The notes beneath the pieces were generated by a model. The model ran no database searches, was not told where the DNA came from, and saw only the letters and a list, made by a program, of their open reading frames with translations. From Catajapyx aquilonaris (taxonomy: Eukaryota): a stretch of DNA of 64,000 nucleotides. Positions 1 to 64,000 of the stretch are shown here, one piece after another. Location: NCBI GenBank assembly GCA_000934665.2, contig KZ538079.1:62001-126000 (forward strand), in the 5' to 3' direction. Within the stretch, counting starts at the first letter, position 1. Every line of letters starts with the position of its first letter. The translations under genes and the position numbers were made by a program.

Positions 1-3000
1 TCATGCTTTTAAAAGCTGGAGAGATATGTGTGTGTTGTTGGTGTTGAGGGTTTTTTTTTGGTGAAGAACCAGCTCTCCTAAGAGTCCCTGACCCTGGCCT
101 TGCGTGACCAAAGGCTGGAGGGGGCAGGCGTGGCCTCTAAAACTTCGCATCATAACTGACCATGTGGTCACTTTGAAATGCCACAGCTGGAGGACATAAC
201 CTGCCCCTACAATTTTAAAACGGAGCAGCCCAAGATATGTTAATATATTTTTCAAATGTTAACGACCGACATTATGGCGTGCAAAAATGGATGTTCTAGT
301 GACCCAAGCTGCGAGATTAGTAGCAGAAGAAAAATAAGGTGCCATATGTTGTCCGAGGCTTCCGGGTCAGTGATGAAAGGACACTTCCAAATGTATGCTT
401 CGCGTGCCCTAATATCTTGAGGTGTAAAAATGCGAATTACACGTAGAAAAAGGGAAAGCTAAAATTGCAAAATTTGCAAAGGTAATTTGTAATTTCAAGT
501 AATGTCAATCGGCTAACGATTGAAATAAGTATGAATTTGCGGTATGTTTGACCCTACATCAGCGCAAATTAGCGAATTTGTAATACATAATGACACCTAA
601 TGGAAGATTTCACTCATTTGTTTTCATGCAACCAGCTCGATAATATTGCGAAATATATAAAAATTGTGATAAGTTTCAAATGTTGGCAATGGTAAATGGT
701 ACTGTACGTCGGCGTCTAATTTTATATTGATCGGAGAGGTGCATTCTAAAAATTGTGTACAATTAAACCGATGCTGCTCGATAACAATCAAAATAATAGT
801 CGATATTTTGGCGATTATTATACTCGTATTTAAGACAAGTGCACTTTTTCTATCAGTTGCAGATTATTGTTATTGCAATAACGGATTTCGTTTCATTTTC
901 TGAGCCGGTGGGCGAAACTTGCGATTTTTTTTTTTTTCGCGGAGTATACCTGAAGAAAGGTGTGGTGTAGGCGAGGACTGACCATGCAGGTCTTTCTGGC
1001 ACCCACACTAGGGCCCGCACACGCCTCGGGTGACCACGAGGCGTAAAGGGACGCGGAACTGGGAAGGTCAACTTTGTGCCAAGGACCAACCGTTACCCTC
1101 CCTTTCGCGAATTGATCAAAAAAAATTGCAACATTTGGCACGGGTGGGTATGCATATTTCCACTTAATTTTCTACAGTATTCTACGGTATACAACCGACG
1201 CCCCACTTTTTTTTTAAACAAATCCAAAAATCTGTCATTGCGCCACTTCCAATATTTACCACGCCAGAGGGCATCGTTACCCAAAATGTCTCGTAAATTA
1301 TGAACTGGTTCGCCTCAATTATCAGATTTATTAGACCAAATGGAGAAGCGTGGATTTTACCCCTCCAGTAATTGGCCACCGAATGAGCGACCTCGCTCCA
1401 GATGTGTTTTCTTGTTTGCCCTCAAGCCAACCAATTCCCAAGGTGTGTGTGTGTGTGTGTTTTGGCGAAAAAGAAGTAGGCAACATTTAATCCTTGCTAA
1501 AAATTGACACGCACCGTTTCGCAACGTCGCTTTGAGATACCGTATGGCATGAATGGCGTTGCGAAAAAAAAATGCAAAAATCCTCTCTCTGCAACACCTG
1601 CACCCACACTACGTTTGTGTGTGTAATCCCCTGGACAGTAATCGCCTGTAACTCCGTCTGAGTGCATCTCCCAATTGCTGGTACCAGGCTCGTATATCAC
1701 TCTTCAGAGGCGCCTATCGAGAAAGAGATAGACCTGTTTTGTCAGTGCGTGTTGGTTGTAAGGACAAGACATGGGATCGTAGTCATGTCGGTGCTTTACG
1801 ACCGCCTGTTTTGTTGCCCGTGTCGTTGTCCGAACCTGGCTCAACTGGCAGCGACCTTCAGGTATTATGTCACCTCCTCTCTTTTTTTGTAAATATGGCC
1901 GCCATGACAGTTTAGGGCATTCACGTGATGCCAATGGCAAGGTGGCAACGTTGCTTTGAATGAATCTTGGGTGCGGTGTTTTTCCCAATGCAAAAGAATC
2001 ACCCTCCCATTTCCTCCAGGGCTTCATTCGGGGTGGGGAACAACAATGTGACGAGTTTGTCAAGCTTGGGCGTACACTATTTTTACCCCATTCAAAACTG
2101 GCCAAAAAAAACCACCTTACCATCTATGCCCATTATTAACAAATAAAATGTTGGCCGATTCGCAAAAGCCCTGCAGAAATTACACGGCAACGTGGGCGAT
2201 TAATTGCTTCATTACAAAGTCCGATGTGTCAGACTTGGATAGATGGCAGTCAGGCTCGGCAACTTTGGACGAATCAAACCGTAAAGCGATTTCTGCAATA
2301 ATGGGGGAGTTCGTATAAAGCCATGAAGGTCAGCAGAACAGTGAGTTAACACGTGAGTTATGTATGCAATGGTCACGCCTCAAGAAGCAGCAATCGGAGG
2401 ACCATGGAATTCAAGGCCTGTTCCTATACTCTGTACAGAAGGCTTTTTTTTAGGGGAAAACTTGAGCAGGGGGGGTAATCTCAAGCTAACTTACGTTGTG
2501 CACATCGAGGGGAGGGGAAAGTTTAAGATGTCCATTTAAATTCCACTCGAGACGGTGCAACGAGGAAGTAGCAGGTTGCCAGCTGTTTTCGCCAAGTGGT
2601 GCTTAAAAAGTGCTGGAGAGCTCAGGAGATGGCCATTATGCCAAAGTGGCAAAAATTTTGGGAGGAGAATGCAACAAAAAAACGAAGGGTTGGAATGTAA
2701 TAGGCCATTGTTAGACTAGAGAGTGATGAGAATAGGCCCAGTTGGGTTGGAGAAAAACGGATATAGTTAAATATTTTTGAGTGATTCGCTGAATAATCGC
2801 AATATGCTTTTCGGTGAATATTTTTGGCTACATGCGTATACGATCATGATAAAATTGATGGCAAATAATTAGTCGGCGCAATGGCAATAGTTTTAACAAC
2901 CAATTAGTAGGAATCCAGGGCTTGAAATAAATTAGAGTGCAAAATATGTGTATTGTTTTGGAGAATAGAAAAAAATTCAGGTCGTTAACAAGCCCCGCCG

Positions 3001-4145
3001 GTGTCATTTTCACAAGTAAAGCGGCGCAATTTTGCAATGATTTTTTTTTAAACTTTGCCAAGGGAATTTTTCCCCCTGCATTGTATAAGCTCTAGTGAAG
3101 GGAAGGAAAAAAATAGTTTTTCTCAACATGTATAATGAGTTGCAATCACGCATGCCTTGAAAGGCAAGCAGTATCCTAGTTTTTTTTGTCTCTTTTTCAT
3201 TTTTTTTTTTGGTTTGTCTGCATTGCCTTGCCAGTTTTTGTCACGCTTTGTTATGCTTCGTAACTGTACGCCTTCAGTGAATGTGAGTGATTCACACATT
3301 TGGGAGACGCTGATAATGACGTTGTTTACACGATATCCCAATCCCTCCAGCATTTATTTATCGGCTAAAGAAACCGGGAACGTGACGAAAGCAACTTATC
3401 CAGAGCAGCTTTTAGCCATTACATTTTGTAATCAAATCAGACCACGTGTCCTCATTTCAAATTGTAAAATTTGATACGGATTCACTGTTTGATTAGAGTA
3501 CTCTCATTTGAATGAAATTGCGAATAATTTAATTTTGAAAATTTTTATGATTAATGAGTGATTGATCATGTTAACTAGGTTGGAATGAAGTAGGTTGAAA
3601 CTAAGTCATACGAAAACTCACTATTTCAGTTGGGGAAAGAGCGGAAAAATCCCAACCGAAAAAAAAAAAAACAATTTTGAGAGTAAATAGTGCGCTGAAT
3701 GCTCTCTCAAAAAATGACTGTACTTCGTCACAAATCCAGGTGCGGTCCACTTTACTCCCAAAATAAATTTCCTGCCACCAACAAACCTCCCAATTCCATC
3801 CCCCCTCTAAAAAAAATCTGACCCAATGCAATGAATTATCGGGCCGGACAGAACGATTAGCAGGCCACAATGGGCCGGAAAAAGTCTTTGCGGTCACCCA
3901 TAGAAAACCGGGTCCCCCAATTTTTTTTTAAAGCGAAACCGTTCCGATGGTCAGCAGCAATTAATAATGCGGCTTCGATTCGGATTGGTACGCCCTGTGT
4001 GAATGAGTATAAGGGTCAAGCTTCAGATAAGTGTGAGAGACCCGGTTGATACATAATGTATGCGCCGTCATGCTTCCATTGCGGTGCATTAACTGGGTGT
4101 AGGGGAATCTATCTTAGAAGGAGGGGGAAAACTGCCCCCCCCCCC

Positions 4146-4335
4146 NNNNNNNNNNNNNNNNNNNNNNNNNNNNNNNNNNNNNNNNNNNNNNNNNNNNNNN
4201 NNNNNNNNNNNNNNNNNNNNNNNNNNNNNNNNNNNNNNNNNNNNNNNNNNNNNNNNNNNNNNNNNNNNNNNNNNNNNNNNNNNNNNNNNNNNNNNNNNNN
4301 NNNNNNNNNNNNNNNNNNNNNNNNNNNNNNNNNNN
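4146..4335. other. Assembly gap (190 N) between poly-C tracts
   Basis: N run flanked by C homopolymers. Confidence 0.99.
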
Positions 4336-6050
4336 CCCCCCCCCCCCCCCCCTTTCCTCTTGAACCGGCCGGCCAGTTTAATTCGGTTAGAATTGACTTG
4401 CTCAAGAATGGGGAGCTTGTACTCGTTCCAAGTGGCTGCAACTTCATCCCGTAGTTCCATCCCCATTAGATATAGCTGCTGGATGAAACTAATTTGAATG
4501 ACACACTCTCTCGTACTATGGGTCAGGAATTATGCGCGGATTTTATGGGTTATGACAGGCAAAATGGGGGGTTTTGCAATGGGTTATGGCATTCAGAACC
4601 AGTTTGGTGTTGGGACTCGGTAGTAATGTGTGTGACCCCCCCGGGTAATGTATGTGAATTCATCCGGAGACGAATTGTTTGAGGGTACAGTATACTGTAC
4701 TGAAAAAATAAATTGTGGCGATAATATTATTTTTCTGGAGAGTCGCCGCGTTAATCTGACTTAAAGGCAAGAAATTATAGGAACGCCTCTGCCCGTCTTA
4801 ATAGCTCTTCATAATGCCACTTTAGTGCGACACACAGCAATTAAAGCCTCTTAATTGCACCAAAGACGCCCCCATAAATATCCAGTAATGACATCATAAT
4901 CCTCTCGAGTATTTAACATAAAAATTCAAGAGGGTTTTGTCGTCTTATGCGAAAATTGGTAGGCATTTTCCCCCCCCAGAAGACATTTTGAAAAATTGCG
5001 TCCAATTTTGCACGGTTCTAGTTTGAAGGCCGGCACGTCCACGAAATTTTTCAGATCCCTTCCCGATAAAAAGAACCGGCGGCAAATTGAATTCCTTCTT
5101 TTGCGGAAGGGCGCAAAAGAACCGGCCTGTATTTTTTGTGTGGATCTCAACCAAAAAGATTGTGGCGCCCCTGTTTTTTTTCTTCTGGACCTTTAAAGAC
5201 CATTCTCTGGAGACTTGATGTGTGTCAGGCGGCTATAAGAAAAGGAGAGGACCTCAGCGGGAACGGAAATTGTTTACCTTCGGTTGTTGACGTTGTTGAC
5301 ACTCCAGGTTTGGTCATTTGGTATTTTTGGAGAGCTGTCTTTTGATGGTCTAGGCACGTTTTGGTCGATTTTTAGACTCGAGTTAGTTAGGGGAAGTGAA
5401 ATATGGGGAGTAGTTAAGGTTGAAGGTGACGTTGATTAAGTTTGGTCGTGAATGCGGGTTATTGCACCGTTTTTTTTGCTAGTTCCGGTGTTGTTGGCTT
5501 CCTGTCCTATAAAATGCAGTAAAATTTTTAACGTTTCAAAATCAGTAGTGATGGTTAAAAATTCCTAGAATTTATCGATTCCGATATCAGTAGTCATAAA
5601 CAGGATCTGTCTGTACCAGCCTGAATATTTTTTTTCTTCTCAATTTGACCCCGGATCCATCGCTTGGATTTGTCAGTTTCGGTCAGGCGAATCCCGGAAG
5701 CTTATGTCTGCCATTGTCATATACTGCTTCAGGAGAAAAAAAAAAGTAGCAGTGAAGAATAAGGATCAAGCTCGGACCGAGAGCACTTCATCCTCTCGGA
5801 AACAGAAAGGACCAGGGATCGCATCACCGGGTTCGGACAGCCAAACAAAAATGTCTCTAGAGATATTTCATCTCCAGACGACAAAAAAATGAGCAGTCGA
5901 AAGACCGCTCACCCAAACGGAGCTTTTTGATTGATGTTGCAAAGGATTTGAATGCGGGCTAATCACGGCCGAATAACTGATGGAGTGTACGGAACTTGCA
6001 TTGTCAAGCCAGGCTAGGGTGGTGTGCTGAAAATAATGTCGTGCCGGATA

Positions 6051-6284
6051 TTTAGCCAATAGCAGAGGTCATCTTGCCTTTTAGCTAATAGCGTGCTACG
6101 TACTTCCTTTCAACCAATAGTGAACGCTGTTACATCCTGTCAGCCAATAGCTTCCCACGTTCTTCATTACAACCAATAGTGAACGACTTTATATGCTAGC
6201 CTGCCTATAGCCAATAGCTGACCGCGTAACAGCCTCTCTTAGCCGATAGCCTGCGACGTCACAGTCTGTCTATCAACCAATAGC
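6051..6284 (+). promoter_or_regulatory. Phased tandem array of 8 CCAAT (NF-Y-type) boxes
   Basis: Motif (T/C)A(G/A)CCAATAG(C/T) with cores at 6056, 6085 (CTAAT), 6114, 6144, 6173, 6211, 6243 (CCGAT) and 6277; spacing 29-38 bp, all in the same orientation. Confidence 0.6.
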
Positions 6285-9200
6285 TCACAGCTCCTTTCCC
6301 TGTAGAGCCATAAACCGCGGTCTTTCCAAGCCATTACATCAAGACCACAATGTGCACCGCTATACACGGGTGATGACCCATTTCCGCGTTCATTTCTCGC
6401 ACGCTTTTTGTTGATTCAATTGCGCGTGGGTTCTAGACAACTAGGAGAGAAAGCTCCTCTCGACCCCTTCAGGTCATTGTTTTTTGGACGTCTGCTGAGA
6501 AAACCAATGAATGATTGTGTGTACTGCCTACATGTAACATACAGAAGTCTCATCGGTGGGGATATGTCAAGGGGACTGTGGCTTTCTCTATAGTTTGATG
6601 AACGGCCTGTATTGTTTGTGGGGTACCAGGTTCTCCCCCAAAAACTGGGCAGAAGTCCCTGGGTCGTTGCAACCTTACACCGACACAACATGTATAAGAA
6701 AAAACCCGATTTTCCCAATGCTCCCCTTTTCTATTCGCAATGGCAAAAGGCGGGCTGATATCTAGGGCTAGTCCACTGGAATGGCGGTCTTTTGCTGCCT
6801 ATCCCTTTTCCTTTTATCATGCCAAGTACGGGGGTTGGGCCTTCTTCTTCTTCTTTTTGGGTGGGGGTTTTGCAGCTGCAGCTTTTTGGGGATGGTAGGA
6901 ACCAAAAGGGGGAAGCAGCTACTCGACAAAAGAAAAGAAAAAGCAGATCGAGACTGTTTTGTGAAGGCTTTTGCTGGGACCCCCTCTTCTCCTGTCCTGG
7001 ATCCTTCCTCTTCAAGAAGGATTCAGTTTCTGTTCATTTGGGCCTGATGGCTTTGGAAAGAACACTTGGTCGAGTCGACGCCAATTAGTTGGCACAGTGG
7101 GCATATGTGAAAAGGGGAGGTTGGGAGCATTCATGTTGTGACAAGTCTTGCTCGCTGGCCAATAAGAGAAGGCCGTTAGGGACCACCAAACGCGACCTAA
7201 AGTGGTTCCGTTATTTTGGCAATGCTATGGAAATGATATGCCCAGATGCGTGGACCCCACCAACCAAAGATGGACCTCTTCCGGAGGATGTTCCAAAAGT
7301 GAAGTGACTCATGTGTAACGAGCAAGTTGCAAGAACAGTAAAATAATGCGACGAAATAATTTATTAAGAGTTGAAGCCATGCACTGTTCAGCAAAATATC
7401 CAAACTGACTATTAAAAATTAACTGCAGTTTAAATCAGTTGATATGGCGCGTTAAACTGTCGTTGAAAAGGTTTTAAGTATTTAATGGGATTTAAATCAT
7501 TGTGTACACTGGTCAATCTGTGGTTGTCCAAGTTGGACTATAAACATAATTTATTTTCTCACGAAGGGTGCATCGCCACCAATTTTTACAGTGGCCTGAA
7601 GCAGTTTTTTTAAATGAAAATTGGGCTCGTCCCCCCCTATAATATAGTTCAGGTTCTTCCTTGGTCATTTGCCTCTCAGATGACCTCTTCGATGGGTACT
7701 GACCGGGAACTGTGCCATAAAAGGAAGCGATGGCAGCAGATGGACACTTTTGCGGAGGAGGTTTTGCATGTTTCTGGACCCCGACTCTAATAGAGTGTAT
7801 GATTACAGCCGGAGATGGTTTATGGACCAGCAGTACAATTTGCATTCGTAATACAATTTTTTTTTCGGGGCTTTAAACCCACTCGTTTCGTAAGATCTGC
7901 CTGGGAGCACTAAACATGACTCGCCTGTTGCCCGTGGCCATGGCGATATATTTTATTAAAGCGGGACCACGTATACCTAAATTGAATTTAAAGGCACGGA
8001 ATTGAAACGTGCGATACATATACAAAACATGATGATTCAACCCTCCATTTTTAACGGGAAGGGTCATCTTTGTTTGCAAATTTTTTTTTAACATCCTAAA
8101 TATTCATCGAGGAAAATATGCATCGGTGTCATGAGGATTTGGAAACATGCCTTGTATATAGAACCTTGACTAGATTTTTTTGTTTTTTGTATGTATCTAT
8201 CTGATGTTTAAGTGTGCAAAGGTCCGTCGCCTGAAGCTGCCTGCCAAGGTTATATTGATACAAGCCGAATGACGTAATTTTTCGGGGGGATAAAATATAC
8301 CTTTGGAGCGATGGGATTGACTCATCAGGGCTGCCTGGAGCCTGACCTTTACGTGCAGGTCCAAGAACGCCCGGGTGTAATTTATTTGCCACAAATGCAC
8401 GTTATTAATTAAGTGGAAATTTATGGGAATAGGTCCCATGCAACAGCGCGAGGAAAAGTCTTGGAGGTGAAAACCGGTGAATTTTGGGCACAAATATTGA
8501 CGAAACTTGTTGGGCATGTTCAGGTAATTATTGCTTAAAAATTGAGCAATTGTGTGCTCTTGGTGTGTCTGGCCAGAATATATTTTTTGTTGAAACTGTT
8601 GGCCAAACATTTTGTAACTCTGAGCTTGTGCATACGAGTATGTACAGTATTATGTATTATACGAATAAAAATGTATATTTTTGTTAAAGTAATGGTTAAA
8701 TAATTGTACCAGGAAGAATTTCTTCTGGTCTAGTGTTAACCTGGTGTTATTCCAAGTCAGAAATTAAGAGGCCTTCGGAGTGCAAAAAATTGATATCTAA
8801 GCCCAAAAAAATTCAATAATGTTATTTCAAGCCTGTAAAGTGCGGAAATGAATGGTGCATGTTATTTTTATTCCAAGGTCACTTTGTTTTTTTAATCGAG
8901 TTTATTTGTACCATAAAAGCGTTTACAAGGACAGCCAAAAATGAATTTAAGAATATTATTGGCATGTGGAAATTGCAGTCAACTTGATTTAATTCTGGTA
9001 ATTAATTCGTGTCTGTTTAAATGCATTTAAAATATTTTACCTTGTCAGATAGTTTACTTGGTTTTTAATGAATAAATTGGGATTAAAAGCTTACTTTTTG
9101 GTAGCAGGTGCAGTCAACAAGGTTTGTGTGAGAATTATTATTGGCGGAAGTAATTTTGCAAAATTTTTGCGCCTTTTCAGAATACGTGCACTAGAAATGC

Positions 9201-12200
9201 CCCGAGTTACCCCTCCATTACCGTAACAAATTGCGAACTTACGGAGCTGCCTGCATTTCATTGTTGCCATTTTGATGAACCATCCGTCGGCGTCCTTGCA
9301 TATAACGGACCTATGATTTCCATGCGTTCCTGCCAAATAATTTTTTTCCGCCCAAAAAAATTTGCTTAACAGCAGCATACATTCTCGAGGTCATCATCCT
9401 CCTTACCTTCCTTCCTTTTGACTACGTGATCGCATAATAACATTGCCTTCGACCCTAGGCTACTTGCCATTGTTCGGCTGTCCCACTTGTCCTGTCCATC
9501 TTAGACCCAACAGCCCTCCCAAAAATCTCTCTTTTTGCTGACGGCCCTTTTCAGCCCCCTTTTTGTATTGTCCTAACCGCTTCTTCTGTCGGTTGTATGT
9601 CCGCCAGGTGTCCATCTCGGACGTCCCCAATATTGAGCCTAACTAGTCATCGCCCCAATGAATGCCTGCCACTCCAGAAATTTTTGCACGTCACTTTTTC
9701 GACCGAATTGTAAACCGTGAGAGTGAGTTTTGACAGGTGAAAGTAATTTTTCCGGACCAGGGTTGAATGAATGTGTGTGTGTGGGTATTCCATACATTTG
9801 GGGAAGGGGGGAAGAAGTTGTTGACATTTGGATGTGTAGATTGTTCAGGTAAAAGCATGGTGGCCTAATATTGTGGCTCAGGTATCATCTTTTGTCTTAT
9901 AAAGTTCACAAGGCGGTATGGCGTGTTTCGTCTGCGAATATAACAAGTTTGGATACAAAGTTTTGCACGTCATTACAGTGTGGGCCTGGCTAACTGATAC
10001 ATCTTACGGTACACCGGGGCGCCTGAAAATTGTAACCTACCAAATGAGGATCTGGTTAGGCTACTTCTTCTTGAAAGTAACTATACGTACAGTGTACTTC
10101 GCAACATTATGCGAGTCCCTATCTGGCACGATTTGCAGCTTCCTACACATGCCATATGCCCAAGTCTTACTGTGTCTCAACATGTGACCGCCATGACAGT
10201 TTAGTGCATATCTTTGTACGTAAATAGGTTTGAGACTTTGGCAGTGCACCACCCTGTAATAGTATAATTTAATTTGTCAATATCCGGCCATCTTTGTGTG
10301 CTTGATTTACAGTCACCATTATTCAGGCGGACACGCTTATTCCGCCCACAACATCTCAACACTTCCCAAATATGTCTTCGGATCAGTGTCGCCTGATGCT
10401 TTGGGGGGAATAGACTTGGGAGATTGGAAAGATAAATGGATTACTAAAGATAGTCGAGTGTGGCCAAATAGCCCCGGGGCCGATGGCCCTCGAGCGATCC
10501 ACATATGTCTGGAGAGAAAGTGAAGCCTTGAAGGTGTGTTTCGAGCATGAGAACAGGGACAATTGACGCCGTGAGAAAGAGGATGCGGGTCACGAGATTG
10601 GTGCGGGAAAGAACTGGTTTCATGGAAATATGTATATATAAGTGAAGTACCGGCTTGGTTTCGTACCCGGCTGCTCATACCCGAACGATGCAAAATAATT
10701 TAGCCGGCAGCAAAATAATATGCAAATAAGCGCGTTATTTAGTCACAAAGCAGGTCACAAAAGACGCCGCATGATTTGTTGTCCGGACGTACCCTTATCA
10801 AAGAATTGAGTTACGAGGCCCATTCGGCCTAGGTGGCACATTCATAAATTTATAAGAAGAAGCAAGAGAGGGTAGAAACGATATTATCATTGGAGCGAGA
10901 CTTAACGAAGAGTTATTGCACCGACGTCTTTTTTGGCGCAACCTTTTTTTCATATAACACCGTTTGGCTCCTGGGTATATCTGGCCTGAAATTTCTTTTC
11001 GTGCTTGGACCACCCCCGAATTTGCCATGTTTTAATCAGGACGTCCCAAACAATTACGTGGGCAGGCGATTTGTTATGGTCCGCATACCAGGAAGTACAT
11101 TATGTCATTGGAAACTTCCGGCTTGTTTCGAGCATTGCCTGGTTAATCGCTGGGTGATCAATGGCCAGTTGGGAACCAGGGTTATTCATTGCGATAATTA
11201 TTTTGAAGCTGGCAGATGTGTGTGTGTGTGCGCGGGTGCGTTCACTTTACGGTGTCTATTGCTCATGATTAATATTCAGAAGGTGCCATTGACCCGTATT
11301 AGTTATGGCAGTAAAGCTACTCACACCCTGAAGGACTTGGTGTGAAATTGTCCAGAAATTTGTATAGTTTCCTAATGTTTATTTTTTTAATTGCGTGTAA
11401 ATAATTTAGTATTTTGAGGCTTGGCTGCTGGGACACCGTCCTGTGTGTGCAACAGCTCTAATTATACGTGCTCTGAGGCCAAAAGCTCCAAGGTAAATTT
11501 CTCATAGCACCGTGATTTTTATACAACAAGTTCACCCCCCCCCCCTCTTCCCTGGTTAAATGTACCAAAAGCCTTGTTGTAAATAATGTAATAGGCACTG
11601 AATTGCTAATCAGGGATCCGTTATGAAGAGTGACACGGTCGTTTTCCGCAGGACACGTCGACTTGATGCACTATTTAAAGCGGAGTTTCCGGCAGAGAAA
11701 GCTTGAATAATTAAAGCGACATCAGAAGAGCTATAGTTCGTTTAAAAAAAGTTTTCACCGCCTGCGTTTTTTATACCATCATGTTATGTCCCGCACCACT
11801 TTCGCTTTAACCTCTTGGGATACACTTTTTTTTTAAAATAATCATAACCTGGGAGAATATTATGACCCATACCTTGAGACGAACGTAACCTCCGTTCACA
11901 TGCGGCGAAAAATGAAAAGGAGTAAAATTCGAGCGGAAGTACGGACCTGGCTTGATCTCATTTCCGGAAACGAAAAGTGAAACCTATATAATAGTGTTTC
12001 GTAATGATTAACGTCCTGGGGGGTCAATTGTTGTCCAGAACTTGTTACCGAAATAATTATTCAGACCGTGAATTCAATTCAGGTGTCGGTTTTAATCAGC
12101 GGTTTTTTTGGGGTACAATGCAATGTATACTTTCAGGGCCGATTGCATGAGCACAAATTAAGGAGAAACTCTGCGATTATGTCGTTGTATTGTGAATATA

Positions 12201-12547
12201 CCGCTGTACGTAATTTTTCATCGTAATAATGTGCCACGCATTTGTACAGAATTTTCTCAGCCTTACATCTGCAGAGCTTTTATGAGACACTCTGTACACA
12301 GATGGTGTCACGTACAGTTTGCAGCGTTTTTCTCCTGGCCTGGTATTTAGGAAACGTTTCGATCGTGCCTGCTTCTTCATACCGGGCTGATTTTGGTATC
12401 TTGGGATCCGAGAGATGATCGGAATCCAATATCGAATTCTGCTTTCTCTCTCTAAGCTGGATTGGGAAAGGGCAAGGAACGTATAGGCCCCCTTCTTCTT
12501 TACACTTCTCTGGAGGAGGATGCTGGGTCACGGCAGCCTATCGGGTT

Positions 12548-12573
12548 TGTGTGTGTGTGTGTGTGTGTGTGTG
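12548..12573. repeat. (TG)n microsatellite
   Basis: Visible TG run. Confidence 0.9.
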
Positions 12574-14483
12574 CGCGAAAATATTTCATCCATGGCCCCA
12601 GCATCAGAGATCGTGAGTTCATGTGATGGACCGGATTCTCCAAGTCTTCGGGTTTTGGGGATGGGGGGCAAGGAAATTTCCCACGGGGATAATAGTGTGC
12701 ATGGGGGGCATTCAGGGGGGGGATTTTCTGCCAGGATACATCCCAGAATGAATGCGGTCACATTTGACCCCGACTCCTGACCCGAACGCGATTGGAAAAA
12801 TATTTTCAATTTCAGGACCAAATTGCAGATCATTCCAGTGGAAGTGGCCTTTTATTGCATTTAGCTACTTGGGTGTTAAAGAGCTACTCCTAGAGGTTAT
12901 CGATAGTAGCTTAAATATTAATGTTATTAAATGAATAAATAATGGAACAAACTCCGTAACATTTAATGCATTATTATTTACATATTAGTGATTAGTATAT
13001 TAATAAGAGCACGATGAAAACGTCAACAACATGAATAGCATATCAATTATGTACTAATAAAAATATGAGTACATATTAGCATATCACTAGTATGATTATT
13101 CATCAAAACATTACCTTCTAATATTTATAGCATTTAAAAATAAATGCTTAGTGCCAAAAATCTCTGACTAGTGTCGGAAATGACATAATGTGTATTTTTT
13201 CAAAATTGTGCTTTGGACATTAATATAAATTGTTTCCTCCTCCCCACCCCCTCTCTGGTATTCCTATATTGCACCTTTGCAAAGGATCTACGATTCACAA
13301 CGAAGTATGCCTGTAAAATATTTGGCCACCAAATATTGAACGCACAAATGCAAACAAGGACCGTAATGCATCCGGCAATGAAATATTAAATTAGCAAATA
13401 TTTGGCAGCCAAATTGGTGCATTTAAATGCACTTAGCATCAGTAAAACATTAAATTGCCCGCATTGCCGTATTGATGGCGAGCAACTTTCCTAAAAACTA
13501 ATGCAATCATGGTCGGTTCAACTGCTACATTTTCACGCCAAAACCCGTGTTTTTTCCCCTCCACCTCTGGGTTGGCTCCTTCAGCACATTTATAGAGACA
13601 AATGGCCCATCGCTGCTAAACCAACAGGGCATTAATATTACCTCGCAGTTCAGCTCCAATCCTATAATTCACCCCCATCCCTTCTTTTCCACCTCCTGGG
13701 AGAGAAAATCTTCAAGAGGGTACAAATGACCCCCAGCGGAGACTACTTTAACCCGGTTTTCACTGCAAATTGCCTGTCAGTGCTGCCCTCTGGCCACATC
13801 CTCCAGAAAGCGGGGTTCTATTCCGGCAAGCTTGCACCGGAGGCTGGGAGAAGCCTGTTAATGAGCTTATTAGAGTCGGACAACATCTGGGCTTAGGTTG
13901 CAATTAAGAACCTCGCATGACAACGCGGGTTATCAAGGCGCCCCATTAAGCAGACTACTCTCAGGATGGAATTGCCGCCAGCAGGCGTGGTTATGCAAGA
14001 AAATAGCCAATCGGCCCAGTGACCTGGTGTTAATCAAGGGGTTAGGGAAGGTGGTGTATAAACTGACAGTTCAAAGTAATTATATTTACTGTCACATCTG
14101 AGTTTTATGTATTTTTTTAATTATTATTACCGTACCTTGCGTCTTATTCGACTACTTTCTTCACATAGAAATCATATTGGGTGTTTGTCCAGGGTGAGTC
14201 ATCACCTTCGCTCAGATAGGTGTAGGCTATGCAGTGCGACTACCCCTCACTCTACCCTGAGAGTGGCAGTAGTGTGATTTATAGATAATTGCAGTTAATT
14301 CAGATCGTCCCCAACAGGTGTCTCCAGGGTGGGCGACACTAGCGACGCTCTGCATTTCATATTGCGAACTTCTTCGCGAATCTTGCACATACCAACAAAC
14401 CGTTACGTGATTGATTTATTGCACGGTTTATGCGTGCTGGCGAAATGCATAAGCGCACACACACTATATACAATTTCCGCATG

Positions 14484-14516
14484 CTAATATTTCTCATTTT
14501 CTCCTTTCAGGTAAGG
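14484..14516 (+). other. Recursive splice site (ratchet point): branch point, polypyrimidine tract, CAG|GTAAGG
   Basis: ctaatatttctcattttctcctttcag|gtaagg: a strong acceptor immediately followed by a strong donor, on the gene's strand. Confidence 0.65.
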
Positions 14517-17500
14517 CCGAAGGCGAAACCCCCAGTCCCATTACTTCACAGGTTTTTGCACACAACTATGAGAGACGAAGCGGTGAGTAATGAAATTGCC
14601 TTCCGGGGTTGTTCACACCAATCATACATAATAATTCCGGAAATTTTTTGAGTTTGATTCACGTACGTGTCGACCGCAAATCTTGGGATTTCTGGAGGTG
14701 GGCTCTAGGCGTGCTGACGAATTATTAAACCTCCAGAGTTTATGTACTGCTCCGGACCTGGAGCGACTTCCGCACTTCATCTCTTTGGAGTTACGGGCAA
14801 TTTCCCGTCGCCGGAAACCGGACGCCATTTTTGCTGACCGTCGCTTATGGCTTTTGGACGAGCCAACGAAATTGTGTCGAGTTTCCCCCCCTCTTCATTC
14901 CACTTTCTATATGATTGAGGAAGTGAGGAACTGTTCACCTTTTAGCGGGAGTGCTAAAACACTGTAATGTACTTGCTGTACTGTTTGGTAAATTATTGAT
15001 ATTCTTTACACGGAACAGCGATTATCGGCAACCGGTCGCGTTGCTGGAATTTTCCTTTAGCTGTTTTTCAGCAAAATATATTTTGATGCTGTATCCCCAA
15101 ACCTGTATTTTTTATATTAATTTTTATTTTAATTAGAGCCACAAAATAATAGAAAACAGCTGCAATGTTGGACCACCCTGTAGTTAGACATCTTCACACG
15201 TGCCACTGGGGACTGTTGAGAAGCTGCCAAAAACCGGGCCGCATCTGACTAATGCCAGACCCTGCTGGGGGATTCGCAAAAAAAACCTAGAAGTGCAGTT
15301 TTTTGCACGATGCGGCATAGGGTTGAGGAAGCAGTGCTGATTAAGTTGTGGTTGTTGGCTTAAGGGTGGTTTGTGAAGTAAGAGGTCCTGGGTATGTATG
15401 GCAACCCGGTTTCTTGATGGATGATGATGAATGATAAATGGTTAAGTACGGTTATCTATCAAAGAGGAGTCCGCGAAAAATTGGCATGAAGGGTTTACGC
15501 CTGGCGGTGCGGAAACCTCTGGGTGCAGACGTGCGAGGAATCTGGGCTAATCCGATGCTTAATTATACTGAGGGGCAATATTATTTATTTCCTGGTCCGG
15601 CTTTTTGTGGGTGACGTGTTGAGCACGTTTGAGTGAGTGCTGAGTAATGTGATTATGTCACTTGACCTAGAGTCAAAAAAATGTCTTTGAACGTACATAT
15701 ATTTCAGCCTTCTAGCAAGGCCACTGATTGACTAAAATATTTAAAATATATTAGTCTATAGCCGATTTTCATACAATTTATTCATACCTGTCCAATGATG
15801 TTACAAAGTTGTGCTTTTGACATTTTTTGAGTTAAAAACTGACAGAGTGAAGGAGTGAAAGGTTTTTGCTTTATCGAAGAGAGAAAAGGGGGTCGACTTG
15901 TCAAAAAAGTTTCAGAAACGTACTGTACATCTGTGGACCTGTACAGCGCCTTCAACTTCCATATGAATTCACAACTAGGGTGTCGGTTTTTTGAAAGCTA
16001 TGCCCCCCCCCCCCCCCAAAAAAAAACGTTACTACTGCACTGCAGATATGGACTATGTAGCGGTTACGCAAATTTGCACACTCTTTTACATATGCCCGCA
16101 GGTTAGACTCTCGTAACTTTGCGAAAACTACGCGTAAATCAGTCGTTCTTTTAAAACGGGTTGTTCAACGTTTCACCTGATCATTCCGCTAGTTCAATCC
16201 GATTTAACTTAAATGCCAATTCTGCTCCACCTCTTTAAACTCGATTCATCCCAGGTGCTAATCGGATTAACTCTTGATCGCCATCAAGTTCCGCCGGTTC
16301 CCTCCAGGTGGCAAACTCAGCACCGCACTGCCCCGCCACCTCTGGCCCATCTCTTGAACTACGTGGAATTTGCTTGCAAATTCAAGCCTTTGGGCTAAAA
16401 ACATGGGAAGGAAATTGCTGGTTCCTTCGCCGCAGATTATCTCCGGAAATTAAGAGGAAGGCGGGGTAGAAAGGAGCGGAAAACATTACCAGCACGTGAT
16501 GACTCACCGCGGACAAACAGAGGCACAAATCCGATCCATTGAAGCCTGCTTAATTATGACAACTGAAATTTTTAACATGTTCAGTACCGTACGGAAAAAG
16601 CGGATTCCGTTATAGCCATGTTTTATTATTAGCTTCCACCCTAGTAGGCTATTTCCTTTTTTTTAAGGTGGGGAAGGTGCTATATTTTGCGAGTTATCTT
16701 TATGCGGTTAGACAGTTAAGTAATGGCGGTATGGGGATCTCCCCCTCTCTGGTTCTTTTCGTGTACAAATTTCCCCCATCTGTCTCGACCATTAGTACCG
16801 GTCGTGCTCGTACCCTGACATCACGTGACGCTTAACCCATATGCATTTTTCAGGTTCTCAATAGGTGTTATCAGTTGCGTGAGGGATTTTTTTTTCTTTC
16901 TCTCTCTCCCTGCAGCATATTGTGTAGGCTTATCTGTTTTGGGAAATTTTTTGGGGGGAGCCAACAACGTTATGAAGCGTGGAACGTTCGATGCGGCGTA
17001 GTTTTTATAAACCAGCCAAATTCCCTGGTGTAGTTTGGTTCAGTGCTTTCGATCTAGTTTGGCATTAGTTCCGAGCTAACCCATTTATGCAAACTTTTTT
17101 TTTTTTTTAGTGGAAGCGAATATTGGAGGGGAATTAGAGGTTTTCGAGCAGCCATGTTTACGTAAATGGTATATCGGCGAAAGTTTTTCGGGTACCTGAC
17201 GCATTTTGATGGATTTGTTGTTAGAGGTTAACATATATTTTCGAATTTTTGTACTGAATTATATTTTTAATTTTACGTATATTTATTAAAAAACGACATT
17301 TTGAGGATTTTGGCACATTGTCAAAACTCGCTTATAATTGGTCTCATTGCGTAGCTTGGACTAGATTGTTTTATTCATATAGGAAAGTGAACTTTTCGCC
17401 AAAATTTGGTAACACTGGCCCCGTCAACCGTAGACATAGTACCATGTGTATCCCACATGGAATCCGTCTCTGCACACTATACTGATGACTCTGAGGACAG

Positions 17501-17984
17501 ACAGAGGCTCGGATCAAATTTTCGATATGATTTTTTGTTGCAAATGTTAAATTAAGTTACAACACATGTTTAATTAAATAATTTAAATATTTTAATTAAT
17601 GTACCCTACGATTTCATTTGCATTTCATTAGCAAAATAATTTCGAAGCGAGTCAGAGTGTCAGTGACACCAGTGATGTCATTTTAGTACATTAAACTATC
17701 GCACTGTATAGTTACATCCCTGTGGACCTGCCAACTACTTAATTCGCCAGCAGTCCGGCCTGCACTAGAATCAAGCGGGGCCCCAGAGGTTGTTGATAGG
17801 TCGCTCCATATATTTTTTTTCTATTTATTCTGGCAGTGATCCCATGCAGTAGCACTATGCACTCTCACACACTACAGGGATGTGAGACCACTTTGGATTG
17901 ACCCTTCAAGTGGACTAGGGGCTGGTTTATTATAGGCCTTCCCAAGTTTTATCTCGAGAGAGTGAGAGGATATCTCTCTTCGCG

Positions 17985-18094
17985 ATGGGTGGTCGCGGAT
18001 GCTGCAGGTCCAGGAGGAGACCGCCACGTGGGAGCAGCAGCAACCTCCTATTCTTGCAGAGGTTCACAAACTCGCTGTTGTCGCTCATCAGCAG
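17985..18094 (+). CDS. Candidate alternative first coding exon of the IQSEC gene (MGGRGCCRSRRRPPRGSSSNLLFLQRFTNSLLSLIS)
   Basis: ATG at 17985, 36 codons + 2 nt, donor AG|GTAATG. Phase 2 fits constant exon 1. Lies in a GC-rich island within AT-rich flanks. Confidence 0.6.
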
Positions 18095-21000
18095 GTAATG
18101 TCACATCATCTCACCTGTCCGTAGCGGAATCTGGCACGAAAATTGTACTCGCAAGTCGCAACAATCAATTTCAGATCAAGCAATGGGTGCCAAGTCATAC
18201 TTATCAATATAAAGAAAAATATGTATAACCAACGACCAATTGAATTCACATGAAGCAATTAGTTTCACACGATTAAATTTAGTTATCGAAATATTTTCAT
18301 TCATTTCAAGGCACATGTAAATAATATTCAAGAAATTCACTTTTTCTCTCGTTTGAATGCATATGTTTCTGGAACCGTTCCCAGAAACTGATATGAGATT
18401 TTACACACGTCTATTTTGGGTATAAAGTGCTACGGTGTACTACTGTACATGTATATAGTAGCCTACGTTTACCTTATTTAAAGGTATACACTCACCTTCA
18501 AAAAATCACGAATCTTGCATGCTTCGGTCCAAATACACATTTCGCAATTCAATAACGCGATTTAATACACACCGGTTTAAATTATTTTTCCGTAGAGCAA
18601 TTTTTATTTTTCAAAAAACGGCTCTAAAATTAACATGCAAACCCGGAGTATGTAACAGTAAATTGCGGTGAAATGGTGAACTGTGGGCATTTGTACCAAA
18701 TGTTGCAAGATTTTGGTTGAAGATGGCTAATGAGGTAAATATAAATATGCTGTACATTACACCGTAGCACTGTATACGTACCAAAAGTGCGTGTAAAATG
18801 TCATACCGGTTTTTGGAACAGTGCTGGAAATACATGCATTCAAACACGAGAAAAAGTACCTCTTGTAAATGATATTTTCGTACCCCTTGAAATTAACATT
18901 AATTTTTCTATAACTAAATTTGATAAAACTAATTGCTCTATACAGCGTGAATGCAATTGGATGCGAGTTTAACTATTTTTCAACAAAATGTATGACTATA
19001 TGACTTATTAACCGCACTTATTGCCTGATCTGAAATGGAATCACTCTTCAATGAAAGATTCCATCCTGGGCCACACAAACGTTGCAGAAATTTCCTCTGA
19101 ACAGTACCAAAGGTCCGTTATGGGCAGGCTTCATAAGAGTTTGGTATTAAAGGGGGCCTATAACGGATCCGTTATAGGGGGCGACAAGTTTCCGCAGTGT
19201 CCAAGGTCTTTTTACCCTCTGAAGAGCAATCGCTGTCAACAGTTCCGTCATTTTTTTTTGAAAAGAGTCAGTTGTCATTAAACATTTCTGGCTCCTTTTC
19301 CAGCCGGAAAATATTTACTGGAAGTGGTATATCCGCGAGATGGTGCGAGTAACAGCATTTAAAACATATACGACATTCATATGTGTAGAAATCGATGTTA
19401 AGGCGAGATAACTCCACGCAGACGCGGGATACAATGCGGCCAGGTTTTTTTTTACTGATATATATACCGGCACCACGAAACACTGAAAAACCGGCTGTAA
19501 ATCAACCTCCTTAGTATATATAGACAGAGATAGACCTTCTAGATCTTCGTCTCCTGCTGAGATACTGTGGTGGATTGGGATTTTGGGAGAAGGTCTTGTC
19601 TCCCCGTTTGCATTGGAAGTGCTGCTCCGCCTCGGTGCAGGGTGGTGCATCGCCCAAGTTCAAGTAAAATTGGAGAAAATTGCTGGAGTGGACAATCTTG
19701 AATATATACTGTGGTTCGTGGGCCGTGTGTCACCCTGTATTTGCAACCAAAAAAATGCGAGGCAGAAACTCCATCTGTATCTATGCCCTTGGGGTCGCAC
19801 AAACTTTTCTATGCAGCTTTTTTTTTGATGAGTTTTCTTGCCTGGGAATGGAAGGCAACAATGGAGAAGTTTAACCTCCTAGAAACCAGTTAGAAAAAAA
19901 ATAAGCTGGTTGCTGGAGCGAACAAACTGGGCAGGTAATGGGCGAAATGAATGGGCGCTGCATTAAAATGTCACGCAGAAGTAGCTTAAGGGCAATTTAT
20001 GTTGTCAATCGAATGGTGTGCGGTTGTAATGAAAGGTGCGTTGATAGGCCACGGGATTTAATAATAAGCTCGTTTCAATATTGGCGATTATCGTGAATCG
20101 AAAGGGCATCAGGTCGGTAACCGAGAGAGGGTCGAATAAAGGGCATTGTTTGCGAAATATTGGTGCTTTGCAAATAAATATTATATTTACATAATATATG
20201 AAGCAGACTGTTGGTATTTATGTATGTCACCACGGCTACCTAACCCACTTATGGAGTACTGAGACTGCTAAAACCGTAGGTGTGTAGCCACTAGCCAACC
20301 TCATATCCCGGATTCGTGGGATATCCTCCCGGCTGATCCGCGCAACCCACCTGGCCCCCGGACCGTGCTTAGTGCTAAAAAAACGCGGTCGAAAGTAGTG
20401 CAAAATAGGGTGAAGGTCTTCCAGCAAAGCCAGGCCTAGTACACACACACCCACCCACCCACGGTATCCCATAGCAACCCTTACTCTGGACCAATTCGCA
20501 GGGACCGGTCTTGCGCCGATCCTGACGTCACCCATCTCTTTTTCCGGACTCTCTCTACGAATCCCAACTGCAATCACCTTTTTCCAGGGGAAGACTCCGG
20601 AGCGTGCAGGTACAATCCGGTGCTGCGGGGGTCATAGGTCAAAATTATAAATGTGTTGCAATTGCCCGGCCGCGAAGTGTGTGTGCATTCATTAAATTAG
20701 GCGGTGTGTTCGAGACTTAATGGATTGTTAAGAGGCTGTGTGGGGAGGGGGTTATCGATTTGGGTGATAGGAATAAGTGACCTTCGAGTGACGTTAAAGA
20801 GGGTGATATGTCACTGTCTGGTGGAGGTCGAGATAGTGGTATCCCCCAATGTCTGGCCCGTTTGCTGATACGGTGATTTAGATAGGGATGTGACGGTCTG
20901 TTCTTAGAAGAAGTTTTTTCACAGTCTGATGAGACTTGGTTGCACGAATGCATATTAAATGAGAAAATCTACTATTAGTGTCGGATAATTTGAGATTTTC

Positions 21001-21732
21001 ACTAATATATTCGTTTATACACCGGATATTGCTAATTCCATGGAGAATCGGTAATTTTTGCTCGTTTGCGTAAAACCGTCGTAAATATAATCGGAGATTT
21101 TCCTTAATTAGCTTTCATGCAACCAGTCCTTAAAACATTAGATATTAGCTGTTAAACCTCTCAGTGTTCGTATACAAGTGTCGATGGTCACAAGTCCTAT
21201 TTATTTATTTATTTATTTACTTGGGGTGGAACTGAGCTACTTCCTGCTAAGTTAGCAGGGGGAGAAAATGCGACCATTATTTATTAGTTAAGTTTATTTG
21301 AATATATCAGGAGACTGGGCATTTTACGTAATTTGTCATATCTGGGGAATTCATTGGCAAGTAAGCAGCTCCCTAACTAAGTTGCTAGAGACGTTTACAG
21401 CTACCATAACTTCCGGTATGCGACTATTTCCGCGTAGGATCCCTGTAGCAAACTTGCTGAAAACGTTAGAAGTTAGTAGATCGTAGATACGGTGTTTTCT
21501 GTTCGTTATCCGAGCGTTCAGTCACATCAGCAGACATCCGCTTCGGGCATCTCCTTTATCCCAGGTCGACACTATCAGAGCCACACGTGTTACATTGTTG
21601 TCATTCGCTAAGACACGACTTTTGTGGGATGCTGCCAGAGCAAAAATCAGTTGTTGTTTTTTATTACCACCGAAAACTTGACCTTGTGCCCAATAACCAG
21701 TTTTTGCTGAGATGTGACCGACCCCAGGGTCT

Positions 21733-21812
21733 CCTATAAATAGGCAGGTTGCCAGGAACCCAGGGCGTCTGCGTCGCCCTCAGGGAGACGCCGACGCCCC
21801 TGAGACGCCCCC
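21733..21812 (+). promoter_or_regulatory. TATA-containing core promoter candidate with clustered GACGC/GGCGTC motifs
   Basis: CCTATAAATAGG at 21733-21744 followed by several GACGCC/GGCGTC motifs, upstream of candidate exon 21857. Confidence 0.4.
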
Positions 21813-21856
21813 AATATTCAGATCACACTCGGCAGCAGACAACACCCTGGACAAAA

Positions 21857-22044
21857 ATGCACAGCACACGTCTGACACATTCGGAGGCGACTAGGCCCAG
21901 GGCCAGGCCTAGCTCAGTCGCGCGGGGCGGCGCGGCCACACGCGGCGCCCGCGCAGCTGCTCAGTTGCACCCGGTCAACATTCTGGTGCATGGGATCCGT
22001 CGCTTCTCACTCTTCTGCGCCCACAGCGACGACGACGACGACCG
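21857..22044 (+). CDS. Candidate alternative first coding exon (MHSTRLTHSE...HGIRRFSLFCAHSDDDDD)
   Basis: TATAAA at 21735, arthropod-type start context CAAAAATG, 62 codons + 2 nt, donor CG|GTAGGC (phase 2), strongly GC-rich. Confidence 0.55.
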
Positions 22045-24720
22045 GTAGGCGACAACTGGGTTCACACGAGTTGTCCCTGTCGTTGTGTCGTTGCGGTTGG
22101 GACACAACGCCAATGCTGATTGGTGAATCCCCAGCCGCAACGACCCATCGACAACGACCACCGCGTGTGAACACAGTCGGTGTTGTGCCTGTTGTGCCGT
22201 GACGTTTTTGTAGTGTTGGCAACTCCAGTGACCTGAATATCCCCGGGCTTTTGAATAACCGTGAGTGATGAAAAGGAGTCTCCATCCGCATGCCGAGCTC
22301 ACTAATATTAATTGAGCGCGCGTGCAAGATTAATCCGGAGTTAACGCGATTACGCCGTCTGCACCCGAGGACTATACGCCACTGGTTTTCCTAGGAGCAA
22401 CCCGAAATTATTCCCAGCTGGAAACCTTGGGCCGCAATGGCGACTGGACTTTATGCACTGCTTTAATGAGCACCACCAGGGTTAATGGGGTTTAAAAGTA
22501 TAATGAAGGACTGGGTCTAGATATGACGTGAAAATTAATTTAATAGCTCCTCGCCACGCTGCTTGCGACTCGCTGCCTAAAAGCGTAGCGAGAAAATCTG
22601 CGCGCGCAGCCAGTCCAAAATGAGCTTCCATGACACTTTTTGATAACTCCAAACCTGAAATTAGCCAATATATAGCCAAGGACCCTCTATTATAATCAGT
22701 TTGGAAGTGCGGAGGCGATTGAGTTAACAGGTCGAGCTAAATTGTTAATTAAAACTAATTTTATGAAGCGAGGGTCTGGTAACAAAGCTGCGCGGCTCAC
22801 TCGATTCCGATCAACTTCCGGGTCCCAACGGTTTCAAAAAAAAAGGAAGCTGAGGACGGGATTAGGGCAGGTCATGGTCGTTGGAGAGACTAATCGCGTT
22901 AGGTACTAACCTATCTGAAATAATGATGATAATTTAAAACTGGTTCTACACTATGGGCCAACTAGTTCTCACTATGACTCCCTGTAGCATTGTATATATT
23001 TTTACAGTAAATTTATTTTAATGTAATAAGATTTTGTTGTGTGCACTTATTCATATTGTAATATTTACATCAGGTTTTTTTATATTAGTGTTATTAGTTA
23101 AAATAAATTAACTTGAGAGTATGTGCATTTGATGTTTTTCAGTGTATTTGGTTTTTAGAATTTTGTATTTAATTGTTGTATTGCTATCTTGGGTTTTATG
23201 TTATTATTACATTATTTTTGTTCAATGAATTATTATACATTTTATTTTATTGCACCTACCCCAGAAAACATTTACCGGCTGGAAATGAGCCAGAAAAGTT
23301 GTTATTCGGCCGATTTTTTTTTGTAGGCAAGTTTTATATTAGTTATTATTTGTCGTATAAAAGTATTTGCATTACGCAACTTGCTGCCCCCTTTTCGTGA
23401 TTGGCTGCAGCAGCAGCAAACTTCCGGTGCAACTCATGCTATTAAGTTTCTCAGAACCATTAAGCGCGGGTAGTTAAAGAGTCATCAGTCACACGTTATT
23501 TTTGAATGTTATCGCTGAAAAGACATCTTGGGGTCGTCAACAACGCAATAAAAAATTTCTTGCTTTTATCGTATAGAAATATGTGGAACAGATACACATA
23601 GGGTGGTCTTTGGAATATCGGACCGCGCACTTTTGTACTCCACACGTGTAATTTCACTTACGCTAGCAGATGTCGTATCTCTATATGAATAGGTCCAGAC
23701 CGGTATGGAAAACGGTCCGTGGCAACTGGTATTTTTTGGCGGAGGATTTGCATTGGCCGGTTTCACAAAACTGGAAGGATAATAATTGAGGCACGTGGGG
23801 GTATTATGCCCCCCTCCCCCCTCCCCCGGATCGTTTTTTTTTTGGCGGTATATAGGGGGGAAGCCATTCATTTAGAGCAGTGCATTTTTTTGAAACGGCT
23901 TATAAAAGGCAGGCCCTTACTTCTCATTGAAGCAATTGCGTCAGTGACATTGACATGCTTTGCGGGGTTATGCTCTGAAGGGTGGAAAACGTGGGTTTTG
24001 TGCCGAAGTGTGGAAGCGTAATTAGTCCGCAAAAAGGGGGTCCGTTACATGCGGTCTGACTGCCCAACCTGAAATGTACAGGGTGCGACAGGAGAGTCGG
24101 TTGAAATTTTAAACCTGACCTTGACGAGTAAGCTAACTGATAAAGATCTGCAGAGAGATGATTTTGTCAGATGTAACTAACGTATATGGTTTCTCCAACC
24201 TAACTATCCGTTTATGGATAACTGAAGTTTTGTTTGATGCTGGATGTTAACCGTCAGTTAACATGTAACGGATCTTACTGGCCGTTTACAACTGACCGGA
24301 GTTTAAGGTTGATGAAATTAACTGTTAACTATCAGTTAAAACCCAGACGCTATACATGGTTAGCTTATTTAAGCAGTTACATTTGAACAGCTACTTTCCT
24401 GAGTAGGGTAACCAAAATATTAGCTAATTACCATTCGGTGGAATCAGCAAGTGTTTTAAAAAGTTGTCTGCGGGCCTAATCTGCAATTTAAAATGGGTTT
24501 AACAGTTAAATAGGTTTCTTGATTTTGTATTATGATCGGAAATTTATTACAGTTGAAAGTCTTATATAATTCTGATAAATTCTCTCAATTCAAACTCAAG
24601 GCCCAAATTAACGCTTAATCAATTCAAATTCAGTGTCTAAATTAATTCAATTAAATTATTCTGCTCGCTTTAATTGAAGGTCTGAATTAACTACACAATA
24701 ATTATCAGTTCTACTCGAAC

Positions 24721-24938
24721 TACACGGTGATGCAAATTCATGGGTTGTTTTTTTATAACTAATATCGCCCGATAGTAGTTATTTTTTGTAGATTGTTGTG
24801 CCCCGATCCAGGTTTCCCGTTATGGGATCGAATATTGCAGTTGCTATTGGGGGTCACGTGATTAGGACCACAACAAGCTACAATCGGGCGATATCAGTTA
24901 TTTTAAAAAACCGACCCACGAACTTGGAACACCCTGTA
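24721..24938. mobile_element. Tc1/mariner-type MITE (~214 bp)
   Basis: TA on both sides. About 60-bp imperfect TIRs: CACGGTGATGCAAATTCATGGG...ATATCGCCCGAT versus the reverse complement of the right end, CAGGGTGTTCCAAGTTCGTGGG...ATATCGCCCGAT. Confidence 0.8.
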
Positions 24939-26683
24939 TTAGTAACTATTATTTGAAGCTGTTTCGAAGCAGTTTAGTGCAAAACACGTTGGAAACACGC
25001 TGCAGAAATAGCTGGGTTATGATTGGTGGATTCCACCGACAACGACCGAACGACACCGACTCCAGTGTGAACCCCTTCTTATTTTCTCAACGATGACCTA
25101 ATCGGCTAACCATGCTTATACATTCCGATACAGGCCATGCACACCACATCATCTTGACTCAGCGGTCACATGTCGGTCTCCCCGATAACTATTAATAATC
25201 TGACCGCACATGACGTCACCAGGTGCGATAACTGGCCGCATAATCGATATCCCTCCCACCTTTCCACCCACATTTTGAGACACAAAACGGTCCGGTGCAC
25301 TTGCGCTTGCCACCTTTTTCATATCATCGGACCCACCCCCTCTTGCAGTGTGTGGGTTTGTGGATGCGGGGGTTGAGCTTCACCATTCGTGGTCCGGTGG
25401 ACGGTGCGTGCGGAAGGGGGATTCCGGGTATACACTATATTCCGGGGGTGGGGGGTTCTGTAAGCCAAGGACAGTTCGTCACCCAACCACCCACCAGCAC
25501 AGATGAGGAAGAGGGAGGCTGAGGAATCGATAGCATTGCAGGGGCCTAGTGACCTGATTACTCTGGGTGGGTGTAGTGCACTCTATCCGAGCGGTTCCAG
25601 GGGAGAGGGCGCATCCTGGAAGGTAGGCAGGTTGCACCAACACTTTAACGGACGGTTATTAAGAGCGGGTTAAGGTAGTGTGGTCACCAAATTCGTAAAA
25701 AAAAATCCGTACGATTTGTATGAATTTTTTTAACGGAAAGTGCAAACATTAATTGCAATTAGTAGATGTCACTTGGCGTGGCATTTAGCGTACAGTTTAG
25801 CTCTTATAGGGTCAAAGTTGTTGAAACTGAGTTTTAAAAATTGGATTGTTAACAAAGAGCGGGGTTTTGATGCGGATCGCGGTTAGGGTTGATTAATTGC
25901 GTTAAGCTCATTACGGTGCGCGACCTACTTGTGAATCGCAGGGTGAGAAACCGGTGACATTTGCGGGGTTTTACTGCGGAATTGTACGTGTTAGGTGCAG
26001 TTAATGTGGGAGCGTTAAAATCATTGCATGTCGTTGCACCAGGGGAGCATCCTAGTTAATACAAAATATCAGTTAGATTTTCTATTACAGTTTTTTTATT
26101 TCGCCAAATTGCCAATATTGTGTTTCGTTTTTGAAAAAATTGGCATTGGTTTGCTTTTCTAGTTTACTTCAGTTGTCAGAAATATTGGTTTGCTTTTAGG
26201 GTGAATTAGCACATTTTTAAAAACCCACTGTAGCATGATAAAAATGGATAGTATTCTTGACCTTTAACTGGACGTTGCGCAATTTTTAATTATTTTAGTT
26301 TTTAAATTTAAATTGTGGGACTATACACTGTGTACAGTAGCTTGCTGAAATTTTAACGGCAACAGCTGACAGTTAAACTAAAATATCCAGAAGCGCCAAA
26401 AGGCAAGCTTAAAACTTTGTTGTAAAAAATTTAATGGGCTGTGTATATATAAGCACGTTTTAGAAAATTTTTGTTTCAAACCTCGTTGCATGGCAAGCAG
26501 CGTAGTTAGCATTAATTAAACACGGGGAGTGAACCCCACACCTGCTGGTTAATTAATGTTAAATGTGCCGGCCTTAATAGCGGGCATCGGGCAGAAAATG
26601 TGAAACCCGTTACGCAACCTATTACTAAAACTTTTTTTTTCAAAGCATTCTTCCAGCTTGCATTTTTTAAAGCCTATTACACG

Positions 26684-27061
26684 TACAGGGTGGTGCATTG
26701 CGCAAGTACACTAATTGTTCACTCCAGCAACCAGTTAAAAGGGAAGCAACAATCACGATTGTTGGACTGTGTATGTGCTGAGGAAATTGAGTTATTTTTA
26801 ATTTAGTTAATTAATTTAAACTGATGCCAATACGCCACTATAGTAATTACCGGCGTAATTCAAACAAAATATTTACATCGTGACAAATCTAATAAATGTT
26901 AATTTGCAATTCTGTAAACATCAATTAGCCATTCATAACACATTTGCTTCTCCCTTTTTTTTGCACACAGTACACTGATTATTATTAGTTTCAATCGCGA
27001 ATGGTGACTGGTTGCAGGAGTGAACAATCTTACTGCTGACTTGTGAATGTGCCACCCTGTA
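26684..27061. mobile_element. Tc1/mariner-type MITE (~375 bp)
   Basis: TA|CAGGGTGG ... CCACCCTG|TA ends. About 55-bp imperfect TIRs sharing ATTGTTCACTCC(A/T)GCAACCAGT; a related fragment lies near 27940. Confidence 0.8.
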
Positions 27062-27653
27062 ATGCACATTTTAATTCCTGGGTCGACAACCCTCCCCGTG
27101 TGCCATACTTCGAAGGTAATATTCCATAGCGCCGCACAGTCTCTTCCGGTGCAAGATAATGCAATATTAATGGGCAAAGTTCGCTTCCCCCATTGTGTGA
27201 TCAATGCACACTTTTTTTGCAAACTATTTTTTAAGCTATCTTTGCGAAAAAGTCAGCTGGTTTGTCCAGTCTGCTTTTTTCGCGAAACTTCGGGCAACCG
27301 TGAAGAGAGTTTTGCACACACTTTTTTTTACGACTAAACTTCGCAACAGGGTGGCCAGGTGGACCCACCATCTTTGGAGGGTTTTTACAACCTTCGCAAG
27401 CAAAAAAAAAAAAATCTGCACGCAATTCATGCCGGGAGAGCTGCAATCGGCAGCCTGGGGCCATTACCGCCTGATTGTTTTTTTTTACCCTTCTACCTTT
27501 TTCCAAGCGTTGTGCCGTGGCAAATATACTTCTCTGAGAATCGGCCAGTGCGGTTGGTCTGTTTTGTTTGACGCGAGCATGTTGCAGTGCGTATGTGGTG
27601 GTGGTGATGGCAGTGTGTGTGCGTGTTGTTGTTGCAGTGGACACTAGAAGATT

Positions 27654-27721
27654 ATGGATGCGCCTTCGTTGCTCTGCGAGTTCGTCTGGGTCAAGGATTT
27701 CAGACAACCTGCATTTAGCCG
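27654..27721 (+). CDS. Candidate alternative first coding exon (MDAPSLLCEFVWVKDFRQPAFS)
   Basis: In-frame TAG 9 nt upstream of the ATG, 22 codons + 2 nt, donor CG|GTAATG (phase 2), preceded by a GT-rich leader-like stretch. Confidence 0.4.
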
Positions 27722-30700
27722 GTAATGTTGGATGAAAGTAGTTGCTTGCTATATATAGCTCTACCCCTCATATACCATTGTACTACCCTCCTGCACGCGA
27801 AACTTATGGATTGTCCACCCTAGCAACAGTATGAAAGGAAGCAACAATGTCCACCTGTGAATATCTCGAGTGTGAACTGTGGGTTGCTGTGTGTGAACAA
27901 TCCTGCTCCAAAAGGTTGCCCATTCGAGGGAAGAACAGAGTTGTTCACTCCAGCAACAATTTTAAATTGAAACAACAACATATTGCAGCGTTAACTATTT
28001 ATTCGTGGAATTATATCACTTACGTATTATTTGTTTATTACTTATTAGATCTCTCAGTAGTTACTTTGGGTGAAATTTTCCAACGACGAAAATGTCACCC
28101 ATTATTTATAATTTATTTTGCACTCGCATTTTATATTTTTGAAATGTTTATTTATCAATTTATTTTATTGACATTTATCAATTAATTTCTATTTCATTGT
28201 TCCGCATTAATATGCAATTTTATTTTTCTATCCATAATTTTGTATATGAGCCAAATGAGCGTATTATTTATTTGTCTAAAGTCTCTAAACATTTATTTCA
28301 ATATTTAGGTATAATCTACTAAGGTAGTAGTATACATATTATTTATAGTAGGCCTACATATTTTATGTTTATTAGTTAATTTAGCTAACTTATCGGCTTG
28401 ATAAGCTGGCATCCTGTCAGTTATTTTCTTTTCTTTTTTAAACACTGATTGATTTAGAGGCAACAGCATGTACTTGCTGGGACGAACAATTCCATGCTTG
28501 TCTCTTGCACTTTGGAGCATTGCACCTGTATGTCACCCAGTACACGGGGCCCCTTCAATCCGCATAATTGTAGCACAGGTGCCAGATGACAAGAGACTCA
28601 TGGTTAATGTATGAGCGATGACAGGAGTTGAAGCCAAGGACGGGATGTTGATCAATAGCGTTAATTATACCTCCGCATTGTATCACCCCTAGGGAGGGTG
28701 GGCACCTGTATCGTGTGTGCATTGTCGGATTCAATCAGCGCATGCTCCGGCCTGGGAAAGGTCAACAACTTGGGCACCAGGTGACCACTTTTGGGTGATG
28801 GGAAAAGAGGAAGTTTTTAGAGACGAGGAGGAAAGGCATGCCGAGGGGTTATTCACACTTTAATTAGTTGGGTACACGGGATTACTGACTACTCGGGTAC
28901 GGTATTACTCGAGACTACCCCTGACTACCAAAAGACTACCCATGGACATGGAGGACTACCATAAATGCGAAACTCGCTTTTTTTAAAAAAGAATTGCATC
29001 GTTACTTAATCTCGTACATGCATCTATTTTTTAATTTTAATAGCATTTACTTAGTAATTGTGACATTGTTATTATTAAAAACAAATTATTATTTTAATAA
29101 ATGAATTGCATCGTTGATGGTGTTTATAACTTGACTATTTGAATCTGATGATGGTTTATAACTTGTGTTTCCATCACACAATTTTTAAATGCCGTGTTTA
29201 ATTAGTCGACAACTCTAACACAACCCTTACACACATGAACATGTGGCGCCATCGGGCTCAAGAAATGGCACCAGCCGGCAGGCAGGCCACTGCCCTGGAA
29301 TAAACCGAATGGTTTTTCCATACTCTGCCTTTGGGCAAGGTCGAAACAAGGTCCCATTTTCATCGCTTCCAGAGAAAATGGTTTCCAATCATCATTATTG
29401 TTGTACTGCTTTCTACCCCAAGGATTTTGATTGCAGGTTGGAGAGACCTGTACAAAAACTAATTAATTGACCGGAGCTGTGCCATTAGAGCAAACGGGGG
29501 GAAAAGAATTGTAATTCCGGTAGCCAATCAGAAGCCGTTCTTGCCTTCAGGTGTAACTGTTCCTACGTCAGATTCTCTGAAGTATTTAATGATTCACAAT
29601 TCCGTTTATTTCCAACCCTTTTTTTCAAACCGTGGTTTATGAATTTTCCACGGTTGTCGTCTGGCACCCCTGCTAAGGACACCCAAAAAATAGATGGCTC
29701 CCGGTTCCTTCACGCCATCTATTTCCCTTTCCCCCATCCAAATCGAATCAACTTGTGAAGGAAACATATATTTCTTCTTTTCATCCCAAACCAAAAAAAT
29801 GAAAAATGTACCTGTCTTGTTAGGATAGCCAATCAGCGGATTTTTGGTGCCGGAATCGCAACAATAGGAACCAGAAATGACGCCGCCATTCACAAGCCTT
29901 TGAAAATGTGACGTATATTCGATTTTTTTTCCCCCTCGTCTCTTCAACAACAAAAAAAAAGTGCTTAACAATTGGTGGGTAGGGGGTGTTGAAGAAACGA
30001 GGTGTTTGGAGGAGGTGTCAGGATCTATTGCTATGAATTCCGGCCTGTCAGACTGAATATTTTATTATCCACAAAGGAAAGCGAAAGATTCCTTTCCCTT
30101 CCCTGGACCTGCTCGGGAAGAAAAGGGAAGAAAGAAAGAAAAAAATGGTTGCAGGAAGAAATCTGGTTATGGGATGAAGAAGCAGCTCCAAATTCAGGAT
30201 GGACAACTTTTCATTGTTAAGAATGCGTAATTATGCAAGGGTCGAGAGTTTATTAAGGTTGAATTTTGTATGAGCTTCGGACGTGTGAGGGTAGATGTCA
30301 CTAGTGGAGCTCAAGCGGATGTTTTGTGAACTTTGGAAATCGCATTCGGGCGGAGGTACAGCTGATTCGACTTACACATACGTAAGTCGGAGACTGCCTG
30401 TAAATATATGACCAAGATAACTCATAACGCTCATAATAGCATTTTTAAGTAGCAGTGACGAAATCGCTGCTACTTTTTAGACAAAATGTACTTATAGAGC
30501 TGTTATTGTCATTGCTTCCGCGATGCGAGTTTCACTGACACACTTTCAGGCACGAGGTGATGAACGGTGGCAGTAGGCCTAATCATTAATCTGGATGAGT
30601 GGATAATGACATGTTATAGAGTGAATAGGAACCAAAACTTTCGTGACACCCATATTCGAACGCAGCCCCCTTTTTCTGCCTAGCAACCGCCTTTGGCAAT

Positions 30701-32545
30701 GAATACTATCCCGAAGTTTGAATGGGGGTCATCATATGTCAAGGAATTTTCAGGGCAACTGACCCATTTCGGCGCAGAAGAGACACGAAATCTTGTGTGT
30801 CTGAATAATTGTCTGAATTTTTTAAAAGGAGTTTGCGCAATAGTTTGTTTTTCTTCGGATTTTTTTGCCGGTCGGGGAAAGGCGCCTTTCATTTGAGTCG
30901 AGTGTTTTCGTTGGCATAAGAAGGGTTTGCAGGTGTTGGAAAGAGGTGCACTTGTTTTTTCTCTCTCAAAGGACACCATTGCCATGAACTGGTAGCATTA
31001 AGTGAAGGCTGTTGCTATGTCCGTAGCGAAAGTGATTCAATTTTTTGCCCGGTTGATTACAGAATTGCGGAAATTCCAGGTTGAAAATTGTGCGATTTTG
31101 TCATAGAAATGTAAAAGTGTGGAAATCACTTATTTCATAATAATATCACTGACAACAACTTCAGAAAAATTGAATGCGACAGTTTGAGTGAAATATAATC
31201 AGTGATAAAATTAGTCCCGCAGGATAGAGTATTTTTAAAAAATCATAGAAATCGTCCTTGATGCAACAACCGTCGTGGATTATCCCAATAAAACTTTTTA
31301 AGTGGATGCAAATCGCTCAATTATCAGTGAAGGGCATATCCTCGCTAATAATCAAGTTGTTTGTGCTCACTACAGAGTTATTATACTTCAAGCAGGAAAT
31401 CGGCAAAATTGCGAACTTTATTTTTCGCAATTCCACAGTTTCGTAGAAGCTCTTGATAATTGTGTTAAAAANCCCCCCCCCCCCCCCCAAAAAAAAAAAA
31501 ACAATCCTAGTAATTGGCCACGTACAGGAAGACAAGTTCCTATCGCAAATGGAGCTCGACTCCGGTCGTAAATAACTCAAGGCCTCACTTGTCAGCTTCA
31601 AAAGCATTGCTGGTCACTCACTCGTCCAGCCTCAATCCCTTTGACAAAAGTTACCCCCCAGATGTGACCAAATAATTTGCCTATACAGGGTGTTCCATAT
31701 TTGGCAGTAAACCCCAGTTTTGCCCCCCAGCTGTTGTTTTGCTGACCATGGAGGGCAGTAAGAAGCAAATATACCTCTAGGCCCCAGCTGTGGTGGCCAG
31801 AAAAATGGGGTCGTAAATGATATGTGCATGTTTGGTACAACTCATGATGGCGTGATCGAGGCGGATTGATGTGCGTTTTTATCTGGCCAATTAGGAGTCA
31901 AGGTAGGAAAGAGCTGACCATTTATGGGTGTGGCAGCCTTGGACTAGAACCTAGAAAAGGACCATCATTGTGCATGGTTTTTTAAAATATTTGAGTTGTA
32001 CATGGTGTGTCATCAAGTAGGCACAATTTTGTACAGTATGCATAAAAAACATAGATCGAGGCCAAGTTTGTTTGGCAAAGTTCAACGTTATGTTGCCAAC
32101 ACTTTCAACACTCAACCCGCATTAATCACACACCAACCCCCGATTATCTCCGGCGTGTGTCTCACAACCCCCAACTCTCCATCATCTGCTTGTAAACTAC
32201 CTGGCGTAACTCTTCTTCACACAGAAGTTTTTGTTTATATGTATGGGATGCTCCTATAGTGTGTGAGTGTGGGAGTGAAAGTGTGTGGGGGTTCAGGAGG
32301 CGGAGTTAGACGTCTTTTGGCCTCGGAGTCGGACGGGACTGGAGCTCATTCGGTGTCGAACTTAACTGTGTTTCGGAAGCTACAAACCGTGCAAAAACAT
32401 TATGGTATAGTAACTGACATACAAAAAAAATACGAGCGTTTTGCTTGCATTACGCTGACACAGTTCTGCATGGTAACTCAGTCTTGCACAGTGTACCGTT
32501 GGGTCCGTTCGCATTTGGGTCGTCTTTATAGTGTTGTGGTGTGAT

Positions 32546-32565
32546 ATGGCTGCTATTTGTTATTG
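32546..32565 (+). CDS. Candidate alternative first coding micro-exon (MAAICY)
   Basis: ATG plus 6 codons + 2 nt, consensus donor TG|GTGAGT (phase 2). Inr-like TCATTC about 200 bp upstream. Confidence 0.4.
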
Positions 32566-33394
32566 GTGAGTTATACTGTACCAATATAGGAATGTTGATT
32601 AGTATTCAAATAGATTCGGTGGAAATTGTCAGTTGAATCAGAACCGGGAAGAGTAATCGGATGGTCCATGAGCTGGATGTTGATGGAGTGAAAGGTAAAC
32701 GCCGGGTCTTGTTAAGCAACTGGTAATTTCACATCCATCATATATGAGCGCCTGGAAATCGAATTTTCGTGTATAGAACGAAAGGTAACGGATAGTTATT
32801 TGGTGTCGTGGGATGTAGTTTTATTAGGTACGGAGGTGGACTGGTTTGGCCAGATGCTGCTTACTTCTCTGTTTCAGGAACAGATTTTTTTAAAGTATGA
32901 AGTTTAACGAACCTTGCAAGGTCGAGTCAGTCACAATGTCGCCCACTAGCTGAAATGACAATTGATTCATTTGAAATAAAAAAATTGCACATAATAATTT
33001 TCATAAGTGAACCAAGTCGGTATTTGCCCTGTTTGCCCTACAACTTCGTGCAGATTGTCCTATTGTCACACTAGCAGCAAGGTCACACTTGTCACCACCC
33101 GGAACCACGAGCCCGTTTAGCGTAATGTTTTTTCGCGTGCAATCTGGTCATAATCGGCGAGCCTGTCAAAAATCAGTGCGTGACGCCAATGCCACGTCAC
33201 GGAATAAATATACGGTACACGGTGCACCAAACTGAGCTTTACACTCACATTTTAAAAAAACAGACGACTCATTACGTAGGGGCGTAACTTTCAGAATTCG
33301 CAAATGAACCACATACCAGCCTGGAGAGTGGATTAGTTCGGCATACACCTTTGCGTGTGTTGTGTGTGTGTCGAGGTGACATAAAGGGAGTAAC

Positions 33395-33546
33395 ATGGAG
33401 AAGGATTGGTCCCAGTGCTGTCACAGTGGTGGCGTACCCTTGAGAGACTTTTGCGACACGCAGCGTCTCCGTCAACGACCCCGAAAATCCGGGGTGTTGC
33501 ATCTCCTCTGCGGGCTCGGATTGGAACTCGCTAATTGCGTTGACAG
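33395..33546 (+). CDS. Candidate alternative first coding exon (MEKDWSQCCH...LLCGLGLELANCVD)
   Basis: Context AACATGG, 50 codons + 2 nt, donor AG|GTATAC (phase 2, weaker). Inr-like TTAGTT at about 33333. Confidence 0.45.
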
Positions 33547-36500
33547 GTATACCTTTATTTTGAAATTATACTCAAAAAAGTGTGGTTTTCAGCTGAAGCA
33601 ATCAGTAGTCCGGTAGTGGGTTAGGCAGCCCGGACATACAAACAAACATCGAACTTTCCCATTTATACTGTATAAGTGACAATAAAAAATTATTTCAAAT
33701 TTATTGTTGAAAACGATATTGCCCTGGATGTATCGAACTTTTCATGTTCAATTTTGGGACATCCAAACCTGTCTTTATCAGCTATCCAATCCACCTGTCA
33801 TGATTTCGCGAAAAGAAGCCCCGCCATCTCAGCTCCAGAGAGACTGGCGCCTGCCTTAAAGCAGTGGTGTTATTTTGGAATGGGGCGTGGATGGCTGGGG
33901 CACACACCAAAATTTATCTGCCTTCTGCCCGCATTTGGTTACGAGACATGTTCTGTTGCCAAGGGTTTCTCCCCTGATGCTTGTTCCTCCAAATAATAAA
34001 ATAAGGAAGAGACACCGAATACAAAAATATAGGTGTTGGCATATAAGGAGCGGGGATCTTACGTGTATTGAAATGCTCAACACCTTCGTCTCCATAAAGT
34101 TCAGGATGCTGATTAAGCAAGGTTTTTTTGTGAAGTGAAGGATGGCCCCATTCCCTGAAACCGGGTGTGTTGTTGGGCCAACCATACCATTAGGATGAAG
34201 CAGTTACGACGTCTTTCTGGCTCTCTCCCACACCTTTTGTTGGTTAGCCATTAGACACCCTTTTTTTGTATTCGCAACGCGGCTTGTAACCGCGACCTGA
34301 CCTTTGCGCAAGGTCCGCTTAACAAGTTGCTCTTCTGGGAATCGCGAAACTGGCACAAAAGAAGGTGATGCTGAGGGTGGGCGCCACCTTCAAAGGGCTT
34401 CCCACAGTGTATTATTGCTAAAGCTATCCCGGATGCGACCCTTTATCAGCCATCGGAATCAAAGATGATATGCTAAAGGTCAAGAAGCATCTGATGGCAA
34501 TATGAATTTCTCAACCAACAATATAATTTAGTTATAAAATAAATTATAATTATGCAAAATATTAACTCGCGAATATTTTCGCTAACCACACGTTTTCGGT
34601 GACCGGCATAAAAAGCGATGAAATATGTCGAATCGATGTTGACCCCAAAATGAGGGTCCAATTGGACACAGTACGGCCAAGGTCGTGTGCGAAATTGCTT
34701 TTTTTATTATAGGTATACCGGTACTACATTCCCCAAGGACGTTTCCTCAGGCAACCGAGGGCATACCGACACGTCTTGCTTCTTCCTTCTTGGAACCGCA
34801 TCATTCGAGCAGCCAGATCATGGCAGCGTTTGGTCATCAGCAAAATGATGTATTGCGAAGGGGATGGTTGAATCTCGGGGTATTTTAGTTCCCCGTTTAT
34901 TATATATGGCACTATCTAACCTTGGAAAATAAATTGTGTACACAAGTGTTATCGTATATGGGCCTGAAAGATTGTTATTGTGGATAACATTATCATATTA
35001 TTGGATCTGTGACTTTGCCCGCGATGAGTCATAGTGCGCCATCTATGTGATAGATATGGTACTACGTCCACAATCAAGTTTTTGCCTGTGGGTTCACTCC
35101 CTTTTTAATTACAAATAATATGTTAATTGCTAATAAATGCCGACAGGTTGCTGCCTTGGCACGTGTATAAGTGGCATGTACAAGTTGTCCGGGACAAAAT
35201 CCGGATAAAACGGAGGGAATCACTGTTGTTTACGGCCCCTGGTTAGAGGGCGGAATTGGAAATAATCTGGAAATTTACGCCGACATTTACTGGCACTTTA
35301 GGGAGAGTTATACGGGCCATGGTGTGTGTATATATCTGGCACAATTATGTAGCGGTTAGACCCACCCAAAAAAACCGTAACTGCAACCTGTCGATGGCAT
35401 GTCTTGAGAAATCGGGGGGGCCTATTGATGATGGGACTTGCCGAAAAAATGTCGCGTGACAAGGTCAAAGTGTGGCGCCCGAATGCCTAGGTGCCCCTGC
35501 TGCGAAAAAGGTCACGACCCCAACAAGCTAGGCACGCGTGCCGCCCGCTGGGTTGCCCCCAAAAAAATTAGAAAAAGATTTTTTGACGCACATGTGTGAC
35601 CCGAACTTTTTGTGCGCGTGTGTACAGGGTGATCCATTTTCAGTTACATTATGGGCAGCTACGATAGTTATAAGTTCTTAGCTATTTTTTTGAGTTGCAT
35701 GTACAGTACAAGTATTTCCAACCCCGATTTTTACTCGTGTACTTACGTCGTATGACCTTCAAAGTTTACTGGATTGAATTGAAATTTCCGGAAGTGTTGC
35801 ATCCTCATGACGTGCGCAAGGTCGGATTTTAAAAAGGGGGTACAGATAGTTTAAAAAAATGGTTAAGTAAACCAGTAGCTTGAATGGTGTGGGATTCGAC
35901 TAGACACATACTCTTCGCCGGATTTTCCAAATCCTGGTAAGCCTGAATATTACATAAGACGTTTTTATCTTTTGCAAACATATTTCTAAGAAGTGTGTCG
36001 CAAAAATGTGACCACAAAATGTCAGGATAGAGACCGCCCTCTTCCTGGCCATGAAGAATGGCAATGGTTTGTGCCCAAGGCGAAAATCTGGTTTCCCGCA
36101 GACTTCGTGGGGTTATTCGGAGGCAGAGAGAAAATGTACTGTCAAGGTTTTTGCAGCGTGTGACCTCGGTCGGCAGATGGCCACAAGACTTCCGATTCCT
36201 GTGAGGGTGACCTTCTTAGTACTAACTTGGGCAGTGCTGTACACCAAATTCACACACATCCCTGTTAATTACTGGGATCCGAAATATTGTGTGGACATTT
36301 GCAATCTGCATTTTGGGCGCCCAGTAATTAGCCACATGTTTAACAACATTGAGGGGTGGTCATAATCATGACTATATGTGTATACTCAGCAGCATTCCAT
36401 AATAATCAAGCAACATGCCGAAAACGCCTCCATGCTATTGCTGGATGGGCAGAAATTTTCTGAGAATCGCATTTCCACAGCGTTTTAATAATGCATTACC

Positions 36501-36763
36501 CCAGCTCCGGGGTTTTCCGTACCATCCACGGTCCCTGTTTTGCATAGCCATCCGAGCGTGCCGATTAGTGCTTGTGTGCTGCTACACACATCTATCCCTC
36601 CCAAGCGACTAGCTCGAAACAAATCGACAAACACCCAGCATGTATAGCAGCGTGTTTTGTCACACAAAAAAAGTTTCGTACAAAAAATTGGATCGAAACA
36701 ACCGTCATTACTCTACCAATAGTCTGATAATTTTTTTTTTTAATGGCAACTTTCTCGAATTAT

Positions 36764-37633
<870 letters not shown>

Positions 37634-38109
37634 AAGATACGTTCGTCCGAAACATTTTCTATTGTTGACATACACTGTACGTAGTACATGAATATTGTGC
37701 ACCGGCACGTGCATGACCCGCAGGTGTTGAACTGATTTTCTCCTCTGCCACACGCCAGCTGCTGCCCCATCCAAACACCTGCCCTCCCACCCACCACCTT
37801 CCCAGTTCTTAGGCTCCTAAGGCCATTTGGGCTCCCCCACTTTTATCCTCAAACATGAAGCAACATCTTTGAAGGAGCCCCAGAAAACCACCTGCCCATA
37901 CCAACCCTGGCCCCTGATTGGTCCACAAGGCGCGTGGCCCACACTGGAATCTTGCACACACAACCCCCTATTGTCAGCTGGAAGGTTGCTGGCTTAGGGT
38001 GGCCATCTGGCACTCTGGGAGCAGTGGGCACGAGTCAGGGGGCAAAACAGAAGGTTCTTGGACATTTTGGAGAGAGGAAGCATTTCTCGGTGGGTCTCTC
38101 TCTGGCGAC

Positions 38110-38141
38110 ATGTTGTTCTGCATATCAGGATTCATCAAGGG
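38110..38141 (+). CDS. Candidate alternative first coding exon (MLFCISGFIK)
   Basis: GACATG, 10 codons + 2 nt, consensus donor GG|GTGAGT (phase 2). Confidence 0.35.
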
Positions 38142-39579
38142 GTGAGTCGCACACGTGGGAGGGACACATATAGGACTTTAGACATTGGAAGATTGTGTTA
38201 AACCACAAGTGACAGTATGATCAAAACATGTTTATAGTTTAGTGGTTATCAAAAATATTAGCTGCTATTGATGACCACTACAATAATAAGCAGCGTACTA
38301 TCAATCACAACTCGCAGCTTTGCAGTTTCTGAAACTAGGTGGAGTCGCTTAAAACGCAGTTAAAACGGGTTTGAACCTGATTTCCTCTTCTTTGTTGACA
38401 TTTTTTTCCCCACCACCCTTGTTGCCTCCGTGGGAGGCAAATGAGTTTAGGACATCCCCCCCTGGGGTAGGTCCGGCAGCAGTCCTTTCGAACAATAGTA
38501 CCCTAGGAGTGACTTACGGCCCTCATAAAACTGGCTTGTCAACTTCCAGGTTTTTCCCAGGTTTTGCTTCCATGTTGACCCCCCAAAATTTCGGCCTATA
38601 TGTGTACTTTCATCATTCTCCCCCTGGGGGCTTATTAGACGGTCCCCAAAAAGCCATGGCGCGCCATATTCTTGGCGCTATAATGGCCCCCCATGAATAC
38701 GCAAGTCCCCCTTCCTCTTTTAATGAATTCTGCCCCCCCAACTATAAAAGGAAGGGATGCTGCGAAGAAAAGGGAGATTTTGGAGCTCCCGTGGGAAAAA
38801 CCCAGCCATTGACACACTTTGGAGCTACAAAAGTGCATTTTCGGGGACCCAGAAAAGTTTGGCACGCTGAATTAAATATGGCGTCTATTCAGAAGAAGAA
38901 CATGGAGCTGTGGCCTGAGTGTATGGGTGTGCACTGGGCTTGTGTTCCCAAGCTCGCTAAAATCGGTTTTAGCCAGATAATTTCTCACCCTATTCGTACA
39001 TTCACTTCTGGTGAAGCCGAGGCAACTAATGCCATACAAAAAAAAAAAAAAATCTCAAGGTCACATTTCTCAGTAATTAATTGCCGTTACCTGCGCAGGT
39101 GAGGGGGCTCAATAGCTACATTTAAAAAAAATCTGGGGCCAGGTGTCAACCTAGCCAGATGGTAGAGATTTTAGGCGGCCCCGAGGCACAGAAACTCCGA
39201 AGGACGTTTTCAGAAAATCTATATGCAGCACGGAATGATTCAAGTCGTCTCCAAGTAATTATCAGGCCGACCATTGTTGCTCGATCTGTCCTTCGGCCGC
39301 CAAAGCTCGCAACATATTCATTTCCTATGCAGGGTCGAGCAAGAGGAAATTAGGTTGGCAGCCATCCATAATTTTCAATGGTTACACCGGAATTTTGGTA
39401 CGCCTTTTTTTTTTGGGGGGGGGGGGGCATACACGTGCCAGATGGCATCTTCAGACAGATGGAGGACAGCTGGTTAAATATTTTTTACTTAAATTTTTTT
39501 TAAAGGTGATGTCATTAAAAGAGTCCTGATTGGACTGGAATATTTAATACCAATTTCATACCTATTGCACTGTCTCCAT

Positions 39580-40240
39580 GAAAATTTTCCTGCTCGAAAA
39601 GGGGTCAGGAAAGTTTTCTGGCGGTGGTGCAACCGGATAATTTCATGCAAATTTGTACCTATTTATAGCCATTTTATAGCTACCTGTTTATCGACCTGAC
39701 ATCGGAACGTATAGGAAACTTTTTCCGGTTGGGGAAAACAAAAAGCCAGGAAAATATTTTCTGGCGGTGGTGCGACCGGACAATTTCATACCCATTTATA
39801 TCTGTTTATACCTGTTTATCTATCTGATATCGAAAGGTTGCACCGTCTCCAGAAAACGTTTCCGGTTGGAAAGAAGCCTGGAAAGTTGTCCGGCCGAAAA
39901 ATGTTTTCTGGCTGTGGTACCAATTTTTACTTATTTATATAGGCCTAACATCGAAAGATTGTACCGTCTCCAGGTGAAATTATCGCCGGCTGGAAAATGA
40001 CCAAGAAAGTTTTCTGACATTTTTCTGCCCGGAAAATGTTTTCTGGCGGTGATGCAACCGGACCATTTATCATACCTATATTTGGACCTGACATTGGAAG
40101 GTTGCATCGTAAATTTTTCTGTTGGAAAGGGGGCCAGAAAAGTTTTCCCGACTCTTTTCCGGCCGGAAAATATTTTCTGTTGGTGATGCAACCGGACAGT
40201 TTCATACCCATTTAGAGCCCATTTAATGTCCAGATTATCT
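39580..40240. repeat. Degenerate tandem repeat, ~135-147-bp unit, about 5 copies
   Basis: TTCTGGCGGTGGTGCAACCGGA-like motif at about 39616, 39759, 39906, 40041 and 40175, with shared GGAAAA/CCTGACATCG flanks. Confidence 0.8.
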
Positions 40241-41919
40241 GATATATTGTTTCGGATTTGAAAACTGCGGTATCCTTGTTGACCACGTGTTGTTGGGCGC
40301 ATTGTCCTCTTTTGTTACGGCGGCTACGTCATATCCGCCGGTCCACGCAGTTTAGGTGCGTAGGACCTCACGCAAAGGGCACGCACCGGCACGCACAGTA
40401 TTGATTGCAAGGCCTGGGTTTCCGCCATGGCACACACTCTCTAAAGTCCAGCTTTTCCTCTCTCTCGTCTATGGTTGGAACACAACTATGGATGCTGCGA
40501 ATTTTTCAGCACAACCTGTGGATTTTGGCGGGTATGTAACGTGTACGCATGTTTGATTGTCCCCAAACAACGTGGACGTATTTATACTGGCGGGTTCGGG
40601 TGTCCGATGCAAATGGACTGATCTAGTGTTGAATGGGCTGCTGGGGGNGGGGGAGGAGGAGGAGGAAATGAGAGATTCGGTTTCGGAACCGACCGGTATG
40701 GTGTCAGGTTACATTCCGTTGCTATAATGACGTATACCTATCATGTTATTTGGGCTGGTCAGTTCACTATCCTCTATGTATACTGGCCATTTGATGTAAA
40801 TGTAACCAGAAGCAGGGTAGTAGTGTCATAAACGATGTATGTTGTCATCCGCTATTTGGCAAACAGTTGGAAATCTCAAGGTGAATACTCCGTTATTGTC
40901 ACATGTCCAGACCGTGCTTGCAATTACGGTAATTGCAACACATCAGCTCCACCCAACCCATAGCCATGATAAAGGATCGCGTGTCTATCGTACATTTTGC
41001 ACCGTGATAAAGACGAATGGTTAGCCCTTTTTCCCCAACCGATTTCCGCAATCATTTAATCAACAATGGTTTCAACCAAATCTGCAATTTTAATTAGGGC
41101 TCTATCGAGGAAAAATAACCGCACCTGTCTGCATTTTCCTCGTATGCTATGCGAGTTAATGAGGCAACAACTTTTTAACGTCGATAAGTCAAGGTTATTA
41201 CAGACTCTGCATTTAATTGGATGATCAATCGATTAAGCCTGGGCGACCTAATTACACCCGTTGACTCTCTCGATTAAGCCATTTTTTTAGTCGTGGCTCA
41301 ACAATGGGTGGGTACTCCATTCAATCTGGGTGACAACAATGGGAGTGACTCATGTTGATAAAGCGATTTGTTCAGTGTGTTATCCGATGGACAGCCGTCA
41401 GTCTGGCCTAATCGTCCGATGTGGCAACAGCTGCTCTCGTGGATTAACCCTTGTTCTAGGTTACTAGACTGGTATATTATAGTGTTGAAGGCCCTCGTGC
41501 TTCAAAAGTTGATTATTAACACTCGTCACTCGTACTGAGATTCATGGATAAAAACTGTTCACACAACCCATTTTTGTTACAAAATAACCATGGTGCTACT
41601 TTCTAGTGTGACGTCACTCGATCTACGTCACGCCCCGTCACGCCAGCAGTAACACGTGTCACTGCCCGTCACGCGAAACGTGACACATGTCACTGTCCGT
41701 CACGCTGAATAAACCTTCCTGTCCCTCACCTAAGGTGTGTTGTTCTTGATGGTTGACAACAAAAGTTCATTCCTGCCAGAATCCGGTGTAAGTTACCCCA
41801 CAGATATGCTCCGGAGTAACTTATTATACACCCGTTGCTGTTTGTACCGCCTTCTATAATTGGCTGATTCGCATCACGTGACCATATTTTTAACCTCCTA
41901 TTTTTTTCCTCCTTATCAG

Positions 41920-42180
41920 TGCGCCCTTGAAGTCGGAGAGGCCACCATGCGGACCAGGCCCCTCAGTGAGCAGCGGCTCCGCCCAGGCCACCCCTCGGCC
42001 AATGAGCAAGTCGTACAGCGTGGACGACGCGGCCGGCCCCGCAGCCCAGGGCTGCTCATCCTCTGCCTCGGCCAATGGGATTGCCAGGAGCCGCCAGAGG
42101 TCAGTCAGCGGTCATGGGTCAAAGAAGCCTCCAGCCAGGGCCGCTGACGATGTCCTCAAGAGGTCCAGGGTTCAGACCGG
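41920..42180 (+). CDS. IQSEC1: IQSEC/BRAG (schizo-like) ArfGEF, constant coding exon 1 (261 nt, phase 2-2)
   Basis: Acceptor ttttttcctccttatcag at 41919 and donor gtcagt at 42181. Encodes ...ADDVLKRSRVQTG, which joins in frame to YELSQDLLDKQIEMLERKYGG of the next exon, matching the conserved IQSEC KRSR...YELS.DL.DKQ.EMLERKYGG block. Confidence 0.85.
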
Positions 42181-42239
42181 GTCAGTCTTCTCCCTCCAAC
42201 CTTTGACCCTTACGAGACCGTTTAATAATACAAGTCAAT

Positions 42240-42830
42240 AAATAACAGTTAATATAGCTAATATCATGTCGTAATATAGCTAATATGTCGTAATATAGCT
42301 GTAATGTCATAACAGTTAATATAGCTAATATCATGTTATAATATAGCTGTCATGTCATAAGTTAGTATAGCTAATAACAGTGAATAACAGTCTGTAAAGT
42401 TCATGTAACCTAGAATAGCAGTTATATATAATAACAGTTAATGTAGCTGATAATGGTTAATGTAGCTAATAATTTGCAAAGTTACTGTAACAGCCAGATG
42501 CCCTAGAATGAGTTATATATCTAATAACAGTAGCTAATAGTTTGTAAAGGTAATATAGCCTAGAATAACAGTTATGTATCTAATAACAATGTAGCTAAGA
42601 ACAGTTTGTAATGTTAATATGACCTAGAAACTAGAATAGCAGTTAATGCAGCTAGCTTGTATAAAGTTAATGTAGCCTGGAATAACCATTAATATAGCCT
42701 TAGTGCTTAGTCACTGTATGTATGGTCACTAGATAACAAAGCAAAGAATAATCAACATAGCCAATAAAAGAATACAGTGCTAACTGTATAGCTAATATAG
42801 CCATCAGGAGTTATTAGTAGCTTGGGTTAA
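42240..42830. repeat. AT-rich degenerate minisatellite (AATAACAGTTAATATAGCTA-like unit) in an IQSEC intron
   Basis: Many recurrences of TAATATAGCT/TAATGTAGCT and ATAACAGT. Confidence 0.75.
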
Positions 42831-43188
42831 AAATTCGCTAACGACTAGAAATGAGTTCAATAATAATAATAATTGGAAAGTAGCGTACTTTAGTGTGTGC
42901 TCATCGCCTTTGAATTCATTTTTGTGCAAAATCCTATTTAAACTTAAATCAACATGATTGGCTGCGAATTTTTTTCCCTTGGAGTCTTTGTGTAGGAGCC
43001 TTCCCTCCCATAGGACTCTGGCCCTATTTGACCAGCCTGTTCCCTCCTGGCCCTTCCTGACGAGTGTGTGTAGTGTACACACACCACACACATATTATAG
43101 GGACTGAGCAAGGTTACTCATACGGCGGTGCACATTCGCACGTGTAAGGGGCGAGGAAGTGGAGTATGTTGTAGGACTGGGCCAAAAA

Positions 43189-43228
43189 AGAGAGAGAGAA
43201 AGGGAGAGGGAGAGAGAGAGAGAGAGAG
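43189..43228. repeat. (GA)n tract
   Basis: Visible purine dinucleotide run with a few interruptions. Confidence 0.85.
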
Positions 43229-45315
43229 GCGAAGGAGTATTATTTTTAAACCACCCCCGTTTGGCTTCAGAATTAGTGGAGAGGACTCGAGAGGCGAGTT
43301 CTACTCGGCTCCCCCTAAGATATATTTCTCCAAGAGTGGTGGTATGCAAATGGTCGGAAGTGAGTGCAATGGTGCAGGTGAGTGAACGGGTAGTGCTGCA
43401 ATAACACACACATTGCGCGACGTCATGGTGTGACGTATAGTGTATGTGGTTTAGACAGAGATAGATAGAGAGATAGAGCGAGTGGGAGGTAAAGGATAAG
43501 GGCGATCGGAGGTGCTCTTGAGATCGTGTCGTCACAAGTGCTCGATGGGTGCTGCTGGTATGGTAGTGTCGCGAGTATGCTGGGAGTGCACAGGTTCTGT
43601 GTCTTGGAGGCTGTTCGGGCCAAGGAGGGTCTTGGAAGGTGGACCTACGTTGGGTACGACACACCAGATCAATGGTATTATTCAGATTCACCTAATAGTG
43701 GCAGCTAATATTTTTGTAGCCTCAAAAAGTAACTGTTTCTAAGAGTGGGGCAGAAAAGCGCTAAGGTTCAAATTACCTTTGATTGACAATATGTGGAATT
43801 TTCGACCCACTGCTAACTATCAGCAGTACTGGACCAGTGCAGCACTGGCACCGGTACTGCTAAGATATAGCAGTGGAACAAAAATTCGACCCAATGCATA
43901 TCAGGTGCATAAAAATAATGTATGATATAATAACAGTGGCATGTTGAGGAGGTCGCAAGAGTTTCAGCCCTCCCTCAAAACCATTAAATTTCTTCAAGTA
44001 CAGTGCATAATTATAATTGAATAATTTTGAAGAAAGCGTGTACTGCATAGTTATATTAATTTTATGAAAAATAGCAACATTAACGTCTCTGCAATGTTAC
44101 TATGGTACAGTTGTTTGGTACAGGTGTAGGTATGTTTGCTGCCAATATAGCAGTATTACATGTAATAATTAATATTTATAATAATTTTACGTTATAATGT
44201 ATAATAAACTAGGACCCAAGTGTCTGTACTGTATGTTTACATTAATTTCACGAAAAATAGCAACTTTCACTCTGCTGCAGTTACTATGGTACAGTAGCTG
44301 CTAATATATTAGCCTACATATAATTAATATTTATAATTATTATATTATAATAACATGACGGCATAATAGGGCCTTACCGGTGTGTGACGTAGGTAGACTG
44401 AAGTGACAGCTACTAGTACGTGCAATGCATTTTTATTGCTTACTCAACTATAGATTTTAGGTTAGTCAGATATAATTTTTGGGTCGTAGAATTGCATGGT
44501 GTAGGTCGTGCACTTTTTAAGCACCCTGTGAGCCACAAAGGAATTTGAAAATGCATACCGTTGTCTCCTACATATCAAAAAGTGAAGATAGTCCCACACT
44601 TATTGATAAGCGTTACACAACGGGTTCAAGAACATGAAAGGAGGAAAAATACCATTTTGTTAAGTAGAGATGGGACCAGCACCGCAACAATATTTCTTTC
44701 CAACCTAACCAGTGCGGGATAAAGTATTGGCCTGTTTCCAGGTAGAGTGTGTAGAGCAGTGGAATTTAAAGCAGCACATTGCACCATTTGGTCTGACGAG
44801 TGTGACTCATTCCTGTTATTTACCTTTGAATCGAACCTGCTGGGGTGGTATTGAATTTTAAAAAGCAGGGCCCAACAACATTGTTGCAACATGCTTGTCG
44901 CAATAGAGTTCATGAATGTGCATTACCAACTATCTTGATTCGTTTTTTATCTCGTACCATTTGGTGCCAGTGCTTCAGCTGGTTACGTGTGGTATGTAAA
45001 GGGAAATAAAATAGTCGGTGGCCTTGCAGTCGTGCAGTTGAGAGCTGGGTATGAAAAGTGCATGCTAGCATTACGAGTAATCTCAGAGAAGGCTCTGGCC
45101 TTGTCCCCCTCACCTTATGCTATCCATGGTCATACCAAAAGTACTTATCACCTATGAGTCTCAATACGTATCATTGTCGTACCCCACATTGTCTAGCGAG
45201 GACACATTGAAATTGTATGGAGTCAATTACATGAGTCAGTGCCTGCTTCAATGTGCCATTTACATCCTGGTATGTGTTGGATAAGCTGAATAGTAACTGT
45301 CTGTTGTCTCCGCAG

Positions 45316-46492
45316 GTATGAGCTGTCCCAGGACCTATTGGACAAGCAGATTGAGATGCTGGAGAGGAAGTATGGTGGTGTCCGAGCTCGCCATGCTGCC
45401 CTGACCATCCAGAGGGCCTTCAGGAGGTACACTCTCCTTAAGAAGTTTGCGGCCATCACTGCCATGGCCAAGGCGGAGAACAAGCGCTTGAGTCGCAGGC
45501 TGGCACCGGTTGACCTGGAGCGTGACCTTGGACTCATACTGCAATCAAATGGAGAGCTGTGTGACGGTAGCGATGATCCAGAGTCACTTATCCGCAACAA
45601 CTTTGCTTCGCTGTACCGAGAACTGAGTGACACTTTAGAGAATGGGTCGAGCCATCCGCCAGAAAGGAAGGCACATCCAACTAGAGCCTTTTCACTGAGG
45701 GAGCGGAGACCACCTTCACCCCAGTCTGGTAGCCAAACACCAAACCATCGCTTGGAGTTGGAACGAGTTACCAGCACACCACGTGGTGGGATCGAAACGG
45801 AGTCGGACTTGTCTGATCGTGAGATGCCATCGTACAGTGCATTCGAAGAGAGTTCCGTGTACTATACGCCAACAGTGTTGACTCCATGCCGCAATCACAT
45901 AGTCCGCCATGGTTCAATCGACAGCCCATTACGGATGCCCAATGGAGTTAACATTGATGCCAGTTGCTATTACACTCCGCGTGAGTCACTAAGCGAAGAC
46001 AGTGGTGTTGGGAGCGACCGCCATGTACTGTATCCACGTGGTTCCTGGCGCGATGCAAGTGTGTGGAGCACTCCGCAGCAGGGGCGCTCATCACGCTCGC
46101 AGTCACGCACCAAGGTCCCACCCGAGGTTCCAAAGCGCACATCCTCAATCAGCACTCGGTCAATGTCGACGGAGACTCGGTGGCAGGAGACTACGTGGGT
46201 CGAAGAACATTACCACCATCATCACCATCACCAGCAGCATCACCATCACCACCAGAGAGGATATGTGGCAGCTCCCAGCCCCCAGTTTGTGAGGTCACCC
46301 AGTCTGACATCAGCCGGTGCAGGCGATGGGGTGCTGGGGAAGTCCTCGGTGGATAATGGAAGCATGTCCAGCATCCAGTCTTCCAGCAGTGACAGCAGCA
46401 GTGTGTCTGTCGACAGGGTGGTTGGAGAGACTGAGCTGGACTGTGCGGGCAGGCCTGGAAGGACAAGCCCGGTCTGGAAACGGAAAGGACAG
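45316..46492 (+). CDS. IQSEC1: IQSEC/BRAG constant exon 2: IQ-like motif plus long Ser/Pro/His-rich linker
   Basis: Acceptor tgttgtctccgcag and donor gttagt at 46493. Contains MLERKYGG..ARHAALTIQRAFRRY (IQ motif), KVPPEVPKRTSSI and SPVWKRK; matches ORF 45338-46543. Confidence 0.95.
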
Positions 46493-46549
46493 GTTAGTAT
46501 CATGCAAATTATTGCACTTGTCTTGGACCTAACGTATTTGTAATTTCAG

Positions 46550-47014
46550 CCGCCACCGCCAGAGCATATGTGCCCAGTGTCCAAAGCGGAGAGCCGCCGA
46601 CTAGCCAATCACGCCAAGCCCACGGTCGCCCCCCAACAACAAGTGCCTCCATCGGAAGAGCCCTCCAGCACAGCCAGCACTGCCACAGCCACCACCGCCT
46701 CTGTGCCGCCCCAAAGACACCACCAGTACCGCAGCACCCACTCGACTGAATCTCAGACCAGCAACTCGGTGGTGTACAACAAGGTCCCTGAGGTGGTGCG
46801 CAAGAGGCAGTACCGAGTGGGGCTGAACCTGTTCAACAAGAAGCCGGAGAAGGGCGTCCTCTACCTCATGCAGAGAGGCTTCCTGGAGAACTCACCCCAG
46901 GCGGTGGCCAGGTTCCTCATCTCCAGGAAGGGGCTCAGCAAGCAGATGATCGGGGAGTACCTCGGAAACCTTCAGAGCTCTTTCAACATGACTGTGCTCG
47001 ACTGTTTTGCACAG
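46550..47014 (+). CDS. IQSEC1: IQSEC/BRAG constant exon 3: N-terminal half of the Sec7 domain
   Basis: Preceded by a 57-bp GT-AG intron (46493-46549, phase 0). Encodes [19 protein letters not shown]...[12 protein letters not shown]; donor gtatgg at 47015. Confidence 0.96.
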
Positions 47015-47075
47015 GTATGGTTATATTCAGATTGTGTACAAACCGCAGTAATTTACACCTGCTGTTTATAATTAG

Positions 47076-47574
47076 GAGCTGGATTTGGCTCACCTGGAAG
47101 TGGATGTTGCCCTTCGGAAGTTCCAGACATATTTCCGCATGCCAGGTGAGGCGCAGAAGATCGAGCGGCTGATGGAGGTGTTTGGACAGCGCTACTGCCA
47201 GTGCAACCCCGAGTGTGTGTCCAAGTTCCGTTCCCCCGACGTGGTATTTGTGTTAGCTTTTGCGGTCATCATGCTCAACACCGATCTGCACACACCCAAC
47301 CTGAAGCCAGAGCGGAGGATGAAGCTGGATGAGTTTGTGCGCAACCTTCGAGGGATAGATGATGGTGCGGACATCGAGAGGGACTTGCTGGTTGGGGTGT
47401 ACGAGAGAGTGAAAGCGGCAGAGTTCAAGCCCGGCTCTGACCATGTGACTCAGGTCATGAAGGTGCAGCAGACCATTGTTGGCAAGAAGCCAAACCTTGC
47501 TCTTCCGCACCGGCGACTTGTGTGCTACTGTAGGCTGTATGAGATACCTGACGTTAACAAAAAGGAACGACAAG
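47076..47574 (+). CDS. IQSEC1: IQSEC/BRAG constant exon 4: catalytic Sec7 half and start of the PH domain
   Basis: Preceded by a 61-bp intron (47015-47075). Contains the glutamate-finger motif FRMPGEAQKIER, IMLNTDLH, DHVTQV and LPHRRLVCYCRL; donor gtaaag at 47575 (phase 1). Confidence 0.97.
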
Positions 47575-47647
47575 GTAAAGCACAATTTTGCAGTAAGGTG
47601 AAAATGTTCTGTACATTTCAAGTGCTAATTTTAATATAAACTTGCAG

Positions 47648-48208
47648 GCACCCACCAACGTGAAGTGTTCCTCTTCAACGACCTCCTGGTGATCACGAAG
47701 ATCTTCAGCAAGAAGAAGAACATGGTTACGTACACCTTCCGCCAGTCGCTCCCTCTCTGCGGGATGGCAGTCGGACTGTTTGAAGCACCCCACTACCAGT
47801 ACGGAATCCGGTTGGTTCAGCGGGTGGATGGTAAAGCTCTGGTCACTTTCAACGCCCGGAATGAGCACGATCGTTCCAAGTTTGTGGAAGACCTTCGCGA
47901 GTCAATATCCGAGATGGACGAGATGGAGAACCTGAGGATAGAGGCGGAGCTGGATAAGCAAAAGGCAGCCAGGGCCAGTAGAGGGGGAGGAGGAGGAGGC
48001 GACAGCAACAATCGGGACTCTGGTGTGGCCGACGTGGAGGTTATCACTAGCACTGCCAGTACCAGCAGCACAAAGGACAGTCCGCCAGTGGAGGTCGGCA
48101 GCAGTATCGGAGTTGCAACCACTTCCAAGGTTATTGCGGGGCCAGCTGATCAGTCCGGGTTGAAGAGGTCGGCCCTCAGCAACTCACTCTTGGACATCCA
48201 CGAGCAGT
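47648..48208 (+). CDS. IQSEC1: IQSEC/BRAG constant exon 5: PH domain and coiled coil
   Basis: Preceded by a 73-bp intron. Encodes [18 protein letters not shown]...[16 protein letters not shown]; donor gtgagt at 48209 (phase 1). Confidence 0.96.
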
Positions 48209-48274
48209 GTGAGTACCACATTTTTGGCCGTTATTGTATGAATTGGTAGATATTTACATGTTGTCCCCAAACAG

Positions 48275-48573
48275 GCGACAAGACCCAGCGGAGAGGCAGC
48301 GTGGGTTCTCTGGACAGTGGCATGTCCGTCTCCTTCCAGTCAACATCAGCGTCCAGCATCAGCCGTGACTCCTCCCCACAGAATGTCCAGGGAGGAGCCT
48401 GCGCTGCTGCGAAGGACATGTCCGGCCGTGATCCAAACCGGAGCCTGTCCCAACAGCAGTCCTTCCTCGGTGGGCTTTTCGGAAAGAAGGGTAGGCTACC
48501 AAATGCCGCTGGAGGACCATCGACGAGGGCAGACGTGGGTGCCAATCCCCACAGCCATAGTACTGAAGTCTAA
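48275..48573 (+). CDS. IQSEC1: IQSEC/BRAG terminal coding exon ending in -STEV*
   Basis: Preceded by a 66-bp intron (48209-48274). In frame RRGSVGSLDSGMSVSFQS; TAA at 48571-48573, followed by AT-rich UTR-like sequence. Confidence 0.9.
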
Positions 48574-51500
48574 AGAACTTGTTTCCAGTACTGGGGTGCA
48601 AGTGTAATTTTTTTTTATTATTGTCTTAACTGTGAGGGGTGCCATTTCGGACATTGTATCGCAGGATGCTTGCCAGTTGTTTCGTGGACGAAGGCCAACC
48701 CGACGGCCAGGAGTGTATGTTGTTTTATTATGTATGTTGGGTGAATAGGATGGAAAAAAAACAAGACCGATGCAGAGAGATATTTTATAGAAAAAAAAAG
48801 TAATTACCAATCTGGCTGCACATGGGAGTTTTTTTTTTCCTTGCATAACTTGTGAACAGTATTTGTGGTTGACGTTACCCTGATCCCCGTGTTTTTATCA
48901 TTGCTGTTTTTTGTCAACTATTCATGCTCAAAGTTATTACTTATTATTACTATTATTATTATTGCACGTTATTTATTAATCAGGTTCGAGATTTGAGGCA
49001 GTGGATTCCACTGCATGTCTGGACTCAGTGCGAGTTTATTACGGTATTCTACAAAACGCAATAAGTGTTGATATTTCGCCAAGGCAAGTTAAGAAGTAAT
49101 AACCTTAAATAATAAAAATAGGTGTCCTTATTATGAGTAAAAATGCGTAATTTGTTAACCCGTATCTCTAAGAAGGAAAAAAAAAATATCACTACTCCCT
49201 ATTGTGGTTCTGAAGTGCAGATTTAATTTTTAATTATCATTATTTTTTTGTTGTTCTCTTGTACTCTCTAATATCTGGTCAGTGTGTGGTGTGAGATGTT
49301 TTTAACTAGTCTACTAGTGTTGAGGGGGGAGATAAAGCTGGAAACAGGGAGAGTTAATTGTACATGTCAGATAAATAACCAAAGTCTGCCTGTGAAGACA
49401 AAACGAGAGAAAAAAAAAGGGTAGAAAATGAAGCGTGGGGGGAGAAAAAAAAGCTGCAACCGGAACTTATTGCTTATAGACTGTAGACTATGCATACTAT
49501 TCTTTGAGGCCTCTTTTAAACTAATTACTCTTGGAAGAGAGAGAGAGAGAGAGAGAAACAATAGTTTTCAGAAAATAGTGCCATGGAAGACAATGAAACC
49601 ATTGGTTGTAAATACATCGAGATGAGGTGCAGTACAAAATTTTACTATCGCCGACTGACATTTTAAAGAGATTGGTTCGCACAAAAAAAATAAAAAATGG
49701 AAAGGGTGAAAAAAAATATAAGCAGGCAAAAAACTGTACATGTGGTGCTGATAAGTCAGTATGATACTATGATACAGTCTGTGTTTTTTGCTCTGATTTT
49801 GTAAAGTCAGGCAAGTCTCAGCCTAGTCAGCAATGTAAAAACCGCTCTTGCTAGGCAGGAGTAGTTTTTCTTTTTTTGAAAATTTATTTTTTTCCGTCTT
49901 GTGTGCACATATGCTTGTGTATAAATATTCGAATCCCTTTGTATAAAGTTTTTTTTTTGTATTAGTTTTGATCTTTTAGGCCCAACAAACAACGGAAACA
50001 TTGAGGCGTGTTCATTCAAAGCACACAATGTCCATCTCTCAAGTCGAGATGTCTTCTTGATTTGTATGATGACGGACATTCGCTTCTTTGAGTCGACACT
50101 GCACAAATGTGTTCAACACAGGCAAACCTATGTCACAAAAAGACAGTTTGGAAAGCTTTCCCTGGGCACAAAACCAGTGTGAGAGGCGCCTGAGTGCCCT
50201 CATCCTGTAAAATGTTGGGATGCCTGTCGATATGATGCATCGTATTTGTCTCTTCCACGCAAACTTTCCGTTCGGGTTGCAGTGTACTTCAGGTTACTCA
50301 ATATAGCGACACAGGCTGATGTTCCCAGCACCTCCGAGTCAGTATTATCTGCATTGCTGGTTTCAAGCAAACTGTACTACTTATATCGACTGGCATCTCT
50401 AGTTATTGTACTCTTTACCCTGTGGTTGAATTCTGTACATATAAACACTAAACTGTAACTGTATCATACTTGTACAGTTCTCAAAAGGGAATTTTACTTT
50501 TGAAGATTCCCCAATGCAGAGCTAATAATACAAACCTCATGAAAGAAAATTGAGTTGATGTTTTCCAACCCAATCACTTGTATGAATTTCAGATTGATGA
50601 TAATATTTGTCATCAAATGTCGCACATTATTCAATAATATTTCATTGGCACTCGGCCGGTGGGCCTGCCATGTGCTCTTCCCGTAGCTCTGCCCTGTGGT
50701 GCACCATCGTGCATAACCAGGTGAGCCCTAATAACCATGATAGAAGTGTGAACATGCAAGTTTCTCAGCGCATCTTTTTCGCATCTGAGAGAGAGAGAGC
50801 TGTCTCTCTCAGATGTCTTCTGACTCTCAGCAGCTCTGCTGAGAGTCAGAAGACAACTCAGGACCTGCCCACAGAAGGATCGTCCCAGGTTGACCTGTCA
50901 TGATTGCATGAATACTATATGCAATGTGAGTCATAGAGGAAATTTCTTTCCCGACTCAATGTGCTGCTTTGCAACTCCCAACTTACACGAATATATGATG
51001 GGTTCCCGCACCATTCCAGTAATGCACCAACACGAATCGTGGGCAGATATTCGCAGTGAAGTGGACAGATGGATCTGCAGGCATGAAAACTTCCAAAATT
51101 GAAGGTAAAAATTGTCATGGCCATCATTGCAATATTCTACCCAAATTAACCAAATCAGACTAGATGAATCATAATTAGGCTCTACACAGAGCCTGATCAA
51201 ATAATAAACTCGGGACAGTATCCTGGGAGATCTCTCTTCCCTCTATAGTGAGCAGAGTTTGTATGTTTGTCCGTGTTGTTATGCACACACACTAGCAGAA
51301 AAGCCCGTTCTGCGCATCAGTCATATCTGACCTGTGAACTTTTGCATCATTTCTTATGACATCCATTTTTAAAAAATAAATAGAAAACTTCACTCTCGAG
51401 ATCTGTAATTTCACAAAAAAATCGTCTAATATAGTCCTTATGACCAAGTCTATGTGTCACTTCTGACCAAAATGTGACTCGGATCATCCTGCAATTTAGG

Positions 51501-51589
51501 TTTTCACTTGATTTATTTGAAAAGAGCTGAGACAACTAAGGGCACGAGGCATGACTGGTTGCAACTGTAAAAGAAAATATATACATACC

Positions 51590-51722
51590 TCATGCCCGAT
51601 TGCACCAACGAAATTACCGATTCGATAGCTCCTAACAGATCGTTAGCACACGTTAAAAGGGTGTCCTAACGATCTGTTTGGAGCTATGGAATGGGTAATT
51701 TCGCTGGTGCAATCAGGCATCA
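51590..51722. mobile_element. Hairpin MITE, possibly PIF/Harbinger type (3-bp TCA TSD)
   Basis: About 59-bp arms (TGCCCGATTGCACCAACGAAATTACC...AACAGATCGTTAG.ACAC) around a ~9-nt loop, with TCA on both flanks. Confidence 0.75.
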
Positions 51723-51749
51723 GTGCGATGTTCTGAAAATAACCTGTGC

Positions 51750-51870
51750 TAAATTGTATTCATCCTTAGAACAGTACTGACATCTCAAGCCATTAAATTT
51801 TTACTACATTGCTGACAATCATTGTTACTCATTGTGATGTCAGTACTATTGCAAGGCTGATTACATTTTA
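51750..51870. mobile_element. Small inverted-repeat element (MITE relic)
   Basis: About 40-bp imperfect arms sharing AGTACTGACATC / GATGTCAGTACT. Confidence 0.55.
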
Positions 51871-52649
51871 TAAGTGATCCACTGGGTACACAAAGCTAGT
51901 GCGATCGTAAGGCAGGTGACATAACAAAGAGAGATGCACAATTTCATCACAATCAAAGTCAACTTTTAATCAATCAAATTTCATACGTATACCACCTTGA
52001 CATTGAACGATGCCTTATGGATTACAATTCCAGGAACATTTAAGAAATTGAGACATTGAGAACATTGGCAAACATAAAACGACATTTGTTACAACTGGAC
52101 TGGCTTAATATGATGCTTGAGTCCAACATACAAACAATATGTTCTCATCGTTCTGATCTTGGCAAAACTACCACCAGCATGACATTTCACGTGGGAAAAT
52201 TATGCACCCTTCATGAGTGATTCTTCACACTACTCAATACAATGGTAACGCTATGTAAATTCCTGTCTCCTTAAAATATCCGGAACATTTGTTCCACATG
52301 ATCATACGCCTTATGATTTGTAGTGCTTCACAATCGGATGCCAGATATAACTGCGAAGTGTACACAATCACATTAATACAGTTGCAACACTTGGTTGATT
52401 GCAAAACCTTGTTCACTCGATCACTATGGGTCATGGATTAAATTGCACATGGCATAAAAATACATTTCCTGCACTAAATCTCAGTAAGTCACCCTGACAA
52501 AACGAGTGTCACAAATGCAAAACCCAAGGGCTAAATCTGGCAATATCTCCCCCATATGCACCTCTCAATTAGCTTCATGATAACATGCCCATATTGTGGC
52601 CCGTAATTCCAGAAGGCGAGGTGAGGGGGGGAAAAAACCAGTAGGAATT

Positions 52650-53660
52650 TTAGGCCCACGGGTAACTTGATAATAATATAACATAATTTGCACCGGAACA
52701 GCAAACTTTAAGCAATACATGCTGCGAAAGCCACCATATGAGGGGCTGAAGCACTTTATCATTGCATATACTAACGGTTTAGTGTGCAACTGAGACTTTT
52801 CAAGGAAGAGAGTACCCCCCTAATTCCCCCAGATTTTCTAAAGAAGTATAATCTTGGTGAGCTCGATGTCCTGCCATTGAATGAGACTGTTCTCCCAGGG
52901 AATGTGACATTCTTCGACCTGTTTTTTATGTCCTTGAATTTGACAGGCATCTTGGTGGACAAAAATGGCATTTGTGCAACTGGTCCAGTCCAAAAAAAAC
53001 AGGTTGGCCAAAACTGCACTGACAAAACGGAAGTCAGACAAGGAGCTCACAAAAATGCCATGCAATACATCTGTACAACTGGTGCGCAATGACCAAAAGC
53101 AATGGCTCAACAAGACATCATGCAAGTCCTAGTGATGTTTGAGACCATATAGGTTGGCTGGGCTGGGGCCAGGGAGATTGAAATAACGAACACAACTGAC
53201 TATCATGTTGTGCTCTATAATATCACATTTCGCTCTGGAAAGGATTTTAAGGTTTATGATACTTTGATGGTACCTGCTGGACAAGCGGTTCCTGTTAAAC
53301 TGCTTTGCGACCATGCAAACTTTGAAAATCCGCACATTTACATTTCACAATTTCACCATGTTACGGGGAGTCACAGCTACAGCCGTGGCCAGTTCACTGT
53401 TACTGCCCTGCGCTGCGCAGCCAACAAGATGAACCAAGTTTGTGATTCAAAGATTGTCAAGGGTGAATTCTCAGTCTAGACCAGCTACCTAATTCTGAGG
53501 CGCCTCCCACAGTATCCAGTCCCTGGCATGCTGTATGAAATTGAACAGAAATTTGGAGATGACAGATGCTTCATGGAATTATTTCCAGCCCTGGGAAGGC
53601 ATCTGACTCCAGAGACAATATTTTACCTTTGTTATCAATTATTATTATTATTATTTCATT
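52650..53660 (+). pseudogene. Probable decayed DEG/ENaC (pickpocket/ASIC-like) channel pseudogene
   Basis: One reading frame 52784-~53660 interrupted by stops at 53090, 53150 and 53477. Motif order resembles DEG/ENaC: MVPAGQAVPVKL, SYSRG...LRC...C, TSYLILRRLPQYPVPGMLYEI...LT.ETIFYLC. Judged by eye only. Confidence 0.45.
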
Positions 53661-54029
53661 TCACATATAGTAAGTTATTTTTGAAATGATTGCATTAAAC
53701 TCTTTCCATAGTTTGGATTATTTCAGCAACCCTTCCAAATTAATTGCAATTGGCAGGGGGTTGCAGAACCTTTTAACATTTCTGCATCACTTCCATGTGA
53801 TTCCGGATGCGAAAAGTTGGTCTCGTATGCAAGTACTGGGCACTCTCGCTACATCACCAAAGCTATTTTAGAGCAACAAGGAAAAGGTAACAGTCTTGTC
53901 CTCCTTATTAGAGCTTGAGTGCCAATTATTATCCCAACTAATAGCTACCATAGCCAACGTAGACACTAAACCCAGCATTAGCACTGAGACACTGATCTCC
54001 AGGAACGGGTGATTCGATTTAACAGCAAG

Positions 54030-54255
54030 TTACTCATGACCATCCCGAGGGTCGAGCCTCTGAGTCACCATTGCAATTCATCCATCATGTAGAGATGGCT
54101 GGCCAAATGTCACAATGGTCTGACTTGGAAAAGATCAATTGTCTGAAATGCAAGTTGCAAGACCCTGCTTCCACCCAGGTCATGTTTTCACAAGAATTTG
54201 AAAATATTAGTTATTAGAACACTTTCAATAAACATGTTCTCGAGCATTTTAGTTG
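54030..54255 (+). mobile_element. Ty3/gypsy-like LTR retrotransposon gag (capsid N-terminal) relic
   Basis: Frame from 54062 reads ESPLQFIHHVEMAGQMSQWSDLEKINCLKCKLQDPAS...Y*NTFNKHVLEHFS, matching the F...E.A....W.D.EK.....KL...A...F...L..F pattern of invertebrate gypsy Gag. Confidence 0.6.
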
Positions 54256-55098
54256 CACTCGCAGTTACGGTGAGTTCATAGGCAAATTGTCAACTAAACC
54301 ATCCCTTTAAATGTAATTACTTGACATGTGCACACTTCATTTTTGAAATGGAGTTTGAGTGTTGCCCGAGTCGAGTCGTAAATGGTGTGATTCCTAGTTG
54401 GCCTTGTATGTAAGTACTGGGCTCTCTCTCCACAGACAGCAACATTTACATGAGGTGCTCTTACAAGCTCTTTGCCACACCCCAACACGTAATAAGGGTC
54501 AGAAAACAAACCTCTAACAAGCATAAGTAATCACTTAAATACTGCATGATACATCGTGTTCACATCAGTACAAGCCAAAATATCATCCTCTCCTAGGTTA
54601 CATTGCATTACTCAATGCTTCACTTGGCAAGAGAAACCAAACGTGCATACCCCATGAGCACACCTTCGCCAAACCTCTGTTCCTTTTCTCCACTTAAGTT
54701 CTCCCTTGCAGTTTCCCCTACTATGGGAAGTACCAGCCATACAACCACAAGAGGCCATCCCAGCAGGTGATGACCAGACAGCAGCAGCCCCTACACACAA
54801 GGCGGCAGCACCTCATCAGAGTGGGTGACAGCAGGCTCCCAAGAGCGACGGACGTTGTCTGTGGCCACGTGTGTCCAGCACACCAGCCTGGCTATTGTAT
54901 GTAGCCCAATTTCAGGTTCGCCCCCTCCCCGTGTGATGCCTGGTGCCAAAACACCCCTACTCATCACACAAATTATCCTTATCCTTGATAAACACAAATT
55001 ATCCTTATCCCTTACGAGCCCAAGTCCGAGAAGCAGTCCTACGGTTACGAGCAGCCCAAGTACGAGAAGCAGTCCTACGACTACGAGCAGCCCAGACA

Positions 55099-55385
55099 CG
55101 CAGTTGTTTTACACATGCGGATTTTGCAGGACATAACTTCTATCATTAGTTAAATGCTCATATAACTATTTGACTCAGCAGTATATTACTGCCATCGATA
55201 AGAAATCTCCTAGTGTTCGAACACAGGTGTCCAAGAACACCGATCTGCATCATATGGGAGAGACCAGGCTATGAGGATGTGTCATGCACCAGCTTCGCTG
55301 CATAAACGATACATGTGAACGTAAATGGCGGGGCGTAACAAATGCAGGTCATCGCCTTGCAACAAGACAAAACATTCATTCAGAT
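55099..55385 (+). repeat. Direct-repeat copy A (internally deleted) of 56958-57507
   Basis: 55099-55322 is near-identical to 56958-57184, and 55336-55385 matches 57458-57507. Confidence 0.9.
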
Positions 55386-56957
55386 CTAGACCAATGGCGT
55401 TTGGTCCAGACGTTTGTCTGACTCTCACGCAGGAATAAAGAAAGGAGGCAGATCCCACCAGCCCGCCAAATCCAGAGCCGGGCTTGCAGGGCAGACGTCC
55501 AGCCTTCGTGGATTACTACGCCCAAATCTTTGGAAGACAGGACCCGCGGAGGGACACCAGCAGACCGACCGGACGCCCTGTGCCAGCAACAAGGGACGGG
55601 TCGGGGAGAGAATCCCGATTGGACATGGACCACGGGATACAAGAGCCAGAACTACCCGACGAGGACCGGATCTCCGAAGACGAATAACAGTGAAACACGT
55701 CAACATAGTGAAGTGTTTTATCTGTATCAGTTTCCCAAGGGAAAAGAAATTCATTTCCCTATATTTTTGTTTTTGTGGGGCATTTTTCTTCTTCTTTTAT
55801 CTCTCTCATAATAAGTGTGGCACCAACAGTGAACTCGTGAGTGTATGCTTTAAATAACTATCAGTGTGTATCACATGTCGTCTCTAGACAGAAATCTTGA
55901 ATACCAGTCATGAGTGACAACGTTTGGTTTACAAATGTGAAATATACTTTTGGGACGGTACCCAAAAGTCCTGAAACAGAGGGGAGGATGTCACCATTTC
56001 TGAGTAAGCTATAGTCATTGCAACATTTTCATTAGTTTTGAGCAGCCTTTCACATAACATGTTGTGTAACTTATATCGTGTTTTTTTCGTTCGTCATACG
56101 TATGGCGACCTCGCCCGTAACAACATTTAAATGTACTTGCGTCAGGATGTGTGATGCACATCCGGATGCAACTCACAACTAAATAGACGAATCGGAAGTG
56201 ATCTTGATGATATCGATGGAATTAGGTAACCTAATGTGCGTCTTTCCACCAGAGTGTGCGTCATTGGTAACCTGGGTAAAGTAGTTCACATGTATTTAAT
56301 TCGACATAAAATGACGGTTTTGGCTTGCTCGAGAGCAGAGATCTCCAGGGCACAGCACCACCAATACTCAGTAACTTGGCGACATTCTCTCTCTTCGGAC
56401 GTTCAGAAAAAGTTAGTAGTACGATTCAACCATATTGTATTCAGATTCACCTAAGTTTTTACGAACACTCTGAAAGAGTGTCTGGATGTACGTAAAGTGT
56501 GACATATTGTCTTTACATAGCCATATAGTAATAGTTAACTTGAAGAACAAATAAATACTCTGCTTGTTGTTTTAACCGGTGTACAGCTCTTATTCTCAAC
56601 CTGCTCCACAGAAAACTTAAAGTCGACTGAACCTACCCTAAATAAATTAATGTCGATGACAATTCTCTGTAGATAATGACTGGTGACACTTCATTGATGC
56701 CAAAATCATATGTATTACGAGAATGGACATTTTTGCCCTCCCTCACCTCAATTCAGATACATCCAGTAACCAAACACACTTTATTTTCTGTCTAGCACAA
56801 AATTTGCATATCCACTTTAAAAATACAGGCAGGCATTTCAGCACATGCATAGGTGTACAAAAAACCAGCCGTGCAGCCGCGGAGAGATCGTGCACTGTTT
56901 TTCTCTGCGTGACCAATCATTTCAACCGTATGTCGCCGGCAGTCGAGAAGGTCCCCC

Positions 56958-57507
56958 CGCAGTTGTTTTACACATGCGGATTCTGCAGGACGTAACTTCT
57001 CCTATCATGAGTTAAATGCTCATAAAACTATTTGACTCAGCAGTATATTACTGCCATCGATAAGAAATCCCGTAGGGTTCGAACACAGGTGTGCAACAAC
57101 ACCGATCTGCATCATATGGGAGAGACCAGGCTATGAGGATGTGTCATGCACCAGCTTCGCTGCATAAACAATACATGTAAACGTTCCGAAGTCCGCCCTG
57201 GTCAGGGATACACGCACATTGCACATAGCCTGCGACATTCAGGCCAGACACGAGGTGGATGATGGAATTTGCGACCAAGTCCACACATACCAGTGCGACA
57301 CTTACCACACAAGTTACCACGTCCTGAGGGGGACCTGGAATATCCAGGACGTCGCCCGGAAATGTAGTGATAACAAAACGATCGTTTCACCCGGAATTAA
57401 GGATGGAGAAGAGGACCTGCCAAATGGGAGACACGTTTCAGGATGGAACACGCCCATTAACAAATGCAGGTCATCGCCTTGCAACAAGACAAAACATTCA
57501 TTCAGAT
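56958..57507 (+). repeat. Direct-repeat copy B (longer)
   Basis: Same two blocks as copy A, separated by about 270 bp that copy A lacks. Confidence 0.9.
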
Positions 57508-57511
57508 GTGG

Positions 57512-58004
57512 ATGCATCACTTCATTCAAGCAAAGCACAAGTGCCACAAGGGCTGCTTTGGTATGCAAGGAATGGAAAGTTTAGCTAGCAGCATAATCTT
57601 TGTCGCACACCAGACGGCATAAAAATACTGAGGCGAGGACCTCTACAGCATCAAATTTCAGTTAAAAAATTATGCATCACTTCATTCAAGCGAAGCACAA
57701 GTTACCACACAGGCAGCTTTGATATGCAAGGAATGGAAAGTTTAGCTAGCAACATCATCTTTTTCACACACTGAGGCACCAGGCAGTCCCTATCTACGAG
57801 GCCCTGACCACTATATGTGGACACTTTGATTTCCTGCACCTGGACATGACTTGCTGTCCTGGCTCCACCAGGGACCATTTCACACAAGACAGATTAAAAA
57901 TACTGAGGAGAGGACCTCTTTGACATCAAATTTCAGGTGCAACTCACTTCATTCAAGCGAAGCACAAGAGCCACATGGGCTGCTCTGGTATGCAAGGAAT
58001 GGAA
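57512..58004. repeat. Three diverged tandem copies of a ~160-bp unit
   Basis: TCACTTCATTCAAGC.AAGCACAAG...TATGCAAGGAATGGAA occurs at about 57517, 57677 and 57944; AAAAATACTGAGG.GAGGACCTCT...CATCAAATTTCAG occurs twice. Confidence 0.85.
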
Positions 58005-61000
58005 TTTTCATTAACAAAAAGATTGGTGTGAGCGACATTATTACAGTTTCCCTGCTGTTCATCATTCCCCAGCAGCATATGTGACACATACAAGAAGACA
58101 GCCTTGTCATAATATTATCCGTAAGTATTATTATATTGATATATATCCTTTTACTCTCTGCTATTAAGTCTCAAATAACCTCTACTTGTGCAATCTCTTA
58201 TTTATCTGGTCCACAGATAACTTTTGTTCATCAATTGACTCAGAGGGTTTTTCATTAACACTGCATCACATCAGATGCTCCCCGAGCCTCTCAAGAGTGC
58301 CCATCTCTTGGTAAGTAACAATAAGCACTGCAAACGCAGTAACCTGGCCAACTTATTTCTACTCAAAGAGGCAGTTGTAGAATGGACTGAAATCTGCAGT
58401 GCATTTCCTTTTTCTATCCCACTACAGTTTCATCACACCAAACCTCAGGCATAGCTGTCAGTACAAAGCTGACCAACTGGACACTATATCAGAGCCTCCT
58501 GGGCAAGAGAGTAACATTATTACCATACAATAAGGCAAATGACACATATTAATGCTGCTATTAAGCTGATCAAACTCCACTTTCCATCAGCCAAGAGATC
58601 GCTGCAGCATTAGTTATACCATATAGAAAAGTATGTGTGATTAACTGGACTTCAATGTGACAAATGGCTCATTTATGAATGCCATTAAATTTAATTCCAT
58701 TGAACCCAAACTTCATATTAACTGATTGTTCAGTTATCAATATTACACTGCAGTGCTTATTCTTTTTCTATCCCACTACAGTTTTGTCATATCAGAACCC
58801 AGCTACAACTAGCAGTACGATCCTGACCTGACCCATGTATGCAACTGTACTCTTCATTTAAATCATGTTGCGGTTGGCCATCATTAGAAGATTTTGGGTT
58901 TCTCTCCTTCAGGCTCAAGTGCTCAGAGTTGTCACAATATATCACCTACTTGAAGTGGCTGTTACATGTCTTTTGAGATTCGGACGTATTAATGAAACTT
59001 CTTCCGCCCTTCCCCTCTATATTTCTCCAGACCGAGTGGCCAAAAATGGCCCAATCTATGAGAGGGCCACGAAACAACTGTGTTGAATTTAGCATCGCCT
59101 ATATGTGGCAATGATATGTAATGTGGCATGTGCATGATTTCAACTTGACCCACATGGGACTGAAAATATTCTGAGTAATTAATTCATGGGAATACCTTCA
59201 ACTTGGATTATTCTCCTCTATGGTATATCATAATACAAGCTTCCCAAAAACGGGGTCATGTAAATTAAAAAAAAGACAAAAGAAAAGAAAAAATGATCCA
59301 AAATTAATTCCTTAGATCTCATGCTGTAATCCCCAGAACTATCCAGTTCCAGATAACATGTTAACTTGCATAATCACATACCATCTACTTTTCATATGCC
59401 TGACCCAGAGATCAGGCCAAGTGACCATATTGCACATGTCGCTCTCAGTGACAAAATTGTAAACAGGTGCCTACAATTATTATTGATTATTGGGCATGTG
59501 CATATCTGCTAGGGCAAGGAGATAAAATGAGGGCATTGGCTTATGTAACAGATTCCTATTTAGCAGAGTAGGACTTTCACTTGCACTTGAACTAAAAAAT
59601 GTCCACTCACCAAAATAGTATCCAGAAGAACAAATTTTCAAATCTCTCCCATTCAAAAAGTGCTATGAGTTTTCTTACAAGGTTTTGCAATCAGTATGGC
59701 AAAAAAAAAAAAAATGTATATAGAGCAACATGCTCAGGAATATTCTGCATCTCACAATTCATGACATTTCAATACTCACTGATATAATACTTCAGATTTT
59801 ACCAGTTCATTGCAGTCAATGGGAAACACCAACACATGTCATGCAAAATAAGTTTTTGGCCCCATTTTAAATAAATCCTTAATGAATTCATGTGTAATTG
59901 CAAAACATATGTCAAAATAAATCAATGAGGCTTATTAGCACTTCAACACAATGACCATCTTAGTTCAGCGCAGCAGCTGCTAATTTTTTGGCCACACCAT
60001 AATTATGTTTCTTTTTTCTTCTTCCTCAGGTCAGATACCCATGAGGCTGAAGATAATTATTCTTGTGTGCGACTCGCTACTTATTTAAGTCATAAATTAT
60101 CCTCCCAGACTGTCACTTCCGCAACTGTCAAAAACGCACTCCAACCAATGTTTGGTAACTACCACCAAATGACATAGGCCCATCATGTTTAAAAAAAAAA
60201 AGCTGCAATGGGCATCATACGGCTTCATACTATTACATGATAATCACACTTAAACAATTGCCCATAGCAAACTTGTATGACATTACATATTTCTCATCTG
60301 CTAGGCTTAAATGCCATTCATTATACCAGAAGCCCCCCTTTCAAAAAAAAACAACTAAAAAACTAAAAAAATGAGGGCTCAACTTAAGGTACTTCTTGTT
60401 ACAAGTCATACTATTCTTATTGTTATCAGTGATACTGCAAACTTCCTTCCAATGAAGTCAAGTCCATTAAAAAATTTCACCATAAAATTTCTCTTTTCCC
60501 CTCATAGCATGATTAAATTCAAATTGCATGTAATTCTCACACACGACTTTTCCACTCTGTCCCATATTGGCCACCTCATGTCAAATGCAATCCTTTGGCT
60601 CTTGCATTACATACGATCTGATGCGCATCCTTGGTCCTGGGTCCTTGGCAGTAGTAGTCCTCTTCTTCAAGTTGGCTCATGTATGTAGCATTCAGGTGAC
60701 ATCATGCAGTGTACAAGACTCCATTTGTGGAGACGTTTCCTGATGCATCAACTGAGACGAAGCTGTAACAATAACAAGTCACTCCATGCAAAACTCTGAA
60801 AGCCACTCGACTTACATTCAAAGTATGTAATCATGCTTCCGGGGCAAGTGCTGAGGTTTCAAAGACGAGCTGCTGCCTGTTTCTTCAAGGATAACCAAAG
60901 GTCATTTCTGCCCCCATCAGGCCCCAACCCTGTGCCTGTAAATAATTAAAAAAACAGGCATGAATAATCGTTCAGTGTGCTCTGTCCACACGCTAACAGC

Positions 61001-63530
61001 ATTAAAAAACACCCAAAGCATGTGGGATAATTATGTTCTAAGGAATTTCTTGCCCACTCTGGTGTACACTTGTGCCTCAAATGGTCCTGACTAATCCAGT
61101 CCTCAGGTTCAGGTCCAGACAAGATGAAAAGCTATCACAGGAAACAAGCTAGCAAAATTCTGATATGGCCAAGCTCTTATCTAAGCATGACCCTGCCTCT
61201 CCAGCATTACCGTTACACCGAACTGCATCCAGACAGAACTGGTTCCAACAACTCAAAATTTGGGCACAAGTTTCCCTGCCATTTTTAACAATTCGCAAGC
61301 CAGTTACAGCCTATTTAAAAATGGTCAAGCTAGGCCTGAGCCTAAAAATGGAACAAAAATGAGGCCTAACTAGGGCTGGTTATTTCCATGGGCATGCCAC
61401 CCGCTGTAATTGTTCCACGCACCCCCAACGGGCTCTCGACCCAGCGTCACCATTCCGGGTCTGACCTGGCCCTTAAATTCGGGTCAAAATCCAGATAAAC
61501 CAGGAGGGCCAAAGAGACATTCTTCCATGTCCATGACGTCACTAAAGGTTCCAAAGCGTCATTCGTCATAGCATAGCTGCTTAGCAATCGCGGTTATCGA
61601 GTGCGACCAACAGCTACATAGATAAAGAGTAATAAATTGGTACGAAAGGGGAATGTCCAAATCGCAATCAATTCGCAATATGCAGTTTCACATAGTACGC
61701 GAGGGCATAAATCTGCATTTATACTTGCCTAGGAGACCCCACCCAGGGTTAGAATGCCAAATCGCGACAACCAATAGCTATTTAGCGGCTACTAGCGGTT
61801 CTAGTTGCCACATTGCCAAAATCGAAAATGTACGGCTAAATTCTTATAAAAATTAACACGAAATATTTGGCTACTGCACACTTAACCAAGTTCGTAACAA
61901 AATTTCGCGCAATCTCGACAAATAATGCAGGAAATAAAATCGGTGTGAGCGCCAAATGCAAATAGCCTACTACATTTTCATTTTTCATATTACTAATTTC
62001 ATCATTATGCGACACTTACCGTCACTTTGGCTCCTCACGCGTTGGCTACAAATAACATGATTGTAGATCAGTCGACATTCGACGTCCAGACGGGGTCAGA
62101 CGGGGCAATTTTGGACAACTAGAAGCGACTAGAAGAGAGCTTGAGCTTGTGGCGAGACGTCCCGGTCTCCCGGAGAAGTGGAAAAAAAAGAGTGGGGACT
62201 GGGGGTGTGGGGCCCACGCGCCCACCGGCCACAGCCAGAACCAGAACCCTCAACCCAGAAGGGTCTCTTGGTAGGGTGAAAAGTGATAAGGCCTTCTTTG
62301 TCTGCGCCTGTTGGAGGGGTCCTGTGCCGGGGGGTCCGGGGTCCTTCGGGATGCCAGATGGCCAGGTTGCCACATGTCCAAACCCGTCATGAATGCCAGG
62401 TATTCTTTGAGTTTCACCATGGGTCATTGCCAGTTTGCCACGTTATACGAAAATGTAATGCAGGACAACGCATGTTCAACAAATATTCACTCCTTGACAC
62501 GTACATAGACATCCTGCTTTATCATATAACCACATGTCCACATGGCGCATAGTTGATTTCCAGCATGTGCCTCGTTTCCATATCTGGCAGATTGAGAATC
62601 TTAAATATTATTGGTGTATTATTGTATGAATGTCACAGTGGTACCATTGTGCTTGAGCGACTGAGCGTCATAACCTCCCAACTGCATGTTTCATACATCG
62701 TGACTCTCCTTTTAAAATTCAAATGCGTCTTAGCCAACGGATAGAGAAAGTAGACAGCTCAACCCAAAGCCAACCCAATGAGAAGCCAAAAATGCTATAG
62801 TTTTGTCATCCCATACAAGACAGATTGCTGGCACCCCTCATATAATTTCCAAAATGCCCATTCCTGACGAGTCCATTGTGTCAGATAATGTATCTTCACA
62901 TTTCCTGCCGCATAGGCCAATATATTATTAAGTCTCAAATGGCTGCTCGGGCAAGACTCCGGGGCATGATGGGGGTACGATATATATATCCACTTTCAGT
63001 TATATCCCTTTTCAACAGTTTTGAGATAAGAAAATGAAATAAAGCAATTTTAATACGACGGACATGCTGAAATGGGAAGGGACAGAATGCTGACCGTGAC
63101 GCAGACCATATAATGCATATTCCAGATACATGCACCCATCTGGTGGTCTGGACTCTCACTTTTTGCACATGGCTTTGGCAGAACTTACAGAGCCTTGCTG
63201 TGTAAGAACCGAGAACTGCGAATGAAAAGGCTTGCATAGTGTCGACATCTCGACTACCCTTCCACGGTTCACATCGACTCAATCTCAAAGACTTGTTAAG
63301 AAGTTAAAATACGGTAAAATATTATCTGCAAGTTCAAGACAAGAAATTATGCGATTATTATTATCATTATTATATTCTGTTAGGCGGATCTGAAATATTC
63401 TCAGTCACATATAGGTTGGCGAGTAATGTAACTCGTACATTCCTGTATAGCGATAAGTCTCTCCCTTCCCTTGCCAGAAAATTGTCCACAAATCTTTCGG
63501 GTGACTATCATCAGTTTCATCACTAGACTA

Positions 63531-63812
63531 ATAATAATTCATACCCCGTTATCAGGCATCGGCTCTTTAGGGGGGAAGTTTGTTTTGCCTGGAACTCTTT
63601 GCTTTCATTTTACTGTGCTCTTTGAGATAGGATAGGGACGGAAGGAAGAGGCTGTGGCCTATTAATTACGGAAGCAACTCCGGAATTTTCCTGGAAGGAC
63701 CGTGGGAAACCACAGAAAACCACGGTCAATGTTGCCAGCCCCGGGATTTGATCCCAGGACCTCTTGATTAGCGGCAGTCGGACACCATATCCCCTCCTCC
63801 AAACTGCTTCGG
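63531..63812 (-). mobile_element. tRNA-derived SINE with 15-bp target-site duplication
   Basis: On the minus strand: 5' tRNA-like head with B-box-like GGGATCAAATCC, body ...GTGGTTTCCC...CCAGG.AAATTCCGG...TAGGCCACAGCC.CTTCCTTCC typical of arthropod SINEs, and an ATT tail. TSD TTCATCACTAGACTA at 63516-63530 and 63813-63827. Confidence 0.88.
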
Positions 63813-64000
63813 TTCATCACTAGACTATAGCCTACTGCTAGGTGGGGGAAAATACAAATTCTGATTTGAGTTGCGCTAGTTAAAAAATCATATAGGCTAC
63901 AGCATCGCTCCTACCGGAAGAGAGGGTACTACCATCCGCATCTTTTTCCTCGGGGTTGCACCACATATATTAATATCGCGGCAAATCCAGACGGACACCC

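Follow-up and report, generated by a model that had tools for sequence, protein, structure and literature searches.

Proteins of the schizo (siz)/IQSEC family of ArfGEFs occur in forms that differ at the N-terminus. In Drosophila, the products of schizo/loner, Schizo P1 and P2 (also Loner Iso1 and Iso2), differ in their first 12 residues only, and Schizo's N-terminal portion is required for plasma-membrane localisation, according to the available portions of the report (PMC10810563). For human IQSEC1 (BRAG2), the accessible part of PMC7955138 describes variants v1 and v2 that arise from alternate initiation sites, whose N-termini are unique and lead into a common extension from exon 3. This extension precedes the IQ-Sec7-PH core, and a variant without it exists (PMC7955138). 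Alternative first exons are thus a real feature of relatives, already described, as far as these partial sources and the decapod isoform sets go.

The DNA analysed here is a window of 64,000 nucleotides from Catajapyx aquilonaris (contig KZ538079.1, positions 62,001 to 126,000, forward strand). In this window, a first-pass annotation had proposed an array of six variable, Cys-containing first exons that feed one constant ArfGEF body, in the manner of the protocadherin or UGT1 clusters.

Results

The gene on the + strand of the window is an ordinary arthropod schizo (siz)/IQSEC (BRAG-type) ArfGEF. Its six constant exons, spanning 41920-48573 (Table 1), encode Sec7 and IQ_SEC7_PH domains, as identified with Pfam, and splice into a stop-free model of 1086 residues. 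Sec7 is split across two exons and is followed directly by the family-specific PH domain, IQ_SEC7_PH (PF16453; E = 5.5e-47 and 4.9e-11). N-terminal of Sec7, exon 45316 encodes an IQ motif, ALTIQRAFRRYTLLKKF, identical to that of named IQSEC proteins such as P0124; identity over this segment is 89-94% in the listed homologue rows. In Pfam, the motif matches only a related IQ model, below threshold (E = 0.0078; 16.2 bits vs a cut-off of 27.7). The homologues are arthropod IQSEC/siz proteins in 120 of 120 cases among the matches listed, and a damselfly isoform is 53% identical to the gene product across 985 query residues. Drosophila siz belongs to the same family and is probably the orthologue; its identity is low outside the domains, and the linker and tail of the window gene are lineage-specific. 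The window holds the body of the gene and part of its 5' region, and the gene extends upstream beyond it.

Table 1. Constant exons of the schizo/IQSEC gene and candidate first exons, in window positions
Feature	Position	Strand	Remarks
Candidate 1	17985..18094	+	no support
Candidate 2, possible alternative first exon, 62 codons including GIRRFSLFCAHS	21857..22044	+	RRFSLF match; unproven
Candidate 3, just past a TG-rich tract	27654..27721	+	no support
Candidate 4, 6-codon island, consensus donor TTG/GTGAGT	32546..32565	+	no support
Candidate 5, donor GTATAC	33395..33546	+	no support
Candidate 6, predicted alternative coding first exon, 32 nt, MLFCISGFIK + GG	38110..38141	+	N-terminus conservation
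Common "N-terminal extension" exon, 261 nt	41920..42180	+	entered and left in phase 2
Constant exon with YELSQDLLDKQIEMLERKYGG, IQ motif (ALTIQRAFRRY) and long low-complexity linker	45316..46492	+	
Constant exon, linker and first part of Sec7	46550..47014	+	Sec7, E = 8.8e-18
Constant exon, remainder of Sec7 and start of IQ_SEC7_PH	47076..47574	+	Sec7, E = 1.9e-41
Constant exon, IQ_SEC7_PH and start of C-terminal region	47648..48208	+	E = 5.5e-47
Last coding exon, end ...HSTEV	48275..48573	+	stop TAA 48571-48573

The first of the constant exons begins at a strong acceptor, tttcctccttatcag/T (a slash marks the exon boundary). Its reading frame is open only from the second base, and it must therefore receive two bases from an upstream coding exon. 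The earlier claim that it needs a phase-2 partner is borne out by this and by the conservation of its opening codons. The accompanying statement that the exon has no start codon is incorrect if taken literally, since an in-frame ATG is found at 42002 (and an out-of-frame one, gccaccATG, at 41947); it does hold in that the exon lacks a conserved start. The 27 codons ahead of 42002 are conserved coding sequence, LKSERPPCGPGP, compared with KLDKPPCGPGPP in an odonate and KVDRGYCGKGPPG in a decapod. Thus, an upstream coding exon is still required. The motifs ERPPCGPGP, KSYSV, RSRQRSVSGH and DVLKRSRVQT of this exon also occur in relatives. Because both of its ends are in phase 2, the exon could be skipped in frame, and in its architecture it can be likened to the exon-3 extension of human IQSEC1, as far as the available text describes the latter. 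A common exon of this kind, with no conserved start and a set, non-zero entry phase, is what alternative first exons would lead one to expect.

To place this arrangement among relatives, RefSeq isoform sets from Panulirus ornatus (X2-X19), Macrobrachium, Photinus and Zootermopsis were compared; these are annotation models, used as protein sequences and names. As proposed for the present gene, the siz/IQSEC sets of decapods and insects carry many short N-terminal peptides on one constant exon. In Panulirus, five different peptides are joined straight to the same SPVKVDRGY exon, and there are four such peptides each in Macrobrachium nipponense and Photinus. The number of N-termini per gene is 4-9, and annotated coding first exons in decapods are as short as 2-7 codons. 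Cys is found in 26 of the 38 distinct short N-termini (11-16 expected), and makes up 5.2% of their residues vs 2.0% in the protein bodies. The isoform classes include M[LI]IC[IL]SGF and, in decapods, M[RK]V.LK.RRFSLFS. Other conserved classes (a coiled coil, VVCTTR and MFxLGS...YLKVTC) were not found in the window, the search being limited by an assembly gap (N run at 4146-4335) and by the window edge; most likely they lie further upstream or are absent from this gene.

The six proposed islands do have the coordinates and local features first given for them, namely a starting ATG, a frame free of stops, a length that is 2 mod 3 and a GT immediately after, and all six have a purine at -3. These properties are common by chance. 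Of the 742 ATGs on the + strand between 1 and 41919, 448 are followed by one or more phase-2 GTs ahead of the first stop. They make 921 ATG/donor pairs, 41 of which have a donor that agrees with the consensus at 7 or more of 9 positions. In the minus-strand control, 385 out of 689 ATGs qualify, with 769 pairs and, among them, 30 strong donors. By these criteria, the six islands are not above chance; an ATG with an open frame and an in-phase GT has no discriminating power alone. The presence of Cys in all six peptides has P ~0.02 for unselected peptides of equal lengths (our own arithmetic, with a Cys frequency of 0.037), and Cys occurs in 740 of 1685 control islands. As for the TATA- and Inr-like elements reported upstream, a TATA box was found at candidate 2 only and simple Inr-like pentamers at 2, 4 and 5, with neither element at 1, 3 and 6. 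A scan of the three ORFs around candidates 1, 2 and 6 detected no Pfam family. The islands of the first-pass annotation may have been picked for Cys.

Candidate 6 is set apart by its similarity to homologues. Judged from its sequence, 38110-38141 encodes a deeply conserved N-terminus, M[LI]xC[IL]SGF, found across Pancrustacea. Residues 1-9, MLFCISGFI, align to residues 1-9 of MIICISGFI or MLICLSGFV, with 8 matches among the 120 listed N-termini and 13 in an enlarged set. A start of the form M[LIV][LIVF]C[ILV]SGF is found in 19 of 296 full-length arthropod isoforms, from lobsters to flies, and Cys4 is invariant in these 19 tag-bearing homologues, near the N-terminus and in a hydrophobic/basic context. 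The donor, GGG/GTGAGT, is the consensus and is in the required phase. Splicing from 38141 to 41920 would create the junction codon GG/T (Gly) and the N-terminus MLFCISGFIKG-APLKSERPP, and the alignment continues across this junction into the K.ER...CG.G of relatives. The tag and junction are the same in Drosophila persimilis P0049, which starts MIICISGFIIGE and continues SFPQKSIER. Across all six frames of the window there is one occurrence of the motif (0.00024 expected per window; none in 300 shuffles). Upstream, the nearest in-frame stop is at 37915, with no in-frame ATG between, and the preceding 300 nt contain one ATG vs about five expected. At 26.5 bits, the tag match does not exceed the best control islands in bit score, which reach 29.9 (+ strand, at 12752) and 26.9 bits (minus strand); its weight comes from the anchoring at residue 1, the breadth of lineages, the phase and the rarity of the motif.

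For candidate 2 the indications are suggestive only, and come from a match of 6-8 residues. Its RRFSLFCA corresponds to RRFSLFSA in a decapod first exon (residues 8-15), where the distance to the donor is similar, and RRFSLF(S/C)A is common to this candidate and the decapod first exons P0144, P0152 and P0164. No other R[RK]FS[LIV]F is present upstream on the + strand. At 24.4 bits, the match ranks 7 of 1685 control islands, and about 0.1 such matches would be expected for the six peptides together (our own calculation, based on the bit score). The candidate has a TATA box ahead of it at 21735 (ctataaatag) and the start context caaaATG. The donor, CCG/GTAGGC, is weak (6 of 9 consensus positions), and the sole ATG precedes RRFSLF by 46 codons, vs a Met 7 residues before it in decapods.

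Candidates 1, 3, 4 and 5 cannot be told apart from the roughly 900 chance phase-2 ATG...GT combinations on the + strand. In the comparison with 195 distinct homologue N-termini, their ranks are 143-837 of 1685 where there is a match at all; the sole match of candidate 4, whose ATG is preceded by TCAGTC 68 nt 5', is a 4-mer. Donors are weak in 3 and 5, as in candidate 2. A missing match does not disprove these candidates, because lineage-specific first exons would show no conservation. In this gene, then, one first exon is indicated by conservation (38110) and a second is only suggested (21857). Further first exons beyond 38110 are likely, since relatives carry several N-termini per gene, and some of the other five islands could be among them.

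Discussion

We consider it likely that this is a schizo/IQSEC gene whose alternative first exons feed its common exon 41920 in phase 2, with 38110 as a conserved tag exon and the other five islands unproven. Exon 41920-42180 would then be reached from promoter-specific first exons, and 38110-38141 would add a hydrophobic, Cys-containing tag of 10-11 residues, MLFCISGFIKG. We infer both the use of the 38141-to-41920 junction and a separate promoter for the tag exon. The original proposal therefore stands in kind, as in relatives and in human, and for 38110-38141, with its residue-1 match, rare motif and phase-2 consensus donor; it does not stand as a six-member array, because candidates 1, 3, 4 and 5 lack conservation and have features common to hundreds of chance sites. 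An array of Cys-bearing tags in which each of the six islands is a genuine, promoter-specific first exon is scarcely credible. Such an array would agree with the shared ATG, open frame, phase-2 GT and purine at -3, and with the many short, often Cys-containing first exons of relatives, down to the 2-7 codons annotated in decapods, but more than half of the ATGs on either strand satisfy the same criteria, four of the candidates rank low or are unmatched, donors are weak in three, and the six share no sequence. Possible, though rather unlikely, is that candidate 6 is accompanied by at least one more real first exon among the islands, most likely candidate 2 and then candidate 4. The RRFSLFCA match, TATA box and caaaATG of the former, the GTGAGT donor and upstream TCAGTC of the latter, and the 4-9 N-termini per gene of relatives argue for this; however, 7 of 1685 control islands equal or beat the match of candidate 2, with about 0.1 expected, its Met distance is unlike that of decapods, its donor is poor, and candidate 4 matches by four residues only.

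Two further explanations dispense with the tag exon. It is very unlikely that the window's coding first exons all go unused and that transcripts, entering 41920 from non-coding first exons within the window or beyond it, are translated from ATG 42002. Some annotated isoforms of relatives do begin within the equivalent exon, e.g., MNGQLVAVRD... and MAMGGARMP..., but here the 27 codons before the in-frame ATG are open and conserved, the strong out-of-frame gccaccATG at 41947 would catch scanning ribosomes first, and the tag exon keeps its ATG, frame and donor intact. We regard it as highly improbable that 38110-38141 is an evolutionary relic, no longer spliced. F3, which is I or L in relatives, is a substitution inside the motif, and position 10 has an unusual Lys, but the exon keeps its ATG, its 10 codons, its phase and its consensus donor, and the upstream 300 nt are depleted in ATGs.

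The variable exons of protocadherin and UGT1 clusters are paralogues that each code for a large functional domain. Such clusters have in common with the arrangement favoured here that several first exons, presumably under separate promoters, serve as alternatives and are joined to common downstream exons. The candidates in the window differ from them in encoding peptides that are unrelated and 6-62 residues long. When the six peptides were compared all against all, no match was better than E = 0.98, and the six regions show no DNA similarity, with nothing longer than 11 nt shared upstream. A cluster of the protocadherin/UGT1 type is therefore rejected, and the analogy drawn initially fails, as the candidate exons are not paralogous, do not each encode a substantial domain and have unrelated upstream regions.

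The tag may have a membrane-targeting or lipidation role. A more specific idea, which we hold to be doubtful, is that the M[LI]xC[IL]SGF tag, of 10-12 residues, is an S-acylated or membrane-inserting address label, that the Cys excess in relatives reflects repeated evolution of lipid tags, and that some Cys-bearing islands are young members of this set; an island starting MGGRGCC... would, we presume, fit a myristoylation-plus-palmitoylation pattern. If this were true, promoter choice would set the membrane on which this Arf-GEF acts. In the literature searched, we found no study on the role of the tag; the only report of IQSEC S-acylation found concerns Cys960 of mouse Iqsec1 and not the N-terminus (PMC10996552).

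For annotation, the gene model would consist of the six constant exons and, by conservation, one mini first exon of 32 nt. Exons of this kind are usually missed by gene finders. The tag exon would thus represent a 10-residue N-terminal tag retained across Pancrustacea on an Arf-GEF.

A schizo/IQSEC gene body entered through a phase-2 splice

The plus strand from 41920 to 48573 encodes an Arf-GEF of the IQSEC/BRAG type. A model of six constant exons (see table) has AG and GT at all borders and yields 1086 stop-free residues with the C-terminus ...HSTEV, whose last part (...STEV, 48559-48573) resembles a class I PDZ-binding tail. Pfam places two Sec7 matches in the gene body, at E 8.8e-18 and 1.9e-41, together with IQ_SEC7_PH, a domain specific to the family (E 5.5e-47). 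All three domain features of the IQSEC/BRAG family (IQ, Sec7 and PH) are present, and the gene belongs to it. When the large constant exon was used as query, 411 of 8000 candidate proteins matched at E<=0.001, and all 120 of the matches listed were arthropod IQSEC/schizo (siz) proteins. The best overall match was a damselfly isoform, with 53% identity (about 65% in the Sec7-PH half).

Positions of the constant exons and of the candidate first exons
Feature	Position	Strand	Remark
Candidate 1	17985-18094	+	candidate first exon
Candidate 2	21857-22044	+	candidate first exon
Candidate 3	27654-27721	+	candidate first exon
Candidate 4	32546-32565	+	candidate first exon
Candidate 5	33395-33546	+	candidate first exon
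Candidate 6	38110-38141	+	candidate first exon (tag exon)
Constant exon 1	41920-42180	+	six-exon model
Constant exon 2	45316-46492	+	six-exon model
Constant exon 3	46550-47014	+	six-exon model
Constant exon 4	47076-47574	+	six-exon model
Constant exon 5	47648-48208	+	six-exon model
Constant exon 6	48275-48573	+	six-exon model

Constant exon 1, hereafter exon 41920, encodes the common N-terminal extension. It has a strong acceptor, and its sole open frame begins at the second base; it therefore needs an upstream exon ending with two codon bases, as the first-pass annotation had argued. Because its 261 nt also end in phase 2, it can be skipped in frame, which agrees with the earlier proposal of 45315 as an alternative acceptor. 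The same annotation held that this exon has no start codon. There is in fact an in-frame ATG at 42002, but the 27 codons that precede it carry motifs kept in relatives (K.ERPPCGPGP), and coding must therefore still begin upstream of the exon. A 67-codon frame that closes at 42147 starts inside the exon from an out-of-frame ATG at 41947 with a perfect gccaccATG context; this frame could serve as an overlapping upstream ORF in transcripts whose non-coding first exon is joined to exon 41920. At 41627-41705, 215 nt 5' of the acceptor, lie 2.5 copies of a 31-nt unit.

Searches with exon 41920 gave no match at E<=0.001 among the longer proteins of the protein collection. Among those of near length there was a single match, a 98-residue unnamed protein (40% identical) that is apparently a read-through of a genomic exon and is uninformative on first exons. 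The representative library returned one spurious repeat protein, and a metagenome scan found no relatives. None of the collections searched with this exon yielded anything closer than the damselfly, and the host is thus an arthropod lacking near kin in them. No Rfam family was found in the window, and a Pfam scan of 18 long ORFs found no family.

Only one of the candidate first exons is clearly conserved

Six Cys-bearing alternative first exons had been proposed to feed this body, and all six islands do have the ATG, open frame and phase-2 GT described for them. Such islands are common. On the plus strand from 1 to 41919, 448 of 742 ATGs are followed by one or more phase-2 GTs ahead of a stop (921 pairs); on the opposite strand, a control of no use to this gene, 385 of 689 do so (769 pairs). 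Donors matching at least 7 of 9 consensus positions occur in 41 pairs on the plus strand and in 30 on the opposite one. Only the donors at 32566 and 38142 read GTGAGT, and the other four are no better than those of many chance pairs. Cys is present in 740 of the 1685 ATG/phase-2 GT islands that served as background for ranking the peptides (44%). The caution in the first-pass annotation that some candidates may be chance was, on these counts, well placed.

The homologue set for comparison of N-termini grew from 120 to 327 proteins after two cluster look-ups, of which 296 are full-length, with 195 distinct first 15-mers. In this set, the MLFCISGFI of candidate 6 has counterparts that align with it from the first residue of both sequences: MIICISGFI of mosquitoes and Drosophila persimilis, MLICISGF and MIICISGF of ladybirds, fireflies and leaf beetles, and MLICLSGFV of Homarus and Panulirus. 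This tag motif opens 19 of the 296 full-length isoforms. The codon at the junction, GG/T, supplies the Gly that occupies position 11 in insects, and the alignment extends from there into the common exon. In six frames of the window the motif occurs once, compared with an expected number of 0.00024 and none in 300 shuffles. On the 5' side, the frame is first closed by a stop at 37915, no in-frame ATG intervenes, and the 300 nt upstream hold only one ATG, counting all frames. Judged by this conservation, candidate 6 is clearly a real first exon, and its junction with exon 41920 is presumably used.

A perfect (AT)52 microsatellite lies at 37404-37508, about 600 nt 5' of the tag exon. The predicted intron that separates candidate 6 from exon 41920 holds a stop-free plus-strand frame of 249 codons (38353-39099), unusually long for 42% GC, for which we found no Pfam family and no usable protein atlas match. 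Its peptide looks loosely repetitive, like the degenerate repeats at 39.6-40.2 kb in the same intron, a tandem duplication (39606-40211) with an offset of about 140 nt and 65% identity over 507 nt.

Candidate 2 and a decapod first exon, M[RK]V.LK.RRFSLFS..., have RRFSLF(C/S)A in common, and the decapod exon joins the same constant exon. A TATA box stands 120 nt 5' of candidate 2, and its start context is caaaATG. Its match scores 24.4 bits, as much as is reached by 7 of the 1685 control islands, its Met is placed differently from that of decapods, and its donor is weak. As an alternative first exon it is suggestive only. The remaining candidates rank 143 (candidate 1), 293 (candidate 3) and 837 (candidate 5) among the 1685 islands, and candidate 4 has no match. 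The proposed array of six is not supported; the first-pass annotation was correct on the phase requirement and on one exon of six.

Several further resemblances were rejected. RRRPPRGSSSN of candidate 1 resembles decapod RRQPPRGSAAD, a segment of the constant region and so no first-exon match; its CRSRRRPP reaches 19.3 bits against Photinus MCTTGDCRRRR (rank 143 of 1685); and another frame over it, VVAHQQVMSHHL against decapod VVVHQEAVPHHL, scores 24.4 bits, lacks a continuation and then meets a stop. For candidate 3, LLCE and FVWV rank 238-293 of 1685 against the coiled-coil and mosquito forms, and the Cys-rich stretch 5' of it is a TG-rich tract with a stop between tract and ATG. The best score of all 1685 belongs to a plus-strand phase-2 island outside the proposed six, 12752-12843, whose MRSHLTPTPDP resembles a weevil start, MRNHLTPSPAP, at 29.9 bits; this is within chance, with about 0.7 such matches expected over all islands, the likeness does not go beyond 11 residues, and the flanking sequence has a repetitive look.

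Alternative N-termini in relatives and their predicted use

The arrangement that the first-pass annotation inferred, variable first exons on a constant region, exists in this gene family. Among the 15 siz isoforms seen in Panulirus ornatus there are 9 different first 12-mers, with 5 different peptides joined straight to one common SPVKVDRGY... exon. Such peptides number 4 in Macrobrachium nipponense, which also has a coiled-coil form; Photinus pyralis has 4, and Zootermopsis 3 and an internal start. Four classes recur across orders: a long coiled-coil; the M[LI]IC[IL]SGF tag; MFxLGS...YL[KR]VT[CY], common to decapods and odonates; and VVCTTR, in beetles and Hymenoptera. Neither tblastn nor motif scans nor profile HMMs detected a class other than the tag in the window: with 120 and then 193 homologues, upstream tblastn matches were of low complexity only, motif scans returned only the CISGF and RRFSLF sites, and HMMs of four classes gave best E values of 0.38-4.4, i.e., noise. 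Very probably, the gene extends 5' beyond base 1 of the window, and an assembly gap of 190 N in the upstream region (4146-4335) adds uncertainty. Single Ns lie at 31472 and 40648.

Three things are established here: how the phases fit together, what the body is, and that one tag exon is conserved. In the most likely scheme, separate promoters would drive first exons, each spliced either to 41920 or, skipping it, to 45316. The body (IQ, Sec7, PH and PDZ-ligand-like tail) would stay constant while the first 10 to ~150 residues vary. To this scheme belong a promoter 5' of 38110, use of the tag-exon junction and a function of the tag, all of which we infer. The gene would work like siz P1/P2 and IQSEC1 v1/v2. 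It is not a protocadherin/UGT1-type cluster, to which it had been likened, because its variable exons are not paralogues of one another and fall short of domain size. The six candidate peptides show no mutual relationship, nor do their flanks, and no intra-window repeats were found at their islands. The architecture is an ordinary one, already described, for which the species is new.

A membrane or S-acylation role for the tag is a reasonable guess, because its invariant Cys4 lies within a hydrophobic stretch. Cys occurs in 26 of 38 short N-termini of relatives against 11-16 expected, these peptides being mutually non-independent, and makes up 5.2% of their residues, compared with 2.0% in the bodies and 3.7% in the control islands. 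Cys-richness is also expected of exons newly born from non-coding DNA. In the literature on siz/IQSEC and acylation we found no study of the M[LI]xC[IL]SGF tag; the only IQSEC acylation report found is a proteomic one, on Cys960 of mouse Iqsec1 (PMC10996552).

On the 3' side of the gene there is a pair of direct repeats, each about 225 nt long (55099-55322 and 56958-57184), 94% identical and 1.86 kb apart, which may mark the termini of a mobile element.
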